A stretch of DNA of 63,970 nucleotides, the filler included, from an uncultured bacterium (GTDB lineage: Bacteria > CAZSTA01), in the NCBI GenBank assembly GCA_964609495.1. It is 4 parts of 4 records of this genome, joined end to end, with 100 filler letters (N's around TTAATTAATTAA, not from the genome) between each part and the next. Parts side by side here need not be neighbours in the genome. Positions count along the whole stretch, not along the records: positions 1 to 16,292 come from CAZSTA010000071.1; positions 16,393 to 32,555 come from CAZSTA010000072.1; positions 32,656 to 48,636 come from CAZSTA010000073.1; positions 48,737 to 63,970 come from CAZSTA010000077.1. One strand, written 5' to 3'. A program made the translations under genes and the position numbers. Under the pieces are notes generated by a model that worked only from the letters and a program-made list of their open reading frames with translations, did no database searches and was not told the DNA's origin. The first letter of the stretch is position 1; every line of letters begins with the position of its first letter. Below are positions 1 to 63,970 of the stretch, piece after piece.

Positions 1-2
1 AT

Positions 3-590
3 TGTCGTGACTATGATACGTATATGGAGCAATTGGAGGATAGCCTGAGAAGACTTCAAACCGATTATATCGATCTAGTCCAATTTCACGAGATAATTCA
101 TGAGGGGGAACCGGATAGGATATTCAACGAAAGAGCTATAGATGCAGCTGTTAAAGCAAGGGAACAGGGGAAGATTCGCTATATAGGCTTTACGGGTCAT
201 AAATGGCCGAAACTTCTTCTGGAGATGTTAGAAAAAGATTTTAAATGGGATACGGTCCAACTACCGTTAAACGTATTGGATTATCACTATAGGAGCTTTA
301 CCCATCAAGTTTTGCCCGAATTAGTCAAGAGGAATATAGGGATTCTTGGGATGAAGAGTGCAGGAGGAGGAGATATATTCAAATTAGGATTCTTAGAACC
401 GGAGGAGTGCACTCGTTACACTATGTCCTTGCCGGTATCAACAGTTGTAGCAGGTATGGATTCTTTGGAAGTCTTAGAGAAAAAATTAAAAACCGCTTCC
501 GAATTTTCCCCAATGTCCGAAGAGGAAAAATCTGAGTTGCTCGAGAAAACCAAACCTTATGCTGGCAAGTATGAACATTACAAGAAATAG
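3..590 (+). CDS. Aldo/keto reductase, 5' truncated at window edge
   Basis: SLRRLQTDYIDLVQFH and GKIRYIGFTGH motifs; frame is open back to position 3. Confidence 0.85.
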   Translation, partial: CRDYDTYMEQLEDSLRRLQTDYIDLVQFHEIIHEGEPDRIFNERAIDAAVKAREQGKIRYIGFTGHKWPKLLLEMLEKDFKWDTVQLPLNVLDYHYRSFTHQVLPELVKRNIGILGMKSAGGGDIFKLGFLEPEECTRYTMSLPVSTVVAGMDSLEVLEKKLKTASEFSPMSEEEKSELLEKTKPYAGKYEHYKK

Positions 591-698
591 TGAGACATAG
601 ACAGAAGTTTATCTCATTTAGAAGGTTCAGGACACTTCTTTCAGTATTTCCAATCCTTAGCTTGAAGGCTTAAGCCATATTCGATAAGGAAGGGAGAT

Positions 699-710
699 GA
701 TAACGTTATC
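699..710. promoter_or_regulatory. Palindromic operator, LacI-family-like
   Basis: Perfect 12-bp palindrome GATAACGTTATC about 60 bp upstream of a sugar ABC operon; LacI operators have a similar AAnCGnTT core. Confidence 0.45.
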
Positions 711-771
711 TGATATAGGTTGGGGAATAAAAGCAGTTTAAAAAAACACTACAGGGAGGTATAAAAGGAAG

Positions 772-2034
772 ATGAAAAAAGCGTTACTAAGCGTCCTAGC
801 TATTGCTCTACTCCTCATCGCCGGAGGAGCAATCGCTCAGGAGATCACCTTAGAGGTGTGGATGACTGATTTTAATGAGGATACGGTAGATCTATTCAAG
901 ACCAAATTGATCCCCGAGTTTGAGAAGAGATATCCAAATATCAAACTAAATGCGCAGTTCGTCAGTTGGGACGATTTCGATGTTAAGCTGATTACCTCCT
1001 TCGCCGCGGGAGTGAGCCCCGATGTATTCCAAGCTGGAACTGACTGGGCTGGCCGGGTATCGGAGGAGGAGCTATGTATCAAGCTAAACGATCGATTGGA
1101 GGAGTGGGGTCAGAAGGATGATTTCTATCCAGCCTCCTGGGAGGTAGTCGTCTGGAAGGGTGATGTCCTGGGAATACCAGCCTTGACTGCTCCTCGTCCC
1201 TTCATCTATCGCAAGGATATCTTCAGGGAGGTGGGATTGGATACGGAAAACCTGCCTCTGACTTGGGACTGGTTTGTAGATGCTACTAAGAAGTTGACCG
1301 TATATGATGAGCATGGTAAGATAACTAGAGCAGGTTTCGAAGCCCCCTCTTCAGGGATGTATGGATATCAGCAGTGGAGCCCCTTCTTCTGGCAGTTAGG
1401 AGGTAGATTCCTTAATGAGGATAATACCTCAGCAGTGAATGGCCCAGAAGGGGTAGAAGCTTTGGAGTTCTATGCCGATCTCTTCAACAAGCACAAAGTT
1501 GTTCCTCGCGCTGGGATGCAGGCTGAGGGTGGAGTTCCTCTCTTCCCTGGGGGAAAGATAGCGACTGCTTTCGGAGGAACTTGGATGCTTTCTCAGACGA
1601 AGAAGTATAAGCCCGATAAGTATGGTGAGATCGGGGTAGAACCATGTCTTAAGAATAAAGAGCAGTGGGGGGCAGTATTCACCGATTGGATGGGATTATC
1701 CACCCAAAGCAAGCATCCCGATGAGGCTTGGGATTTCATCACTTTCTTTATGGAGATGGATAACCTGAATGCTTATAATGCTACTATGTTCTTCTTGCCA
1801 CCCATCAAATCAGCCGCTACTTCGGAATATATGCAAGATCCTCTTCTTCAGAAGTATGCGGAGAGTATGGCTTTTATGAGGAACTATCCTCTTCTTCCTG
1901 AGTTCACTAAATTCAGAATAGAGTTAGGAGATGCTTTGGAGCAAGCGATCTATGAGCGAAAAAGTGCCAAACAGACTTTAGATGACTTCGCGGAGAAGTT
2001 CAATAAGGAGTTGAAGAAGAGAGTCAGCGATTAA
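772..2034 (+). CDS. Carbohydrate ABC transporter substrate-binding protein
   Basis: Signal peptide; EFEKRYPNIKLN, PDVFQ, YRKDIF and PLTWD motifs; adjacent to two permeases. Confidence 0.9.
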   Translation: MKKALLSVLAIALLLIAGGAIAQEITLEVWMTDFNEDTVDLFKTKLIPEFEKRYPNIKLNAQFVSWDDFDVKLITSFAAGVSPDVFQAGTDWAGRVSEEELCIKLNDRLEEWGQKDDFYPASWEVVVWKGDVLGIPALTAPRPFIYRKDIFREVGLDTENLPLTWDWFVDATKKLTVYDEHGKITRAGFEAPSSGMYGYQQWSPFFWQLGGRFLNEDNTSAVNGPEGVEALEFYADLFNKHKVVPRAGMQAEGGVPLFPGGKIATAFGGTWMLSQTKKYKPDKYGEIGVEPCLKNKEQWGAVFTDWMGLSTQSKHPDEAWDFITFFMEMDNLNAYNATMFFLPPIKSAATSEYMQDPLLQKYAESMAFMRNYPLLPEFTKFRIELGDALEQAIYERKSAKQTLDDFAEKFNKELKKRVSD

Positions 2035-2048
2035 ATCGTCTTGATCTT

Positions 2049-2079
2049 TGGTGGTCAGGTCCTTACGATCTGACCACCA
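2049..2079 (+). terminator. Intergenic stem-loop after the binding-protein gene
   Basis: TGGTGGTCAG...CTGACCACCA inverted repeat; no strong U-tract, so it may be an mRNA stabiliser. Confidence 0.5.
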
Positions 2080-2123
2080 TAAATTATTACTCGACAATTC
2101 TCATAAAGGAGAAAGGGATCACA

Positions 2124-3023
2124 ATGGCTTTAGTACGTAAAAGATCGAGCGGTATAGAGAGAAGCCAGGCTCGAGCAGCCTATATTTTCTTAATTCCAGT
2201 GATGCTTCTTTTTTTGGTGCTGGCTATAATACCTATGTTTGCCGCCCTGTATTTGAGCTTCACCAGATATAATGTCTTCAGACCTGCTCAGTGGATAGGT
2301 TGGGAAAATTATCGCTCTTTGCTCGAGGAAGAGATCTTCATTCAATCCATCAAAAACACTATTTACTACGTAGTGGGGACTGTTCCTGCTTCGATGATTA
2401 TCGCCTTAGCTTTAGCTCTTCTGCTTAATCGGAAGATCAGGGGGCGAATAGTTTATCGAACTATCTATTTTCTTCCCACTATAATCTCTATGGTTGCTGT
2501 ATCTATGATCTGGATGTGGCTCTTCAACTCTCAGAGTGGATTGTTAAATAAATATATAGTAAAGCTAGGGATAGCCCCGCAGGACTGGCTGGGCGATCCG
2601 AGATTGGCTATGCCCTCGATCATAGTTATGAGCATTTGGAAAGGGCTTGGCTATAACGTTGTGATCTACTTGGCGGGCCTGCAAGGGATCCCTGAGTATC
2701 TCTATGAGGCGGCGACTATAGATGGAGCTAATGAGTGGGGATATTTTCGCCATATAACTTTGCCTCTTCTTAAACCCACTACTCTATTTATTCTGGTGAT
2801 CTCCTGCATCGGCGCCTTTCAGGTGTTCGAGCAAATCTACATTATGACTCAAGGAGGTCCGATTAATTCCACCACCACTATGGTGCATCAGATATATCAG
2901 CATGCCTTTCAATTTTTGGAGATGGGTTATGCCTCGGCTATGTCTTTCATCTTATTTGGGGCGATACTCATTCTATCCTTGATTAATATGAGGGTTTTAG
3001 GGTCCGATGCTGAATACTTATAG
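2124..3023 (+). CDS. Carbohydrate ABC transporter permease (MalF-like)
   Basis: Multiple TM segments; EAA motif LYEAATIDGA. Confidence 0.92.
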   Translation: MALVRKRSSGIERSQARAAYIFLIPVMLLFLVLAIIPMFAALYLSFTRYNVFRPAQWIGWENYRSLLEEEIFIQSIKNTIYYVVGTVPASMIIALALALLLNRKIRGRIVYRTIYFLPTIISMVAVSMIWMWLFNSQSGLLNKYIVKLGIAPQDWLGDPRLAMPSIIVMSIWKGLGYNVVIYLAGLQGIPEYLYEAATIDGANEWGYFRHITLPLLKPTTLFILVISCIGAFQVFEQIYIMTQGGPINSTTTMVHQIYQHAFQFLEMGYASAMSFILFGAILILSLINMRVLGSDAEYL

Positions 3024-3879
3024 AAGAAAAGGATGGACGATCATTCAATTAATATTAGCGCTGGGAGCTTTAACTATGCTCTTCCCTTTGCTTTGGACTA
3101 TTTCCACCTCTCTTAAATCTCCGGAGCAGATGGGTAGCGATCCCGGCGCGTGGCTTCCCAATCCTTGGATGTGGAGCAATTATGTAAAGGCTATGAAGGT
3201 GGTCCCCTTCGGTCGTTACTTTTTCAACTCCACGGTAGTTACGATCTCTAAAGTGATTTTGCGCCTCTTCTTATGCTCCTTGGGAGGATATACTTTTGCT
3301 CGCCTTAGATTCAAAGGCCGCGAATTTATTTTTATCATCATCCTAGCCACAATGATGATCCCCTGGCAGGTGACTCTAATTCCGGTATTCATCATCCTGA
3401 AAAAGATGCCCTTTTTTGGAGGGAATAACGCTTTCGGGGTAGGAGGGACAGGATGGATAAATACCTATTGGTCATTGATCATACCTGGAGCAGTCGATGC
3501 CTTCGGCATCTTTTTGATGAGGCAGTTCTTCAAAATACTTCCCAAAGCCTTGGAGGATGCCGCGCGAATAGATGGAGCTAGCGAGTTCGGGATCTATTGG
3601 CGAATTATGTTACCTTTAGCTAAACCAGCTTTGACTACGCTAGGGATCTTAACTTTCACCCAGACCTGGAATTTCTTTCTCTGGCCCCTTATTGTTACTA
3701 CTACCGATTCGATGCGCACAGTTCAATTAGGGCTGACTGTATTCAGGAGTCAATATGATATAGAGTGGAATCTACTTATGGCCGCGGTGGTAGTGATCAC
3801 CTTGCCTATCTTATTCGTATTTACTCTTGGGCAAAGATATTTCGTTCAAGGAATCGCCCTTACCGGAATGAAGGGATAG
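3007..3879 (+). CDS. Carbohydrate ABC transporter permease (MalG-like)
   Basis: LEDAARIDGAS motif; WNFFLWPL; TM segments. Confidence 0.92.
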   Translation: MLNTYRRKGWTIIQLILALGALTMLFPLLWTISTSLKSPEQMGSDPGAWLPNPWMWSNYVKAMKVVPFGRYFFNSTVVTISKVILRLFLCSLGGYTFARLRFKGREFIFIIILATMMIPWQVTLIPVFIILKKMPFFGGNNAFGVGGTGWINTYWSLIIPGAVDAFGIFLMRQFFKILPKALEDAARIDGASEFGIYWRIMLPLAKPALTTLGILTFTQTWNFFLWPLIVTTTDSMRTVQLGLTVFRSQYDIEWNLLMAAVVVITLPILFVFTLGQRYFVQGIALTGMKG

Positions 3880-3930
3880 TCTATAAAATTATCTACTTAA
3901 AGGATAATTTGCTGGACGATATGACCTAAT

Positions 3931-3960
3931 AGTCGGTTGGGTAAACCGGCTTATTTTTTT
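3931..3960 (+). terminator. Rho-independent terminator
   Basis: AGTCGGTT-loop-AACCGGCT stem followed by a T-tract. Confidence 0.7.
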
Positions 3961-3979
3961 GAAGCGGAGATATCTTTTA

Positions 3980-4036
3980 TAAATCACCCTCCCCTAACTT
4001 CTCTCCCATTAAAGGAGGGGAAAATAAAAGGGTGAG
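3980..4036 (+). repeat. Degenerate BoxC-like hairpin repeat (family B)
   Basis: TAAATCACCCTCCCCTAAC...CCCATTAAAGGAGGGG matches the copies at 14109, 24845 and 48290. Confidence 0.65.
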
Positions 4037-4065
4037 AAGCATTGTATCTAAAAGAAGGTAATCCT

Positions 4066-5304
4066 ATGTCATCAGAAGAGAACAAGCCCATCTTCCAACG
4101 TCGGAAAGCAGTCGATGAGGCGACTGAAGCAAAACTGAAAGCGATCGATAAGGCGACGCTGACGCTCCTTGTGCGGCGCGCTCTGGGCTGTGAAACAGTT
4201 GAGGTTATCGATTGGGACTATCAAGAGCTCCATGGTGGCGCTAGCGGTTCGAGAGTATATCGCCTCGCCGGGAGCGGACAGGATCGGGGAGATACGATTC
4301 CATGGTCGCTCATCCTCAAAGTCATCCATCCATCGACTGATATCAATATTGATAGCGATAATCTATCTAGCTTTGTATACTGGAAGCGTGAGCCGCTCGC
4401 TTATGAATCGGGGTTGCTGGACGACTTGCCCGGTAGTCTGGTGGCGCCGGAGTGTTTCGGTATCGTCGAGCAGCCAGGTGAGGAGGTCTGGATCTGGCTC
4501 GAGGAGGTCACGGACGAGATTGGGCCGCGATGGCCCTTGGAGCGCTATGGTATCGCCGCGCGTCACTTAGGTCAGTTCAATGGCGCATACCTGGCTGGGC
4601 AGCCGTTGCCACCCTACCCATGGCTGAGTAGGGGGTGGGTGCGGACGCCGCCTCATTTTGTTCGTGATCGGACTGTCTCTGGAATCGCTAAACTCCGCAG
4701 TTCTCTGGAGAACCCGCTGGTGCACCGCTGGTTTCCAGCCGATAGCGCTGATCGTCTCCTTCGTCTCTGGGAGGAGCGCGAGATGTTACTCGACGCCTTC
4801 GATCGCCTGCCCCAAACCCTCTGTCACCATGATGCATTTCGTCGTAACCTGTTTGTGCGACGCAGTGCAGATGGTCGTGATCAGACCGTGGCTGTTGATT
4901 GGGCATTTGTGGGAAAAGGAATGATCGGGGAAGAGATAGTGACCCTTGTTCAGACGAGCCTCTTCTTCCAGGAGGCCGATCTAGCTGAGGCGCCGGAGCT
5001 AGATGAAATTGCCTTCGAGGGTTACTTGGAGGGACTGCGTGACGCCGGCTGGCGCGGCGATCCGCGAATGGTGCGGTTTGGCTACACAGCCGCATCGGCC
5101 TTACGCAACGTCAGTGGCATGGGGGCAGCTATACCCTTCCTGCTCGACGAGAGCCGATACGTTCAGATGGAGCAGAGGATGGGGCGTCCAATCGAGGAGA
5201 TGATGAATTTCTTTGCTGAGACGGTTCGTCTTATGCTCAACTTGGGGGACGAAGCGCGGGAACTGCTAGACTCCCTTCGATTTTTGGATAAGACGGGAAA
5301 GTAA
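4066..5304 (+). CDS. Aminoglycoside phosphotransferase/choline kinase family protein
   Basis: HHDAFRRNLF catalytic loop and VDW metal-binding motif; ATG at 4066 chosen. Confidence 0.8.
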   Translation: MSSEENKPIFQRRKAVDEATEAKLKAIDKATLTLLVRRALGCETVEVIDWDYQELHGGASGSRVYRLAGSGQDRGDTIPWSLILKVIHPSTDINIDSDNLSSFVYWKREPLAYESGLLDDLPGSLVAPECFGIVEQPGEEVWIWLEEVTDEIGPRWPLERYGIAARHLGQFNGAYLAGQPLPPYPWLSRGWVRTPPHFVRDRTVSGIAKLRSSLENPLVHRWFPADSADRLLRLWEEREMLLDAFDRLPQTLCHHDAFRRNLFVRRSADGRDQTVAVDWAFVGKGMIGEEIVTLVQTSLFFQEADLAEAPELDEIAFEGYLEGLRDAGWRGDPRMVRFGYTAASALRNVSGMGAAIPFLLDESRYVQMEQRMGRPIEEMMNFFAETVRLMLNLGDEARELLDSLRFLDKTGK

Positions 5305-5368
5305 GACAAAATAGTCATTACTGTTGAGGCAACTTTAATTTTCCCTTAGCGAAAAAAGGAGGCTGAAA

Positions 5369-6466
5369 ATGTCTGACCAAGTTCGTGTTGGTGTTATCAG
5401 CACAAGTTGGTGGGTGGATCTGGTGCACTGCCCCTACTTCAAGAGTCATCCTCGTGCGGAGCTTGTCGCCATTTGTGGTCGTAACCGTGACCGTGCTGAA
5501 AGGATGGCAAAGAAGTATGAGATCCCCCTCGTTTTCACCGATTACCGAGAAATGATTGAGAAGGGAGGCTTGGACGCGATCGTGGTCGCTACGCCCGATG
5601 ATCTGCATTACCCAATGACGATGGATGCCTTGGACGCTGGTCTTAATGTGATATGCGAAAAGCCGATGGCAACGAATGCTGAACAGGCTAGAGAAATGTA
5701 TGAAAAGGCCGAGGCAAGGGGCGTCAAGCATATGCTCTTCTTCGAATTTCGTTGGATGCCTCATCACCGATACTTGGGGGAGCTGATGAGCGAGGGCTAC
5801 ATCGGACGTGGCTTTCATTGTTATGTTCGCTGGCTACTTGGATATGCCCGCAGTGGTCGGTATGCGTGGAGACTCGATCGTCGCCGGGCAAATGGCGTTT
5901 TGGGCGATCTCGGATCACATATGATCGATCTTGCCCGATGGTATATGGGAGATGTCGCCAAAGTGAGCGCGAATCTGAGCACTTTCGTTGAGCGGTCTGA
6001 AGCTGAAAGTCAACCCCTTGATCAGGCGAATGACTCGGCTCTGCTTATCCTCGAGTTCGAGAACGGCGCGCAGGGGATAGTTCACGTCAGCGCTGTAGCG
6101 CACGTGGGTGATCGCGGACAGGAGCAGTATATTACTCTGCATGGTGAAGCAGGGACGCTTGAAACCGCCTTCATTCCAACAGGTGAAGATATAGTTATGG
6201 AGGTTCGCGGCGCCCGAAAGGATGAGGAACGCATTAGAAAGCTTCCCATCCCTGAACATATTAAGGGAGATGTGGATGGAAGCAAACCATCGTGGTTACT
6301 CCAAGTGGGTGGCAAGCAAGCCGTTGATGTATTTGTCAATTCCATCATAGAGGATCGACCTATATCCCCTAGCTTCTATGATGGGCTTAAGGTGCAAGAG
6401 ATAATTGATGCGGCAATTGAGTCTGATCGGAGAGGGTGTTGGATCTCATTACAAGGAGGGAGGTGA
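5369..6466 (+). CDS. Gfo/Idh/MocA family oxidoreductase
   Basis: VVATPDDLH, CEKPMA and LGDLGSHMIDL motifs; SD AAGGAGG. Confidence 0.92.
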   Translation: MSDQVRVGVISTSWWVDLVHCPYFKSHPRAELVAICGRNRDRAERMAKKYEIPLVFTDYREMIEKGGLDAIVVATPDDLHYPMTMDALDAGLNVICEKPMATNAEQAREMYEKAEARGVKHMLFFEFRWMPHHRYLGELMSEGYIGRGFHCYVRWLLGYARSGRYAWRLDRRRANGVLGDLGSHMIDLARWYMGDVAKVSANLSTFVERSEAESQPLDQANDSALLILEFENGAQGIVHVSAVAHVGDRGQEQYITLHGEAGTLETAFIPTGEDIVMEVRGARKDEERIRKLPIPEHIKGDVDGSKPSWLLQVGGKQAVDVFVNSIIEDRPISPSFYDGLKVQEIIDAAIESDRRGCWISLQGGR

Positions 6467-6484
6467 CATTATAGACACCGATAC

Positions 6485-6684
6485 GTTAGTGAGTTCAGGA
6501 TATAATAGTCTATACCTCGTATTATCCCCTCACCCTAGCCCTCTCCCACGAGGGGAGAGGGAACACTGAGATTGAACTAAAGCCCTCTAGTCCCCCCTCC
6601 CTCGATGGGAGGGGGTTAGGGGGAGGGTGGTATATTTCCCTTGAATATCCCAGACAAAATAGTCCTAAACTTTTTCCAAACTAC
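6485..6684 (-). mobile_element. Family B MITE carrying BoxC-like hairpins, reverse orientation
   Basis: CCCCTCACCCTAGCCCTCTCCCACGAGGGGAGAGGG plus a second hairpin; ends in AAACTAC like the other copies. Confidence 0.7.
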
Positions 6685-6749
6685 AATTTTCGATAATATT
6701 ATGTTATAATATTGATAGTCGGAGTTAGTTTTATAGAGGGGGGAAACAA

Positions 6750-9700
6750 ATGTCTAGAATAAAGATTATATCTATCTCTTTAGTGGTATTAACTGCTATA
6801 TTAGTGAGCGAGGCGGTATGGGCTGATACTCCTTTCCCCGAGATCAAGATAGGGAAGAAGGTTTATGTTGTAGGTGTTCCCGATGTTTATGATGACGTTC
6901 TCCCCCAGATCGAGAAGTATGAAAGAGCTACTTATGGAGATAGGAAGTTAGATTTAAATTTAGATTACCTCGTGGTTATAGTAAAGGATGCCGGAGGTAA
7001 TGCTCAGGAATATGGAGATAGATTGTATGAGAAATGGATTGGCTCTGATCTGATCGATCCCGATCGTCATATCTTGATAACAGTGGGGATAGATGACAGG
7101 GAGATATCAGTTCACCCTGGGGTGGAGCTACAGACGCTTGGCTTCAGCGGAAGTGCAATAGATTCTCAGGTGGTGCAACCAGTATTTATCCCTCAGGCAA
7201 GAAGCGGGAATATCGAGAGGGGATTGGTTCTCCTTATAGATGGGATCTTCAATTGGATCGGAAATGCGGAGGAAACGATCATAATCGCTCAAGAGGAGCA
7301 GAGGAGAACTTATGAGAAGAGGTCGGAGGAGGTAAGAGATCTGTTAGACGAGACTGACGCTCTCATAAGGACAAAGCGAGAAGAGGGTTTAATCTTCGAG
7401 GTTCCAGCTAGCTTTTTAGATGTCGAAAGGAGGATAACCGATTCTCAGGCAACTATAGATGAGTTAGAGAGGATAGCTTTTTCCCTACAGGAGGTCGGGG
7501 ATAGTGTCGCCGAGGCAGAGGAACTACGTGAGAGAGCTAAGAGCGGAGTCGCTGAAGTTAAAAAGGAATCGGAGCGAATAGAAGCGCTATTTAAGGATAA
7601 TTCCGATCTTCAATTGGATGAAGCGAAGGGATATTATGATCAAGCTCATAGTAAGTTAGAGGAGGCTATAGCAAATCTCGATGAGGATTATAATTCGAGT
7701 ATCAAATCCTCCAATGATGCTATGTGGTATCTGAGATTAGCTCAAGATGGAGTTAATACGAAGAGAAGGAACAGGCTTGCTATGAATATCTTAAAGATAT
7801 CTATCCTCATCATAGCTTTAGCTATCCTAGGAGTTATATACTTGATCCTATTGAGACGTCATAATCGTGAGAAGAAGGAAGCTTCCGATAAGATTCAACA
7901 GTGGGATACCGACCTTAAGAACGCTAGCCAGAGGTTTTTGCATCTCCAAGAGGAGTATAAATGGTTTCCATTTTCTACCCCAGGGGAAAGCAAGGAGTTC
8001 ACCGGGGTTACTCAAGAGATCTACACTCAGGTAGGAGAAAAGGTCGATGAGATAGTCCTCAAGCTTGATAGGGCCGATCAATTGCTCTCCTCCGCCAGAG
8101 AACTGTTCGAGAAGCAATCTTTTGTAGGGATCGGTAACTATAGAAAGATTATGGAAATGTTGACTGAGGAGGAGATAGTTATCGATACTGAGGATGCCAG
8201 CGCCTCTTATGATCTATTCTCTCCCCTTAAACGAGAGATAAAATCCTCTGCTCAGGAGCTTTTGGGAATGATGGGAGATCTTTATAAGCAGGTTAGAGAG
8301 GATTTAGACAAGATCTCTTCCGCAGGAAGGGAGAGTGGAGAGCAATTCGTCGAGATAGAGAAGCTTAGAGATGATCTTAACGAGCATATAAAAGAGGCTG
8401 AAGGAAAGGGATTGAATACGGATGGATTCGAGGAATGGATAGGGGAAGTTGATGTTGAAGTTATGGAGGCAAAGGAGCTTGAGAGCGATCCAGTAGGAAC
8501 TTTAGAGAGGGCTATCGCTGTTAGAGAGACGCTTGCGGAAAGGACGTCCATTGTAAAGAGTGCTTTAGAGCAGATTGAGATCCTAAAGCCTCTTCAAGTC
8601 GAGGTGAAGGATTTATCAGATAGAGTAGTTCAGCTCAGAGGTCAAGGTTTGATGCTGGACGAGGAGGGATGGAAACCGGATAGATTATTAGTCTATTCTC
8701 AAGCTAAATTGGAGGCAGGCAAATCTCTCTTAGAGTGCGGGCAGATAGAGGAAGCAGAGGAGGACTTAGAGGAAGCTCAGGGATCCTATAAGGAGGCGCT
8801 ATTTAGAGTCGATAGAACGCTCGAAGCCGCAGAGAAGGTGGAGGGAGAGATAGCTCGGGTTGAGGAGGGGTTTAAGAAGCTCGAACCCAGATCAAGAGAT
8901 ATGCTGGACCTCCTTCAGGATCTCAAAGATAAATACGCTCTTGATAGTTTTTTAGCGGAGATCAACAATGATGATGAAGTGCTTATGAATCTAAAAGATC
9001 TCATAAGGATTATCGAGGGGGCTAAATCTGAAAGTGATAAAGAGGTACAGAACTACATCACCGCGATGGCGATGGTTGAAAGAGCTGATGAGATGATAAA
9101 TTTGACCTCCCGCTTGATCGCTGAGGTCAGTCAAAAGCTGACGGAATTAGAGCAGAAAGCTCAAGATTCTCAGAGGAGATTCGAGGAGATCGGGAAGAAG
9201 ATAGATGATTTAGACAGCTATATCCAAGAACATAGTTTCGAGGTCTCAGAAGAGATCGAGGGACTCGCTGCACCTCTTCGGGACAAGCTTCAAGAGATAC
9301 CTCGGTATATGCAGGTGAAAAGACCAGATTGGGAGGAGGTGGAGAGATATCTCGATGAGGTGGAGGAAGATATAGAGGAGGTGAGAGCTGAAGCTCAAGC
9401 TGAGATCGATTCCTTCGATAAGTTGAAAGGGATGTTGCCCCAAGCTCAAGCTAGAGTGCAAAATGTTATAGCTTTCCTGAATAGTGAAGGTGGCGATACC
9501 GAGGCTGAGAACAACCTAGCTCTTAATGCTCAGGCGATAATCTCCGAGGCTGTTAGATTGTTCGGACAGCCGAGATCATCCTGGGATATTATCATCGAAA
9601 GTGTTTTAGAGGCTATGATGGCTCTGGATAAAGCGGAGAAGATGGCTAAGGAATCAATAGCTTTAGAGGAAAAAGCCAGGCGAGAGATCCGAGAGGCTGA

Positions 9701-10091
9701 GAATATTATCCTTAAAGCGGATGTTAGATATAAGCACCGAATAAGGGCTGATCTGAGAGGAGCTAGAGGGAAACTTCGAGATGCTAGGAAAGCTCTGATC
9801 TCCAGCACAATAGAGGGATATAAGAAGGCGATACTTTTAGCCAATGAGGCGGAAAGATATGCCAATGAGGCTAAGGGGAGAGCTTTAGCAGAAGTGAGGG
9901 CTCAGGATCGTAGGATTGAGCAGAGGCGCAGAGAGGAGGCAAGGAGAAAAGAGAGAGCTAGGATTAGTTCCCGAAGAGCCAGCAGTATATTCAAGTCTAG
10001 TAGTTCTAGTTCCTCTTGGCGATCTAGCTCATCTTCTTCTCGTAGCTCTTGGAGTTCCTCTTCTTCCGGTTCCTCGCGAAGCTCTTGGTAA
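6750..10091 (+). CDS. Large membrane protein: signal peptide, TPM-like domain, TM helix, long coiled coil, Ser/Trp-rich tail
   Basis: N-terminal YLVVIV...EYGDRLYEKW...ILITVGIDDREISV resembles TPM; TM near aa 345-367; heptad-rich; ends SSSSSGSSRSSW. Confidence 0.7.
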   Translation: MSRIKIISISLVVLTAILVSEAVWADTPFPEIKIGKKVYVVGVPDVYDDVLPQIEKYERATYGDRKLDLNLDYLVVIVKDAGGNAQEYGDRLYEKWIGSDLIDPDRHILITVGIDDREISVHPGVELQTLGFSGSAIDSQVVQPVFIPQARSGNIERGLVLLIDGIFNWIGNAEETIIIAQEEQRRTYEKRSEEVRDLLDETDALIRTKREEGLIFEVPASFLDVERRITDSQATIDELERIAFSLQEVGDSVAEAEELRERAKSGVAEVKKESERIEALFKDNSDLQLDEAKGYYDQAHSKLEEAIANLDEDYNSSIKSSNDAMWYLRLAQDGVNTKRRNRLAMNILKISILIIALAILGVIYLILLRRHNREKKEASDKIQQWDTDLKNASQRFLHLQEEYKWFPFSTPGESKEFTGVTQEIYTQVGEKVDEIVLKLDRADQLLSSARELFEKQSFVGIGNYRKIMEMLTEEEIVIDTEDASASYDLFSPLKREIKSSAQELLGMMGDLYKQVREDLDKISSAGRESGEQFVEIEKLRDDLNEHIKEAEGKGLNTDGFEEWIGEVDVEVMEAKELESDPVGTLERAIAVRETLAERTSIVKSALEQIEILKPLQVEVKDLSDRVVQLRGQGLMLDEEGWKPDRLLVYSQAKLEAGKSLLECGQIEEAEEDLEEAQGSYKEALFRVDRTLEAAEKVEGEIARVEEGFKKLEPRSRDMLDLLQDLKDKYALDSFLAEINNDDEVLMNLKDLIRIIEGAKSESDKEVQNYITAMAMVERADEMINLTSRLIAEVSQKLTELEQKAQDSQRRFEEIGKKIDDLDSYIQEHSFEVSEEIEGLAAPLRDKLQEIPRYMQVKRPDWEEVERYLDEVEEDIEEVRAEAQAEIDSFDKLKGMLPQAQARVQNVIAFLNSEGGDTEAENNLALNAQAIISEAVRLFGQPRSSWDIIIESVLEAMMALDKAEKMAKESIALEEKARREIREAENIILKADVRYKHRIRADLRGARGKLRDARKALISSTIEGYKKAILLANEAERYANEAKGRALAEVRAQDRRIEQRRREEARRKERARISSRRASSIFKSSSSSSSWRSSSSSSRSSWSSSSSGSSRSSW

Positions 10092-10157
10092 TAACGATGA
10101 TCTAACCTCTATTGCAGATCTCTTCCCTAAGCCAAAATTTAAGTTTAGGGGTAGGAG

Positions 10158-11273
10158 TTGGGGTATATCAATTCAACATCCGAGCGATTAATCGCAACTG
10201 GTAAAATAGATACCGATTCTTATAATATCTGGAGATATAATAAATTTTATTCTTATCCGATAGGGGAAGATAATAGATTAACTCTTCAAGAGGGATGGAC
10301 TAAGGAGGTGGAGAGCCATAGGATAACGTCCTCCTTAAATTTGGAGAGGCTCTTTCTCAAAAGAGAAGGTCTCAATCCTACCGGTTCTCATAAAGCTCGA
10401 AGCTCGGCTTATCAGGTTTCCAAAGCTCTGGAGGATGGGAAGAAAGCTCTAGTTATCTCCTCCTCGGGCAACGCAGCAATCTCCGCCGCAGCTTATTGTC
10501 GCCTGGCGGGGATAAAGCTATTCGCCTTCGTATCTCCTCGGACCAATCCGGTTAAACTGGCTCAACTTCATCGCTTTTCTGCGGAGATCATTGTTACTGA
10601 GAGGGCTATTAACTTCGCTAAATATTTCGCTAGTAAATATGGACTTATCAATCTCCGTCCTTCCACTAATGAGCTAGCGCCAGAGGGATTTAAATCGATC
10701 GCTTTCGAGATCTTCGAGAGGATCGGAGAGATCGAGGCTATATTTATGTTCACGAGTAGTGCTAGTTCCCTGGTCGGCATTGGACGAGCTTATTTAACTT
10801 TAAGAGATGAGCTGAAGTTGATCGATAAGTTACCTGAGTTGCATTCAGTCCAAGCGGGGATGATCACCTCTATAGCGAGCAAATTCGATAAGCTGGAGGG
10901 AAACGATGAAGGTTCGGGGCGGAGCATAATCGGAGATTTAGGAGTTAAGAAGACGAGGAGAGCGAAAGAGGCGATAGGACTAATAAAAGCGAGCCATGGA
11001 TCGGGATGGATCGTATCCGATGAGATGATCCTGGAGGCGGCTGATTTGTTAAATGAAAACGGGATAGATACCTCCTGGGAGGGAGCCGCCGCTTTAGCTG
11101 GGGTTAGAAGGGCTTGTGAAATCCGTTCTTTCAAGAGGGTCGTTTGTCTCCTCACTGGTCATTCCTCTCAGCGATCGATAGATTCGGATATTCAAGGGAT
11201 GAGAACTAATAGGATAACCAGTCGAGAGGAATTGGATAAATTAGCTGAAGAGATGCTCGTTTTCAAGAGGTGA
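10158..11273 (+). CDS. Threonine synthase-like PLP-dependent enzyme (fold type II), divergent
   Basis: LKREGLNPTGSHK (PLP lysine), SSSGNAA and VVCLLTG; phosphate loop reads FTSSASS rather than PxGxGG. Confidence 0.8.
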   Translation: MGYINSTSERLIATGKIDTDSYNIWRYNKFYSYPIGEDNRLTLQEGWTKEVESHRITSSLNLERLFLKREGLNPTGSHKARSSAYQVSKALEDGKKALVISSSGNAAISAAAYCRLAGIKLFAFVSPRTNPVKLAQLHRFSAEIIVTERAINFAKYFASKYGLINLRPSTNELAPEGFKSIAFEIFERIGEIEAIFMFTSSASSLVGIGRAYLTLRDELKLIDKLPELHSVQAGMITSIASKFDKLEGNDEGSGRSIIGDLGVKKTRRAKEAIGLIKASHGSGWIVSDEMILEAADLLNENGIDTSWEGAAALAGVRRACEIRSFKRVVCLLTGHSSQRSIDSDIQGMRTNRITSREELDKLAEEMLVFKR

Positions 11274-12691
11274 GGTCGAGTAGGGTGACTATAAGCATAG
11301 ATAAAGCGGAGGATCTTTACAAGTTATTCGTCAAAGAACGACCCATTATCTATGTTACTAATGATGTTAATAATGGAGTGGGTTTGGAGAAGGTCATAGG
11401 TGATTATCATATCGCTTGTATCGATTATACTACCGTGGTAGATTATCTTAGGGAGGAAGGTGTATCTGTTTTCTCGCTTGAGGATGAGATCGGCGATAAA
11501 AATATAATCACCAGAAATTCAGAACAATTATTAAGACGAAAAGAAACAGTCGATTTCATAAACTCTAAAGGGGAAGTAAGTCTGCTCCTCTTCAAATCCT
11601 CCTCGGCTATCGAGAAAATATGTGCTGAACATAGATGGAAATTATCGGCCTCGCCCTCTCAACTCAGCAGGAGAATAGAGAATAAGTTCCACTTTCAGGA
11701 CATAGTCCTAAAACTAGGTATAAATTCTCCTCCAGGGGAGCGGATATCTTTAACCGAGGATTTATATGATAAGCTCTTTGAAAAGTATAAAGGGAGAATG
11801 GTAATCCAGTTCGCTAAGAGCTTTGGAGGTAATAAAACCTTTCTTATCGAAAGCGAGGAGGATTACCTCGGGTTGGTTGAAGAAAATCGTGGAAGAAGGG
11901 TTAAGGTTGCCGAGTATATTGAGGGATATAATCTAACTGTAAACGCTTGTGTGACTAGATATGGAATCATTGTGAGCGAACCCTTCTTCCAACTCACTGG
12001 AATCCCAGAGCTTACCACCTATGAGTTAGGAGCTTGCGGAAACGATTGGCTCTATCCGAAGTTGCCTGATGATGTCGCTCATAAGATATTCGAATATACT
12101 CAGGTTATCGGGGAGTATATGAGAGGGTTGGGATATCAAGGGATATTTGGATTGGATTTAGTTGTGGATAGGGATAGGGGCGAGGTGTTTGTGATCGAGA
12201 ATAACCCTCGCTTGGTAACCTCTATACCTATGTTCACCAAGCTCCAGCTTGAAAATGGGGAGACCCCACTCTTGGCTTTACATCTCCTCGAATTTATGGG
12301 GGGAGATTATAGGGTGGATATAGACGGGATCAATGAGAGCCTTCGCCAGCAGAAACGAGGAGCGCAGTTCATCTTGCACAATCTGGAGGGTTATCCCAGT
12401 GAGGTTCAGGGAGATCTTACTTCAGGAGTATATACTTTTGGAGAAGGAGAACTCAAATTCAAGGAGAGGGGATATTCGATCGAGCGATGCCAAAATGATG
12501 ATGAGATTCTTCTTCTTACTGCTGATAAAGGTCGCATAGTAAACCCGGGTATAGAATGTGCTAGGATACAGACTCGTATTTCGCTTCTTGAGGATAATAA
12601 TAGGTTAAAAGATCGGGTGTTGGAACTTGCTAAGGAGATTTACAAGGGATTAAGGTTGGAGATGATCGATATTCCTGATAGCTTGACCTAG
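11270..12691 (+). CDS. ATP-grasp domain protein
   Basis: ENKFHF, SFGGNKTF, EYIEG, GIFGLDLVV and IENNPRL motifs; overlaps the upstream stop. Confidence 0.8.
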   Translation: MRSSRVTISIDKAEDLYKLFVKERPIIYVTNDVNNGVGLEKVIGDYHIACIDYTTVVDYLREEGVSVFSLEDEIGDKNIITRNSEQLLRRKETVDFINSKGEVSLLLFKSSSAIEKICAEHRWKLSASPSQLSRRIENKFHFQDIVLKLGINSPPGERISLTEDLYDKLFEKYKGRMVIQFAKSFGGNKTFLIESEEDYLGLVEENRGRRVKVAEYIEGYNLTVNACVTRYGIIVSEPFFQLTGIPELTTYELGACGNDWLYPKLPDDVAHKIFEYTQVIGEYMRGLGYQGIFGLDLVVDRDRGEVFVIENNPRLVTSIPMFTKLQLENGETPLLALHLLEFMGGDYRVDIDGINESLRQQKRGAQFILHNLEGYPSEVQGDLTSGVYTFGEGELKFKERGYSIERCQNDDEILLLTADKGRIVNPGIECARIQTRISLLEDNNRLKDRVLELAKEIYKGLRLEMIDIPDSLT

Positions 12692-12848
12692 AAAGGATGA
12701 TTATTACGAGATTAAAGCTTATGACGCCATAGCTATATTGCCAGGCACTAAGCATAAGCTCTGGAATACTTCGGATGAGGATTTAGTATTCCTGTGCTGT
12801 TGTGCTCCTTGCTACGAGCATAATGACACGATCATTACTGAGGAGTGA
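12687..12848 (+). pseudogene. C-terminal fragment of a cupin domain gene
   Basis: Frame reads DYYEIKAYDAIAILPGTKHKLWNTSDEDLVFLCCCAPCYEHNDTIITEE*, matching cupin motif 2; no in-frame start, TGA at 12684. Confidence 0.7.
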
Positions 12849-12898
12849 GAAAGCTATGTTTTTTCGTCTATCCGAGGAGAGAAAATAAAAAAAAGTGA

Positions 12899-12927
12899 TT
12901 GAATCATCGGACTCAATATGTTATAAT
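12899..12927 (+). promoter_or_regulatory. sigma70-type promoter
   Basis: TTGAAT-17bp-TATAAT with TG extension. Confidence 0.65.
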
Positions 12928-12974
12928 TGTAGTGTTGAAGAACAATAAAGAGAAGAGGAGGAGAGAACAAATTT

Positions 12975-13466
12975 GTGTATGAAGATCAAAGAGTCGGACT
13001 ATTTGTAGATGTTCAGAACATGTTTTATTCTGCTAAGAAGATTTATAATGCTAAATTAGATTTTGAGAAGTTATTAGAAGCTACTATAAGGGGAAGGAAA
13101 ATGATAAGAGCTATCGCTTATATTATTCAATCTCCAAATACTGATCAATCCAGCTTTATCAATATGTTAAAACTCAGGGGATATGAGGTGAAATCTAAAG
13201 ATTTACGTCTTCGCCCAGATGGAACAGCTAAGGGTGATTGGGATATGGGTATCGCCATTGATACCATATCTCTGGTTGATAAATTAGACGTTGCTATTCT
13301 CGTTAGTGGGGATGGAGATTTCATAGACTTGGTAACGATGTTGAAGAGCCGGGGGGTGAGGGTAGAGGTATTTTCCTTTCCAGCAAGCACTAGAACCGAA
13401 CTCATTAGTGTAGCTACGGAGTTCTTCCCTATCCACGATGATATGCTTATCTTCAACTGCGTTTAA
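12975..13466 (+). CDS. NYN domain protein (LabA/DUF88)
   Basis: FVDVQN, KGDWDMGIAID and LVSGDGDF motifs. Confidence 0.92.
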   Translation: MYEDQRVGLFVDVQNMFYSAKKIYNAKLDFEKLLEATIRGRKMIRAIAYIIQSPNTDQSSFINMLKLRGYEVKSKDLRLRPDGTAKGDWDMGIAIDTISLVDKLDVAILVSGDGDFIDLVTMLKSRGVRVEVFSFPASTRTELISVATEFFPIHDDMLIFNCV

Positions 13467-13514
13467 AGGAAACTTTTTTACCTTGAGTTTTGTTTGAAGC
13501 AAAAGTTTCCTTTA
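13464..13514 (-). repeat. Family A ~51-bp palindromic repeat; supplies the NYN stop codon
   Basis: Reverse complement is TAAAGGAAACTTTTGCTTCAAACAAAACTCAAGGTAAAAAAGTTTCCTTTA, 2 differences from the pyrK copy. Confidence 0.9.
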
Positions 13515-13552
13515 TTAAGTGAGGCTCTTTTTGAAGAGAAAGGTGATAGATT

Positions 13553-13891
13553 ATGACTAACTTCGAGATTTTACAAAAGCTTATCAGCCATATCAGATGT
13601 GTCCGTTGCCATGAGTATTACACTGCTGATGACATCGTCCTGCTGCGCGAGGAGGAAGAGAGTCTGATCATAGGGATTCGTTGCTCTCACTGTCATCTAG
13701 GAGGGATTGCTCTGGTTACCATAGATCGTGATCAGACTTTGAGTGAGATATCCGACTTCTCAACCGAGGAGGAGGAAGCGAAGTTCTCCGAGTTGCCTCC
13801 TATCTCTACAGATGAGGTTATAAACTTCTATGAGTTTCTTCGGGATAAGGATATAATGAAGGTGTTGGCAGAAGAAGACATCGATTCGTGA
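13553..13891 (+). CDS. Small hypothetical zinc-ribbon protein
   Basis: CVRC...CSHC cysteine pairs, acidic tail, SD AAGGTG. Confidence 0.7.
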   Translation: MTNFEILQKLISHIRCVRCHEYYTADDIVLLREEEESLIIGIRCSHCHLGGIALVTIDRDQTLSEISDFSTEEEEAKFSELPPISTDEVINFYEFLRDKDIMKVLAEEDIDS

Positions 13892-14063
13892 TCGCTCTCC
13901 TTTGAACTGAGGGATAGAGCGCGAAGGATAATAGTGGACAATCGAAGCTGGGGATATTTTTTGGCTTCATAGGGGTATTCTGTAGGGGAGGATAGTAGCT
14001 AATAATAGTTAAATTCCCTTAGGGAGTTTAGTAACTTCTCAAGAGTAGCAGAATCGATAAAGA

Positions 14064-14097
14064 AGGCTGGAAGAGTGGATATTATCTCTTTCAGCCT
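14064..14097. terminator. Stem-loop between convergent genes
   Basis: AGGCTGGAAGAG...CTCTTTCAGCCT. Confidence 0.5.
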
Positions 14098-14108
14098 ATT
14101 TCTCTCTT

Positions 14109-14340
14109 TAAATCACCCTCCCCTAGCCCCTCCCATCAAGGGAGGGGGAACTAAAGGGCTTTAGTTCAATCTCGGTGTTCCCTCTCCCCTCGTGGGAGAG
14201 GGATAGGGTGAGGGGGGAATTAGGTCTTGAACTCGTCTTAAATCACCCTCCCCTGACCCCTCCCGTCAAGGGAGGGGGAAATAAAAAGAAAGAGATAGGG
14301 TGAGGGGGAATCACACCTTGAAATAATAGTTTGAAACTAC
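14109..14340 (+). mobile_element. Family B MITE/BoxC-like array with an internal tandem duplication
   Basis: Two TAAATCACCCTCCCCT..CCCCTCCC.TCAAGGGAGGGGGAA units; ends TTGAAACTAC followed by TTAA. Confidence 0.75.
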
Positions 14341-15660
14341 TTAACTTGTAGGCTCACGCCTTCTTCCTCGACTTCCCAAGGACTTATCTAGTAGCTCATC
14401 CCAGTTAGTATCCTTAGCAAAGTCGAGATTAGCATAGTAGCTGGAGAGCTGCCTGAAGGGATAGTAGATTGAGATCCCGTGGGTATCGATCATATTTCGC
14501 CCCAAGTGTTTCTGTATTAGGACTGGGCTTCCCTTATCCCAGGAAGCGACCGCATCCAATACCTTTTGAGCTACGCCTTTGATGGGGCTATTGAAACTGT
14601 CCTCCTTGATGAATTGGGCGAGTTGATAGAGATCAACATATTTCGAATCGTAGAAATCGGTCGAATCCCATCTAGCATCTCGGACTATATTTCCCTCCCT
14701 ATTCCAGTTGTCAACGAGAAGCCCAGCTAATTCATCTATAGTATCCTTCAAAAGATCGATTCTCGTGAGGTTTAAAGCCGATTGGGTGACATTGGGACTT
14801 CTATTTCCTACATCATAGGATTCGATATATTTTTCGACGATTATCTTAGCGAACTCCTCGGGAGGCATATCGGGATTCTCAACTAATTCCGCCAAGATAA
14901 GATCATAGGGCCAACCGTCTCCTGGTTCTGTCTCCTCCGAGCCTACGACATAGTGAACGCTATCCCTGATCTGATAGGCTACCTCAACCTCGCTCATCAG
15001 ACAAGCGTCCATCCCGAAGATATCGATCTTATCCTTTTTATCCTCCTCTTCTCTATCCTCATTGATGATATCCAAGGCCTCTTGAAGAACCCTCTTCATC
15101 TCCTTGTTGTCGAGGCAATCCATTGAGCCATCATCATAGGCGATACCTCTTAGCGGTCGAGGTAGATCGAGGATCTCCTTTAGAGTTGTACGGAAGAGAA
15201 CCTTTCGGACATTTTTTCCTCCGCTCGTTCTCAATTCTCTCCCTAAAAGGGCTTTATCCTCCCCAATTCTCTCCTCTTCTACCAGCCTGAAGATATCGGG
15301 GATATCCCAACCAGAGCCGTGATTCCAGATCACCAACGCATAGCGATCGGCTGGATAGCTATTAACGCTCCAGGTGATGAAATCCTTAAGCACCTCGGGA
15401 TCACCGGTGTTGGTCTCCCCAACTATCTCGACGCAATCCTCTTCCATAGGCTTATCCTTGGAGATCAGATAACGTTTGCTGGGGACATCCTTCTGCACAT
15501 AATCGCATTCCACCAATATATTAACATTATCATCTGAACCTACCTGCTTCATCTCCTCGATATCGCGCACTCCTGCTTGCTCCAGATTATTATCCCCAGC
15601 GATATAGACCAGAAAATCCCATTTCACCTTGGGTTTAACTGCGATCGTTCTCTCCCCCAT
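14341..15660 (-). CDS. Clostripain family (C11) cysteine peptidase, no signal peptide
   Basis: YIAGDNNLE, NTGDPEVL, WNHGSGW (catalytic His), DACLM (catalytic Cys), GSEETEPGDGW; SD AAGGAGG before ATG 15660. Confidence 0.9.
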   Translation of the reverse strand: MGERTIAVKPKVKWDFLVYIAGDNNLEQAGVRDIEEMKQVGSDDNVNILVECDYVQKDVPSKRYLISKDKPMEEDCVEIVGETNTGDPEVLKDFITWSVNSYPADRYALVIWNHGSGWDIPDIFRLVEEERIGEDKALLGRELRTSGGKNVRKVLFRTTLKEILDLPRPLRGIAYDDGSMDCLDNKEMKRVLQEALDIINEDREEEDKKDKIDIFGMDACLMSEVEVAYQIRDSVHYVVGSEETEPGDGWPYDLILAELVENPDMPPEEFAKIIVEKYIESYDVGNRSPNVTQSALNLTRIDLLKDTIDELAGLLVDNWNREGNIVRDARWDSTDFYDSKYVDLYQLAQFIKEDSFNSPIKGVAQKVLDAVASWDKGSPVLIQKHLGRNMIDTHGISIYYPFRQLSSYYANLDFAKDTNWDELLDKSLGSRGRRREPTS

Positions 15661-15691
15661 ACATTTACCCTCCTTTTGTTTTAGAGACATT

Positions 15692-16292
15692 TTACTTCAT
15701 CAATTCCTCGATATGTTCACTAGCCTCATTATTCCAATACTCATCGGTAGATAATTCTAAAAATCTCTTAAAATATTCAGTTGCTTTTTCTTTTTCTCCC
15801 TTATCTTTATAAGCAAGTCCTAAATTGTAGTGAGCGGGAGCATAATCAGGATTGAGCTGGAGAGCGAGTTTATACTTGGAGATAGCCTCCTCTATCTTCC
15901 CTTGATCAGAGTAGGCATTCCCTAGATTATTGTGAGCAGAAGCATAATCAGGATTGATCTTGAGAGCAGTTTTATACTCAGAGATAGCCTCCTCTATCTT
16001 CCCTTGAACTTTGTAGGCAAGCCCTAGATTGTTGTGAGCGGGAGCATAATCAGGATTGAGCTGGAGAGCGAGTTTATACTCGGAGATAGCCTCCTCTATC
16101 TTCCCTTGATCAGAGTAGGCAACTCCTAGATTGTAGTGAGCAAAAGCATAATCAGGATTGATCTGGAGAGCGGTTTTATACTCGGAGATAGCCTCCTTTA
16201 GCTTTCTTTGATCAGAGTAGGCAAGCCCTAGATTGTAGTGAGCGGGAGCATAATCAGGATTGAGCTGGAGAGCGAGTTTATACTCGGAGATA
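15692..16292 (-). CDS. TPR protein, 5' truncated by the contig end; absent from the ORF track
   Basis: Reads ISEYKLALQLNPDYAPAHYNLGLAY... repeatedly and ends EHIEELMK*. Confidence 0.9.
15820..16292 (-). repeat. Near-identical 102-bp tandem repeats encoding TPR units
   Basis: GCATAATCAGGATTGA at 15840, 15942, 16044, 16146 and 16248. Confidence 0.95.
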
Positions 16293-16392
16293 NNNNNNNN
16301 NNNNNNNNNNNNNNNNNNNNNNNNNNNNNNNNNNNNTTAATTAATTAANNNNNNNNNNNNNNNNNNNNNNNNNNNNNNNNNNNNNNNNNNNN
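16293..16392. other. Artificial contig linker
   Basis: 44 N + TTAATTAATTAA (stops in all six frames) + 44 N. Confidence 0.97.
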
Positions 16393-17846
16393 TTATAAGT
16401 TTCAAGTCTCGCATCGGTTACCCCAAGCCAAACCCGGTCCTTGATCACATTGGGGGTGATGAGAAGGATATCCGCATCGGTATCCTGTTGAAGGATCTCT
16501 ATGATAGAGCTCATCGCCCCGCGAAATTCACTGGTGCTAATTGAGGTCTGAGGATGGCTGTCGTTTATCCCGTAGCAGATAGTTACTAAATCTGGATCGA
16601 AGGGAACTACATCCCTTCTCACTCGATTTAGCGCATCTACAGAGGTCTCGGCTGGGATACCATTATTTATAACCCCGATACTCAGAGCGACATTTAAAGT
16701 TTTGATCTGAGCTTGAGGATAACGTTCTCTCAAAACCTGACCGAAGAGGGACACATAACACTTAGAGGGATCGCTAGCCTCCATTCCATAGGTGACGCTA
16801 TCTCCCATACATACAATCGTTACCGACTGTCCAGCATAGAGCCTGTCTCTCACTCTTCTTAAATAAGGCGGGACTATAACCTCAAAATTCACCATAGCAG
16901 GAGAGGGATAATCCTCAGCGGAATCCATATCCTTCGCCTTAACGTAGAAGGTATAGCTGCCCTCTGATAGTCCTTTGTAACTAACACTCGTGTCATAGCT
17001 GAAGTAGGACCAATTCTCATCATTTAACTTGTAGGAATATCTTAGTTGAGGAGTAGGAGTAGTATCGTCTGTTCCCGTCCACTCGAAATACGCGACTGAA
17101 TCATAAGGGCTAACATCAGGGTCATCTGGACCTCCTTTGATTATTGTGGTCTTGGGAGGAAGGTTGGAGCTAGTGGTCCAGTGCAGATTCCAAGTCCGCT
17201 CTAATCCATTCCCAGCCAGATCTTGAGCTCCCGGCCTTATCGATAAGGTGTAATAGGTGTTAGTCCTCAACCACTCATTGGGACGCACAATCAGTTTATT
17301 TCCCTCCCAATCAAGTTGGAGGGAGAATGCTGGACTCGCGAGAAGATTTGCCTCCACCGAATCTTGATTCATGGGTTCGCTAAATGTTATCTCTATCGCT
17401 TTTCCACCTGATACTCCTGTTTCCTCCTCAACGGGAGAGCTTAAGATCACTTGAGGAGGAGTGGTATCTACCTCAAAGTCTATTTTAGGGGGAGAGGGGT
17501 CTATATTACCAGCTCTGTCTCGAGCAGCAACGGTAAACGTATGCTTGCCTTCTGTTAAGTTAGTGAAGACCTTCTGGGTGGAGAAGGTCCACTTCTGTTT
17601 ACCATCTAAGGAGTAAGAATACATTATCTTATCAGTTGAAGTTTGATCATCGCTTCCAATCCAAGCAAAAGTTACATCGTGAACATTTATAACCGGGGCT
17701 GGAGATTTAGTTATCCTGGTATTAGGAGGATTAGGATCTTGACCAGGAGAAACGCCTATCCCTTCATTAGTACATCCGCCAGAGGTCAAGAATATTGGCG
17801 GGATTAAAATTATAAGGAGCAAAATTGAAAAGACTCTCTTAAGCAT
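16393..17846 (-). CDS. Secreted or lipoprotein with Ig-like domains and an SGNH/GDSL hydrolase, 3' truncated
   Basis: Lipobox-like SGGC; repeated YSYSLD/GKHTFTV Ig-like units; ITFSEPM Ig domain; CMGDSVT and YGINDS SGNH blocks. Confidence 0.8.
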
Positions 17847-17896
17847 CTCCGTTGTGAATGCCTCCTTTTTTATCTTAATTTCAATTGCTATTCGAA

Positions 17897-18036
17897 CTAT
17901 ACTTTCGCAGATTTTCCAAAAATCTACTATTAATAAGAATTTTTGCAGGATTTGTTACACATATCCTCCTCTACCCCCAAATCCGCTTGGAAACGGAGCT
18001 CTCAGTTTAGCATCTTCAAAAACTGCGAAACTATAG
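17897..18036. mobile_element. Family C MITE (140 bp)
   Basis: TIRs CTATACTTTCGCAG/CTGCGAAACTATAG; flanked by TCAATTGCTATTCGAA and TCAATTACTATTCGAG (14/16 direct repeat); inverted homolog at 40958-41095. Confidence 0.8.
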
Positions 18037-18136
18037 TCAATTACTATTCGAGGACAGAACCTCGTTACTTCCTTGATCTGATGTTATAATTTGCAGATTG
18101 CGAAGTCTGGTAATTAAAGGCAATGATCACCAAATA

Positions 18137-18165
18137 ATTATAGCATAGAAGAAGATATTAGTCAA
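18137..18165 (-). promoter_or_regulatory. sigma70-type promoter for the GDSL gene
   Basis: Minus strand TTGACT-17bp-TATAAT with TG extension. Confidence 0.65.
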
Positions 18166-18205
18166 TGGTATCTATCTCCTAGGTAAGCATGTAAAAGTTT
18201 GTGCT

Positions 18206-18394
18206 AGTAGCTTTTCGCTAGGGAGTTCAAGATATAAATCCCCCCTCACCCTAGCCCTCTCCCACGAGGGGAGAGGGAACATTGAGATAAGACTGCTCTC
18301 TTTAGTTCCCCTGCCCTTGAGGGGAGGGTGATTTAAGGTGAGTTCAAGGGCTAATCTGAACTCGAACATCTCAGATAAAAATTTTGAAACTACT
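18206..18394 (-). mobile_element. Family B MITE, reverse orientation
   Basis: Reverse complement aligns with 48231-48430 (GTAGTTTCAA...GAGATGTTCGAG.TCAGATT...BoxC-like hairpins). Confidence 0.8.
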
Positions 18395-18417
18395 CAATAC
18401 AGGGGATTCAGTCTTCT

Positions 18418-18446
18418 TTGCGAAAATTTTGGATTTATGTTATAAT
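18418..18446 (+). promoter_or_regulatory. sigma70-type promoter for the DUF58 operon
   Basis: TTGCGA-17bp-TATAAT with TG extension. Confidence 0.6.
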
Positions 18447-18524
18447 TAGGGTAATCATTCGGGATTTCATTGAATGATAGGTTAGTTAGATCATAAAAGA
18501 TTTTTGTATCGATTAGGAGGAGAT

Positions 18525-19406
18525 ATGGCTCGTCAATTATTCGATGCTGAGTTTTTGCACAAGCTCGAATTCCTGCAACTTATCGCCAGAAGAATATTCG
18601 CGGGACGGGTGAAAGGGGAGCGTCGAAGCCCAAGGCATGGCACTAGCATCGAGTTTGCAGATTATCGAGAATATGAGAGCGGCGATGATTTTAGATATGT
18701 GGATTGGAACATCTACAGCCGCTTAGATAAACTATTCGTTAAGCTTTTTACCGAGGAGGAGGATCTATCGATCCACATCTTGATCGACTCCAGTAATTCT
18801 ATGTCCTTTGGTTCACCACCTAAAATGGATTATGCGGCTAGAGTAGCGGCGGCCTTGGGATATATTGGTCTATCCGATTTGGATAGGGTTGGGGTAGCCT
18901 CTTTCTCCTCTAAGCTCGCTCGACCTCTGCCTCCGACCAGGGGAAAGAATCAAGTCTTCAATCTCTTCAATTATCTGGAAAATATAGAGTGCGGAGGCGA
19001 GACGAACTTCAGCCAGTGCGTTCAGGAGTATATCCTGCGAACTAGAGGAGCAGGCGTGATGATCCTGATAAGCGATCTGATGGACAGCAATGGCTATGAG
19101 AGAGGATTGGATTTCCTAAGGTATAGGAAGTTCGATATCTTCTTGCTTCAGATAGTATGTGATGAGGAATTAGATCCAAGAGTAAGGGGAGAGGTGAAAT
19201 TCATCGATGCCGAGACGAGGGAGAGGATCGAGCTTACCGTCTCCGAGCCTACTCTTAACTACTATAAAGGGACGGTCGAGAAGTTTTTCTCGGGGATAGA
19301 GGATTATTGCTTGAAGCGGCAAATAGATTACATAAGGACTAGCACCTCTATCCCTTTTGAAGAGCTGGTTCTAAAATACTTGAGGTATGGTGGTTTCCTG
19401 AAATGA
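18525..19406 (+). CDS. DUF58 domain protein (MoxR-associated vWA-like)
   Basis: GTSIEFADYREYESGDDFRYVDWN and IDSSNSM; SD AGGAGG. Confidence 0.92.
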   Translation: MARQLFDAEFLHKLEFLQLIARRIFAGRVKGERRSPRHGTSIEFADYREYESGDDFRYVDWNIYSRLDKLFVKLFTEEEDLSIHILIDSSNSMSFGSPPKMDYAARVAAALGYIGLSDLDRVGVASFSSKLARPLPPTRGKNQVFNLFNYLENIECGGETNFSQCVQEYILRTRGAGVMILISDLMDSNGYERGLDFLRYRKFDIFLLQIVCDEELDPRVRGEVKFIDAETRERIELTVSEPTLNYYKGTVEKFFSGIEDYCLKRQIDYIRTSTSIPFEELVLKYLRYGGFLK

Positions 19407-21340
19407 GTTTTCTAAACTATAGCGCATTCTACTTCGCCGCGTCTATACCGGCGGTTATCCTTCTCTATCTACTTAAGACGAAGAGAAGGGAGATAACTAT
19501 CCCCAGTATATTCTTGTGGGATAAGATGATAAAAGATGTTCGAGCGCATACTTCATTGCGCTGGTTAAAGAAAAATCTACTCCTTCTGCTCCAACTATTG
19601 ATCTTAGCCCTTCTCACCTTGGGGATGGCTAGACCTTTCTACACTAAACAGGTCCCTTATGGGAGGGATATCCTCCTGATTATGGACGCTTCAGCCAGTA
19701 TGTGGACCATGGAGGGAGAGGGGGTTCGATTCGATTATGCTCGGGAGAGAGCGATCGGCCTCGTTGATAGGTTGAAAGGAACAAGCGAGATGGCTATAAT
19801 CAAAGCTGGGGCAGAGTCGATATTAGCGTGTGATTTCACTTCCGATAAGAATAAGTTGAAGAGCGCAATTGAGAGCATGAATCCAGAGGAGACGCCGACT
19901 AATCTCAGAGATGCTATCCTCTTGGCTCTGCCATTGGTATCCTCGCGAGGGGCGAGCGAGATCATAGTTATAAGTGATGGAGCTTTCTCCGCGGAAGATC
20001 AATTGCCCCAAGCGATTCGCCTGATCTCGACTTCTGTGGAGAAGACTGAGACCTCGACTTCCTTCTCCACCAGTGAGGAGGATCGATCGGGATTGAGAGT
20101 TGGTTTCATCGTTATCGGAGAGACCTCCGATAACCTGGGAATAGTGGGGCTAAGTATCAGGAGGACTTATTATAGTGCCTTCGACTATGAGGCGTTGCTT
20201 CAGATTAAGAATTACTCGGATGGAACTCTTGTGGTTCCTCTTCGCCTCTACTCAGGAGAAGGGCAAGAGGAGGAGATAATCTACTCCTCCGAATTTCTTA
20301 TTGGACCTCATTCGGGAACGATTAAGATCTTCCCCTATTTCGGAGAGGTGGGAACGGTGATCAGAACAGAGCTAGGGGTAGAGGATAATATGAGCATAGA
20401 TAATCAAGCTTATGCGGTGCTTGCTCCATCAAGGGAGATATCTATCCTTATGCTAAGCGAAGGCAATGTTTTTCTCGAGAAGGCTTTTAAGATCTATCCT
20501 CATCTTAAGGTTGATATAGTAGATCCGGCTCTTATTAGCGATGAGGAGAACCTACCAGATCCGTCAACCTATGATCTAATTATATGTGATAGGATCCCTT
20601 GGCCTAGTCCCCTGATCGGGAATTTCATCTTCATCGATACTATCCCTCCTCAAGCGCCCTTCGAACTGAGAGGAGAGGTCGGCAATCCATTCATCCTCGA
20701 TTGGAAGAGGGATAATCCTATACTGAGATTCGTCAATCTCGATGATGTTCATATAGATAAGGCGATGTTGATAGAGAGGACGGAGGACTGGGGGGATGTC
20801 TTGGTAGATGGTGATACCACTCCTCTTATATACCTATTCGAAAGGGAGGGGATGAAAGCGCTCTTCATCGGCTTTGATCTTCTCGACTCCGATTTCCCCT
20901 TAAGGGTGGCTTTCCCGATCTTCTTATCTAATGCGTTGAGTTGGTTCCTACCGGAGGAACAGGAAGCGGCGGTATCTATCCGAGCTGGAGATAGTTATTC
21001 CCCAAAATTAACCGATTCTGGGGGGAGGACAGTGGTTGTTGATCCTTTAGGAAGAAGGACTCAGCTCACCGAGGGAATCTTCACCGGAACTAAGCTCTGC
21101 GGAGTTTATAGGGTCATATCGGGAGATGAGACCGAGTCCTTCGCGGTGAATCTCCTAGATGACGAGGAGTCGAATGTCATCCCTCGCGCGAAGCTAGAGA
21201 TAGCCGATGACGAGGAGATGATGGGAGGAGAGTCCCTAACTAAGGTCAATGTCGAGCTTTGGCCATATTTTATCCTCTCAGCTTTAGCTCTGATTCTGCT
21301 AGAATGGTATGTGTATCATCGCCAATCATTTACTATTTAG
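19403..21340 (+). CDS. BatA N-terminal and vWA domain membrane protein
   Basis: IPAVILLYLLK...PSIFLW...MARP; DASASM MIDAS; ISDG; C-terminal LLEW TM. Confidence 0.88.
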   Translation: MSFLNYSAFYFAASIPAVILLYLLKTKRREITIPSIFLWDKMIKDVRAHTSLRWLKKNLLLLLQLLILALLTLGMARPFYTKQVPYGRDILLIMDASASMWTMEGEGVRFDYARERAIGLVDRLKGTSEMAIIKAGAESILACDFTSDKNKLKSAIESMNPEETPTNLRDAILLALPLVSSRGASEIIVISDGAFSAEDQLPQAIRLISTSVEKTETSTSFSTSEEDRSGLRVGFIVIGETSDNLGIVGLSIRRTYYSAFDYEALLQIKNYSDGTLVVPLRLYSGEGQEEEIIYSSEFLIGPHSGTIKIFPYFGEVGTVIRTELGVEDNMSIDNQAYAVLAPSREISILMLSEGNVFLEKAFKIYPHLKVDIVDPALISDEENLPDPSTYDLIICDRIPWPSPLIGNFIFIDTIPPQAPFELRGEVGNPFILDWKRDNPILRFVNLDDVHIDKAMLIERTEDWGDVLVDGDTTPLIYLFEREGMKALFIGFDLLDSDFPLRVAFPIFLSNALSWFLPEEQEAAVSIRAGDSYSPKLTDSGGRTVVVDPLGRRTQLTEGIFTGTKLCGVYRVISGDETESFAVNLLDDEESNVIPRAKLEIADDEEMMGGESLTKVNVELWPYFILSALALILLEWYVYHRQSFTI

Positions 21341-21401
21341 AGGGGGGGCGCGATAAGCGCGATAACGCTATTTTCCCAATTTCAGTCTGGGGGTGGTAGG
21401 T

Positions 21402-22010
21402 ATGATCGCCAGATCAATAATAATTATGGTTATCTCCTATCTGTTCGGTGCTATACCGGTGGGACTGCTGGCAGGTAAGTTATTCAAGGGGATCGATGTG
21501 CGAGAATACGGAAGCGGAAGTATAGGAGCAACCAACGTATTAGGAGCGGCAGGGCCCTTCGCAGGACTTCTGACCCTCCTAGGGGATATACTCAAAGGAG
21601 TAATCCCGGTCCTGCTAGCAAAATACTACCTGGAAGCGGATGGTTTAGTAGCCCTGGCGGGCTTTATAGCGGTAATCGGGCATGATTACACCGTCTTTCT
21701 TGGCTTTCGGGGAGGAAAAGGGGTATCAACAAGCCTAGGAGTATTGGCCGCCCTCAACTTCCCAGTTGCTCTCTTCTCTGCTTTGCTTCTATTGGCGATA
21801 GTTGGGCTGACGAGGTATAAATCTTTGGGTTCGATCTTAGCCCTTATCTTCTCGCCCCTAATTATGGTGATATATCATCAACCCTCGGCCTATGTACTGT
21901 TAGGTATAGCCTTAGCTGGGTTGACTATCTATAGACATAGAGAGAATATTGAGCGTCTCAGAGCAGGAACGGAACACAAGTTGGGAGAGAAGCGCGCGAG
22001 GCGCGATTAG
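21402..22010 (+). CDS. plsY: Glycerol-3-phosphate acyltransferase
   Basis: GSGSIGATN, DILKG, GHDY, FRGGKGVST and RHRENIERL motifs. Confidence 0.95.
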   Translation: MIARSIIIMVISYLFGAIPVGLLAGKLFKGIDVREYGSGSIGATNVLGAAGPFAGLLTLLGDILKGVIPVLLAKYYLEADGLVALAGFIAVIGHDYTVFLGFRGGKGVSTSLGVLAALNFPVALFSALLLLAIVGLTRYKSLGSILALIFSPLIMVIYHQPSAYVLLGIALAGLTIYRHRENIERLRAGTEHKLGEKRARRD

Positions 22011-22049
22011 CAGACTGAAAATTTTGATTACTGAGGTGTATTTGAGATA

Positions 22050-24800
22050 ATGCCCCTAGAAATTACAAATCCAATAGCTTTAGCTCTTTTGGCTTTCGTC
22101 ATCTTTATCTTTTATCTCACTAGAAACACTAGATCTATGGCTTCTCCCACTAGACGAAAGCTATCTTTACTTATCAGAGCTTTGGTCTTTCTTCTGGTTG
22201 CTACAAGCCTCATCGGCTTGGGAATGATCGACTACGAGGAAAGTTTAAGTGTGATGTTTCTTATCGATGTCTCCGACAGCCTTCCTAGAGAAAGTGTAGA
22301 GGAGGCTATTAATTATGTTAATAAAGCGGTAAAGAATATGAAGGAGGGAGATACCGCGGGAGTGATCGCTTTTGGAAGTGAGGCTTATGTTGAGATGCCT
22401 CCTCAAGATAAATTGCGTCTCTCCGAGATACTATCTCAACCTCCTACTTACTCCACAAATATAGCTCAGGCGATCAGAGTAGCCCTGGCCTCCTTCCCTC
22501 CCGAGGCTAGTAAGAGGATCGTGATCCTCTCCGATGGGCAGGAGACTCTAGGAAGGGCTAGGGAGGAGGCTGTCCTAGCTAAATCGTTAGGAGTCGAGAT
22601 ATCCGCCCTTCCTATGTCTTTCCAACTTGACCAGGAGGCTCTTTTGGAGGAGATGATAGCCCCCCAGGTGGTCAAGGTGGATGAGCCTTTCCAAGTGAAG
22701 TTGGTGGTTCAAAGCCTCAAGAATACTAAGGGGAGGTTGAAGTTATACCGAGATGACCTGTTCTTGGGAGAGCAAGAGGTGGGTCTTACCTCTGGTAAAA
22801 CTGTCTTTACCATTCCCCAAACCTTGGAGGAGGGGGGCTTTCATACCTTTGAAGCTCAATTGGAGGCGGATGATGACACCTTGAGTGAGAATAATCGCGC
22901 GATGGGTTTCACTCAGGTGCTAGGAGAGCCTAGGATTTTATATATCACTGGAGATCTTAATAGCTCCCCAAGTCTAGCTGATGTTTTGCAGGCTCAAGAT
23001 ATAGCTTTCGATAGAAGGGGATTGAGCGATTTTCCCTCTAATATAGCGGAGCTACAGAACTATGATGCGGTGATCTTAGATAATGTCTCCGCTTTGAACC
23101 TATCGAACGAACAGATGAGGGCGATCCAAAGCTACGTGCGGGATTTAGGAGGCGGGCTCCTGGCGGTCGGAGGCCCGAACAGCTTCGGGATGGGAGCTTA
23201 CTATCGAACGCCTTTAGAGGAAGCTTTGCCGGTGGATGCCGATATCCGCCAGCGAATGGTTATGCCTTCTTTAGCGATAATGCTCATCATAGATAAATCG
23301 GGGAGTATGTCTGGCTACGGAGGAGGGGTAACCAAGTTGGAGTTGGCTAAGGAGGCGGCTATCTCGGTGGTAGAGCTTCTGGAAGATCGAGATAGGGTCG
23401 GATTGATCTCCTTCTCTGGAAACTTCGAGTGGACCGTCCCGATGCAACCCGCCAGTGATAGGCGGAATATCGCTCAGGAGATATCGACCTTAGTTTCGGG
23501 AGGGGGAACGGAGATGTATCCGCCTATGGTAGCCGCTTATGAGAAGTTGAGGAATAGCGAAGCTAAGGTCAAACATGTGATAATCCTCTCCGATGGGCAA
23601 TCTCAGCCCGGAGATTTTGAGGGAATCGTAGATAGGATGGCTGAGGATAATATCTCTGTATCCACGGTCGCGGTGGGACGAGATGCTGATGTCCTGCTTA
23701 TGAGGAGCATCGCTAGATGGGGAAAGGGAAGGTATTATTATACTGAAGATCCCTATACGATCCCGCGCATCTTCACGATGGAAGCGTTGATGGCCTCTCG
23801 TTCTTTGATTGTGGAGAAGACCTTCCAGCCGAAAGTTACCACCTTTAGTCAGATATTAAGGGGGTTAGAGCTGGGCGATCTGCCGAATCTCAGGGGATAT
23901 GTGGCGACTAGCCCTAAGCCAACCGCGGAGGTGTTATTAATATCCCCTGATGACGATCCTATTCTGGCTATCTGGAGATACGGATTAGGGAAGGCGGTCG
24001 CCTTCACCTCTGATGCTCAACCGAGATGGGCTATCGAATGGCTCAACTGGGAAGACTACAGTAAATTCTGGTCTCAGGTGGTTCGTTGGGGCATACGTCA
24101 GAGCATAAGTGGGAACTTTATGGCGACTGTGAGAGCTGAACAAGGGGAGGGCAAGCTTACAATTGATGCGGTTGATGATAAAGGAGAGTTCATAAACTTC
24201 CTCAGTACTAAAGCGACCGTTATTAAACCTGATAAGAAAGGCAAGACTCTCCAGATAAAACAGACCGGGCCTGGACGATATGAGGGGATGTTCCCTATAG
24301 AAGAGACGGGAATTTATCTTATCAACGTTGAAGGGAAAGAGGGCGATAGATCGGTAGGAGCAAGGGTTGTAGGACTAGCTATCCCTTATCCTCCTGAGTA
24401 TAAGAAGTTTGGACTCAACAGCGGGTTGCTTGCGGATATAACTAGGGCTGCGGGAGGACAGATCCTAACCTCCGAGGCTAAGGTATTCTCTCACGAGGGT
24501 CTTTGGGGGATGAAGAGAATCCAGCCGCTATGGCCTCTGCTCATCAGCTTAGCGATAATTCTGTTCATCTTCGATGTTGCCTCTCGCCGAGTTATCCTCC
24601 CTGCTGGATATCTCAGATATATGTTAATGAAGATCGTTTCTCCCTTTAAGGCTAAACCGGGGGAGGAATGGGAAGCAGAAGTGGAGGAGCATGAAGCTGG
24701 AGAGCCAGCTCTCGATAAGCTTAAGGTGGTATCTCCCGATGATCATTCAGCTAGGCTTTATCTAGCAAGAAGGAGAAGGATGCAAGGAAAAGAGAAGTAG
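22050..24800 (+). CDS. Membrane protein with two vWA domains and a GATase-like (DUF1355-type) domain
   Basis: DVSDS and DKSGSM MIDAS motifs; GGGLLAVGG; YGLGKAVAFTSD. Confidence 0.85.
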   Translation: MPLEITNPIALALLAFVIFIFYLTRNTRSMASPTRRKLSLLIRALVFLLVATSLIGLGMIDYEESLSVMFLIDVSDSLPRESVEEAINYVNKAVKNMKEGDTAGVIAFGSEAYVEMPPQDKLRLSEILSQPPTYSTNIAQAIRVALASFPPEASKRIVILSDGQETLGRAREEAVLAKSLGVEISALPMSFQLDQEALLEEMIAPQVVKVDEPFQVKLVVQSLKNTKGRLKLYRDDLFLGEQEVGLTSGKTVFTIPQTLEEGGFHTFEAQLEADDDTLSENNRAMGFTQVLGEPRILYITGDLNSSPSLADVLQAQDIAFDRRGLSDFPSNIAELQNYDAVILDNVSALNLSNEQMRAIQSYVRDLGGGLLAVGGPNSFGMGAYYRTPLEEALPVDADIRQRMVMPSLAIMLIIDKSGSMSGYGGGVTKLELAKEAAISVVELLEDRDRVGLISFSGNFEWTVPMQPASDRRNIAQEISTLVSGGGTEMYPPMVAAYEKLRNSEAKVKHVIILSDGQSQPGDFEGIVDRMAEDNISVSTVAVGRDADVLLMRSIARWGKGRYYYTEDPYTIPRIFTMEALMASRSLIVEKTFQPKVTTFSQILRGLELGDLPNLRGYVATSPKPTAEVLLISPDDDPILAIWRYGLGKAVAFTSDAQPRWAIEWLNWEDYSKFWSQVVRWGIRQSISGNFMATVRAEQGEGKLTIDAVDDKGEFINFLSTKATVIKPDKKGKTLQIKQTGPGRYEGMFPIEETGIYLINVEGKEGDRSVGARVVGLAIPYPPEYKKFGLNSGLLADITRAAGGQILTSEAKVFSHEGLWGMKRIQPLWPLLISLAIILFIFDVASRRVILPAGYLRYMLMKIVSPFKAKPGEEWEAEVEEHEAGEPALDKLKVVSPDDHSARLYLARRRRMQGKEK

Positions 24801-24844
24801 GGCGAGGTGGACAGGGGGATAGACAAAAGCAAGGGAGGATTGTT

Positions 24845-24952
24845 TAGATCACCCTCCCCTTCCCCCTCCCATCAAGGGAGGGGGAACTAAAGAGAGTAAG
24901 CTTATCTGGATGTCCCCTCTCCCCTCGTGGGAGAGGGATAGGGTGAGGGGGA
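24845..24952 (+). repeat. BoxC-like hairpin pair (family B core)
   Basis: TCACCCTCCCCTTCCCCCTCCCATCAAGGGAGGGGGAA...CCCTCTCCCCTCGTGGGAGAGGGATAGGGTGAGGGG. Confidence 0.85.
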
Positions 24953-24973
24953 AAACCAAAGAGGTGACAATTA

Positions 24974-26446
24974 TTGCATCAGTTGCTTGGAAGAACTCTG
25001 GAGTTTTTCCTATTGACTTTAGGGTATATATTGGGTATAATTCTGATCCTGGGATTGATCTACTATATTCTAGGAAAGTTATTCAAGAGTCCAACTAGAT
25101 TATTCGGTTGGGTAGGAGGTAAATTCAGAGCAATGGATAACTTATTTAGTAGGAGAGATGAAGCGGCTAGGCAAAAGGGATCTCGCTTAGGGCAAAGAGG
25201 GGTTAATATCGCTAAGGATAAAGTTGGCATTATAACTGGAAAGACAAGGGAAGAAAGGAATAAGGCTAAGATCTTCTATGATCGGGCCTTAGCTTATGAG
25301 AACTTTGGAGAGTTAAGTAAAGCTGTTGAAGAATATAAGCGAGCGATAGGGCTTGACACAAGATATGTAGAAGCTTATATCGGACTTGGTGATATCTATC
25401 GGCGTCTGGGCGAGATCGGAGCGGCAATCGAAGTTCACGCGCAAGCGACGGTTCTTGATCTGAATAACGCCATTGCCCACACTAGCTTAGGTGTAGATTT
25501 TGAGGAGAATAGACAATTGGAACGCGCTATTAATCAATATCAGCGAGCGATCAGCCTAGATAACAAATATCTCCTAGCCCAATATCGCTTGAGAGATCTA
25601 TATATCAAATCCGGATTATTCAAGAAAGCCTATGAACAGGAGAGGCAGATTCTTAAGATGGAGAAGTCGAATGATAGAAGAACGTTGGCTTATATTCAAA
25701 CTCTGTGGGGGGATTCTTATCTAGCTGATTCGGAATTCGAGCGAGCGATAAGGCAATATCGAAGAGCGATCAGGGATTATGATCGTTGTAGGCCAGCCTA
25801 TCTTCATCTAGGGGATGCTCTCCTATCTCTGGGTAGAACTCCCTCGGCAACTAAAGCCTGGGGAGATCTTATAAAATTCGATCCCACGATGCAGGAGGTT
25901 TATGAGAGATTAAACAAGACCGTGTTGAAGGAGAATTTTATCGATAATCTGCTGGAGTTCTATGAGCAGATAAAGTTGGAGAATCCAGCTTGTCCAGAGG
26001 TTTATGTAGCTTTAGCTAGCCTCTATACTAGTCAGGGTATTCTATCCAAAGCTATCGAACAGTTGCAATCTGCGGAGGATTTGAGGCCAGAGGCTGTTGA
26101 ACTTAAGCTATATATAGGGGATTTATATTATAAGCAAGGAGATATCGACCAAGCTCTAATCGAATTTGAGATGGCGTTAGATACAGTTAAAAACTTCTCC
26201 TTCAAGTATATCTGTCAAGTGTGTGGCTTTATCTCGACGGGAAGGGAATGGAGGTGTCCTAAATGTGGCTCTTGGGATTCCTTCGAGACTGATATATTGA
26301 AGTTCACTGTCTTCGAGATGCTCAAATTACCGAAGGAGTTGGAGGCTGCAAGAGGTGAATTAGAGGGAGAAGTAGAGGATGAGGATGGATCCCCCACTCT
26401 ACTGGGAAGAGTTAGGGGCTGGCTCAAGGGAGAGAAGGAGGAATGA
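24974..26446 (+). CDS. LapB/YciM-like membrane-anchored TPR protein with a rubredoxin-type zinc ribbon
   Basis: N-terminal TM helix, TPRs, C-terminal YICQVCG...WRCPKCGSWDS. Confidence 0.75.
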   Translation: MHQLLGRTLEFFLLTLGYILGIILILGLIYYILGKLFKSPTRLFGWVGGKFRAMDNLFSRRDEAARQKGSRLGQRGVNIAKDKVGIITGKTREERNKAKIFYDRALAYENFGELSKAVEEYKRAIGLDTRYVEAYIGLGDIYRRLGEIGAAIEVHAQATVLDLNNAIAHTSLGVDFEENRQLERAINQYQRAISLDNKYLLAQYRLRDLYIKSGLFKKAYEQERQILKMEKSNDRRTLAYIQTLWGDSYLADSEFERAIRQYRRAIRDYDRCRPAYLHLGDALLSLGRTPSATKAWGDLIKFDPTMQEVYERLNKTVLKENFIDNLLEFYEQIKLENPACPEVYVALASLYTSQGILSKAIEQLQSAEDLRPEAVELKLYIGDLYYKQGDIDQALIEFEMALDTVKNFSFKYICQVCGFISTGREWRCPKCGSWDSFETDILKFTVFEMLKLPKELEAARGELEGEVEDEDGSPTLLGRVRGWLKGEKEE

Positions 26447-26447
26447 G

Positions 26448-27575
26448 GTGAGCCTCAAATCTAGCTTTATGTGGGTGGTATTGTCGATTGTCCTGATTAT
26501 ATCTAGCTTGATCACCTCCATCAGCCAGGGGGAAGAGATATTTAAGAGGAAAGAGTTATTGATGGGGACGGTGGTGGAGATCGTAGCTTATGGGGAGGGA
26601 TCACAAGAGGCTGTTGCCTCCGCTTTTGCTGAGATAGGGCGGGTCGATAGTTTGATGAGCAATTACATCAAGGATAGCGAGTTAGCCGAGTTGAACTCAA
26701 AAGCAGGTAAAGAAGGGGTTGTTTTAAGCGAAGATACCTTCTATGTTATAAAGAAAGCCCTAGAATATTCCGAGCTTACAGATTCCGCCTTCGATGTTAC
26801 TATCTCGCCTTTAGTGAAGTTATGGGGATTCGAGGAGGATTCGACTGCTAAAGGAGAGGGATCTCTTCCTCCTGAGACAAAACGTATATCGTGGAAGGAC
26901 AAGCTAGCCTCTATATTTCAACGCCCCTCATCCGAAGGAGAGGATGAGCATTGGAAAGTGCCGAAAGAGGAAGACATCTTGAGGTTGAAGAAGCTCGTCA
27001 ACTATAGAGATATAATCATAGTAGATGAGAATAGGAGGGAGATTAAGCTAGCTAGGTCAGGGACGGGAATAGATTTGGGAGGGATAGCTAAGGGGTATGC
27101 AGTGGATAGGGCTTGTGAGATATTACGAGCCCATAATATCGAATATGCTTTAGTAAATGCGGGAGGAGATATAAGGGTTTTGGGAGGAAAGCCAGATGGC
27201 AAACCCTGGCGTATCGGGATTCAACACCCTCGTTATTCAGATTCAGTTTTAGATGTAGTTGAAGTCAAGGATAAAGTTGTAGTAACCTCTGGTGATTATG
27301 AGAGATATTTCATAGTCGATGGCAGGAGATATCATCATATATTAGATCCTGGTAATGGGTATCCAGCCTCGAGGTGTATGAGCGTAACTATTGTCACCAA
27401 CTCCGCCTTGAAAGGGGATGCTTTGGCTACGGGAGTATTCGTTCTTGGCCCTGAAAAGGGGATGGAATTGATCGAGAGGCTTCCCGAGGTAGAGGGCCTT
27501 ATCGTCGCTTCCGAGGGGAATATAGAGGTATCCTCGGGATTAAAGCTCGAATCTGGTAGGAGGTCGATATTTTGA
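26448..27575 (+). CDS. apbE: FAD:protein FMN transferase
   Basis: LMGT, FDVTISPLVKLWGF, DLGGIAKGYAVD, TSGDYERY and HHILDP; GTG start after SD GGAGG. Confidence 0.93.
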   Translation: MSLKSSFMWVVLSIVLIISSLITSISQGEEIFKRKELLMGTVVEIVAYGEGSQEAVASAFAEIGRVDSLMSNYIKDSELAELNSKAGKEGVVLSEDTFYVIKKALEYSELTDSAFDVTISPLVKLWGFEEDSTAKGEGSLPPETKRISWKDKLASIFQRPSSEGEDEHWKVPKEEDILRLKKLVNYRDIIIVDENRREIKLARSGTGIDLGGIAKGYAVDRACEILRAHNIEYALVNAGGDIRVLGGKPDGKPWRIGIQHPRYSDSVLDVVEVKDKVVVTSGDYERYFIVDGRRYHHILDPGNGYPASRCMSVTIVTNSALKGDALATGVFVLGPEKGMELIERLPEVEGLIVASEGNIEVSSGLKLESGRRSIF

Positions 27576-28342
27576 TACAAGCTCTGGGATTAACTAAGAT
27601 CTTTAAGGATAGAAAGAAGGGAGAGATAATCGCGGCGGACGATCTCACTTTCGAGTGCTTAGATGGGGAGATATTCGGCCTGCTTGGTCCTAACGGAGCA
27701 GGAAAGACGACGACTCTTCGGATGCTCTCCACTATGATGCTTCCTACTAAAGGCACCGCCTTGGTAAATGGCTTTGATATCATCAAGCAACCGAATAGAG
27801 TTAGAAGGGAGATCGGATTCCTCTCCAGCGAAACTGGTCTCTATGACAGATTCACCCCTACGGAGACCGTCAGGTTCTTTGGGAAGTTGAACGGAATGCG
27901 CGATGGGGATATAGAGATGAGGATGGAGGAGATCTTCGAGAAGCTCGATATGAAGGACTATCAGGATCAGAGAGTAGAGAAGCTATCCACAGGTATGAAG
28001 CAGAAGCTATCGATCGCTAGAAGTATAATTCACGACCCTCGGGTTATGGTCTTCGATGAGCCAACTGTTGGATTGGATATCATTATCGCTAGAGTAGTTA
28101 CCGACTACATAAAACTATTTCGCGATGAGGGGAAGTGTATAATCTTTTCTACCCACATTATGCGAGAGGCGGAGAAGTTATGCGATAAGATCGCGATAAT
28201 CGATAAGGGGAAGATAATAGCTCAAGGCACACTGGAGGAGTTGAAGAGTAGGACAGGAAAGGATGATTTAGAGGAAGTTTTCTTCACTCTGGTCGAGCTT
28301 GAGGATAAGGATCTTAAAATATCTGTAGGTAGAAGGGTGTGA
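27572..28342 (+). CDS. ABC exporter ATP-binding protein (NatA-like)
   Basis: GPNGAGKTT, LSTGMKQK, FDEPT and STH motifs. Confidence 0.9.
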   Translation: MIQALGLTKIFKDRKKGEIIAADDLTFECLDGEIFGLLGPNGAGKTTTLRMLSTMMLPTKGTALVNGFDIIKQPNRVRREIGFLSSETGLYDRFTPTETVRFFGKLNGMRDGDIEMRMEEIFEKLDMKDYQDQRVEKLSTGMKQKLSIARSIIHDPRVMVFDEPTVGLDIIIARVVTDYIKLFRDEGKCIIFSTHIMREAEKLCDKIAIIDKGKIIAQGTLEELKSRTGKDDLEEVFFTLVELEDKDLKISVGRRV

Positions 28343-29538
28343 CGATGGGATCTAATAATATCAAATATATATTCCTAAAGGAGCTTTTGGGAGCGATAAG
28401 GGATAGAAGAACGATGATGACGATGATCCTTGTCCCTCTCGTCTTTTACCCGATTCTCTTCGGTGGTATGGCTTATTTATTCGAAGCAGGGGAGAAGAGA
28501 TCCGAGGAGGAGATCTCAAGGGTTGTTATGGTGGGAAGCGAATATGCTCCAACCCTTGAGGATAGATTAGATAAATTGGAAAATGTCAAGGTTGTCCATC
28601 TTGCCGATTATGAAAGTGAACTCGATAGAGGAGGGATACAAGCTATCTTGCTTATCCCTCGGGATTTTGAGAAGACGATAAGTGCAGGAGGTTCTGCTCA
28701 AGTCTCTCTCCAGATCGACGAAGCTGAGATGAAATCGGCTGTCGCTAAAGGGAGAATCGAAGCCTCTCTGAGGGATTATGAGAAGGAGATCGTGAGGAAA
28801 AGGTTAGCTGATAGGAATCTAGAGGAGGGGATCCTAGACCCTATTGATACTAAGATAGTCAATGTTGCCTCTGCTGAGAAGATGGGTGGCGCGATGTTAA
28901 GCGCGCTTCTTCCCTATCTTATAATCATCTTGATCTTCACTGGAGCGATGATCGCGGCGATGGATATCACTGCTGGAGAGAAGGAGAGGGGAACGATCGC
29001 TACCTTATTAGTCAGTCAAGTGACTAGATTACAGATCGTTCTGGGGAAGTTTTTCACAGTTTTGGTAATATCACTGATAACTATGATATTGGGATTGGTG
29101 GGGTTGATGATATCCTTTAGCTCTAAATACTCTTTTGTGAGAGATGTTCCTGGGGTAGCTCTCGGAATATCGTTTGAGACTATCCTTCTAGTGTTCGCGG
29201 TGTTGCTACCCCTTTCTGCTCTTATAAGCGCGATTCTGATCATAATTGGGACTTTTGCTCGTAGTATACGCGAGGCTCAAAGCTATGCTACTCCGCTCTA
29301 TATGGTGACGATCTTTTTGGGGATCGTATCCATGAGTCAGGGGCTGGAATTGGGAGATTGGGTGTATCTGGTGCCGATCTTATCGACCAGCTTCACTATG
29401 AAGGAGATATTGATGGGAGATATCAATTGGTTACACTTTGGTTTTACCCTGGCATCCAGCCTCGTTATAGCAGGTCTCTCTATTATCGGAGCGGCTTATA
29501 TGTTCACTAAGGAAACGGTGTTGTTTAGAAGTAGTTAG
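28339..29538 (+). CDS. ABC-2 permease (NatB-like)
   Basis: RDRRT and AGEKERGTIATLL motifs; TM pattern. Confidence 0.88.
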   Translation: MTMGSNNIKYIFLKELLGAIRDRRTMMTMILVPLVFYPILFGGMAYLFEAGEKRSEEEISRVVMVGSEYAPTLEDRLDKLENVKVVHLADYESELDRGGIQAILLIPRDFEKTISAGGSAQVSLQIDEAEMKSAVAKGRIEASLRDYEKEIVRKRLADRNLEEGILDPIDTKIVNVASAEKMGGAMLSALLPYLIIILIFTGAMIAAMDITAGEKERGTIATLLVSQVTRLQIVLGKFFTVLVISLITMILGLVGLMISFSSKYSFVRDVPGVALGISFETILLVFAVLLPLSALISAILIIIGTFARSIREAQSYATPLYMVTIFLGIVSMSQGLELGDWVYLVPILSTSFTMKEILMGDINWLHFGFTLASSLVIAGLSIIGAAYMFTKETVLFRSS

Positions 29539-29580
29539 TCTGTCAACGGTTTCAAGTTAATATCTAAGGAGGGATAAGAG

Positions 29581-30780
29581 ATGAATTTAATGAGAAAGGT
29601 TCTCCTAGTATCGCTTTTGATCATAGGGATCACCGGCATAAGCTATGCTGAGGATAGGGGTGCTACATCGCCAGTTTATGAGAGTGTTCCAGAGGAGATC
29701 GTGATCTATGAGGGTAATCTAGCTTATGCCAAGGGAAGCTTTGAGGTTTATCCTGCTGAGGTTATTCAAGTTGCCCTGCCCACTACCGCTATACCCAGAA
29801 CTATCGAGATCGTCGATGGAGGGAAGAAGATATATCAATTAAGCTTGGGAACTCTTGAGAACATCAATCAACCTAAGCTGTCCACTATCAGTTGGAAGGC
29901 GGAAGGTGAGGAGAAGAGAAGGGTCGATATGAGCTATCTTATGACTGGTATAAGATGGTCTCCCTCCTATATGATGACTATTTTAAGCGAGGATGAGGTA
30001 AGGATGCGCTATAATGTGGCTATCTATAACTCGAGTGTTTATCTCCCAAAAGTGAAGGTTAAATTGATCTCTGGAATGGTGGGAGGGCCGACTGAACCAT
30101 ATAGAAGGGAGATGCTAGTATCTCAGACGGCGATATCCGGGTATGAGGAGTTAGCACCTACCTCTGCAGCTGCGCCTGCGATAGGGCCAACTAGAGTCAA
30201 TGCCTATTATGCTTATGAGTTAGGGGAGCAGGAGATCTCTAGGAACAGCACCTCCTTTATCGCTCTGTTGGAGGAGGAGCTAGATGCTGATAAACAATTT
30301 GTATGGGCTATCGCTTCTGGGGAGAGGGTCGATGTTGTCTATACCATTCATAATTCGACTGAACAACCTTTTGCTGAGGGTCTAGTTGATGTTTATGAGA
30401 ACGATATCTATATGGGAACGGATAATATCGAGTGGACTCCCTCTGATGCTAAGGGGCATGTTACTATCGGGGGAGCGGTTGATATTCAGGTTACAAAGAC
30501 GATAGATGTCCAAGAGATACCAGAGAGGGGAGGTAACGACGAGTTCTTTCATAAAATGGAATTGAGGATCGATAACTTCAGCAAAGAGGATATCAGGATC
30601 AAAGTTGTCGATACGAAATATAGGGATAGCGTAGAGATGAAATTTGTTCCTTCTCCCTCTGAGTCCAAGGCGATGACTTATCTCTGGGATCTGGATATTC
30701 CAGCAGGCAAGACCAGGATAATAAAATACAGCTTCTATTCTGATAGCACCTACACGAATCCTTATCGAAACTACTATTAA
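29581..30780 (+). CDS. Secreted DUF4139-like protein
   Basis: Signal peptide; MSYLMTGIRWSPSY; beta-rich C-terminal YLWDLDIPAG. Confidence 0.6.
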   Translation: MNLMRKVLLVSLLIIGITGISYAEDRGATSPVYESVPEEIVIYEGNLAYAKGSFEVYPAEVIQVALPTTAIPRTIEIVDGGKKIYQLSLGTLENINQPKLSTISWKAEGEEKRRVDMSYLMTGIRWSPSYMMTILSEDEVRMRYNVAIYNSSVYLPKVKVKLISGMVGGPTEPYRREMLVSQTAISGYEELAPTSAAAPAIGPTRVNAYYAYELGEQEISRNSTSFIALLEEELDADKQFVWAIASGERVDVVYTIHNSTEQPFAEGLVDVYENDIYMGTDNIEWTPSDAKGHVTIGGAVDIQVTKTIDVQEIPERGGNDEFFHKMELRIDNFSKEDIRIKVVDTKYRDSVEMKFVPSPSESKAMTYLWDLDIPAGKTRIIKYSFYSDSTYTNPYRNYY

Positions 30781-30920
30781 GTAGTTTCAAAATTTTTTAT
30801 CTGAGATGTTCGAGATCAGATTAGGCTTTGAATTTCCCTTAAATCANNNNNNNNNNCTCAATAAACCCTCTCCCACCAGGGGAGAGGGGGAATTATATCT
30901 TAAACTCACTAACGAAAAAC
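30781..30920 (+). mobile_element. Family B MITE, interrupted by a 10-N scaffold gap at 30847-30856
   Basis: TTAA then GTAGTTTCAAAA...CTGAGATGTTCGAGATCAGATT, and a BoxC-like hairpin after the gap. Confidence 0.75.
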
Positions 30921-30933
30921 AAGGAGCTAAACG

Positions 30934-32481
30934 ATGTCTGTCCAAAAGAAAAAATTACTTTTAATAGGTCTTGATGGAGCAATACCAGGAGTTTTGAGGA
31001 AATTTCTAAAGGAGGGTATTCTCCCAAATTTCGCTTCTATAATGAAAGGAGGTAGCTTCGTGGAGGTCTTGCCATCGCCTCCTTGTGATACCCCGACAAA
31101 CTGGACTACCATTGTTACCGGAGCCTGGACAGGGACACATGGGGCAACAGGATTCAATGTGCATCTACCTGGGGAATCACTCTCTGCACCTGTATCCTGT
31201 TCCTTTGATACGCGGTTGTGTGGTGCTGAATACCTTTGGAATGTAGCGGAGAGGGAAGGATTTAAATGTCTCTTATACGATTATCCGCCGAGTCGTCCAC
31301 CCACGCTGAAAAATGGTATTGTTCTGGGAGGATGGTTTACAGAAAAGAAGGTTGGGGGAGGAGTAGGCACTTTTCATGGCAATGAATTTGAACAACAACC
31401 GCCTTTTCCGGAGAGAATAGCTGATATATTAAAAGATGCTGAGGATATCTTAAGGACTGAGCAACCAGCTCCTAAAGGTTTCGAGGGAAAGATCGCAGAT
31501 GTATTAGATTCTCAAGAGATGAGCCTGAAGAGATTTGTCAAGACCATCTCCTTTTTGAAAGAGAGAGAAGAGTGGGATTATCTCTTCTGTCATCTTCACG
31601 TTTTTGATGGTTTTCACCATTACGCTATGAATGATCTGTGGGAGGACCATCCGGATTATATCGAGGAGAGAGGCGATAAGACCTGGGAAGCGATGAGGAT
31701 TCTTTACAAACTTGCGGATGAGATGTTAGGAGAGGTTATAGATCGCTTTTCGGATGAGGAGACGATCATCTGCGTTATCGGCGACCACGGTGCTACACCG
31801 AGTTCAAGGATAATCTGGCCCGGGAAGGCATTGGAAAGAGCGGGATTAACAGTTTTCAAAGAAGGCGAAGCGGGAGATATGGTGATAGATGTTAGCCGAA
31901 GCAAAGTAGGATTTTATTTCAGTCCACCTGAATACATCTGGGTGAACCTGAAGGGACGGGAACCTGGCGGGATTGTTGAGCCTGGGGATGAATATGAAAA
32001 GGTGCGGGCTCAGGTCATCGCTGCTCTTATGTCGGTAAGAGATCCTATCAATGGCAAATGTCCCTTCTCTTTGGTGCTCCGCAAAGAAGATGCTGGATTT
32101 CTTGGTCAGTGGGGACCACGAGTCGGTGATATTGTCTTGTTCGTTGAACCAGAATATTCCCTGGTCGATTTTGGTTTCGGCTCCGCTTATGGCAGCAATA
32201 TCGTAGGTGGGGTGCGAGAACTGTTGGAGATGGGTGATCTCAGTCCTAGAGCAGGAGGAAATACTAGGCATGGTAATCATCATGGGCATTTACCCACCGC
32301 TAAGTTAGGGATATTTTCAAACAGTTCTTTTATGTTGATAAAGGGCGAAGGTATAAGACAAGGGCTTGAATTGAAACATCCTAGACAGATGGTTGATGTA
32401 GCACCGACTCTCTCATCTGCTCTTGGCATACCAAAGCCGACTCAGGCGGAGGGCGGAATAATTTGGCAAGTGCTTGAATGA
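30934..32481 (+). CDS. Alkaline phosphatase superfamily protein (phosphodiesterase/nucleotide pyrophosphatase)
   Basis: IGLDGA, TPTNWTTIVTG, DGFHH, IGDHG and VDVAPT motifs. Confidence 0.88.
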   Translation: MSVQKKKLLLIGLDGAIPGVLRKFLKEGILPNFASIMKGGSFVEVLPSPPCDTPTNWTTIVTGAWTGTHGATGFNVHLPGESLSAPVSCSFDTRLCGAEYLWNVAEREGFKCLLYDYPPSRPPTLKNGIVLGGWFTEKKVGGGVGTFHGNEFEQQPPFPERIADILKDAEDILRTEQPAPKGFEGKIADVLDSQEMSLKRFVKTISFLKEREEWDYLFCHLHVFDGFHHYAMNDLWEDHPDYIEERGDKTWEAMRILYKLADEMLGEVIDRFSDEETIICVIGDHGATPSSRIIWPGKALERAGLTVFKEGEAGDMVIDVSRSKVGFYFSPPEYIWVNLKGREPGGIVEPGDEYEKVRAQVIAALMSVRDPINGKCPFSLVLRKEDAGFLGQWGPRVGDIVLFVEPEYSLVDFGFGSAYGSNIVGGVRELLEMGDLSPRAGGNTRHGNHHGHLPTAKLGIFSNSSFMLIKGEGIRQGLELKHPRQMVDVAPTLSSALGIPKPTQAEGGIIWQVLE

Positions 32482-32555
32482 GTTATAACAAAACTTCATA
32501 TTGGGTAGAGGAAATAGTAAAAATTGGAAGTAAATAGGGAGGGGGCGTATGAATT

Positions 32556-32655
32556 NNNNNNNNNNNNNNNNNNNNNNNNNNNNNNNNNNNNNNNNNNNNT
32601 TAATTAATTAANNNNNNNNNNNNNNNNNNNNNNNNNNNNNNNNNNNNNNNNNNNN
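32556..32655. other. Artificial contig linker
   Basis: 44 N + TTAATTAATTAA + 44 N. Confidence 0.97.
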
Positions 32656-33202
32656 AAAGAGCAGGTATCTTCTTCTCTATGACCCTCCACTCATCTACCC
32701 TTCTTGCCCCCTCTAACATAATGTTCTCGGTATTGAGTCGAACTAAAACGTTCTCCTTCTCCAGCGATAGATCTGGCTCGAAGTTGAACCATCCCTCGCA
32801 GAATCTCATCATCGTATAGGCCGTTTCCTCGATCTCGGGGGTAATATATTCCTTAAGCTCCCTTTCAGATAACAAACCCATCGTCACTAAAGCTCTCCCC
32901 AGCACATCACTTCTTATACGAAGAGGGAGAGATCCCTCCCTCATTTCTCCCCTTTCCTCACTTATCTTCTCAATCACTATCTGCTTCTGCTCTGGAGTAA
33001 TTTTTCCTCTCTTCAACAGGATATCTCCTAGATGCTCTTTCCGATTTATGAGCTCGGCATAGATTATCAGTCCATTCTCAAAATAGATATTTCCGAAATC
33101 GTGTCCATCAGTTACACTTAGGCATCCACTTTTCTGGCCTAAGAAGAGCATCTGCATAATATCTGGTAGGCTAGCTTCCTTTAGGGAACCCTTAATGGCC
33201 AA
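32656..33202 (-). CDS. DUF4388 (PATAN-type) domain protein, 3' truncated
   Basis: MAIKGSLKEASLPDIMQML...KSGCL...IYFENG...MLEGARRVDEW. Confidence 0.85.
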
Positions 33203-33205
33203 GTC

Positions 33206-34384
33206 CTATAACCCCCATTTCATCTCTAATCTGCAATCATCGCTATCCCATTCCTCCTCCAGTCTATTCTCATATTCTCCTCTCTTTGAGGAGGAGGGTT
33301 TCTTAGCAGGTTTGGGATTCTCACCGTGGCGGGCAGAGATCGCTTGATCTACTCTGAGATCTGGATTGCTCACCTTACGGCTGATCTTTTTGTGGCTCAC
33401 TTCGACAACATTTTTTAGGGAGTTTGCCTCTTGTTTCTCCCTGGCTTCCTCTTGATCTATAGCTCTAATGGGGACTACTAGTCCATTCTCGAAACGAAGA
33501 CGTAATTTCCTATCCATCGCTGGCAATCTGCTAGGAGGTCTATCACTAGCCATTACAACCTGTTTGTTGGCGAGAAATAAAGAATCTAGAAGGGTAAAAA
33601 TGCCCCCCATTTTGTTATCGTCTATCATTTGAATATCGTCGATTAACAGGACATCTACTTCAAAAGGAACTTTTGAACCTTGAGTTTTATTGCCCGCAAG
33701 AGCTTCATTTTTATATCTATTATCATTGCTCTCTAAAGCGAGGTTCGATAATTCTTTGGCTAACTCATCGGCACTAATGTATAATACTTTTATATCTGGA
33801 TCTCTTTCCTCTATTAAATTAGCTATAGATCTTAGCAAGTGGGTTTTTCCAGCAGACGTCTCTCCATATATATAGAGGGGATTATATCTTTGGGTCGGAG
33901 CCTCAGCTACCTCTCGAGAGGCGGAATAGGCAAGACAGTTCTCGCCATCGATTAAGAAGTTACTGAAGGTATATTTGCCAGCGACCTCTTCCCCGATCCC
34001 GGGGGAATCCTCAAGAATTTCTACCAGTTCGTCATCACGTTGTCTAAGCAGATCGATCTTAGCCTCTAAAGATGCTATCTCCCCCTTGACCTCAGAAAGA
34101 GCTTCAGGATCGAAGAGTTTGACCCGGATCGCTTTCACCTCTTCTTCGAAGCTTTCGGTGTTCATAGAATCCAATTTCTTCTTCAGTTTAAGTAGCTCTT
34201 GTAACGAACGCGCGAAGATCGCGAATTCCCTTCTTAAAGTTTGGAGATCTCCATTCGCCACTAAATCTTCTAGCTTCCCGGTCTTGTAGCCCCTACCTCG
34301 GCAGAGGATAAGTTTCTCCTGATATTTATTTCTTATCGCAGATTCATCTATATTGCTCCCAGAGGGATTCATTTTATTCACCAT
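33206..34384 (-). CDS. DnaA/Hda-like AAA+ ATPase without DNA-binding domain IV
   Basis: YTFSNF, YNPLYIYGETSAGKTHLL, LLIDDIQ, SDRPP and RFENGL; N-terminal coiled coil; low-complexity C-terminus. Confidence 0.85.
   Translation of the reverse strand: MVNKMNPSGSNIDESAIRNKYQEKLILCRGRGYKTGKLEDLVANGDLQTLRREFAIFARSLQELLKLKKKLDSMNTESFEEEVKAIRVKLFDPEALSEVKGEIASLEAKIDLLRQRDDELVEILEDSPGIGEEVAGKYTFSNFLIDGENCLAYSASREVAEAPTQRYNPLYIYGETSAGKTHLLRSIANLIEERDPDIKVLYISADELAKELSNLALESNDNRYKNEALAGNKTQGSKVPFEVDVLLIDDIQMIDDNKMGGIFTLLDSLFLANKQVVMASDRPPSRLPAMDRKLRLRFENGLVVPIRAIDQEEAREKQEANSLKNVVEVSHKKISRKVSNPDLRVDQAISARHGENPKPAKKPSSSKRGEYENRLEEEWDSDDCRLEMKWGL
33662..33713 (-). repeat. Family A repeat, in-frame inside the DnaA-like gene
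   Basis: Encodes NEALAGNKTQGSKVPF between YK and EVDVLLIDD. Confidence 0.8.
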
Positions 34385-34419
34385 TGGTTCTCAAGTTTGA
34401 CAGCTAGTAAGATGTGGGT

Positions 34420-35031
34420 TCACAATTTCACCGAGGTTTTCAGTCGATATTTAGCGCGTAACTCCTCTAATACCTTGCCTCCGATAGACTTGAGGGCCTC
34501 GAATACCCCCACTCCTTTAGTAGCAATACCCTCGAAAGAGGGAGCTTTTCTGAAGTTTAACCAACGCTCCAGCAGTTCCATTGAAGCGATACGAAGTAGA
34601 TCTCGCTTATTATATTGAAATACCAGAGGGATCGTCATATAATCATAGTTATAGGAGCCTAAATTCTCCCGAAGATTCTTTAGACTCTCCACATTCGCTC
34701 CTAATCGTTCCAATTGGGAATCAGCCACGAAAACCACCCCATCAGCTCCTCTCAGAACTAATCTTCTGGTGGCATCATAAAATACTTGCCCAGGGACGGT
34801 GTAAAGTTGGAATTTAACTTTGAAACCAGCTATAGAGCCGATATTAACTGGCAGGAAATCAAAAAACAAGGTCCTATCGGTATCAGTAGCTAGGGAAACT
34901 AATCCTCCTCTTCTATCACGAGGAATCATATTGTGGATATAGTGGAGAGTGGTGGTTTTACCTGAGAGTCCGGGTCCGTAATATACGATCTTGCAGGTTA
35001 TCTCTCGAGAAGCATAGTTCACTAAAGCCAT
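34420..35031 (-). CDS. mglA: MglA small Ras-like GTPase
   Basis: GPGLSGKTT, DRTLFFDF, TVPGQ and NKRD motifs. Confidence 0.95.
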   Translation of the reverse strand: MALVNYASREITCKIVYYGPGLSGKTTTLHYIHNMIPRDRRGGLVSLATDTDRTLFFDFLPVNIGSIAGFKVKFQLYTVPGQVFYDATRRLVLRGADGVVFVADSQLERLGANVESLKNLRENLGSYNYDYMTIPLVFQYNKRDLLRIASMELLERWLNFRKAPSFEGIATKGVGVFEALKSIGGKVLEELRAKYRLKTSVKL

Positions 35032-35036
35032 AGCCT

Positions 35037-35546
35037 TTAACTCCCAGTCTGATTGATCATTTTATCTATCTCTTTAGCAAATAACAATCCGATATCCTCT
35101 TCGATCTCTTCTTCCTCCTTAGCAGGCTCCTCTTTTTCCTCGGCTAGGAGGACCTCGGATAATTCCTTGCCGGATTGCTGGGCACACATTCTGATTCTAC
35201 CAATTATCGTGCGCTCATCGAAGATCGTTATCAATAAGTATTCTTCACTTAATAGTAGAGTATATATGTGATTCTCTTGCCCCTGATGAAAGAGAGATGT
35301 AAATTCGGGATTTCCTAAGTTTTTAGCCATCTCCGCAGCTGAGGCAAAATCTCCCGCGGCGAAGGCCGCTAAGGCTACAGTATCGAAGTGGGAAGCATAA
35401 CCTTGCTGGGTTATGATCTGACCCATTCTATCGGTGAGAACAACGCAGCTAGCCCTAGATTTATTTATCAATCTAGCTAATATCTCTCCTATATCCTTCC
35501 ATTTCGCCTCGGAGATGACTATTCCAGCTATGGACATCATCTTCAC
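35037..35546 (-). CDS. mglB: MglB roadblock/LC7 GAP
   Basis: Roadblock fold; ALAAFAAGDFASAAEMAK and EFTSLFHQG; directly upstream of mglA. Confidence 0.9.
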   Translation of the reverse strand: MKMMSIAGIVISEAKWKDIGEILARLINKSRASCVVLTDRMGQIITQQGYASHFDTVALAAFAAGDFASAAEMAKNLGNPEFTSLFHQGQENHIYTLLLSEEYLLITIFDERTIIGRIRMCAQQSGKELSEVLLAEEKEEPAKEEEEIEEDIGLLFAKEIDKMINQTGS

Positions 35547-36922
35547 CTTCTCATTATTTTCTGTCTCTGTCTCAAGGTCAAACGTATTTGTCCCAGATTG
35601 ATATCCTTAGTGGCTAGGATGACTAGAATATCGTCTTCCAGGCCTGCTAGGAGCATCCTCCCGGCCTTCGCTTCTAATGAGGCGAAGTTCAGTCTTGCCT
35701 GCCCCGTCTCCTCTCCTATCTGTTCAGCCCTAAGATATATATCTCGTGAGATCTCGCTCACTACATCTTCCTGAAGTCCAAGCATCATATCTGAGGCTAA
35801 GATAGTCCCATCCCTCTTCAATAACATACTGCCTAGCACTCCATCCATTCCCTCTAAGCCAGATAATATCTTTGCCTCCTCCTTTAAGGGAACTTTTGAA
35901 CCTTGAGTTTTATTGTCTGCAAAAGTTCCCTTACCCAGATACTGGGGGTTGACCTTGGCTTCTCCTCGCCCGAACTTCAGGGGAGGAGAGAAATCCTCCC
36001 CGCTCGCCTCTCCTCGTTCGGAGAATGAGCTAGATTTTGTCAAAACATTCTCTATTATATTTGTTGCCTTCTTCACCTTCAAGAGTATCAATCCAAGCTT
36101 GGTCATCTTTTCGGCTGAGATCGCTAAGATCGCTGAGATAACCGTAGTTATACAGATTCTTCCCTTCTCCGTCTCCAATAATCCATTTTTGAAATCCCCT
36201 AGGCTGATCTTCTCCAAAGATCCCCTCATCGCCTGCAAAAAGGAGGCTAGCGATAGCCCTATCGTAGTAGTATTTCTTCTCCCCTTGAGAGCTACAATCG
36301 TTCCATCCTCTTTAACCAGGGCGCTCATATTAATTCCCCTAGTCATTCTCAGCTCCTCCAGAGCTTTCTCTATCTTTTCTCTAGCCTCGATATCTTCTTT
36401 GGAGACTCTGTCCACTGAGATAGATATTGCGCTTTCCGTTTGAATGCTCGCTCTAGAGGGTTTTTCTTCCTTTATACGTTCTTCGATTTCTCCCTTGCCT
36501 CGACCATACTTTTCTTGGATCTCCTTTAAGGCTTTAATTACCGCCTTATTATTTGGATCCAATTCCAGGCAAGCCTTATATTCCTCACTAGCCTCTTCCC
36601 GCAATCCCTTCTGCGAATATATATACCCTAGCATCGCATGAGCTAGAGGATCATCCAGTCGCAACTTCAGAACTAGATCGAACTCCTTCTTAGCCTCCTC
36701 CCACATATCCTTTTCCAGATAGACCCTTCCTAATACCAGATGGGCTTCTCCATAATCGGGATGATATTCAAGTCCACGTTTGCACATCTCGATAGCTTCA
36801 TCAAGCATCCCCTGCTCTCGATAGGCATCTGCCAGGGGAGCGAATGCCAGAGAATCGGGATTGTTGGCTAGCTCTTCGCTATATTTCTTCACCTTGGGAG
36901 GAAACGTCTGTAACTCGATCAT
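35543..36922 (-). CDS. TPR protein with two C-terminal roadblock/LC7 domains
   Basis: N-terminal NPDSLAFAPLADAYR TPRs; GINMSALVKEDG and GVLGSMLLKRDG roadblock starts; NLGQIRL. Confidence 0.8.
   Translation of the reverse strand: MIELQTFPPKVKKYSEELANNPDSLAFAPLADAYREQGMLDEAIEMCKRGLEYHPDYGEAHLVLGRVYLEKDMWEEAKKEFDLVLKLRLDDPLAHAMLGYIYSQKGLREEASEEYKACLELDPNNKAVIKALKEIQEKYGRGKGEIEERIKEEKPSRASIQTESAISISVDRVSKEDIEAREKIEKALEELRMTRGINMSALVKEDGTIVALKGRRNTTTIGLSLASFLQAMRGSLEKISLGDFKNGLLETEKGRICITTVISAILAISAEKMTKLGLILLKVKKATNIIENVLTKSSSFSERGEASGEDFSPPLKFGRGEAKVNPQYLGKGTFADNKTQGSKVPLKEEAKILSGLEGMDGVLGSMLLKRDGTILASDMMLGLQEDVVSEISRDIYLRAEQIGEETGQARLNFASLEAKAGRMLLAGLEDDILVILATKDINLGQIRLTLRQRQKIMRR
35885..35933 (-). 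repeat. Family A repeat (49-bp variant), in-frame in the linker between roadblock domains
   Basis: TAAGGGAACTTTTGCAGACAATAAAACTCAAGGTTCAAAAGTTCCCTTA, encoding KGTFADNKTQGSKVPL. Confidence 0.9.
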
Positions 36923-36949
36923 ATCCTATAAGGGGGAGGAATCCTCCCC

Positions 36950-37003
36950 TAAAAGGAAACTTTTTGCAGGAAATAGAACTCACGGTTAAAAAAGTTACCT
37001 TTT
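36950..37003 (+). repeat. Family A repeat, diverged intergenic copy
   Basis: TAAAAGGAAACTTTTTGCAGGAAATAGAACTCACGGTTAAAAAAGTTACCTTTT. Confidence 0.75.
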
Positions 37004-37021
37004 CTACCCCTCCTATTTTAT

Positions 37022-38275
37022 TTATATTCTCCTTATCCTCTTGGACAGAACTTCCATCCATTCCTCGGCGATCTGAATATTAGAGCGGATGAGCTCCTCC
37101 AAATCATTATCTTTCGTTAAGGAGAGAAAATCTCTCCATTCCTGCACAGCCTCTTCACATCTTCCCAATCTGGATAAGACATAGCCCAAATTATAATGAG
37201 CCTCGGCATATAATGGATCTAGCTCGAGACAGATTTTATATTCCTTCATTGCCTCCACATAGGAGGCTAATTCGTAGAGCATATCACCTATAGCAAGGTG
37301 AATCTCCTTGTTCTGGGGATCGAGGGCGGAGGCTTTTCTATATTCGATAAGAGCTTGCTCGTAAATGCCTTGTTTATCATAAATTTTCCCTAATATGATA
37401 TGAACTTTTTTATTATCGGGGGCTATCTGGGAAACCCGGGAAAATTCTTCTTGAGCCTCTTTATAGAGTCCCTCTTCAAGATACGAACTACCTTTCTCTA
37501 TATAGTCATCGATCTCAAGTTCCCGGTATCCTTCTGGCTCTTCCTCAGCCTTGATAATGAGACCACTAGCTAAAAGGCCATAGAGGATCTTTTCCACCTT
37601 GAATTCTTCCCACTTCATCGTCTTTATTATGTCCTCGACGCTTCTTTTTCCGTCTATTAAAGATAAGACTAACCATTCCTCGGGTTGAAGGTTGATGTCG
37701 GAAATTGAATTATCTCTATCCTCTATTTCCTCCTGTCTGCCTGCAAGGGCGAAAACTATTTCCTTAGAAGGGATCTTCTGACGAATCTTTGGCCATTCTC
37801 GAATTCGCCTAGCTCCTTCTAAAATCAGATTCTGGGTGTTAATTAGAGTTCCCACCTCTTTATCCTCTAAAATGGGCTCTCCCCCTTCAAATTTAAAGTA
37901 GCCCTCGGACCAATTGAGAAGTTTATAAACAGTCTTCTCTGCTTGCGAGCGAAGATGACGGATAAGTTCTGCTCTGGATATGAGTCCCATTTTGACGAGG
38001 ATATCGCTTAAACGATCCGAATCGCCACTGGTCTTCCGAATCTGCTGAGCCCTTCTTAATTGGGCTTCAGTGAGCCTTTTCTCCTCGACTAAGCTATCTC
38101 CTACCTCCTCCTCTAGGGAGGTTGTAGTAGCATGGATAATGCTTCCATCCTTAAAATATATAATCCCTTTACCTTCCCTTTTAGTCGTTTGAACAGTTAG
38201 TATCCCTGACTTACGACTAAGACAAAGCAGTTGAAATATATCAAATATGCTTAAATCTTTAAGTGAGCCTTCCAT
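37022..38275 (-). CDS. DUF4388 domain protein with C-terminal TPRs
   Basis: MEGSLKDLSIFDIFQLL...KSGIL; LILEGARRIREW; about four TPRs. Confidence 0.88.
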   Translation of the reverse strand: MEGSLKDLSIFDIFQLLCLSRKSGILTVQTTKREGKGIIYFKDGSIIHATTTSLEEEVGDSLVEEKRLTEAQLRRAQQIRKTSGDSDRLSDILVKMGLISRAELIRHLRSQAEKTVYKLLNWSEGYFKFEGGEPILEDKEVGTLINTQNLILEGARRIREWPKIRQKIPSKEIVFALAGRQEEIEDRDNSISDINLQPEEWLVLSLIDGKRSVEDIIKTMKWEEFKVEKILYGLLASGLIIKAEEEPEGYRELEIDDYIEKGSSYLEEGLYKEAQEEFSRVSQIAPDNKKVHIILGKIYDKQGIYEQALIEYRKASALDPQNKEIHLAIGDMLYELASYVEAMKEYKICLELDPLYAEAHYNLGYVLSRLGRCEEAVQEWRDFLSLTKDNDLEELIRSNIQIAEEWMEVLSKRIRRI

Positions 38276-38289
38276 AATATACCCTGCCT

Positions 38290-38399
38290 TAAAGGAAACT
38301 TTTGCCGGTAATTGGGGGAAATCCTTCCCTAAAAGGTAACTTTTTACCTCAAATAGAACTCACGGTTAAAAAAGTTAGAAAGAATTAAAAGTTTCCTTA
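38290..38399 (+). repeat. Nested (composite) family A repeat
   Basis: Outer TAAAGGAAACTTTTGC...AAAAGTTTCCTTA encloses a second unit AAAAGGTAACTTTTT...AAATAGAACTCACGGTTAAAAAAGTT. Confidence 0.75.
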
Positions 38400-38400
38400 T

Positions 38401-40935
38401 TTAGGGAAAACCTTTAAGAGCACTATCTAGCTCTATGATCGCCCGAATATTCTTTCGAGCGTGATCTGCTAATCTGCTATCAGGGGAGAGGGCGATATAA
38501 CGTTCCCATTGCTTTATAGCCTCTTCATATTCCTGATTACGGCTGTATACTAGCCCCAGATAATAATAGCCCTCTATATGGCTAGGACTCAACCTTAGAG
38601 CCTCTTTATAGCTCGATATAGCGGAGTCGAAATTATTCTGTTTGTAGAATACATGTCCTAGATCAATATATACATCGGCCTGAGAGGGATCTACCTGAAT
38701 AGCCTTGTAGTATTCTTGCTCAGCTTCTTGGTGTCTCCCCTGCTTGTAATAAACCTCTCCCAAGTGATAACGGGCGAGGGGATAGGTAGGAACTAAATTG
38801 ATGGCTTTCATATACTCCTCTATCGCCTTCTCATACAGGTTCATAAGCTGATAGGTGAAACCGAGCTCGGTATGCACCGAGGCATAACGAGGGTCTAAAC
38901 GCAGAGCCTCCTCATACTCAACGATAGCTTCATCACGCTTCCCTCTATCTCGATAGATATTGGCTAAATTCTTACGAGCTAGTATGTGTTGAGGATTTAT
39001 CTTGAGCACTGTCTCAAATTGTACGATCGCTTCATCATCGTTATTCTGAAGATGATATATTTCTCCTAATATCAGACGAGCTTCAGTCATAGAAGGAGCT
39101 AAATTCAGAGCTTTTTGAGCTTCCTGAAGCGCCTCCTCGTAACGTCCTTGATCGCAATAATTATGGGCCAGAGTTATATAAACTCTCACCTCATCGGCGT
39201 TTACCGCCGGCGGTTCACCTTCTTCCTCTTCTAACTCCGCCATCTCGGCCAAGGCAGCTTCGAATTGGACTTCCTCATCGATCTCCCCTTCTTTCTGCGG
39301 AGGAAGAGCTCCCGAAGAAATTTTTTCAAAATCGAACTTATCAGGTTTAGAGGAGATAATTATATCTAAGATATCGACCTTCAGATTTATCCCTAAGCGA
39401 AATTGAATCGTCTTATAAAAAGGACCTGTCTCCATCGCCAACTTGGTCTCTCTAAGTGATTCTTCATATCTTCCCAAGTGACTCAAAGCAAAGCCCAAAT
39501 TATAATGAGCCTCGACGTAACGAGGTCTTATCTCCAAAGCTTTTATGAATTCAATCCTAGCCTCATTATATTTACCTGTGATCATATAGGCGACTCCTAA
39601 GCTGTTGTGGGCTAAGGGAGAGCGATCGTTTATCTCGAGGGAAGCTCTGTAGGATTCTATCGCTTTCTCAAAATCTCCTCTCTCACTATATATAACTCCG
39701 AGGTTGAGATGAGCCTCGGCACAGCGCTCATTTAAAGCGATAGCTCTCTGAAAAGCCTCTATACCTCTTCCCACCTCTCCTGACTGGCAGTAAATCACTC
39801 CTAAGTTATTATGACCGATCGCATATTCTGGAGAAGCTCTGAGAGTTATCTCATACTCCTCCTTGGCTTCAGCTATTCTCCCCTGTCGGTGATAGATCAC
39901 CCCTAGATCATTATGGGCCTCGGGAGAGTCGGAATCGATCTGAATTGCCTTGTGATATAGTTTCTCAGCTTCGTTATCAAGTCCACGCAGTAGATAAACA
40001 GCTCCCATATCGCGATAGACTGTGCTTACCTCAGGGTCCACCTGTAAGGCTTTCTCAAATTCGCCCATCGCTTCTTCGAGTAGTCCTCGATTAGCGTAGG
40101 CTATTCCTAGATTGTAATGAGCTCGGAAGCTATCCGTCTTGGCTCGATAGGCCTCCTCTATCTCCTCTATCTGTCGGGAATATCCCCGATCTCCGATGCC
40201 CAAGTTAGCTTGAGGTTCGGCATAGGAGTGATCTAGCTCCATTGCTAAATTATACTCCCTCATCGCCTCATCGAGCATCCCTTTCTCTCCATAGACGAAA
40301 CCAAGGCGGAAGTGGGTATCAGCCCAATCGGGATCTAATTGAAGGGCGATCTTAAACTCCGCGATCGCCTTATCATACATACCTTGACTGTAATATATCT
40401 CTCCTAGTTGATTGTGGATGGTTGGGGAGTCAGAGCCTAATTCGAGGGCTTTCCTGTATTCCTCGATAGCCTCCTCATATCTCCCCAAGCTCTTGAAGAC
40501 TGTTCCCAGATCATGATGAGCAGAAGCATAACTTGGCAGAAGCTCGATGGTCTTTTGAAACTCCCGGACCGCTTCTCGAAGTCTTCCCGCTTCCTTATAA
40601 GTTCGTCCTAGTTGATAGTAGGCCTCATAATCACCGGGATTCTTAGCCACCACCATTCGGTATTCTCCGATAGCTTGATCATATCTACCGGTTTCCCTAT
40701 AGACCGTGGTCAGGTTATCCTTAGCCAGGGTATAATCAGGATCTATATCCAACGCCTTTTTGAAAGCCTCTATCGCCTCGTCATACATTCCCCGGTTGTA
40801 ATATACCACCCCTAAATTATTATGAGAACCAGCATCCCTGGGGTCTATCCTCTCCGCGAAGCTACGCAGGATCTCCCTTTCATCCTCGTTAATACTGATT
40901 TCTTCATCTGTTTTATCTCTTCCGCTAGTCGCCAT
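38401..40935 (-). CDS. Large multi-TPR protein
   Basis: About 20 TPR motifs (HNNLGV, AHYNLG) in blocks separated by an acidic linker. Confidence 0.9.
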   Translation of the reverse strand: MATSGRDKTDEEISINEDEREILRSFAERIDPRDAGSHNNLGVVYYNRGMYDEAIEAFKKALDIDPDYTLAKDNLTTVYRETGRYDQAIGEYRMVVAKNPGDYEAYYQLGRTYKEAGRLREAVREFQKTIELLPSYASAHHDLGTVFKSLGRYEEAIEEYRKALELGSDSPTIHNQLGEIYYSQGMYDKAIAEFKIALQLDPDWADTHFRLGFVYGEKGMLDEAMREYNLAMELDHSYAEPQANLGIGDRGYSRQIEEIEEAYRAKTDSFRAHYNLGIAYANRGLLEEAMGEFEKALQVDPEVSTVYRDMGAVYLLRGLDNEAEKLYHKAIQIDSDSPEAHNDLGVIYHRQGRIAEAKEEYEITLRASPEYAIGHNNLGVIYCQSGEVGRGIEAFQRAIALNERCAEAHLNLGVIYSERGDFEKAIESYRASLEINDRSPLAHNSLGVAYMITGKYNEARIEFIKALEIRPRYVEAHYNLGFALSHLGRYEESLRETKLAMETGPFYKTIQFRLGINLKVDILDIIISSKPDKFDFEKISSGALPPQKEGEIDEEVQFEAALAEMAELEEEEGEPPAVNADEVRVYITLAHNYCDQGRYEEALQEAQKALNLAPSMTEARLILGEIYHLQNNDDEAIVQFETVLKINPQHILARKNLANIYRDRGKRDEAIVEYEEALRLDPRYASVHTELGFTYQLMNLYEKAIEEYMKAINLVPTYPLARYHLGEVYYKQGRHQEAEQEYYKAIQVDPSQADVYIDLGHVFYKQNNFDSAISSYKEALRLSPSHIEGYYYLGLVYSRNQEYEEAIKQWERYIALSPDSRLADHARKNIRAIIELDSALKGFP

Positions 40936-40957
40936 CTTTTATCAACTTCCCTATCTA

Positions 40958-41095
40958 CTATAGTTTCGCATTTTTTGAAGACGCTAAACTGAAAACTCGG
41001 TATCTAAGCGGATTTTTGAATATGGGGTATATGTGATACAAACCTTACAAAAACCCGCATTAATAGTAGATGTTTAAAAATCTGCGAAAGTATAG
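40958..41095. mobile_element. Family C MITE (138 bp), inverted relative to the 17897 copy
   Basis: TIRs CTATAGTTTCGCA/TGCGAAAGTATAG; 7-bp direct repeat CTATCTA at 40951-40957 and 41096-41102. Confidence 0.8.
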
Positions 41096-41151
41096 CTATC
41101 TAATAATATTATAAATTATAGTAAGTAGATCGAACAATTCCTCTAATAGAT

Positions 41152-41180
41152 ATTATACCACTTTCATCGCTCTTTTTCAA
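41152..41180 (-). promoter_or_regulatory. sigma70-type promoter for the TPR-Mgl module
   Basis: Minus strand TTGAAA-17bp-TATAAT. Confidence 0.65.
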
Positions 41181-41213
41181 CTCAGAGTTTTTATAATTTG
41201 GGAATCCTAGGGG

Positions 41214-41288
41214 TATCTTAGATCTTCTCATCAATTCTTGAAGTTTATCGGCTACCTCCTCAGCTAGATCTTGAGCAGAGGCACTCAT
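41214..41288 (-). pseudogene. 3' remnant of a methyl-accepting chemotaxis protein gene
   Basis: Reads MSASAQDLAEEVADKLQELMRRSKI, like the typical MCP C-terminus (SASAQELA.MAE.LQ.LV..FKI); begins 2 nt after the cheB stop. Confidence 0.65.
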
Positions 41289-41290
41289 CT

Positions 41291-42400
41291 TTATAAAGCC
41301 CGAAGTATCTCTGTGGCTATCTTATCTAAGGGAACTACTTTATCTATCTGGCCTGAGGCGATCGCTGATTTGGGCATTCCGAATACCACACAGGAGTCAC
41401 GATCTTGAGCTATTGTTCTACCTCCTCTTCTCTTTATCTCTCTTATCCCTTCGGTCCCATCCCTCCCCATTCCGGTGAGAATTACTCCCGCGCTATTACT
41501 TCCATAGACTTCAGCTACCGAGGCCATAGTTATATCCACGGCTGGTCTTACTCCTAAATGTAAGGGTCCTTGATTTAGGGTAGCGTTGATCTCATAATTT
41601 TCTTGCTCATTTATCCTTCCTGTAACTTCTAAGTGGTAGTTCCCAGGGGCTACCAAAACTCTCCCAGGGAGAACTGTATCTCCCTCCGTCGCCTCCTTGA
41701 CCTCGAGCTGAGATCTTTCGTTCAAACGTTCCGCTAGCGATCTGGTAAAACCAGGGGGCATATGCTGAACTACGATAATCCCGGTCTCGATATCAGCAGG
41801 AAGCTTAGCTAATATTTGGATAAGGGCGCGTGGTCCTCCAGTCGAGGCTCCGATAACTACGGCCTTATTTTTTGTTGTTCTTTCTCTCTCGATTGATACT
41901 GGTTTGGTGAGAACTTCTTCCTCTTTATGATCTAACTTCCTCACCTCAATATTGGCTGCTGTTCTCACCTTGGAGATGAGATTATCCATCACTCGAGAAA
42001 TATCCAGGGATATCTCTCCCGAGGGCTTAGGCACGAAATCGACTGCCCCTAATTCCAGCGATTTTATTGTGGCTTGAGCATCGATTCTGGTATGGGCGCT
42101 TAACATAATAACTGGAGTAGGGAACTCCTTCATAATGTGCTTAAGAGTGCTTATCCCGTCCAGGCGAGGCATCTCTATATCTAAAGTGATGACATCGGGT
42201 CTTAATTGTAGTATCTTTTCCAGGGCATCCTCTCCATTTCTAGCTGTGGCGATAACCTCGATATCTGGATAGGAGTTAAGCATATCTGATACAACCGTCC
42301 TTATGAAAGCCGAGTCATCTACAACTAGAACCCTTATCTTGTTTCTCACAGGAGGGTAGCTCTCCTCTCCACTCCTCTGCATTCTATTCACAGTTCCCAC
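41291..42400 (-). CDS. cheB: Chemotaxis methylesterase response regulator
   Basis: REC domain (VVDDS, LDIEMP); GASTGGP, VQHMP and LTGMGRDG. Confidence 0.96.
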   Translation of the reverse strand: MGTVNRMQRSGEESYPPVRNKIRVLVVDDSAFIRTVVSDMLNSYPDIEVIATARNGEDALEKILQLRPDVITLDIEMPRLDGISTLKHIMKEFPTPVIMLSAHTRIDAQATIKSLELGAVDFVPKPSGEISLDISRVMDNLISKVRTAANIEVRKLDHKEEEVLTKPVSIERERTTKNKAVVIGASTGGPRALIQILAKLPADIETGIIVVQHMPPGFTRSLAERLNERSQLEVKEATEGDTVLPGRVLVAPGNYHLEVTGRINEQENYEINATLNQGPLHLGVRPAVDITMASVAEVYGSNSAGVILTGMGRDGTEGIREIKRRGGRTIAQDRDSCVVFGMPKSAIASGQIDKVVPLDKIATEILRAL

Positions 42401-42873
42401 TTGCCTTTTTTAACAGATCTAACTACTACTAAACCATTCTCGGTGAAGAATTCAAGAGAGCGGCCATAGTTCCCTCCGGTATCCTCAGCAACTATGTCGA
42501 TTTCTTTATTATTTAATATCTTTTTAACTGCCAGGATATTTCTCCCTCCTATACTTTTCATTCTGTTATTCATAGTTGAGGAGAACATACTCGCTCCTCC
42601 TACTAATTTAGCCTTTATTCTCCTCTGAGAGGCTCTTAGTATCATCATCTCCTCGATCATAAGATCAATCGCTAGATCAGCGAACTTCGCTGGATATTTC
42701 CTCTTATTCGATATAGAACTATCTGGTAACATTATATGAGCTAATCCCCCCAACTTCTTGAGGGGGTCGTATAACATGACCGCTACGCAGGAGCCTAGTC
42801 CATAGGTTACTAAAATATTGGGACTTTGGGTAACCTTAATTTCTGATGATTTTACCCTTAATATCTCTCTCAT
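42388..42873 (-). CDS. cheD: Chemoreceptor glutamine deamidase
   Basis: TYGLGSCVAV, GGLAHIMLP, AKLVGGASMF and EDTGG..GR. Confidence 0.95.
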   Translation of the reverse strand: MREILRVKSSEIKVTQSPNILVTYGLGSCVAVMLYDPLKKLGGLAHIMLPDSSISNKRKYPAKFADLAIDLMIEEMMILRASQRRIKAKLVGGASMFSSTMNNRMKSIGGRNILAVKKILNNKEIDIVAEDTGGNYGRSLEFFTENGLVVVRSVKKGKWEL

Positions 42874-42910
42874 CTAAAATTATTACTCCTCTTTCCGCCC
42901 CAATCTTTAT

Positions 42911-42957
42911 AAAAAACCGGCGTGAAAACCCCTACCCTTGTGGTAGGGGTGGTTGAC
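42911..42957 (-). mobile_element. 47-bp solo-hairpin remnant of an IscB-type IS200/IS605 element
   Basis: Minus strand GTCAACCACCCCTACCACAAGGGTAGGGGTTTTCACGCCGGTTTTTT then ATAAA; joins both end motifs of the 57730-59238 element through one shared hairpin. Confidence 0.8.
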
Positions 42958-42961
42958 TATC

Positions 42962-43795
42962 TTAGGAAAGCCTCTTCCTGAATACTCTCTCCCTATTATT
43001 TACCCTTTCAAATAGGTTGACCGCTCTCCCCACTAGGGTCTCGACCTTTCCCAATACCAGATATCCTCCCGCTCTTAAGCAAGATAGAAAATCCAAGAAG
43101 AGCCTCTCCTGTAATTCTCGAGAGAAGTAGATCACTACATTACGACATAGGATCATATCGAGATTGGTGGGTCCCATCTCCGAAATCAAGTCCGATTTCC
43201 GAAAATCCACCATTTTCTTTATCTCATCTTTTAATATATATTCCCCCCTCCTGCCTGGAGAAAAGTATTTGCTAAGTAGGTTGGGAGATAAATTATCCGT
43301 GCCATAGGCTTGATATACTCCATTTCTCGCTCGCTCGATGCTGGCATCATCTATGTCTGTGCCCCAGATCTTAATATTATAACTTTCTCGTTTTTTGGCG
43401 GATAGCAACTCTTTTAGCAAAATAGCTAGAGAGTATGGCTCTTCCCCTGCCGCACATCCCGCGCTCCAGATTCTAATTGAAGTCATCGCTTCGAATCTCT
43501 TTTCCGCGATTAATTCGGGCAGGATATTTTCATAGAGGAAATCGAAGGTCTCTGGATTGCGGAAGAACTCTGTTACATTGATCGTTAAGGAGTCCAAGAG
43601 TTTGTCATACTCGTCAGGATTCTTATCTAAGATATTCATATACTCTCGATAAGAGCTCACCTTATTAGCTCTCATTCGGACTGCGATCCTGCGTTTCTGA
43701 CATTTATCCTTATAAAGCGAACAGTTGAAGCCTCTATCTCTTTTTATCTTCTGTTGAAGAAGCTCAAATTCCCTTTTATCATCAACTATATCCAT
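42962..43795 (-). CDS. cheR: Chemotaxis methyltransferase
   Basis: TINVTEFFRN, IWSAGCAAGEEPYS and CRNVVIYF. Confidence 0.96.
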   Translation of the reverse strand: MDIVDDKREFELLQQKIKRDRGFNCSLYKDKCQKRRIAVRMRANKVSSYREYMNILDKNPDEYDKLLDSLTINVTEFFRNPETFDFLYENILPELIAEKRFEAMTSIRIWSAGCAAGEEPYSLAILLKELLSAKKRESYNIKIWGTDIDDASIERARNGVYQAYGTDNLSPNLLSKYFSPGRRGEYILKDEIKKMVDFRKSDLISEMGPTNLDMILCRNVVIYFSRELQERLFLDFLSCLRAGGYLVLGKVETLVGRAVNLFERVNNRERVFRKRLS

Positions 43796-43811
43796 AGTTC
43801 TCCCTAAATGT

Positions 43812-44423
43812 CTATTCTAATTGCATTGATTTAAGGATATTGTTTAAGGAATTGAGGTTAGGCATCAGGAGAAAGTATCCCCGAATATCTTTATTACGTT
43901 TCCCAGGGAAGATGAAGTGGGTCTCGATGCAAAAGACTCTATCCTCCTTCAGGTCAGAGAAGGATAGATTCAAGATAGCTCCAGGGGCATCCACGATAAG
44001 ATTGGGAATGGAGGGCAAAAGAGACATCTCAAGAAAGCTACTTAAGGCACTTAAATAAGAGCCTGAAAGGATATTAACAACCTCTTTAAGGGAGGATTGC
44101 TCCATCTCAGCTAGAATCGCTCTCTCATCTTCTCCTCCAAGAAGCATATTGACTAGGTTAATAGCACAATCTCTGGGAAATAACATCAAGATCCTTCCGG
44201 TTATATCCCCAAACACGGAGAGCATAACGCTCACGGCAAAAGAATCGGAGGAGGATCCCATTAGGCTTTGGCTCACCTCCTCTACGGGGATAAATATCAC
44301 TTGAGGTACATTGATCATCGTTCGTTCTCCAGTGAGTTCAGACAGAGCTGTAGCGGCATGGCCAGCTCCGATATTTCCCACCTCTCGGAGGGCATCTAGC
44401 TGTAATTTTTCCAACCTCCTCAT
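43812..44423 (-). CDS. cheC: CheC phosphatase
   Basis: DALREVGNIGAGHAATALS and SSLKEVVNIL. Confidence 0.95.
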   Translation of the reverse strand: MRRLEKLQLDALREVGNIGAGHAATALSELTGERTMINVPQVIFIPVEEVSQSLMGSSSDSFAVSVMLSVFGDITGRILMLFPRDCAINLVNMLLGGEDERAILAEMEQSSLKEVVNILSGSYLSALSSFLEMSLLPSIPNLIVDAPGAILNLSFSDLKEDRVFCIETHFIFPGKRNKDIRGYFLLMPNLNSLNNILKSMQLE

Positions 44424-44445
44424 AAGTCACTCTCCTTAAAAGTAT

Positions 44446-46449
44446 TTAGAGCAGGCTCTTTATATCTAGAATCAAGGATGGACTACCATCTCCCAGAATA
44501 GTCACTCCGGCAAAACCTTTGACCTCGGATAGGATTTTCCCCAGAGACTTTATAACGATCTCCTGCTGGTCAACTAAAGAATCTACTATCAATCCCCCTC
44601 TCCTATTACCTATCTCCACCACTACCACGGAGAGAGGATATCGTTCCTCCTGCTGGCATCCGAAAACATCGCTTAATTTAAGGAGAGGGACAACCATCCC
44701 CCTCCACAGTATGACCTTCTGCCCCTTAACGGTTTTTATATCATCTTTATACACATCTATGACCTCTCCGACGTGAGAGAGAGAAATAGCATATACCTCT
44801 TCTCCTATCCTGATAAGCATCGCCGGGATGATAGCTAAGGTGAGAGGTAACCTCATTGTGAATTTGCTGCCCTTTCCCAGAGAAGAGCTTATCTCTAGGT
44901 TGCCTCCCAGATCTCTCAGCTTAGCCATAACTATATCCATCCCCACCCCCCGTCCTGAGACATCTGTTACTTCCTTCGCGGTGGAGACACCAGGTATAGT
45001 TATTAGCATCAGGATCTCCTCTTCGGTCAACTGAGAGGCTTCCTCGGGAGTAATAGCTCTTTTCTCTAAAGCTACTTTGAGTAATAGATCGGGATCCATT
45101 CCCCGTCCATCATCCTCTACGGTGATGAGTATCTCGTTTCGAGTCCGCTCTGCCCGAAGCCATATCACCCCCCTGGGATATTTCCCCTTCGCCGTTCTCT
45201 CCACTATCGGCTCGATCCCGTGATCTATAGAGTTGCGTATCAGGTGAATCAAGGGATCTCCGATCTGCTCGAGAATAGTTCGATCTACCTCTATCTCCCT
45301 CCCCTCGATTACAAGTTCTATCTCCTTTCCCTTCTCCCTAGCAAAGTCCCTGACCATCCTTGGAAATCTATCGAATATCTGTAAAATTGGGACCATTCTG
45401 ACTCGCATAACCTCATCCTGAAGATTAGAGGTCAGTCTTGAGACATATATCAGTAACTCGTTTAATTCCTCCAGATTATACTTGGATCCTACTTGAACTA
45501 GTCTGCTTTTATATATTACTAATTCCTCCACCAGCCTCATCAGGTCATCCAGATACTCAATGTTGACCTGCACCCTACTACTGACTTTGAAGGTTGGTGT
45601 TAACTTCTCGACTCTCGGCTGAGGTCCTAAGACTTCTCCTCCAACAGGTGCCGATACCTTATTGATCATCTCCTCTGTCTTGGGAGGAGGCAACTCTTCT
45701 ACTTCTAGAGGAGTGATCAAAACCTCATGGACCTCGGGAATGGGATTCAGAGATTTCTGGAGGCTCTCTTGATCCTTCTCAGTAACAAAATAGACTTCGA
45801 AGCCCAGCTCATAGCTAACATCGAAATCTTCGCTTTCGATGAAACTTCGGGCTGGACTCGATCCTATAATCTCTCCCCACTCTTCGAGGCTTTTAAAGAT
45901 CATATAAGCTCTAACGGATTTAAATGCACAGTTAACCTCTAAAGTTATCTCTATCTTAAAAGCAGTCCTTCCTTTTTCCTCTGCCTTTTCCAAAGCCTTC
46001 TGTTCAACAGGACTCAGTTTGATCTTTGCTTGAGGCCCTTCTCTTTGTCCCACTTCTTTTATTAGGCTTTGGGCCACTTTTAGCCTTCTTAATATAGAGG
46101 ATATATCGGATCTCTCCTCATTCCCAGTTTCCACCTCGTCGATAAGATTCTCTAAGTTATCCAAGGCATTGAAGATGATTTCTATAAGATCGGGCTCTGG
46201 TCTTCCTTTGCCACTGCGCCAGATATCAAAAATATTCTCTATCTCATGGGCTAGTTCCATTATCTTATCATATTTCATAGTTGCCGAACTGCCCTTTATC
46301 GTGTGAATTGAGCGGAATATCTCATCTATAATATCAGGTTGGCTGGGATTACCTTCCAACCTCACTAGAAGTTGATTTAGGAGTGATAGATTTTCTCGAG
46401 TTTCGTTTAAGAATATGTCTTTATAGCGGGAGACATCCATCAACTTCAC
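44446..46449 (-). CDS. cheA: Chemotaxis histidine kinase
   Basis: HPt HTIKG, HLIRNSIDHG, DDGRG, DVSGRGVGMD and a C-terminal CheW domain. Confidence 0.96.
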   Translation of the reverse strand: MKLMDVSRYKDIFLNETRENLSLLNQLLVRLEGNPSQPDIIDEIFRSIHTIKGSSATMKYDKIMELAHEIENIFDIWRSGKGRPEPDLIEIIFNALDNLENLIDEVETGNEERSDISSILRRLKVAQSLIKEVGQREGPQAKIKLSPVEQKALEKAEEKGRTAFKIEITLEVNCAFKSVRAYMIFKSLEEWGEIIGSSPARSFIESEDFDVSYELGFEVYFVTEKDQESLQKSLNPIPEVHEVLITPLEVEELPPPKTEEMINKVSAPVGGEVLGPQPRVEKLTPTFKVSSRVQVNIEYLDDLMRLVEELVIYKSRLVQVGSKYNLEELNELLIYVSRLTSNLQDEVMRVRMVPILQIFDRFPRMVRDFAREKGKEIELVIEGREIEVDRTILEQIGDPLIHLIRNSIDHGIEPIVERTAKGKYPRGVIWLRAERTRNEILITVEDDGRGMDPDLLLKVALEKRAITPEEASQLTEEEILMLITIPGVSTAKEVTDVSGRGVGMDIVMAKLRDLGGNLEISSSLGKGSKFTMRLPLTLAIIPAMLIRIGEEVYAISLSHVGEVIDVYKDDIKTVKGQKVILWRGMVVPLLKLSDVFGCQQEERYPLSVVVVEIGNRRGGLIVDSLVDQQEIVIKSLGKILSEVKGFAGVTILGDGSPSLILDIKSLL

Positions 46450-46489
46450 CTCGCCTTATTGGAAAATGAGAAATAGCTGATATCTCTAT

Positions 46490-46542
46490 TAAAAGGAAAC
46501 TTTTTAACCTTATATATGTTTGTCTGCAAAAGCTTCGTTTTT
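46490..46542 (-). repeat. Family A repeat, diverged intergenic copy between cheY and cheA
   Basis: Reverse complement AAAAACGAAGCTTTTGCAGACAAACATATATAAGGTTAAAAAGTTTCCTTTTA. Confidence 0.7.
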
Positions 46543-46560
46543 CCTGGGCTTTTATGAGGT

Positions 46561-46923
46561 TCAACTCAAGATCCTTTGTAAAGCTTCTAATACTTTACTA
46601 GGCTGAAATGGCTTCACAATAAAATCCTTAGCTCCCGCCTGCAAGGCTTCTATTACTAGAGCCTGTTGCCCCATTGCACTACACATTATTATCTTAGCTT
46701 GAGGATCATATTCAATTATTTCACTGGCAGCTTCTATGCCTCCCATATCGGGCATAATTATATCCATAGTTACTACATCTGGCTTTAGCTCTTTGTACTT
46801 TCCTACCGCCTCGATCCCCGTCCCAGCTTCACCTACTACTTCATAACCGTCTCTTTTCAATATATCTCTTATCATAGATCTCATGAAGAGAGCGTCATCA
46901 ACTATCAATACTCTCCGACCCAT
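46561..46923 (-). CDS. cheY: Chemotaxis response regulator
   Basis: VDDALFMR, TMDIIMP, CSAMGQ and FIVKPF. Confidence 0.95.
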   Translation of the reverse strand: MGRRVLIVDDALFMRSMIRDILKRDGYEVVGEAGTGIEAVGKYKELKPDVVTMDIIMPDMGGIEAASEIIEYDPQAKIIMCSAMGQQALVIEALQAGAKDFIVKPFQPSKVLEALQRILS

Positions 46924-46929
46924 AAGTTG

Positions 46930-47478
46930 CTAAGCCTCCTCTTTAAAGGATTCGATCTTGTTAATATTAATATCAGGTGGCTGAGAACTCCCCGCTAGAT
47001 CGCTAGATTTTTCTCTGAAAGTTTCTTCTCTAACAGTGAGCACTCTTTCCATATCCAGAAGGATCAATAATCTTCCATTCAACTTGCCGACTCCCTCGAT
47101 GAAAGTGATATCTACTGAGCTAGATATGAAGGAGGGAGCAAAATCTATACTCTCCTTTGGTATCCACTCCACTCCTATGATGCGGGGGACGAGCATCCCA
47201 ACTCTCTGATCCTCCATATCTATCACTATTATCATCGTATCCTCCCCATATTCAGTTTTAGGGAGGCCTAACCTCCCTTCTAGATCTATAACCGAGATCA
47301 CATCTCCTCTTAAATTAAATAGTCCCTTTATGAATTCGGGCGCTCGTGGCACTCGGGTGATCTTCCCGATATCGCTTATCTCTTTAACTTGGGTAAGTCT
47401 AACCCCGAATTCCTCTCGACCGATCTCGAATACCAGCACTTGCACCCTTTCCTCTTCTCTTTCCTCTCTGTTGGGCAA
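46930..47478 (-). CDS. cheW: Chemotaxis coupling protein
   Basis: ITRVPRAPEFIKGLFNLRG. Confidence 0.92.
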   Translation of the reverse strand: MPNREEREEERVQVLVFEIGREEFGVRLTQVKEISDIGKITRVPRAPEFIKGLFNLRGDVISVIDLEGRLGLPKTEYGEDTMIIVIDMEDQRVGMLVPRIIGVEWIPKESIDFAPSFISSSVDITFIEGVGKLNGRLLILLDMERVLTVREETFREKSSDLAGSSQPPDININKIESFKEEA

Positions 47479-47512
47479 ATCCGATCCCTCCTTGGTTACA
47501 AGCCTAGGGGAG

Positions 47513-48001
47513 TTAAGATAACTCTAAATTTCTCAATTGACCTATCTCCTTAACGGTCAGAACTCTTCTTATGTTTAGAAGAAGTAGCAGATGATCTTCT
47601 AACTTAACTACTCCCTCGACAAAACGAGTTTTTGGCTCTTGTAGGATAACAGTTGGAGGGGGAGATATATCTTCAGTTGGCAGATTCAAAATTTTAGTAA
47701 CCTTATCGACAAGCACCCCTGCTTTACGCCCCCCAAAGTTAACTACTATTATTACCTTACGCTCATCTTCTTGCTTTCCGGAAACCATTTCCAAACATCT
47801 TTTTAGATCGATTATAGGCATCCTCTGATCTCTTATATTTGCTATGCCTTTTAGGAAATATAGAGGCTCTGGGGAAGGTTCTGTCTCAGTCAGCTCAACT
47901 ATAGCTTCGATCTGATCTATCCTCATACTGAACTCCTCATCACCAAGCTCAAATAATACTATCTGTCTCCTAGATAAAGTAGATCTTTTATACGGAGTTA
48001 T
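47513..48001 (-). CDS. cheW: Second CheW; the domain extends upstream of the ATG at 47926 to a possible ATA start
   Basis: Upstream in-frame RRQIVLFELGDEEF is the CheW first strand; SD GGAGG lies 9 nt before ATA at 48001-47999; FLKGIANIRD. Confidence 0.7.
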   Translation of the reverse strand: MTPYKRSTLSRRQIVLFELGDEEFSMRIDQIEAIVELTETEPSPEPLYFLKGIANIRDQRMPIIDLKRCLEMVSGKQEDERKVIIVVNFGGRKAGVLVDKVTKILNLPTEDISPPPTVILQEPKTRFVEGVVKLEDHLLLLLNIRRVLTVKEIGQLRNLELS

Positions 48002-48096
48002 CTGAAGATTCCTCCCTTATTTTATTATAATTAATTTATAAACTTTCTTCCCTAAGGATAAGAAATGCTCTTAGATAACGGAGCTATTCTCATTAA

Positions 48097-48125
48097 AGTA
48101 TACAATATAGATAACTCTTTGTCAA
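48097..48125 (-). promoter_or_regulatory. sigma70-type promoter of the che operon
   Basis: Minus strand TTGACA-17bp-TATACT. Confidence 0.75.
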
Positions 48126-48198
48126 CTATTTTTCTCCCGATCCCTCCTCACATTTACATAAGGAGCAAGAGGTTTATTATCGTAGGATGTCATATCGC

Positions 48199-48227
48199 TT
48201 GACAAATTTTACCAGTTAAGCTATTAT
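48199..48227 (+). promoter_or_regulatory. Divergent sigma70-type promoter
   Basis: TTGACA-17bp-TATTAT. Confidence 0.6.
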
Positions 48228-48230
48228 TTA

Positions 48231-48460
48231 AGTAGTTTCAAAGAGGTTTCCCTGAGATGTTCGAGATCAGATTGGGTCTTGAACTTCCCTTAAATCATCC
48301 TCCTCCAACCCCTTCCATCAAGGGAGGGGGAAATAAAGAGAGCAGTCTTATCTCAATGTTCCCTCTCCCCTGGTGGGAGAGGGATAGGGTGAGGGGGAAG
48401 TTATATCCTGAACTCGCTATCGAAAAACTAGGAATAACCGATTACTTACTTGAAACTACT
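48231..48460 (+). mobile_element. Complete family B MITE (~230 bp) with terminal inverted repeats
   Basis: ATTTAAGTAGTTTCAA...TTGAAACTACTTAAAT perfect 16-bp IR (TTAA or TA target duplication); two internal BoxC-like hairpins. Confidence 0.85.
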
Positions 48461-48463
48461 TAA

Positions 48464-48636
<173 letters not shown>

Positions 48637-48736
48637 NNNNNNNNNNNNNNNNNNNNNNNNNNNNNNNNNNNNNNNNNNNNTTAATTAATTAANNNNNNNN
48701 NNNNNNNNNNNNNNNNNNNNNNNNNNNNNNNNNNNN
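48637..48736. other. Artificial contig linker
   Basis: 44 N + TTAATTAATTAA + 44 N. Confidence 0.97.
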
Positions 48737-48746
48737 ATCTTGTTAA

Positions 48747-48860
48747 TTATCACCCTCCCCCTAACCCCCTCCCATCGAGGGAGGGGGAACTAAAGAGATC
48801 AGCTCTATCTCGATGTCCCCTCTCCCCTTGTGGGAGAGGGCCAGGGTGAGGGGGAATTAT
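48747..48860 (+). repeat. BoxC-like hairpin pair (family B core) at the contig start
   Basis: TCACCCTCCCCCTAACCCCCTCCCATCGAGGGAGGGGGAA...CCCTCTCCCCTTGTGGGAGAGGG. Confidence 0.85.
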
Positions 48861-48929
48861 AATTCGATCTGAAATCATTTTGATCCCCGATTCTATATGC
48901 ATCCTGAATATCAATAGGAGGAGAAAAGA

Positions 48930-49865
48930 GTGGCTTGTCTGCTGGGGATATTAGCCAGTGGTAGGAGAAATGGATATACCTCTTCGCTGTTGAGGGAGGC
49001 TTTGAAGGGAGCAAAGAACGTAGAAGGGGTTGAGATAGAGTTCCTCCATCTGCGAGATTACAAGTTCGGACCATGTATCAGTTGTTTCAAGTGCATCCGT
49101 GATCCTGAGCATTTTTGCACTCTCGATGATGATTTCGGAAGACGGGGAAAAGGGGAGCTGTTTCGGAAGATAGAGAGAGCTAATGGGATATTCTTAGCGG
49201 ACGCGGTCCACATTTGGGGACCAACCGCCTGCGCTCATCTCTTCATCGAGCGCTGTTATCCTTTCCTCTGGAGCGGGATATTGGAGGGAATGCCCTTTGC
49301 CTCTCTATCCTGTGCTACCAATCAAGGAATGCAAATTCTGGCTAATAGAGAGATATGTAAATGGGCTTTTAGCTTCGGCTTGCGTTATATCGGAGGTCTG
49401 CCAGTTCACACCTCATATCTCGATAGAGCCTTGATAGAGGCTAACCATCTGGGCGAAAAATTGGCTGAGGCGGCAAAAGTTGACGCTCAGGGAAGAGAAA
49501 AGTTTGCCGATGATAAAGAACGATGGTTTTATTATATGGACAAACCCTGGAATGCATTTATCCCCTACTTAGAAAATCTTACCGCGGGAACTTTCAAATC
49601 GGATAGCTCTCTGATCGAGACCGCGTTGAGGCATAACACCTTTAAGAGAAAGGAAGCGATAGAACTTCTAAAGAGAGCCCAAGTCGAGTTTGAAGTGGCT
49701 ATGCGCTATTACAATTTAAACGATTATAAGCTTGCTAGCGAGCATCTAGTTAAAGCCAGTGCCTTATGGACTCATTCTACTTGGAAGGAGTTCTTGGAGT
49801 TAGAGGTGGTAAAAACCGAACCTCCAGAAGCATATAGACCTCTGCCCCAAGATGAAGATAATTGA
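48930..49865 (+). CDS. Flavodoxin-like iron-sulfur flavoprotein (NADPH-dependent FMN reductase family) with a C-terminal extension
   Basis: SGRRNGYT and PCISCFKC...CTLDDD. Confidence 0.8.
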   Translation: MACLLGILASGRRNGYTSSLLREALKGAKNVEGVEIEFLHLRDYKFGPCISCFKCIRDPEHFCTLDDDFGRRGKGELFRKIERANGIFLADAVHIWGPTACAHLFIERCYPFLWSGILEGMPFASLSCATNQGMQILANREICKWAFSFGLRYIGGLPVHTSYLDRALIEANHLGEKLAEAAKVDAQGREKFADDKERWFYYMDKPWNAFIPYLENLTAGTFKSDSSLIETALRHNTFKRKEAIELLKRAQVEFEVAMRYYNLNDYKLASEHLVKASALWTHSTWKEFLELEVVKTEPPEAYRPLPQDEDN

Positions 49866-49891
49866 TTCAGGAATTGGAAAAGGAGATTTGT

Positions 49892-50437
49892 ATGCCTAAG
49901 AAAGTCAAGCTTTTGGGAGATAATGATATAGGAAGTTGGCCAGTATTTATTCCTACTTCTACGATTTTAGTAAGTTGTATAGGAAGGAATGGAAAGCCTA
50001 ATATAATCCCGATCGCTGGGTGGGGAGTGCTTAATCGCTATCCTTTCACCGTGGGAATCGCGATATGTCAAGCGAAGTACCCAGGGAATTATGCTAAGAG
50101 ACATTCCCACGATCTCGTTCAAGAATCGGGGGAATACGTTGTCAATATACCCCATTCTGGTATGAAGAAGGTTATAGGTATATGTGGTAGCACTTCGGGC
50201 GAGGATACGGATAAATTTGAAGCGGCTGGAGTAACCCCTGCCAAGCCTTCGGTGATCAATACTCCCTTAATAGAGGAATGCCCAGTTAATCTGGAGTGCA
50301 AGGTAACACATATTATAAACTTAGGAAGTCACGATCTATTCATCGGGGAAGTGGTAGCAGTTCACACCGATAGTGATATTGCAAATGGAGATAGTAAATT
50401 GCTGTGGGAATCTCTGCCAGTGCTTCAGAGACGGTAA
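49892..50437 (+). CDS. Flavin reductase family protein
   Basis: GEYVVNIP, CGSTSG.D.DKF, PLIEECPVNLECK and GSHDLFIGEV. Confidence 0.9.
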   Translation: MPKKVKLLGDNDIGSWPVFIPTSTILVSCIGRNGKPNIIPIAGWGVLNRYPFTVGIAICQAKYPGNYAKRHSHDLVQESGEYVVNIPHSGMKKVIGICGSTSGEDTDKFEAAGVTPAKPSVINTPLIEECPVNLECKVTHIINLGSHDLFIGEVVAVHTDSDIANGDSKLLWESLPVLQRR

Positions 50438-50510
50438 GAGTCGATATGTTCGCTTTTGGACAGATAATAGGGGAATGTTAGTAAAATAGATTTATCGAGC
50501 AACTTAGCTC

Positions 50511-50539
50511 TTGACAACTATCCTCCTATCACTTATAAT
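50511..50539 (+). promoter_or_regulatory. Perfect-consensus sigma70 promoter
   Basis: TTGACA-17bp-TATAAT. Confidence 0.85.
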
Positions 50540-50565
50540 TAGAGTAATCAGGGAGAAAAAAAGTT

Positions 50566-52218
50566 ATGAAAATTAGGGTAAGGGTTATAAAATTAGCGAT
50601 ATTCACAGTTTTGCTTGCCATATTCCTAAGCGGATGTGAAGGAGGAGATGGAGACACCATCCAGGGGAAGGGAATTATCCAGGGAGTAGTAAGAGATGCA
50701 ACAACGCAGAATCCGATTGAGAATGCAGGAGTATCAGTTCAAGGGACGAACTTGAAGACTAATACTAATGCTCAAGGACAATATATTATACAGGATGTTC
50801 CAGAGGGTAAACGGACTATTATAGCAACAGCCACGGGATATACCTCTCAAAGTAAATCGGTCAATGTTACTGCCAATACCACGACAACTGTAGATTTTTC
50901 CCTGACTCCTTCATCGGCGGGGGGAGATACCTATTATGTATCAACTACTGGAGATGATTCGAATCCGGGGACAGAATCACAGCCCTGGCGAACCATTCAG
51001 CATGCGGCTGAAACAATAGTAGCTGGCGATACGGTCTATGTCAAGGCGGGGACTTATCAGGAAAGGGTAACTCCCCAGAATTCGGGGAGTGCTGGTAATT
51101 ATATTATATATGCCGTATATCCTGGGGATACGGTGGCGATTGACGGGAATGGGGTATCAGTTCCAGAGTGGGGAGGATTATTTGATGTGTCTGGCAAGAG
51201 CTATATCAAAATCTCCACCTTTAGAGTAATAAATTCCACCGGTGCAGGAATCCTCGCAGATACTTCGAGTCATATCATCATTGAGAAGAATTATACCTAC
51301 AATACTACCTCTTCTGGCATTGGGATATGGGATAGCGATAACATAGTTATTGATGACAATGAGGTTGAGCTTGCCTGTAACGACGGCGAACAAGAATGTA
51401 TTACCGTGGCTGGCACAGATACATTCGAAGTTAAGAATAATAATGTTCACCATGGAGGTCCCGGGACTCTTGGAGGGGAAGGAATAGATGTAAAGGACGG
51501 GTCTTCAAATGGAACAGTCCATAATAATTATGTGCATCATTTACAAAGGTTGGGCATTTATGTAGATGCCTGGGATAAACACACTTATAATATCGAGGTT
51601 TTCAAAAATATTGTTCATGACTGTGCGGCTGATGGTTTTACTGTGGCTTCTGAGGCCGGCGGTCTTCTTGAAAATATCAGAGTTTATAACAATATCGCTT
51701 ACAATAATAAATACGTAGGTATCACGATAGCTGGATATGGCGAGCCTGGCGTAGAGAAACATCCAATGAAAGATATTAAAGTGATAAACAACACTTTTTA
51801 TAACAATGGAAGTGGTGATTGGGGAGGAGGAATATCCGTTGAGAATCCAGATGTGGAAAATCTTATAATAAGAAACAATATTTGTAGCCAGAATCTGCTA
51901 TTCCAGATACAGGTAGAGATTTCTGGACAAAATCTTACTGTAGATCACAATTTAATTGACGGTTATAGGGGATATCCTGATGAGATTTATGGCGATGACT
52001 ATGTAGAGGGGAATCCTAAGTTCGTAAATCCTACTGCAGCGGATTTTCATCTACAGAAAGATTCACCTGCTATAGACAAAGGTTCTTCTATTGAAGCTCC
52101 AGATGATGATTTCGATGGTAATTCTCGACCTCAAGGTGCTGAATACGACATAGGTGCTTTTGAATATGGATCTTCTTCGGCTTCTAAGGAAAAAGGAGGG
52201 GAAGGTTATGAAAATTAG
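50566..52218 (+). CDS. Lipoprotein with carboxypeptidase-regulatory-like domain, DUF1565-type motif and right-handed beta-helix
   Basis: Lipobox LSGC; YVSTTGDDSNPGT..PWRTIQHAA; Asn-rich beta-helix; DFHLQ..SPAIDKG...DIGAFE. Confidence 0.82.
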   Translation: MKIRVRVIKLAIFTVLLAIFLSGCEGGDGDTIQGKGIIQGVVRDATTQNPIENAGVSVQGTNLKTNTNAQGQYIIQDVPEGKRTIIATATGYTSQSKSVNVTANTTTTVDFSLTPSSAGGDTYYVSTTGDDSNPGTESQPWRTIQHAAETIVAGDTVYVKAGTYQERVTPQNSGSAGNYIIYAVYPGDTVAIDGNGVSVPEWGGLFDVSGKSYIKISTFRVINSTGAGILADTSSHIIIEKNYTYNTTSSGIGIWDSDNIVIDDNEVELACNDGEQECITVAGTDTFEVKNNNVHHGGPGTLGGEGIDVKDGSSNGTVHNNYVHHLQRLGIYVDAWDKHTYNIEVFKNIVHDCAADGFTVASEAGGLLENIRVYNNIAYNNKYVGITIAGYGEPGVEKHPMKDIKVINNTFYNNGSGDWGGGISVENPDVENLIIRNNICSQNLLFQIQVEISGQNLTVDHNLIDGYRGYPDEIYGDDYVEGNPKFVNPTAADFHLQKDSPAIDKGSSIEAPDDDFDGNSRPQGAEYDIGAFEYGSSSASKEKGGEGYEN

Positions 52219-53839
52219 GGTAAGGGTTATACTAGTATTCACGGTTTTGCTGGCAATGTTCCTAAGCGGGTGTGAAAAGGGAAAAGCTGGAGATACTGTC
52301 CCAGGAAAGGGAACTATCCAGGGGGTTATAAAGGATGCAACAACGCAGAATCCAATTGAGAATGCAGAGGTATCAGTTCAAGGGACAAACCTGAAGACTA
52401 CTACTAATGCTCAAGGACAATACACCATACAGGATGTTCCAGAAGGCACCCGAACTGTGATAGCGACAGCCACGGGATATACCTCTCAAAGTAAATCGGT
52501 CAACGTTACTGCCAACACCACGACAACTGTAGATTTTTCCCTGACTCCTTCATCGGCGGGGGGAGATACCTATTATGTATCAACTACTGGAGATGATTCG
52601 AATCCGGGGACAGAATCACAGCCCTGGCGAACCATTCAGCATGCGGCTGAAACAATGACTGCTGGCGACACAGTTTTGATCAGAGGCGGTGTATATAATG
52701 AGCGAGTATTCACTACGCTCAGCGGAAACACTACCGATGGTTATATAACATTCTCCGCCTACCCAAACGAAACACCTGTAATTGATGGGACTGGTGTAAC
52801 TACTGGAGATAATGGTTTTGTTATATCTCATTCCTATATTAAACTCATCGGTCTTGAAATTCGTAACTGGGATGAAAACGGAATATGGATAGAGAATGCG
52901 GGACATATGGAGATCTCCGATTGTGAAGTCCATCACGTCTTTTATGGTATTGGGGCTGCAGATGGAACCCATGATTTTGAACTCAACCGAGTGGAGATGC
53001 ACCACTTCGACCTATATGGATTCGATGCTTCTCCCTCTGGTGGCGCTGATTGTTACAACGGAACCTTCAATGACTGCATCTCCCATACAGGACGAGATCC
53101 TGAGCAGAATGTAGATGGCTTTGCCCTTGGTCATGGAACCCAGCATGATTTTGTATTTAATCGCTGTGAGACCTATGAGGTCTATGATGGATTTGATATA
53201 AGCGCGCGTAACACTACCCTTAATCGCTGTTCTGCCCATGACTGCTGGAACGGTGGATATAAACTTTGGCAAGATAAGGTAACTCTCGTTAATTGTCTAG
53301 GCTATCACAGTGAAGGCAGTAATGTGGAGTTGGACTGGGACGGAAATCCAGGCACCACCACGCTTCAGAATTGCACCTTTGTGGATGCTCAGGTTTTCAA
53401 TATCTGGGTGGAGAATTCCGCTGATCGCCTGCATATGTATAACTGCATCCTTGCTGGTGGTGATAACATCGGTCTGGCATTTGAACAGATGGGGGTAAAT
53501 AACTATCAGGGCGATTACAATATCTTTCATAATGATAATTCTAATCGGGCAATTGCCGTCGGCTATACTGACGAATTTTCCCTGAATCAGATTAAGGCGG
53601 GAAATTGGACAAGCTATAGTGGTCAAGACCAACATTCCCTAGTTTCTTCCAATCCAAATAGCGAACTCTTCAAAGATATGAGCAATTGGGATTTCCATCT
53701 CATAGAGGGAAGTATCGCTATTGATAAAGGAACCTCAGTGAATGCTCCCTCAGTTGATTATGATGGTAATCCTCGACCCCAAGGTGCTGGATATGACATA
53801 GGTGCTTATGAATATGGATCTTCTTCAGCTTCTGAATAA
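52208..53839 (+). CDS. Paralogous beta-helix lipoprotein
   Basis: Same N- and C-terminal modules as the previous gene with a different core; SD GGAGG before ATG 52208. Confidence 0.82.
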   Translation: MKIRVRVILVFTVLLAMFLSGCEKGKAGDTVPGKGTIQGVIKDATTQNPIENAEVSVQGTNLKTTTNAQGQYTIQDVPEGTRTVIATATGYTSQSKSVNVTANTTTTVDFSLTPSSAGGDTYYVSTTGDDSNPGTESQPWRTIQHAAETMTAGDTVLIRGGVYNERVFTTLSGNTTDGYITFSAYPNETPVIDGTGVTTGDNGFVISHSYIKLIGLEIRNWDENGIWIENAGHMEISDCEVHHVFYGIGAADGTHDFELNRVEMHHFDLYGFDASPSGGADCYNGTFNDCISHTGRDPEQNVDGFALGHGTQHDFVFNRCETYEVYDGFDISARNTTLNRCSAHDCWNGGYKLWQDKVTLVNCLGYHSEGSNVELDWDGNPGTTTLQNCTFVDAQVFNIWVENSADRLHMYNCILAGGDNIGLAFEQMGVNNYQGDYNIFHNDNSNRAIAVGYTDEFSLNQIKAGNWTSYSGQDQHSLVSSNPNSELFKDMSNWDFHLIEGSIAIDKGTSVNAPSVDYDGNPRPQGAGYDIGAYEYGSSSASE

Positions 53840-53948
53840 AGGTAGCTCTTTATCTCCAGGGGAGTAGTCCCACAATTGATGCTGGAACATTATTTTATTT
53901 GAAAAGAGGAGGACAGAGTTGATTAAGCGGAATATTCGGCATAGGATA

Positions 53949-54555
<607 letters not shown>

Positions 54556-54578
54556 TATCGATCGAAAGCGGAGGTTTC

Positions 54579-55526
54579 TTGAGTATGCAGCTAAAAAGTA
54601 AGGACCTTTTGGGGCTTCGTGATATAGGAGAGGATGAGATATATCTCATCTTGGATACCGCGGAATCTTTCAAAGAGGTATTAACCCGTCCTATAAAAAA
54701 GTTGCCGACTCTACGAGGTAAGACTTGCCTCACGTTATTCTACGAGCCAAGCACTAGGACCAGATCTTCCTTCGAGTTGGCCGCTAAGTATCTAGGGGCG
54801 GATACGCTCTCTGTTTCCGCCTCCACTAGTAGCGTAGTTAAGGGAGAATCGCTTTATGATACCGCTAAGACGGTGGAGGCTATGGGGGTCGATATAATAG
54901 TTATTAGACATTCAGCGGCTGGTGCTCCTGAGATGCTCTCGAAAATCGTTCGATCTTCGGTGGTCAACGCTGGAGATGGGGCTCACGAGCATCCCACTCA
55001 AGCACTCTTAGATCTATTCACGATTAGGGAGAAGAAAGGTAGAATAGAAGGACTTAAAGTTGCAATTATAGGGGATATCTTGCACAGCCGCGTAGCCAGA
55101 TCCAATATCTATGGCTTAACTAAATTGGGAGCCCAGGTGGTATTAGCTGGACCTGCTACCCTTCTTCCCCCTCAAGTAGAACGACTAGGGGCAGAGGTGA
55201 CAACTGATATGAAGGAAGCGATCACTGATGCTGATGTGGTATATATGCTGAGGATTCAGAGAGAGAGGCAGAAGAAGGGATTGTTCCCCTCTATAAGGGA
55301 ATATACAATGCTCTATAGGTTAGATAAGGAGAAGCTAAAGTTAGCTAAAGAGGATGCCCTAGTTATGCATCCTGGTCCTATAAATAGGGGGATTGAGATC
55401 TCAGCGGAGGTCGCCGATGGATCTCACTCGGTTATAACTGAGCAGGTTCATAATGGAGTAGCTATAAGAATGTCAATATTATATTTGGTAGGTGGCGGTG
55501 CTTCTGATGTGGAAAAGGGAGGATAG
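54579..55526 (+). CDS. pyrB: Aspartate carbamoyltransferase catalytic subunit
   Basis: [21 protein letters not shown] and HPGPINRG. Confidence 0.97.
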
Positions 55527-55569
55527 AAAATGGAGAGGAAGGAATCCTTTTCTAGTAGGGGAGGATTAT

Positions 55570-56880
55570 ATGAAATTATTATTAAAGGGCGGTCGAGTTA
55601 TAGATCCTGCTACTGCTCTTGATGAAGTGATGGATATATTGATCGAAGATAGCAAGATAGTAGCTATGGGTAGCTATATCTCCGCCTCCGAGGCTTGCCT
55701 TGTGGATGTCAGAGGCAAGATAGTCGCCCCTGGCTTGATAGATATGCATACCCATTTAAGAGAGCCTGGTTATGAGGATAAAGAGGATATCGCTTCAGGG
55801 ACAAAGAGCGCCGCTAAAGGGGGATTTACCAGTGTAGCGTGTATGCCAAATACCGAGCCGCCCCTGGACGATCAAGCTAAGCTTCAATTTGTTCTGGATA
55901 AGGCGAGGCGCGAGGGGGTTGTCAATGTCTTCCCGATAGGATGTATCACTAAGGGGCGTAAAGGAGAGGAGTTGACGGAGATAGCTGAGTTGAAGAGAAG
56001 CGGAGCAGTAGCGATCTCTGATGATGGACAGTCCGTTCCCAGATCCGATCTACTTCGTCGAGCTTTAGAATATGCAGGGATGTTCAACCTACCAGTTATC
56101 GAGCATTGCGAGGATAAAGATCTCGCCCAAGATGGGGTTATGAACGAGGGATATATGTCCACTGTTTTGGGGCTGAGAGGTATCCCCGAGGCGGCGGAGG
56201 AGATCATAGTAGCTCGGGATATCATCTTAGCAGAGATGAGTGGAAGTCACATCCACATCGCTCATGCTAGCACCGCGCGAACAGTGGAACTCATCCGGGA
56301 AGCTAAGCAGAGAGGAGTAAAGGTCACCGCAGAGGCCACCCCCCATCACTTGATCTTGACCGAGGAGGCGGTATCTGATTATAACACTAATACTAAGGTT
56401 AACCCTCCGCTTCGAACTGAGGATGATGTAGAGGCTCTTCGCGTTGGTTTAGTGGATGGAACGATAGATGCTATCGCTACCGATCACGCTCCTCATACTA
56501 TTGAGGATAAACAGGTAGAATATGATTATGCCCCCTTCGGGATATCGGGATTGGAGACGGCAGTTCCTCTCCTTATAACTCATCTAGTTCAACCAGGGAT
56601 TATCTCTTTAAGTGATCTCATATCCAAGATGACTATAGAGCCAGCTAGGATATTAAGACTCGACAAAGGAAGGTTGGAAGTGGGAGGAGAGGCTGATATA
56701 ACCGTCATTGACCTCGATAGAGAGGATATCGTCGAGGTAGCCGAATTCGAGTCGAGGGGGAAGAACTCCCCCTTTCAGGGATGGAAGCTAAGGGGATATC
56801 CCTCTCTGACGATAGTTGGAGGAAGGATAGTCTTTAGCGCCCTAGAAAAAGTTATTTCGGAAATTAGCGATGATAGTTGA
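55570..56880 (+). CDS. pyrC: Dihydroorotase
   Basis: DMHTHLREPG, KVNPPLR and ATDHAPH. Confidence 0.96.
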   Translation: MKLLLKGGRVIDPATALDEVMDILIEDSKIVAMGSYISASEACLVDVRGKIVAPGLIDMHTHLREPGYEDKEDIASGTKSAAKGGFTSVACMPNTEPPLDDQAKLQFVLDKARREGVVNVFPIGCITKGRKGEELTEIAELKRSGAVAISDDGQSVPRSDLLRRALEYAGMFNLPVIEHCEDKDLAQDGVMNEGYMSTVLGLRGIPEAAEEIIVARDIILAEMSGSHIHIAHASTARTVELIREAKQRGVKVTAEATPHHLILTEEAVSDYNTNTKVNPPLRTEDDVEALRVGLVDGTIDAIATDHAPHTIEDKQVEYDYAPFGISGLETAVPLLITHLVQPGIISLSDLISKMTIEPARILRLDKGRLEVGGEADITVIDLDREDIVEVAEFESRGKNSPFQGWKLRGYPSLTIVGGRIVFSALEKVISEISDDS

Positions 56881-57763
56881 TATAATCGATAATATAAAGG
56901 TGGCGGATGCTCACTTCAGGATGATCTTGAATGCGGACTCTCTAGCTAGGGAGGTTCAACCCGGTCAATTCGTTCACCTAAGATGCAGGGATAAGTTCTA
57001 TTACGATCCCCTTCTGAGAAGACCGTTTAGTATCCATCGCTTTAATCGTGATAGAGGGGAAGTTCAAATACTCTACAAGGTTATCGGTAAAGGGACTTCT
57101 TGGCTAGCGGAGAGGGGAAATGGGCATAAATAAGATTTACTCGGTCCTTTGGGGCAAGGTTTCAATATCCACTCTAATTCGGATAATGCTATATTGGTAG
57201 CTGGAGGGATAGGAGTAGCTCCTCTCCTAGCCCTGGCTGACCTTATCCGGGGAGAATATCCTCATATAAATTTGGTTGTGCTTCTAGGAGCTAGGAAGAG
57301 AGAGGAGCTACTTTGTGAGAGGGATTTTAGGGATACAGGAGCAGAAGTAATACCCGTTACGGATGATGGAAGTTGGGGGAGGAAGGCATTAGTTACCGAA
57401 ATTTTAGAAGATATATTAAGGGAGAGGGGGGAAAGGAAGCCAGATAAAAAGAGGAGTGTAATCTATTCCTGCGGTCCAAAAGAGATGCTTAGAGAGGTCT
57501 CTCGCTTGAGTATGGAGTATGGACTCCCCTGCCAGATATCATTGGAGGAGATGATGGCTTGTGGAGTAGGAGCTTGTTTAGGCTGTGTCGTAGCCGTTCA
57601 ATCGAGTGTAAAGGAAACTTTTGCTTCCAATAAAACTCAAGGTAAAAAAGTTTCCTTTAAAGGTGAATCTCCGAAGTATAAGAGAGTTTGTGTAGAAGGC
57701 CCTGTTTTCTCCGCTGAAGAGGTGATCCTGTCAACAACCCCTACCACGAGGGTAGGGGCTTGA
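56870..57763 (+). pseudogene. pyrK: Dihydroorotate dehydrogenase electron transfer subunit with an in-frame TAA at 57131-57133
   Basis: PGQFV, LRRPFSI, GHK*DLLGPLGQGF, GGIGVAP and CGVGACLGC...VCVEGPVF; both ORF pieces share one frame. Confidence 0.85.
57609..57659 (+). repeat. Family A repeat, in-frame in the pyrK 2Fe-2S loop
   Basis: TAAAGGAAACTTTTGCTTCCAATAAAACTCAAGGTAAAAAAGTTTCCTTTA, encoding [16 protein letters not shown]. Confidence 0.92.
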
Positions 57764-57976
57764 GAGATCAAGCCCTGGTTGACTAGGAGGCACTGGTATA
57801 GTGCAGAAGTTAGCGAAGAGAAATACATACACACCTGGGGATACTCCTCTCGTTCCCAGCTCTGTGGCTTGTCATTAAACAGTTCTGAGGGTAGGAACAG
57901 TGTGACAGGCTTAAAAACCTTGGCTAACAACTCCGAAGAGGCTCTAACCCACCGTTAGGTGGAGTAAGGAGGCTTT
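57730..57976 (+). ncRNA. omegaRNA (HEARO-type) scaffold
   Basis: Starts GTCAAC...GTTGAC enclosing hairpins; further stems GTCA..AC-GTTC..GAAC-GTGTGAC; directly 5' of iscB. Confidence 0.85.
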
Positions 57977-59176
57977 ATGTTAGCCTTCGTTATTAACAGA
58001 GATAGGAAACCTTTGATGCCTTGCCATTCTGCTAAAGCAAGGATACTGCTTAAAGAAGGTAAGGCGAAGGTAGTCAGAAGAAAGCCGTTCACTATTCAGT
58101 TGTTATATGGTAGTTCTGGTTACAAGCAACCGATCACTCTGGGAGTAGATGCAGGTTATAGCAGTATTGGTCTATCTGCTATCACTGAGAAGGAGGAAGT
58201 TTTCCGAGCCGAGGTAAGATTAAGAGACGACATTGTAAAGCTCAATTCGGAAAGGAGGATATATCGTAGAGCAAGAAGAGGGCGTAAGAGATGGCATCGT
58301 AAAGCACGCTTCCTTAATCGCAAGAAACCGGAGGGTTGGTTAGCTCCTTCTATTCGGCATAAGTTAGACTCACATATTAGGATAATTGAGAAGGTTAAAG
58401 AGCTATTACCTATTACTAAAATAATCGTAGAGGTAGCTTCCTTTGATATTCAGAAGATCAAGAATCCTGATATTTCAGGGAGAGAATATCAGAATGGGGA
58501 ACAGAAAGGGTTTGGGAATGTTAGAGAATATGTCCTCTATCGAGATAATCATACTTGTCGACACTGTAAAGGCCGATCTAAGGATCCGGTCTTAGAAGTT
58601 CATCATATCGAGACGAGACAGATCGGTGGGAACAGGCCAGATGATTTAATTACACTCTGCTCTACTTGTCATCGGAAGGTATCTCAGGGGAAACTTAAGC
58701 TTAAGGTTCAGCCATCTAAAGGATTTAGAGCAGAAACTTTTATGACTATGATTAGGTGGAGATTAGTTAATGAGCTAAGAAAAAGAGGTAACGAGGTTTC
58801 TCATACCTATGGGTATATTACAAAGCAGAGACGGATAGAATTAGGACTGGAGAAATCCCATATTAACGATGCTTTTGCGATAGCCGGAGGTAAGGGGCAG
58901 AGTAGATTATCCAATTATTATTTAATTCAGCAAGTTAGGAAGCAGAATCGCAGGTTGTTTAAGGGTAAAAGAAGTCATATTAGAAATACTGCTCCCAGAT
59001 TTATAGAGGGTTTTCAAAGATATGATAAGGTGTTATATCGAAGAGAGGAGTGTTTCATATATGGCAGGCGTAGTGCTGGTTATTTTAATTTGAGGAAGTT
59101 AGATGGTGATGTTATTCACCAGTCGGCAAAGGTTAAAGAGTTGAAGTTATTAGAAACATTTAAGACTTTATTATGA
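57977..59176 (+). CDS. iscB: RNA-guided endonuclease IscB
   Basis: PLMP domain, RuvC-I LGVDAG, bridge helix [11 protein letters not shown], Ruv[14 protein letters not shown] (CRHC...HHI...LCSTCH), Ruv[12 protein letters not shown]. Confidence 0.95.
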
Positions 59177-59238
59177 GAGGAGGAGGTGTCGGCTTCTTCC
59201 CCTACCACGAGGGTAGGGGTTTCCGCCGACTAGTTTCT

Positions 59239-60216
59239 ATGAAGGGGGAGACAATAAAGGAAACTTTTGCAGGCAATAAAACTCAAGGTAAAAAAGTTTC
59301 CTTTAAACCGAACTTAGAGGTTCTGCTAGGTGGAATAAGGATGAAGAATCCAGTTATGGTCGCCTCGGGGACTTTCGGGTATGGGGAGGAGTACTCCTCC
59401 TACGTTGACCTGAATAGATTAGGAGCTATCGTAGTAAAGGGAACTACCTTGAAGCCTCGGGAGGGGAATCCTCCTCCTCGGATAGTGGAGACTCCAGCAG
59501 GTATCCTTAACGCCATCGGATTGCAGAACGTAGGAATAGAAGTATTCCTCAAGGAGAAGATGAGTTATCTACGTCAATTTGATACTGCTATCATCGTCAA
59601 TATCGCTGGAGAGAGGATCGAGGAATATATCAAATTAGCTGAGATACTCGATGAGGTAGAAGGGATCGCTGGGCTAGAGCTTAATATCTCTTGTCCAAAT
59701 GTCAAAAAAGGGGGATCGGCGTTTGGAGCTAACCCTGAAGTAACTTATGAGGTGGTAAGTAGGGTCAGAAGAGTTACCCATCTTCCCCTTATCGTTAAGC
59801 TTTCTCCCAATGTAGGGGATATAGCATCTATCGCTCACAGGGCCGAGGAGGCAGGGGCTGATGTCCTATCACTTATCAATACCTTATTAGGAATGGCAAT
59901 AGATATAGAGGCTCGCAGACCGATATTAGCTAACATCACTGGAGGATTATCAGGACCAGCTATTAAACCCATCGCCTTGCGAATGGTATGGCAGGTAGCT
60001 AAGGCAGTGAAGATCCCCGTCGTAGGAATGGGAGGAATCACAACTGTCGAGGATGCCTTGGAATTTATCATCGCTGGAGCCAGAGCGGTAGCTATAGGCA
60101 CCGCTAATTTCATCGAGCCTCGAACCTGCATAAATATAATTGAGGGCTTGGAGAAATATCTGAAGGAGAATAATATAGCTGATATAAGGGAATTGATAGG
60201 TAGTTTAAGGGTATGA
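59239..60216 (+). CDS. pyrD: Dihydroorotate dehydrogenase (family 1B); alternative in-frame start at 59173
   Basis: [31 protein letters not shown] and [10 protein letters not shown]. Confidence 0.95.
59255..59305 (+). repeat. Family A repeat, in-frame at the pyrD N-terminus
   Basis: TAAAGGAAACTTTTGCAGGCAATAAAACTCAAGGTAAAAAAGTTTCCTTTA, encoding [16 protein letters not shown]. Confidence 0.92.
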
Positions 60217-60220
60217 TAGA

Positions 60221-60297
60221 TTTAAGATATCTTTAAGCAAAATGTAATCTCATCTTAATCTAATGTTAATTTAATCTTAATATTACTGGTGTATAAT
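60221..60297 (+). promoter_or_regulatory. Pho-box-like array plus -10 element upstream of pstS
   Basis: Six 11-bp-phased units with an (n)TTAA core (one TGTAA), then TATAAT at 60292. Confidence 0.7.
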
Positions 60298-60362
60298 AGG
60301 TGTAGAGCATCAAGGAGAAGTTAAATTTATCAAAGAGTCAAAACAAAAGGAGGAATTTCAAG

Positions 60363-61229
60363 TTGTTAAAAAAGTTTTTAGTAGCATCTGTGTTAGTCGT
60401 AAGTCTTCTGATCGGAACTCTGGTATCCGCTGAGGAACCTGTAACCTCCGGTTACATCCAGGTTAAGGGTTCGGATACTATGGTTAATCTAGGACAGGCT
60501 TGGGCTGAGGGATTTATGGAGAAATATCCCGAGGCTATGATAGCAGTTACTGGGGGTGGCTCTGGGACTGGTATCGCCGCTATGATTAATGGAACTACCG
60601 ATATAGCTGAATGCTCTCGAGAGATGAAGGAAAAAGAGATTGAGCAAGCTAAAGCCAACAAGATTGAGCCTATAGAGTTTGTAGTAGCTTTAGATGGGAT
60701 AGCGATAGTTGTTCATCCCTCCAATCCTGTAAGCGATTTAACCTTCCAGCAATTATCCGAGATCTTCACCGGTAAGATAAAGAATTGGAAGGAAGTCGGC
60801 GGAAATGATGAGGCGATCGTGCTTCTCTCTAGGGAGTCTAATTCTGGAACCCATGTTTACTTCAAGGAACATATATTGAACTGCTGTGGTCTTGAGGGTC
60901 AAGAGTTTTCTCCCGAGGCTTTGTTGATGCCCTCCTCTCAATCGATCGCCGATGAGGTAGCTCAGAATCCCAAAACTATCGGTTACTATGGAATGGGTTA
61001 CATCAGTGAAAAGCAGAAAGCGATGGTAGTTGCTAAGGATGAAAATTCTCCTTATGTAGAGCCTACTATAGATAACGTTATCTCTGGCGATTATCCCGTT
61101 TCCCGTCCTCTTTACTTCTACACCGCGGGAGAGCCTAAAGGATTAGTAAAGACCTATGTCGATTTCGTTCTTTCTGATGAGGGACAGGATATAGTTCTCC
61201 AGCTCGATTTTGTGCCGATTAAGAAGTAA
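60363..61229 (+). CDS. pstS: Phosphate ABC transporter substrate-binding protein
   Basis: KGSDTM, GGGSGTG, RESNSGT and YPVSRPL. Confidence 0.95.
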   Translation: MLKKFLVASVLVVSLLIGTLVSAEEPVTSGYIQVKGSDTMVNLGQAWAEGFMEKYPEAMIAVTGGGSGTGIAAMINGTTDIAECSREMKEKEIEQAKANKIEPIEFVVALDGIAIVVHPSNPVSDLTFQQLSEIFTGKIKNWKEVGGNDEAIVLLSRESNSGTHVYFKEHILNCCGLEGQEFSPEALLMPSSQSIADEVAQNPKTIGYYGMGYISEKQKAMVVAKDENSPYVEPTIDNVISGDYPVSRPLYFYTAGEPKGLVKTYVDFVLSDEGQDIVLQLDFVPIKK

Positions 61230-61263
61230 GAAGTAATCGACTTTCTTCAGATAGAAGTGAATC

Positions 61264-61290
61264 TTGGAGGTAAGCGCAGCTCACCTCCAA
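61264..61290 (+). terminator. Stem-loop after pstS
   Basis: TTGGAGGT...ACCTCCAA. Confidence 0.5.
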
Positions 61291-61380
61291 CTTTCCGATT
61301 CGTATAAGAGTATATCTAAAAGATATATAACTGCAAGCTCATTTACACTTCTATTCTCTAGGTGATTTAAGGAGTAAGCT

Positions 61381-62286
61381 ATGGAAAGAAAAAGCACCAA
61401 AAAGGAAACTCCGCTTAGTCTCGGTGATTTTATCGTCGAGAAGATCGTCTTTATAAGTGGTATAACCTCTATTATCATCGTTATCGCCATCTTCTTCTTT
61501 TTATTTAAGGAAAGCTATCCCACCTTTAGAGGTTATAACATAATAAAGGATGTGATATTAGGGAAATATTGGTATCCGCTCTCAGAAAGATTTGGCATAC
61601 TCCCCTTGATCCTAGGATCTATCTGGGTTACTTTAGGAGCTATTATCATAGCAGTTCCCTTGGGGATAAGTTGTGCGATATTCATATCTAAGGTAGCCCC
61701 TCCCCTTTTGCGTGAGATCTTAAAGCCTACTTTAGAGCTTCTAGCGAGTATTCCCTCAGTTCTACTAGGGTTTATCGGCATAGTTATTCTATCCCCCTGG
61801 ATCAGAGAGATATTCGATCTCAATACTGGCTTAACTGGTCTCACTGGCTCTATTATGCTTGCCTTTATGTCATTGCCTATCATCGTCTCTATCTCGGAGG
61901 ATGCGATAACTGCTGTTCCTCAAACTTATATAGAGGGTTCTCTAGCGTTAGGGGCTAGCTGGTGGGAAACGATTATAAAGGTCATTGTTCCTAGCGCAAT
62001 GCCGGGGATAATAGCCGCAGTGATGTTGGGCTTAGGTAGAGCTATAGGAGAGACTATGACTGTTATGATGGTGACTGGAAATGCCGCTGTTATTCCTAAA
62101 ACTATTCTGCAACCTATGCGCACGATGACTGCCACTATCGCGGCTGAGATGGGAGAGACCGTTCAATATAGCGATCACTTCCATGCCCTATTCACCATAG
62201 GAGTGGTGCTCTTTATAATGACTGCTATAATTAATCTAATCGCTGATTTCGTCCTACATAAATACGGAACTAGAGGAAAGGAATAG
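61381..62286 (+). CDS. pstC: Phosphate ABC transporter permease
   Basis: ELLASIPSV and GRAIGETM. Confidence 0.93.
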   Translation: MERKSTKKETPLSLGDFIVEKIVFISGITSIIIVIAIFFFLFKESYPTFRGYNIIKDVILGKYWYPLSERFGILPLILGSIWVTLGAIIIAVPLGISCAIFISKVAPPLLREILKPTLELLASIPSVLLGFIGIVILSPWIREIFDLNTGLTGLTGSIMLAFMSLPIIVSISEDAITAVPQTYIEGSLALGASWWETIIKVIVPSAMPGIIAAVMLGLGRAIGETMTVMMVTGNAAVIPKTILQPMRTMTATIAAEMGETVQYSDHFHALFTIGVVLFIMTAIINLIADFVLHKYGTRGKE

Positions 62287-62297
62287 GAGGTATAAGA

Positions 62298-63143
62298 ATG
62301 AATAAAAGAGTGACCCAGACTGTAGCCTTTGTTATAATGGGCTTGGCTACCGCCATAATAGTAATCCCTTTGCTGGCGATCATTGGCTTTATAATATATA
62401 GAGGATATAGCGCCATATCATGGGAGTTTCTCACAGCTATGCCTCGAAAAGCGATGAAGGCCGGGGGAATCTTTCCAGCCATCGTAGGCACTTTCTATCT
62501 CATAGTTGGCACTATAGCGGTTTCCTTCCCTCTGGGAGTCCTATCTGCGATATACCTAACTGAATATGCTAAGCAAGGTCGCTTAATCAGATTGATCAGA
62601 TTAGCGATAGTCAACCTAGCTGGTATTCCCTCGGTAGTCTATGGTCTATTTGGACTGGGAGTATTTGTTCTATTATTTAAATTTGGGGCTTCCATATTAT
62701 CAGGTTCTCTAACCCTAGCCATTCTGATCTTACCTCTGATAATTACCACCTCGGAGGAGGCTCTAAGATCGGTCCCCCAGTCGTTCCGAGATGGAAGCCT
62801 TGCTCTAGGGGCTACTAAATGGCAGACAATTCGCAATTGTGTCCTACCTTATGCTTGGCCTGGAATTATAACTGGCTCTATTCTAGGAGTGGGAAGAGCC
62901 GCAGGAGAAACTGCCCCGATACTATTCACTGCCGCCGCCTTCTTCCTCCCTAGACTTCCCAAATCTATTTTCGATCAAGTTATGGCTCTGCCCTATCACC
63001 TCTACGTTATCTCCACTCAGATCCCCAAGATGCCCTTCGAGATACAATACGGAACCGCCTTAGTCCTACTAGCCCTCGTCTTGGGACTGAGTCTCATAGC
63101 GATCATTATTAGGGTGAGATTCAGAAAAGCTAAGAAGTGGTAG
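62298..63143 (+). CDS. pstA: Phosphate ABC transporter permease
   Basis: YLTEYA, LAGIPSVVYGLFG and GRAAGETAP. Confidence 0.93.
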   Translation: MNKRVTQTVAFVIMGLATAIIVIPLLAIIGFIIYRGYSAISWEFLTAMPRKAMKAGGIFPAIVGTFYLIVGTIAVSFPLGVLSAIYLTEYAKQGRLIRLIRLAIVNLAGIPSVVYGLFGLGVFVLLFKFGASILSGSLTLAILILPLIITTSEEALRSVPQSFRDGSLALGATKWQTIRNCVLPYAWPGIITGSILGVGRAAGETAPILFTAAAFFLPRLPKSIFDQVMALPYHLYVISTQIPKMPFEIQYGTALVLLALVLGLSLIAIIIRVRFRKAKKW

Positions 63144-63239
63144 CGGATTAGAAATTGGAAGATGCTTTGATCTTGACAAACTCGCCATCTTATGATTAAA
63201 TATAGATGGAGAAGTTTTGATAATAAGGAGTAGAAGATC

Positions 63240-63970
63240 GTGGGGAAAGATATAATCTCTATAGAAGGCTTGAACTTCTATTATGATGGCTTCCAAGCTC
63301 TAAAGGATATAAGTATAAATATGGAGGAAAAACGAGTTACCGCCTTAATTGGGCCTTCAGGGTGTGGAAAATCGACCTTTTTGCGGGTTCTGAACCGAAT
63401 GAACGATACCATCGCTGGGGCTCGAATGGAGGGCAAGGTCATCTTTGATGGCGAGGATATCTATAACGGAGATATAGATGTCGTTCATTTAAGAAAGAGG
63501 ATAGGGATGGTATTTCAGAAGCCCAATCCCTTTCCCAAATCGATCTATGATAATATAGCTTATGGCCCTAGAATTCACGGGATAAGGGGTAGAAGAAGAT
63601 TGGATGAGATCGTGGAGAGGAGTCTGGTAAGAGCGGCTTTATGGGATGAGGTTAAGGATGACCTCAAAAAATCGGCTTTAGAGCTATCCGGGGGACAACA
63701 GCAGAGAATATGTATAGCTAGAGCATTAGCGGTGGAGCCAGAGATATTATTGTTGGATGAACCTTCTTCTGCTCTTGACCCCATAGCTACTATGAAGATA
63801 GAGGATCTTATCCATGAATTGAAGAGTAATTTGACTATAATTATCGTTACCCATAATATGCAGCAGGCGGCTAGGGTTTCAGATTACACCGCCTTCTTCT
63901 ACTTAGGGATGTTGATAGAGTTTGGCTCTAAGAGACATATCTTCACTAATCCCAGGGATAAGCGGACTGA
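63240..63970 (+). CDS. pstB: Phosphate ABC transporter ATP-binding protein, runs off the window; absent from the ORF track
   Basis: GTG start; [40 protein letters not shown] and [12 protein letters not shown]. Confidence 0.95.

Follow-up and report, generated by a model that had tools for sequence, protein, structure and literature searches.

Why do four unrelated proteins of an uncultured bacterium carry the same short peptide, encoded each time by a copy of one small palindrome? The window, by which we mean the whole 63,970-nt stretch of DNA that was analysed, consists of four contigs joined by N spacers, and three of them contain copies of the repeat. All eight copies located by the initial annotation were found, and a search with the 16-nt arm (≤3 mismatches) gave 12 matches in the window against 0.66 expected, a number reached in 0/100 shuffles. 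The repeat unit is an AT-rich palindrome of 51 nt, with a 14-15-bp stem, T-A ends and a 23-nt loop that has a conserved core, the conservation of loop positions 21-35 and 38-44 being partly forced by the search pattern among the metagenome copies described below. Its G+C content is 27% (14/51 bases, copy at 57609), as against 40-54% in the window. T at position 1 is accompanied by A at position 51 in 17/29 copies, and positions 2 and 50 are A-T in 24/29. Rfam gave no match at the repeat copies.

Four of the window copies lie in genes, all in frame and in sense orientation as first annotated, and encode xETFA(S/G/D)NKTQG(K/S)KV(S/P)(F/L). The consensus copy at 57609..57659 (+) is in pyrK (56870..57763, +), where it adds a 16-residue peptide between 2Fe-2S cysteines 3 and 4; in the predicted structure of PyrK, the insert (residues 155-171) has a pLDDT below 50. 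The pyrK host has an in-frame TAA at 57131-57133, which may mark it as a pseudogene or may itself be a sequence error. The copy at 59255..59305 (+) encodes 16 residues in the N-terminal region of PyrD, upstream of the conserved first strand KPNLEV. The start ATG of pyrD (59173..60216, +) overlaps the iscB stop (ATGA) and an alternative ATG is present at 59239; between the copy and KPNLEV there is no in-frame ATG, GTG or TTG. Just before Walker B of a DnaA-like AAA+ ATPase (33206..34384, -), whose Bac_DnaA domain (residues 137-304) spans the insert, lies the copy at 33661..33711 (-; NEALAGNKTQGSKVPF). The fourth, at 35884..35934 (-; KGTFADNKTQGSKVPL), lies in the gene of a TPR protein with two Roadblock/LC7 domains (35543..36922, -), in the linker preceding the C-terminal one.

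The other window copies are intergenic. One is a 51-nt copy at 13464..13514 (-), the terminal TAA of which (13464-13466, + strand) is the stop codon of an NYN-domain ORF (12975-13466). A 53-nt variant at 36951..37003 (+) has the loop AATAGAACTCACGG and the stem GGAAAC/GTTACC, and a variant with a different loop, ACATATATAAGG, and a decayed stem is located between cheA and cheY (46491..46541, -). The most elaborate is a composite at 38290..38399 (+), in which a G-rich hairpin and a variant copy (38331-38377) separate the left arm (38290-38312) of an outer copy from its right arm (38387-38399).

A metagenome scan identified 24 further independent contigs with the 51-nt repeat. Taking window and contigs together, nhmmer (E < 1e-3) reported 43 copies, or 41 non-redundant ones once two orthologous pairs were dropped. 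The public run labels place the lineage, a free-living uncultured bacterium, in marsh and marine sediment, and the nearest named homologs of the host proteins belong to Goldbacteria, Atribacterota and Gemmatimonadota MAGs. The 51-nt family is present at high copy number in one uncultured sediment lineage. In-frame copies occur in at least nine unrelated genes of the window and the metagenome contigs, the additional hosts including RmlD, a GH38 mannosidase, a Wzy_C O-antigen ligase, Asp23 and a methyltransferase.

The hairpin is conserved across the family. As DNA, consensus copies have folding energies of -10 to -12.6 kcal/mol (z -4 to -5.3 against shuffles), for example -10 kcal/mol (z -4.1) for the copy in pyrK and -12.6 kcal/mol (z -5.3) for that at 35884. 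The copy in the ATPase gene, whose left arm is decayed, folds no better than shuffles. The compensatory stem change GGGAAC/GTTCCC that had been reported for the copy then placed at 35885 is real and makes a G-C pair. In the alignment of copies, 93.7% of stem cells are paired, and the stem covariation score was reached by 0/500 shuffles, with slid controls far below; at positions 7/45 (alignment columns 8/46), 20 of the 27 distinct rows have A-U and three have G-C.

Could the in-frame copies have been created by the assembler, through misjoining of contigs at a shared 51-mer? Graph assemblies of short reads are indeed interrupted at the copies (loose ends at 35886 and 35932), and in four public runs the contigs end at copies with many differing continuations (loose-end agreement ~0.5). 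Such breaks are, however, the expected product of any multi-copy repeat. For five hosts (the ATPase, PyrK, the roadblock protein, RmlD and GH38), the copy is bracketed by Pfam domains of one and the same family, so these are not chimeric joins; the two flanks of each coding copy share protein family and frame. The ATPase copy was also found in three independent data sets, namely the window, a contig of run X6 and the protein P0005 of a different assembly. Misjoining is therefore hardly credible as an explanation.

Comparison with homologs indicates that the peptides are additions to the proteins. The peptide is absent from 11/11 aligned PyrD homologs of 56-73% identity. The loop between Cys3 and Cys4 of PyrK ranges from 6 to 34 aa across 14 homologs and is much shorter in 12 of them, the other two having long loops of unrelated sequence. 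When RmlD is compared with its solved structures, a gap of 18 aa falls precisely at the peptide. For the ATPase, removal of 16 aa leaves RYKEVDVLLIDD, with the same spacing as RYRNVDVLLIDD in the solved B. subtilis DnaA, in agreement with the initial annotation. An ortholog of the ATPase, P0005 (86% identical), shares the element and has a further, nested copy of 17 aa, which is read in frame +1. These comparisons do not agree on the net insert size, which comes out at 16 aa (DnaA), 17 aa (P0005) or 18 aa (RmlD).

In another explanation, the repeat is an old, immobile relic maintained by vertical inheritance, by gene conversion or by a benefit that the host draws from the hairpin or the peptide. 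Related strains do have orthologous copies in common (L008/L013 at 97.5%, L014/L021 at 95.4%), and the ATPase copy is retained in a ~96% relative, represented by the run X6 contig that spans the copy with 38 differences in 1060 nt. Close relatives showed no exact empty site, and the contigs of the four runs over 32700-47500 skip no copy. Moreover, a variable loop codon specifies Ser, Gly or Asp in 29/29 copies, which could reflect selection on the peptide. However, five copies with unrelated flanks are identical at 51/51 bases, which points to recent spread, and the nested extra copy separates two orthologs that are 86% identical. In addition, ~70% of copies are intergenic and occur in both orientations, and the existence of decayed copies means that conservation of the repeat is not general. 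On balance, we consider an immobile relic quite improbable.

The initial annotation had proposed a small hairpin that spread through the genome and added a shared peptide to unrelated proteins, and this fits all the new evidence: the 24 extra contigs, the further in-frame hosts, the peptide-free homologs, the nested copy, the identical copies and the stem covariation. We see in the family a new foldback element, AT-rich, non-autonomous and very small, that is MITE-like in kind and RPE-like in behaviour, and would give this reading a probability of roughly 75%. From the sequences, we infer transposition as the copying process, a selective filter on the insertions and translation of the peptide. 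The copies would be produced by an enzyme whose gene lies elsewhere in the genome, and would land in both orientations. Because the unit is exactly 17 codons long, its insertion never shifts the downstream frame. Selection would then eliminate those insertions that introduce a stop codon or encode a hydrophobic peptide, and the survivors within genes would be sense copies read mostly in the stop-free hydrophilic frame K-E-T-F-A-S/G/D-N-K-T-Q-G-K/S-K-V-S/P-F, at sites that tolerate an extra loop, such as N-termini, interdomain linkers and variable surface loops. The length of 17 codons, combined with one hydrophilic stop-free frame, would thus allow in-frame insertions at protein loops and termini to survive.

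The census is consistent with such a filter. ORFs contain 12/41 copies, every one in sense orientation, whereas the intergenic copies, as tallied by hand, comprise ~12 sense and ~13 antisense, which argues for selection and not for an insertion bias. Ten of the ORF copies are read in frame +2 (NKTQG) and two, in L005 and L006, in frame 0. In L006, the copy appears to provide both the initiation codon and the charged beginning of a signal peptide. The earlier statement that one frame alone is used was too strict, given these two loci and the frame +1 reading in P0005. Its companion, that two of the six frames lack stops, stands for the TAAAGG/AATAAA consensus but fails for variants that start with AAAAGG or contain AACAAA, where more frames are open. 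The 52-53-nt variants (window 36951, L015 2959, L023 and L027 4231) are 4/4 outside Pfam-supported genes, and so are the stop-bearing variants.

What moved the copies? Among the window ORFs and the open frames of the loci (137 in total, from ~136 kb of window and contig DNA), neither a transposase nor an autonomous element with matching ends was detected, in line with the initial annotation, which named no mobiliser. A conceivable candidate is a HUH tyrosine transposase acting on single-strand DNA hairpins, either in the manner of REP/REPIN with a RAYT or on derivatives of an IS200/IS605-type element such as IscB/HEARO. Single stable hairpins with a conserved loop are the type of substrate recognised by HUH enzymes, and the repeat is such a hairpin. 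The copies at 57609 and 59255 lie on the same strand and flank an IscB gene with its HEARO RNA, between pyrK and pyrD, and added copies tend to sit in the loops of existing ones, as would suit an enzyme that works on extruded hairpins. However, the IscB unit has GC-rich end hairpins of its own (57737-57759 and 59198-59220) that are unlike the 51-mer, and its left end has supplied the last 10 codons of pyrK. Since the left copy is 70 nt within pyrK and precedes the codon of the fourth cysteine, it cannot be an IS end. The IscB/HEARO element was accordingly rejected as the source of the repeat, its end hairpins being unrelated. As to the wider HUH explanation, no conserved 4-5-nt target adjoins the copies, a GTAG or CGTC head is absent from the sequence when read directly, no Y1 transposase or RAYT gene is present in the ~136 kb, and REPs are extragenic by definition. 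We consider this route unlikely. As to target duplication, direct repeats of 2-7 nt were no more frequent than in shuffled flanks, and only internal TA/TA stood out, in 16 cases versus 12.7 expected.

Linked variants split the repeat into subfamilies, and the loop bears a hypervariable patch of 4 nt, the sole strongly variable patch outside the search pattern. It reads as the third base of an Ala codon followed by the Ser/Gly/Asp codon mentioned above, in intergenic copies as well, and Ser is specified from both codon families, TCN and AGC. The remaining common differences among copies are synonymous or conservative in the NKTQG frame. Furthermore, three composite copies and the nested P0005 copy are interrupted at the same loop point. 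Because of the restricted patch, the synonymous or conservative differences and the shared interruption point, the repeat could be viewed as a 17-codon "coding MITE", its sequence shaped by selection for harmless translation and its preferred targets being extruded hairpin loops, including those of its own copies. This extension is possible but doubtful. If it were true, gene-embedded copies would seed new ones, or the whole family would be selected for tolerability, and an as yet unknown enzyme would work on hairpin loops.

On the preferred reading of a small foldback element, a selfish hairpin can become scattered through the genes of conserved enzymes (PyrD, RmlD, a DnaA-type ATPase, a glycosidase) and the enzymes survive it; the insertions amount to a test, set up by nature, of where a protein can accommodate a loop of 16-17 residues. 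Judging from the L006 copy with its apparent contribution to a signal peptide, new protein parts may arise from such copies. Annotation is affected too: the repeats fragment short-read assemblies, and the peptides that they spread among proteins can mislead homology searches.

Among known elements, REP/REPIN are described as palindromes of 20-40 bp or hairpin doublets, non-autonomous and at high copy number (PMC3733652, PMC3116915), with a GTAG or CGTC head as the criterion for a REP (PMC3733652). REPs are G+C-rich and extragenic, whereas the 51-nt repeat has 27% G+C, no such head and 12/41 copies in ORFs. Hairpins derived from IS200/IS605 elements have a fixed 4-5-nt target at the left end and parent-like subterminal hairpins, and the repeat has neither. 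For RUP a matching IS (IS630-Spn1) has been proposed, whereas no partner IS of the repeat was seen in ~136 kb. Correia/NEMIS (107-bp), ERIC and YPAL are 100-200 bp long, usually with target duplication, as opposed to 51-53 nt and no detectable duplication beyond the T-A ends. Of the bacterial MITE features given by Delihas (PMC2229807), the repeat shows three, being A+T-rich, with TA at its ends and terminal inverted repeats of 14 bp; the list also includes target-site duplication, a parent IS with the same inverted repeats and a size of about 100-200 bp, which the 51-nt unit does not reach. The same review describes MITEs with open frames, of which stop-free frames are fused to host ORFs and stop-bearing forms are intergenic, and gives RPE, ERIC and the 107-bp Correia form as cases of in-frame fusion (PMC2229807).

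The closest resemblance in behaviour is to the RPE. As described in PMC2229807 and PMC10969869, these palindromes occur in intergenic DNA and in frame in many unrelated conserved genes, with a family-specific peptide at fold-compatible sites, and their mobiliser is unknown. The 51-nt repeat is likewise a stem-loop palindrome inserted in frame into unrelated genes, with a conserved peptide in 10/12 ORF copies. It is set apart, by description, by its 51 bp (17 codons) as against 105-146 bp, about 150 bp in the review (PMC2229807), and also by the hypervariable loop patch and the copies nested in the loops of others. RPE hosts are obligate intracellular Rickettsia, whereas the present host lineage is free-living. 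In-frame "protein-coding palindromes", previously known mainly from Rickettsia with scattered cases in ERIC, Correia and YPAL, would thereby gain a second clear large-scale case, in an element of only 17 codons from a free-living uncultured sediment bacterium.

All eight copies of the roughly 50-bp palindrome that the initial annotation had placed in the window were confirmed by repeat finding, by direct reading and by an nhmmer profile built from five of the window copies. When the 16-nt arm named in that annotation was searched with up to three mismatches, the window gave 12 matches against 0.66 expected, a number reached by none of 100 shuffled sequences. The window consists of four contigs separated by N spacers. 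The full 51-nt unit is found at 13464, 33661 and 35884 on the minus strand and at 57609 and 59255 on the plus strand. The remaining sites comprise a 53-nt variant (36951-37003), a copy with a different loop (46491-46541) and a composite (38290-38399), where an outer copy is broken up by a G-rich hairpin together with a variant copy. As represented by 57609-57659, the unit reads TAAAGGAAACTTTTGCTTCCAATAAAACTCAAGGTAAAAAAGTTTCCTTTA, in which positions 1-14 pair with positions 38-51 around a 23-nt loop; its boundaries are sharp, since the flanks are unrelated between copies. The G+C content is 27% (14/51), compared with 40-54% in the window. The TAA that ends the 13464 copy (13464-13466) is also the stop codon of an ORF encoding an NYN-domain protein (12975-13466).

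As DNA, consensus copies have folding energies of -10 to -12.6 kcal/mol (z -4 to -5.3), and the decayed copies at 33661 and 46491 fold no better than shuffled sequences. Over 32 aligned copies, representing 27 distinct rows, 93.7% of the stem cells are paired, and the stem covariation score was equaled in 0 of 500 shuffles, with slid controls scoring far lower. The compensatory stem changes proposed earlier are also present: the pair between positions 7 and 45 (alignment columns 8 and 46) is A-U in 20 of the rows and G-C in 3 others, although part of the counts of pairs changed on both sides is due to the 53-nt variants, where pairing is kept in a shifted register.

The family extends beyond the window. 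A metagenome scan matched 26 contigs, two of which (L017 and L025) are the window itself, and orthologous contig pairs were found between data sets (L008/L013, 97.5%; L014/L021, 95.4%). Using nhmmer, 43 copies were detected at E below 1e-3, of which 41 are non-redundant, and five copies set in unrelated flanks match one another at all 51 bases. In the non-redundant set of 29 full copies, the left arm and the outer right arm hardly vary, though the search pattern left both free, and positions 17-20 are hypervariable; positions 21-35 and 38-44 were fixed by the search pattern, so that their invariance in the metagenome copies says little. The stretch 33206-38400 of the window is present in 24 sequencing runs, none listed as RNA, and the public runs containing it include some labeled salt marsh, marsh and marine sediment. 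The contigs from these runs mostly end at copies of the 51-mer, with many different continuations. A scan of species-representative genomes with the loop pattern gave one match, in Flavobacterium (L001), which we took for a chance match. Viral contigs gave no match to the loop pattern and three to the left-arm pattern, all of which lack the right arm and are therefore chance matches. The plasmid collection yielded nothing beyond 23-nt partial matches (E 0.9), and Rfam had no match at the 51-mer copies.

The four coding copies in the window lie in the sense orientation and in one frame, as first described. Their hosts are a DnaA-like ATPase (repeat peptide NEALAGNKTQGSKVPF), a TPR protein with two roadblock domains (KGTFADNKTQGSKVPL), PyrK and PyrD. 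The same frame is used in other contigs by copies within RmlD (L007), a GH38 mannosidase (L027) and an O-antigen-ligase-like membrane protein (L005), and by N-terminally placed copies in an Asp23-family protein (L002) and a methyltransferase (L019). The inserted peptide is rich in Lys. The proposal that only a single frame is used holds for the window copies but fails elsewhere, where frame 0 is used by two copies and frame +1 by an additional copy, in the ATPase ortholog P0005. Of the frame 0 copies, one is decayed and belongs to an LpxB-like protein (L005), and the second, a variant, lies in a 570-aa FG-GAP protein (L006 2790-2840, minus strand). The loop of this variant reads ATG AAA TTT AAG GTT AAA AAG, with KFKVKKLPL following the ATG; the variant appears to supply the start codon and the positively charged N-region of a probable signal peptide (MKFKVKKLPLNIILISSLLIILLF…). 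In total, 12 of the 41 copies are located in ORFs, ten in the NKTQG frame (+2), two in frame 0 and none antisense, and the counts for L006:85 and the N-terminal cases hinge on the start codon chosen. By hand tally, the intergenic copies include about 12 sense and 13 antisense, and all four 52-53-nt variants lie outside Pfam-supported genes. An antisense open frame (KGNFFTLSF...) occurs in L015, where it falls within stop-to-stop frames upstream of AtpA, in L004, where the ORF is a non-Pfam one, and in L003; these occurrences were left out of the coding counts, and the one in L015 may form a short N-terminal extension of AtpA. Codon-like variation among copies was considered as proof of selection on the peptide and rejected, because the variants are linked into few subfamilies and thus reflect few independent events.

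Comparisons made host by host indicate that the peptides are insertions and not ancestral. Removing the insert from the ATPase leaves the spacing of DnaA, as had been noted: the solved B. subtilis DnaA has RYRNVDVLLIDD, and the window protein has RYK, 16 residues and then EVDVLLIDD. RmlD, aligned with two solved structures, shows an 18-aa gap falling exactly at the repeat peptide. In PyrK, the Cys3-Cys4 loop is 34 aa long, 16 of them repeat peptide; this loop is much shorter in 12 of 14 homologs, and the other two carry long, unrelated sequence. The insert (residues 155-171) forms a low-confidence loop in an AlphaFold model of PyrK built from a shallow alignment (15 sequences, mean pLDDT 77.9). 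All 11 aligned PyrD homologs start a few residues ahead of KPNLEV and have no peptide, and the window pyrD has no in-frame start codon between the repeat copy and KPNLEV. Three PyrD homologs from other assemblies (P0124, P0125 and P0127) have internal self-duplications of 60-130 residues, which probably arose in assembly or gene calling. When GH38 is aligned with solved structures, the alignment ends ahead of the insert, and the roadblock homologs are uninformative about an empty site because of their 28-30% identity and variable linker.

The ATPase copy is shared with close relatives. P0005 (86% identity), the sole close ortholog found, carries the element at the same site, with a left half nearer the consensus (KGTFAD), and the window's version is kept in a ~96% relative (run X6). 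After TQG, P0005 has 17 further residues (SGNFCFKKDSRKKSYQN), corresponding to the repeat read in frame +1; this extra copy was gained, or lost, after the two lineages split. For this nested copy alone, the target as it was before interruption is known, because other copies of the element show it. The three composites in L003, L022 and L027 share with P0005 the loop position at which they are interrupted, which suggests that the loop contains a preferred target or that partial duplications have recurred.

In contigs of four runs (X1, X2, X3 and X6) covering 32700-47500, no 51-nt copy was skipped, and these contigs thus gave no empty site. Direct repeats of 2-7 nt, sought over 8 x 8 boundary offsets, did not exceed those in shuffled flanks, and no target duplication was detected past the T-A ends. 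The net insert is estimated at 16 aa (ATPase against DnaA), 17 aa (P0005) and 18 aa (RmlD). It must be a multiple of three, since the downstream frames are intact in all gene-embedded copies, and a 47-bp core with a TA duplication is therefore excluded. No transposase domain was found in the 137 frames scanned, a total that covers window ORFs and locus open frames together.

An IscB element (57730-59230) is inserted between pyrK and pyrD. It comprises a HEARO/omega RNA (57730-57948; Rfam RF02033, 135.8 bits), an iscB gene encoding RRXRR and HNH domains (57977-59176) and GC-rich end hairpins (57737-57759 and 59198-59220). It supplies the last 10 codons of pyrK, and the first ATG of the pyrD ORF overlaps the iscB stop (ATGA, 59173-59176). 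The element was considered as the mobilizer, as two 51-mer copies flank it, and rejected, as its own end hairpins are unrelated to the 51-mer, the left copy lies 70 nt inside pyrK, ahead of the fourth cysteine, and so cannot be the IS end, and the 51-mer copies adjoin no conserved 4-5-nt target. An in-frame TAA interrupts pyrK at 57131-57133 (…GNGHK*DLLGPLGQGF…), where all homologs have a residue; this may mean that the gene is inactive or a pseudogene, or that the base is a strain variant or an error in the sequence. The remaining host genes are intact.

Several further repeats were observed. A second, larger family of about 50-120 nt forms GC-rich hairpins (CCCTCTCCC-ACGA-GGGGAGAGGG) resembling the IscB end hairpins, with window copies at 6521-6621, 14089-14310, 18208-18385, 24825-24953, 30790-30891, 48247-48430 and 48747-48858. 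Between cheD and cheR, a 48-nt stretch with a CCCCTACCC-TTGT-GGTAGGGG hairpin (42911-42958) is skipped in one X6 contig, which has one other letter instead; this presence/absence difference belongs to the GC-rich family, not to the 51-mer. On flank reading, C/G-rich hairpins of this type often directly adjoin 51-mer copies. The 1258-nt contig L020 has tandem HEARO RNAs on its minus strand (517-738 and 881-1104; 129 and 127 bits) without an iscB gene, and a 51-mer copy (390-440) lies just downstream. In L002, a tRNA-Sec gene (821-913, minus strand, 76.8 bits; region 821-967) adjoins selB, and a 51-mer copy begins 3 nt from the tRNA 5' end. An inverted pair of ~120 nt (17913-18037 and 40957-41080; 88% and 75% complementary) is probably a further dispersed repeat, because all four runs show elevated contig depth at 40604-41097.

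A limited literature search found no element that is this small and has in-frame copies, which is not proof of absence. Delihas (PMC2229807) describes bacterial MITEs as A+T-rich elements of 100-200 bp with terminal inverted repeats, TA ends and target duplications, whose open frames are often fused to host ORFs; work on Coxiella MITEs (PMC5896051) is a further source for this comparison. Rickettsia palindromic elements (RPEs), at 105-146 bp, are the extreme case (PMC2229807; PMC10969869), with in-frame copies in many conserved genes. Set against these elements, the 51-mer is of the same kind at half to a third of the size, and it comes from another lineage. For guanylate kinase, forms with and without an RPE have reportedly been compared in folding and activity. 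We conclude that the mini-palindromic elements described here form a real, newly seen family, RPE-like in behavior.

Follow-up and report, generated by a model that had tools for sequence, protein, structure and literature searches.

The IS200/IS605 elements have IS608 of Helicobacter pylori as their model, in which tnpA and tnpB are accompanied by subterminal hairpins in direct orientation, located ~19 nt from the tip at the left end (LE) and ~10 nt at the right end (RE). IS608 inserts after TTAC (PMC13565253). A class of ISC elements inserting at N|ATGA (ISC1-1_MA of Microcystis aeruginosa, ISC2-1_HM, and ISC2-1_MS) was reported by Kapitonov, Makarova and Koonin (2016, PMC4810608); this paper describes them as non-autonomous IscB elements with 5'-GTCA termini and ends common to IS605-type elements, inserted directly 5' of ATGA without target duplication, and gives empty sites in Microcystis. 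For ISGst5/GstIscB of Geobacillus stearothermophilus, the Meers preprint (10.1101/2023.03.14.532601) reports a HEARO-type omegaRNA bounded by the RE, whose guide is sequence outside the element, 5' of the omegaRNA, and is transcribed by read-through; genes upstream of such elements are biased toward the same orientation. The TAM of GstIscB is TTCAT 5' of the left end, corresponding to ATGAA on the IscB strand, and the nuclease cleaves the donor joint that TnpA leaves behind (same preprint). The TAM of OgeuIscB is given as NWRRNA (PMC12660989), and DtIsrB, a related omegaRNA-guided protein that lacks HNH and only nicks, cleaves at TTGA/ATGA, with its TAM given as NTGA, TTGA, or ATGA (PMC9581776).

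The stretch of DNA analysed here (the window; 63,970 nt from an uncultured bacterium) contains a further member of the known IscB/omegaRNA family at 57730–59238. This 1509-bp sequence very probably represents a non-autonomous 'ISC' element of the IS200/IS605 type, residing within the pyr operon directly 5' of an ATGA that comprises the original pyrK stop TGA and the pyrD start ATG (Table 1). Its identity as an IscB/omegaRNA element, proposed in a preliminary description made from the sequence alone, was borne out by the HEARO match, the Pfam domains, and the alignment to IscB structures. The Rfam model HEARO (RF02033) matched over its complete length (1–211 of 211), scoring 135.8 bits against a gathering score of 83 (E = 1.5e-29), directly upstream of iscB and on the same strand, and the order on the IscB strand was RE, omegaRNA scaffold (HEARO), iscB, and LE. 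The IscB protein contained RRXRR (5.4e-66, residues 4–174) and HNH (1.2e-06, residues 194–236) domains as well as PLMP at residues 12–15, and IscB chains in the PDB were matched by phmmer at 1e-50 to 4e-49. OgeuIscB (7xht, 7utn, and 8csz) has the same domain order and aligned with residues 3–327 (E = 4e-49); GVDAG, IVEVASF, EVHHIE, and a fourth motif of the window protein were paired with GIDPG, VLELNRF, HYHHVV, and DHYLDAYCIA, respectively, and the D, E, HH, and H..D motifs of RuvC and HNH were present. In contrast, the 496-aa OgeuIscB has a TAM-reading C-terminal region that fell outside the alignment. The presence of HNH also distinguishes the protein from DtIsrB. The element resembles the N|ATGA class in its non-autonomous nature, terminus, putative insertion site, and lack of target duplication, but its IscB is truncated to only 399 aa, and no partner IS605/TnpA element was seen in the window. 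By description, it resembles ISGst5 in its RE-bounded omegaRNA, its putative outside guide, and the ATGAA behind its LE; activity was measured for GstIscB, and the window element is known from its sequence.

Both ends of the element carry an identical 21-nt hairpin (CCCCTACCACGAGGGTAGGGG) at 57738–57758 and 59199–59219 in the same orientation (repeat and pattern search; chance expectation, 0 matches), located 8 nt from the tip at the RE and 19 nt at the LE. The direct orientation and the tip distances are similar to those of IS608, which differs in having its own tnpA and tnpB and a TTAC target. Folded as DNA, the LE reached -14.7 kcal/mol as the + strand (z -3.2) and -15.1 as the - strand (z -4.1), and the LE layout was common to relatives, i.e., a G-rich arm, TNTCC plus 13–18 nt, and then ATGA. 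A solo-hairpin remnant of the same element family (47 nt) was also found elsewhere in the window, at 42911–42957.

Table 1. Features of the IscB element and the adjoining pyr genes (positions along the window).
Feature	Position	Strand	Evidence
pyrK, part 1, ending in in-frame TAA (57131–57133)	56870–57133	+	ORF list, translation, homologue alignment
pyrK, part 2, to the insertion point (native end ...EEVI-L)	57134–57729	+	Pfam NAD_binding_1, DHODB_Fe-S_bind; 8 homologues
Flank 5' of the omegaRNA, presumed guide source (22 nt as earlier proposed)	57708–57729	+	Position relative to HEARO; rule of the Meers preprint
omegaRNA scaffold (HEARO, RF02033); first base is the element 5' end (transposon RE)	57730–57948	+	Rfam match
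RE subterminal hairpin, 8 nt from the element end	57738–57758	+	Repeat/pattern search, DNA fold
iscB ORF, 399 aa, ending at in-frame TGA (59174–59176)	57977–59176	+	ORF list, Pfam, phmmer
ORF extension: ATG overlapping the IscB TGA, in the pyrD frame through the LE, potentially +22 PyrD residues	59173–59238	+	ORF list
Former IscB tail: the IscB frame stays open for 18 codons until TAG (59231–59233)	59177–59233	+	Translation
LE structure: outer stem GTCGGC/GCCGAC enclosing the 59199–59219 hairpin	59187–59230	+	DNA fold, repeat search
LE tail, 19 nt (TTTCCGCCGACTAGTTTCT); 59238 is the inferred last element base	59220–59238	+	Layout of relatives
ATGA: putative target site/TAM, pyrD start and pre-insertion pyrK stop	59239–59242	+	Sequence, literature, relatives
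pyrD, 325 aa, ATG at 59239	59239–60216	+	Pfam DHO_dh 6.8e-86, residues 26–308 on profile 2–291

At the insertion point, positions 57720–57729 read aggtgatcct and are followed by gtcaacaacc from 57730, and positions 59230–59239 read ctagtttcta and are followed by tgaagg from 59240. Fusing 57729 to 59239 yields GAA GAG GTG ATC CTA TGA (EEVIL*), and the earlier view of this as a normal PyrK end was upheld by the sequence and by the column where PyrK homologues end: eight homologues terminate at ...AEE(I/V)xW plus 0–3 residues, which is the EEVIL column, and the window frame continues past it for 10 residues (STTPTTRVGA) encoded by the element. With the flanks CCT and ATGA, a target duplication was absent, as were inverted terminal repeats. 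Regarding the element span proposed earlier, the left edge was confirmed, since the independent Rfam model also starts at 57730. Eight salt-marsh read runs (X1–X8) contain the locus. Among the contigs of four runs (X1–X4; compared at 90% likeness, short, with depths of ~3–5), contig 26 of X4 aligned to 57730–57793 behind 76 unrelated bases, and contig 18 of X3 began at 57730. The right edge, in contrast, stands by analogy: because an empty allele was not found, both the 59238|59239 boundary and the CCT|ATGA junction are inferred from relatives and the literature.

The genes pyrR, pyrB, pyrC, pyrK, iscB, and pyrD were all located on the + strand. Among 80 distant genomes, pyrK was directly upstream of pyrD in 78, six of which had a 4-nt overlap according to a crude start finder. 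The proposal of a guide taken from the 5' flank of the omegaRNA and transcribed from outside agrees with the Meers preprint (10.1101/2023.03.14.532601), and its supply by read-through of the pyr operon is supported by the co-directional genes and by the absence of a terminator-like site between pyrK and the omegaRNA; a promoter/terminator scan of 53600–60500 yielded counts at chance level. The presumed guide source includes an SD-like GAGGTGA, and its final 16 nt occurred once in the window at 0 mismatches. ATGA as an IscB target or TAM was indeed already in print in three sources (PMC4810608, PMC9581776, and 10.1101/2023.03.14.532601). Its assignment as the TAM at this locus is consistent with the ATGA at 59239, which extends to ATGAA as in the GstIscB TAM complement, and with the relatives, but a GT|GA reading gives the same protein end.

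The mechanism outlined below, including RNA ends, cleavage, and transposition, is taken from homologues. TnpA (Y1 transposase), supplied in trans, would cut at the hairpin-marked ends, and a single strand would be inserted next to TCAT, which reads ATGA on the IscB strand. Transcripts of the pyr operon would run on from pyrK into the element, giving an omegaRNA with the final pyrK bases (...CTGAAGAGGTGATCCT) as its 5' guide. IscB and the omegaRNA would cut the element-free pyrK–pyrD junction, where the guide match is followed by the TAM ATGA(A), and would spare the occupied site because GTCA adjoins the guide match there; repair from an element-bearing copy would then restore the element. Cutting of the empty allele by the window copy itself, as envisaged in the preliminary description, is uncertain because of the premature TGA in IscB and the lack of a TnpA gene in the window.

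The GT|GA reading corresponds to boundaries shifted by 2 nt, with an element at 57732–59240, an empty site of ...ATC CTG TGA AGG with a GTGA overlap, and GTGA as the TAM. Frame arguments cannot separate the two readings because the element length and the PyrK end (I-L-stop) are equal in both, and Kapitonov et al. (PMC4810608) describe GT|GA and GT|GG families and the same ambiguity for an element that begins with 5'-GTCA and terminates in CGATGA-3'. Nevertheless, we regard the shift as improbable: empty sites of a GTCA...ATGA element put GT in the element and ATGA in the target (PMC4810608), the first HEARO stem has GUCAAC paired with GUUGAC, the measured GstIscB TAM (10.1101/2023.03.14.532601) corresponds to ATGAA, and the relatives always have AT in the first two positions, whereas the last two vary. 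Even less credible is a repeat-driven assembly chimera that placed the IscB element between pyrK and pyrD, although a high-copy 53-nt repeat flanks the region and one X2 contig jumps through it from 57627 to 59274, so that mis-assembly does occur at this place. Relative to the window, this contig had 10 differing bases and a 9-nt gap in its left part and no differences in its right part; it was considered as an empty allele and rejected as a k-mer chimera formed via 34 bases common to two 53-nt repeats, because the joined frame would drop the last cysteine motif of PyrK. The junctions of the IscB element are not an assembly chimera, since separate zero-difference contigs cross both, i.e., a 151-nt contig of X2 (57711–57861) and a 417-nt contig of X1 (58871–59287; X1 may be the window's own sample), and the insertion point shows the canonical layout of the family. 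No contig linked 57729 to 59239, and the X1–X4 contigs were too short and thin to weigh either way. Likewise, an empty pyrK–pyrD site was not found in relatives, none of which was close enough: the closest PyrD in the species genomes was 62% identical, and the closest PyrK among 5.8 billion proteins, the window's own aside, was 49% identical. Two other loci were rejected as stand-ins for an empty site. In L006, an open frame spanned the restored junction, with 417 nt upstream, and the AbiEii positions did not abut cleanly (1–43 upstream and 145–224 downstream); in L009, the dnaN parts were non-abutting (N-domain 1–83 and central domain 69–116) and 1 nt out of frame, and its insertion is not simple.

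A weightier alternative, which we rate as a serious possibility somewhat short of probable, is that the ATGA-adjacent element is a decaying, immobile relic that cuts and moves nothing today. The RuvC and HNH residues had been described as looking intact, which holds for the catalytic motifs but not for the ORF: the TGA at 59174–59176 removes the last 18 codons, which are still open behind it. The former tail resembles those of relatives (e.g., ERRVGTSSPTD in L001), 41 of 43 relatives extend 4–31 residues beyond the end of the window IscB, and the position of the TGA is occupied by TGG in L037 and GTA in L001; another copy, L021, terminates at the same point as the window IscB. Downstream, the ORF list gave an ORF of 347 aa at 59173–60216. 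The host gene pyrK also has an in-frame TAA, around which ...ERGNGHK*DLLGPLGQGF is translated in one frame, and PyrK homologues carry L/I/V at this column. On the favored reading too, with such stops in both genes, decay may have set in for the window copy as well as for pyrK. An alternative genetic code for the two stops was considered and dropped, with the window's other ORFs being whole under table 11. Furthermore, the window has 65 ORFs of at least 110 aa, and a Pfam search of 52 of them found no Y1_Tnp (TnpA); the other 13 comprise one duplicate and nested, mostly antisense ORFs. The solo-hairpin remnant, together with the left end of L001, which has lost one hairpin arm, indicates that decay is common in the lineage. 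However, the element retains intact RuvC/HNH motifs, a full omegaRNA, and undamaged hairpins at its two ends, and the tail overlaps the LE hairpin, so that its conservation may reflect DNA rather than protein. The pyrK TAA was also unsupported by the read runs, as the sole contig across it (X3) has T at 57132, giving TTA (Leu), and TnpA normally acts in trans, whereas the Y1 search covered the window only.

Among relatives, HEARO was located upstream of iscB on the same strand in 59 of 80 metagenome loci, and the 5' ends mostly started with GTCAA(C/T) behind unrelated flanks. An automatic hairpin finder and an automatic 3'-end rule misplaced several ends (L008, L018, L030, and L033), and the ends were therefore curated by eye. 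Of the 30 curated relatives, 27 had ATGA directly behind the 3' end (ATAA, ATGG, and ATGT in the other three), a ratio biased toward ATGA because these 30 were chosen by eye out of 44 loci by an ATG behind the LE motif; the same was true of 10 of 14 annotated plasmid records. What is new here is that genes start strikingly often at the flanking ATG of relatives. The flanking ATGA was start-like in 12 of 20 distinct relative sites, compared with 212 of 4062 random ATGA sites (5%; p = 3e-11), and an annotated CDS began at the flanking ATG in six of the 14 plasmid records. Pfam was informative for 12 downstream proteins: ten began at the profile start, and two were internal. The IscB stop was located -4 to +8 nt from the ATGA in 18 of the 30 curated rows, and 13 of 52 flanks had an SD core 3–12 nt upstream of the junction, versus 9%. 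The preliminary description had suggested that an ATGA preference would steer the element toward translational-coupling junctions; this idea proved too narrow, as the TAM closed an upstream ORF in only four of the 20 sites, while 12 were start-like.

We tentatively suggest, at slightly less than even confidence, that ATGA-class IscB elements, beyond being tolerated at gene boundaries, are adapted to a position between the ribosome-binding site of a gene and its ATG ('start-codon docking'), with the pyrK/pyrD overlap as one case of a general habit. The target ATG would be the host start codon, and the guide would thus include either the host Shine-Dalgarno sequence or the last part of the upstream gene. 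The frame of IscB would cross the LE hairpin and stop at the host ATG or a few bases short of it, so that ribosomes ending IscB could re-initiate on the host gene (translational coupling). Such a statement was not found in the literature by a search that did not take in Weinberg et al. 2009, which reportedly first described HEARO and may mention ATGA sites.

At the pyrK–pyrD locus itself, little changes, as it represents a textbook IscB insertion with a readable putative guide and TAM; it adds a compact ATGA-type IscB, of about 417 aa in its complete form, from a previously unsampled lineage. The wider start-codon pattern is more useful than the locus. If docking and re-coupling are true, they would explain how these elements reside in operons without killing them despite the need for host read-through. 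Docking would also predict places to seek new insertions, and natural IscB guides would be enriched for ribosome-binding regions.

The window is a metagenome-type contig, and the runs that contain it are salt-marsh and marsh metagenomes. Its relatives are distant: the best PyrD match among 185,579 species genomes was 62% identical, and the best PyrK match among 5.8 billion proteins, the window's own excepted, was 49% identical. The element is surrounded by a pyrimidine operon whose genes all lie on the + strand. Joining position 57729 to 59239 gives GAA GAG GTG ATC CTA TGA, the same bases as in the preliminary description, and the ATG of the restored ATGA opens pyrD, as proposed there. The boundary proposed at 57730 was likewise recovered, as the base at which the Rfam match to HEARO, the omegaRNA scaffold, begins (57730–57948; whole model length; 135.8 bits, above the gathering score of 83; E 1.5e-29). 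PyrK homologues (n = 8) end in ...AEE(I/V)xW plus 0–3 residues, in the same column as EEVIL, and the pyrK ORF of the window runs ten residues beyond this end, encoded by the start of the omegaRNA. Separate metagenome contigs covered both junctions with 0 differences (57711–57861 in run X2 and 58871–59287 in run X1, the latter possibly the window's own sample). In run X4, a contig matched 57730–57793 and was preceded by 76 unrelated bases; 57730 is therefore a repeat boundary, and the contig hints at a second copy of the element elsewhere.

Features at the pyrimidine operon and other sites of the window
Feature	Position	Strand	Remark
Phosphoribosyltransferase gene	53962-54552	+	operon member
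pyrB	54552-55523	+	operon member
pyrC	55492-56877	+	operon member
pyrK	56870-57729	+	operon member, directly 5' of the element
iscB	57977-59176	+	RRXRR and HNH domains
pyrD	59239-60216	+	operon member, directly 3' of the element
53-nt repeat	57609-57661	+	in frame inside pyrK
53-nt repeat	59255-59307	+	in frame inside pyrD
53-nt repeat	13462-13514	-	supplies the stop codon of an NYN-domain ORF
cheD	42391-42873	-	element remnant 37 nt before its ATGA

Reading of the bases showed no target duplication at the flanks, and boundaries shifted by 2 nt, with an element at 57732–59240 inserted in GT|GA, would leave an identical protein end. In Kapitonov et al. 2016 (PMC4810608), where ISC transposons were defined, some families do insert inside GT|GA or GT|GG, but elements with 5'-GTCA / ...ATGA-3' consensus ends insert at N|ATGA, as shown by empty sites in Microcystis. 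These empty sites, the pairing of GUCAAC within the first stem of the omegaRNA, and the TAM measured for GstIscB (Meers et al., 10.1101/2023.03.14.532601) make the GT|GA placement unlikely. We conclude that the ISC/IscB element at the pyrK-pyrD overlap is real and well delimited, with a probable extent of 57730–59238.

Meers et al. describe HEARO as the omegaRNA, for which the right end is the boundary, with the IscB guide lying outside the element on its 5' side and requiring transcription from outside, and a same-orientation bias of the genes upstream of iscB. GstIscB cleaves the donor joint left by TnpA, and its TAM, TTCAT 5' of the left end, corresponds to ATGAA when read on the IscB strand and is identical to the five bases of the window; DtIsrB accepts TTGA/ATGA (PMC9581776). 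Because these papers already contain it, the earlier reading of a pyrK-derived guide and an ATGA TAM is the family standard rather than a new inference; the mechanism is that known for the family and is predicted for the window's copy.

The encoded IscB aligned to solved IscB chains at E values between 1e-50 and 4e-49 and retains the RuvC and HNH motifs, so that the earlier description of it as intact held for the catalytic motifs but not for the C-terminus: 41 of 43 relatives run 4–31 residues past its last residue, mostly starting xERR. The window has TGA where the relative at locus L037 has TGG, and 18 codons remain open in frame past it, as far as a TAG that precedes the ATGA by 5 nt, a tail that we compared with ERRVGTSSPTD of L001. 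The TGA looks like a recent nonsense change, and the copy is possibly decaying; since the tail overlaps the left-end hairpin, its conservation may reflect the DNA rather than the protein. A 21-nt hairpin occurs twice on the same strand. One copy lies 8 nt in from the 5' end of the element; the other lies 19 nt in from its 3' end and is enclosed by a second stem (GTCGGC/GCCGAC). No Y1 transposase was found among 52 of the 65 window ORFs of at least 110 aa (the other 13 being one duplicate and nested, mostly antisense ORFs), and the element accordingly appears to be non-autonomous.

Regarding the host genes, an ATG overlapping the IscB stop, again as ATGA, opens a frame (59173–59238) that passes through the left end into pyrD, forming a 347-aa ORF. 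This frame may let PyrD be made with 22 extra residues, its own Shine-Dalgarno sequence, GAGGTGA (57721–57727), now lying 1.5 kb away. An in-frame TAA interrupts pyrK at 57131–57133, in a conserved column where homologues have L, I, or V; the sole contig across it, from run X3, has TTA, whereas none of the three other runs supplied a contig there. Loss of function of the gene, variation between strains, or a fault in the assembly could each account for it.

A 53-nt palindromic repeat with 14-bp arms and a 23-nt loop was present in three copies in the window (0 expected by chance). The pyrK and pyrD copies are both translated as KETFA(S/G)...; the former splits the Fe-S domain match in two at a variable-length loop, and the latter lengthens the N-terminus. 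A depth of ~90 versus ~5 for the flanks in the metagenome runs, together with many different loose ends, marks it as a high-copy mobile repeat. It matched no Rfam family and was absent from all 160 loci searched. It is reminiscent of the Rickettsia palindromic elements that insert in frame.

A scan of metagenome contigs yielded 287 loci encoding IscB relatives, and the best 80 (46–80% identity) were retained, 59 of which carried HEARO upstream on the same strand. In two loci, L041 and L042, the group II intron domain model RF00029 matched (64.4 bits; 30–106 and 28–104, respectively) just 5' of IscB-like ORFs without a HEARO match; these are relatives of the IscB protein in a different mobile context. 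An aligned IscB C-terminus followed by 100 nt was available in 44 rows (the window and 43 loci). The 3' end was placed by eye in 30, from a G-rich hairpin arm, TNTCC, and 13–18 nt, and 14 rows were left unplaced. The next four bases were ATGA in 27 of the 30 (otherwise ATAA, ATGG, and ATGT), a count that leans toward this result because the curation looked for ATG. Similarity between close elements at different sites was lost right after ATGA or ATAA (L009-L013, L003/L004, L006/L021, and L072/L073), which is the independent part of the target evidence. Fourteen annotated plasmid records with the same layout, hand-picked from 83 matches to cover diverse genera (Clostridium botulinum and C. difficile skipped), showed ATGA in 10, ATAA in 1, and 3 unclear cases.

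Between cheR and cheD (42911–42957, - strand) lies a solitary 47-nt remnant belonging to the family of the window's element. It consists of GTCAACCA, the hairpin with 1 mismatch, and an 18-nt left-end-like tail, and is followed by ATAA; its make-up suggests a right end and a left end joined at their common hairpin. Locus L001 (1473–2155) is 94.7% identical over 683 nt to this cheD region (window 42880–42198) and carries a full IscB element directly before the ATGA of cheD, with 74.8% DNA identity to the element of the window and lacking one hairpin arm at its left end. A close relative of this organism therefore carries, at a different start codon, a second and distinct IscB element. At L009, an element lies between two non-abutting dnaN fragments (1928–2245 and 3766–4296), covering the N-terminal domain 1–83 and then the central domain from 69–116 onward, 1 nt out of frame; either the insertion involved a loss of ~100 codons or this is a rearranged second dnaN copy.

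The flanking ATG was scored as start-like when it opened an ORF of at least 80 codons (at least 50 if reaching the contig end) and the restored site had an in-frame stop at most 45 nt upstream with no ATG between. This applied to 12 of 20 distinct sites having both flanks; in the background set, drawn from 80 unrelated genome loci, it applied to 212 of 4062 ATGA sites (p 3e-11). An informative Pfam match was available for 12 downstream proteins; 10 of them begin at the profile start (e.g., metallophosphoesterase 1-1, NTP_transferase 5-1, DXP reductoisomerase 4-1, CdsA 3-2, and a normal-length CheD), and the match is internal in L006 and L009. An annotated CDS begins at the flanking ATG in 6 of the 14 hand-picked plasmid records. 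Of 52 distinct 5' flanks, 13 have a Shine-Dalgarno core that ends 3–12 nt 5' of the junction, versus 9% of all ATGA sites (p 6e-4). In 18 of 30 rows the IscB stop falls at -4 to +8 nt relative to the ATGA, and in L001, L005, and L037 the ATGA itself supplies the stop through its TGA. The preference for stop/start overlaps suggested earlier was seen at 4 of 20 sites (the window, L013, L030, and L059) versus 3.9% by chance, and is narrower than the start-codon pattern. The terms 'start codon' and 'translation' are absent from the text of PMC4810608, and our literature search, whose coverage excluded the 2009 HEARO paper, returned nothing on an adaptation of IscB to translational coupling.

Among the relatives, the ATG within the flanking ATGA thus very frequently opens a gene. 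Selection against insertion within genes, combined with a requirement for read-through, could account for much of this pattern, and we infer that IscB elements may be adapted for translational coupling. Possible start-codon docking adds a testable, family-level pattern to the finding at this locus.
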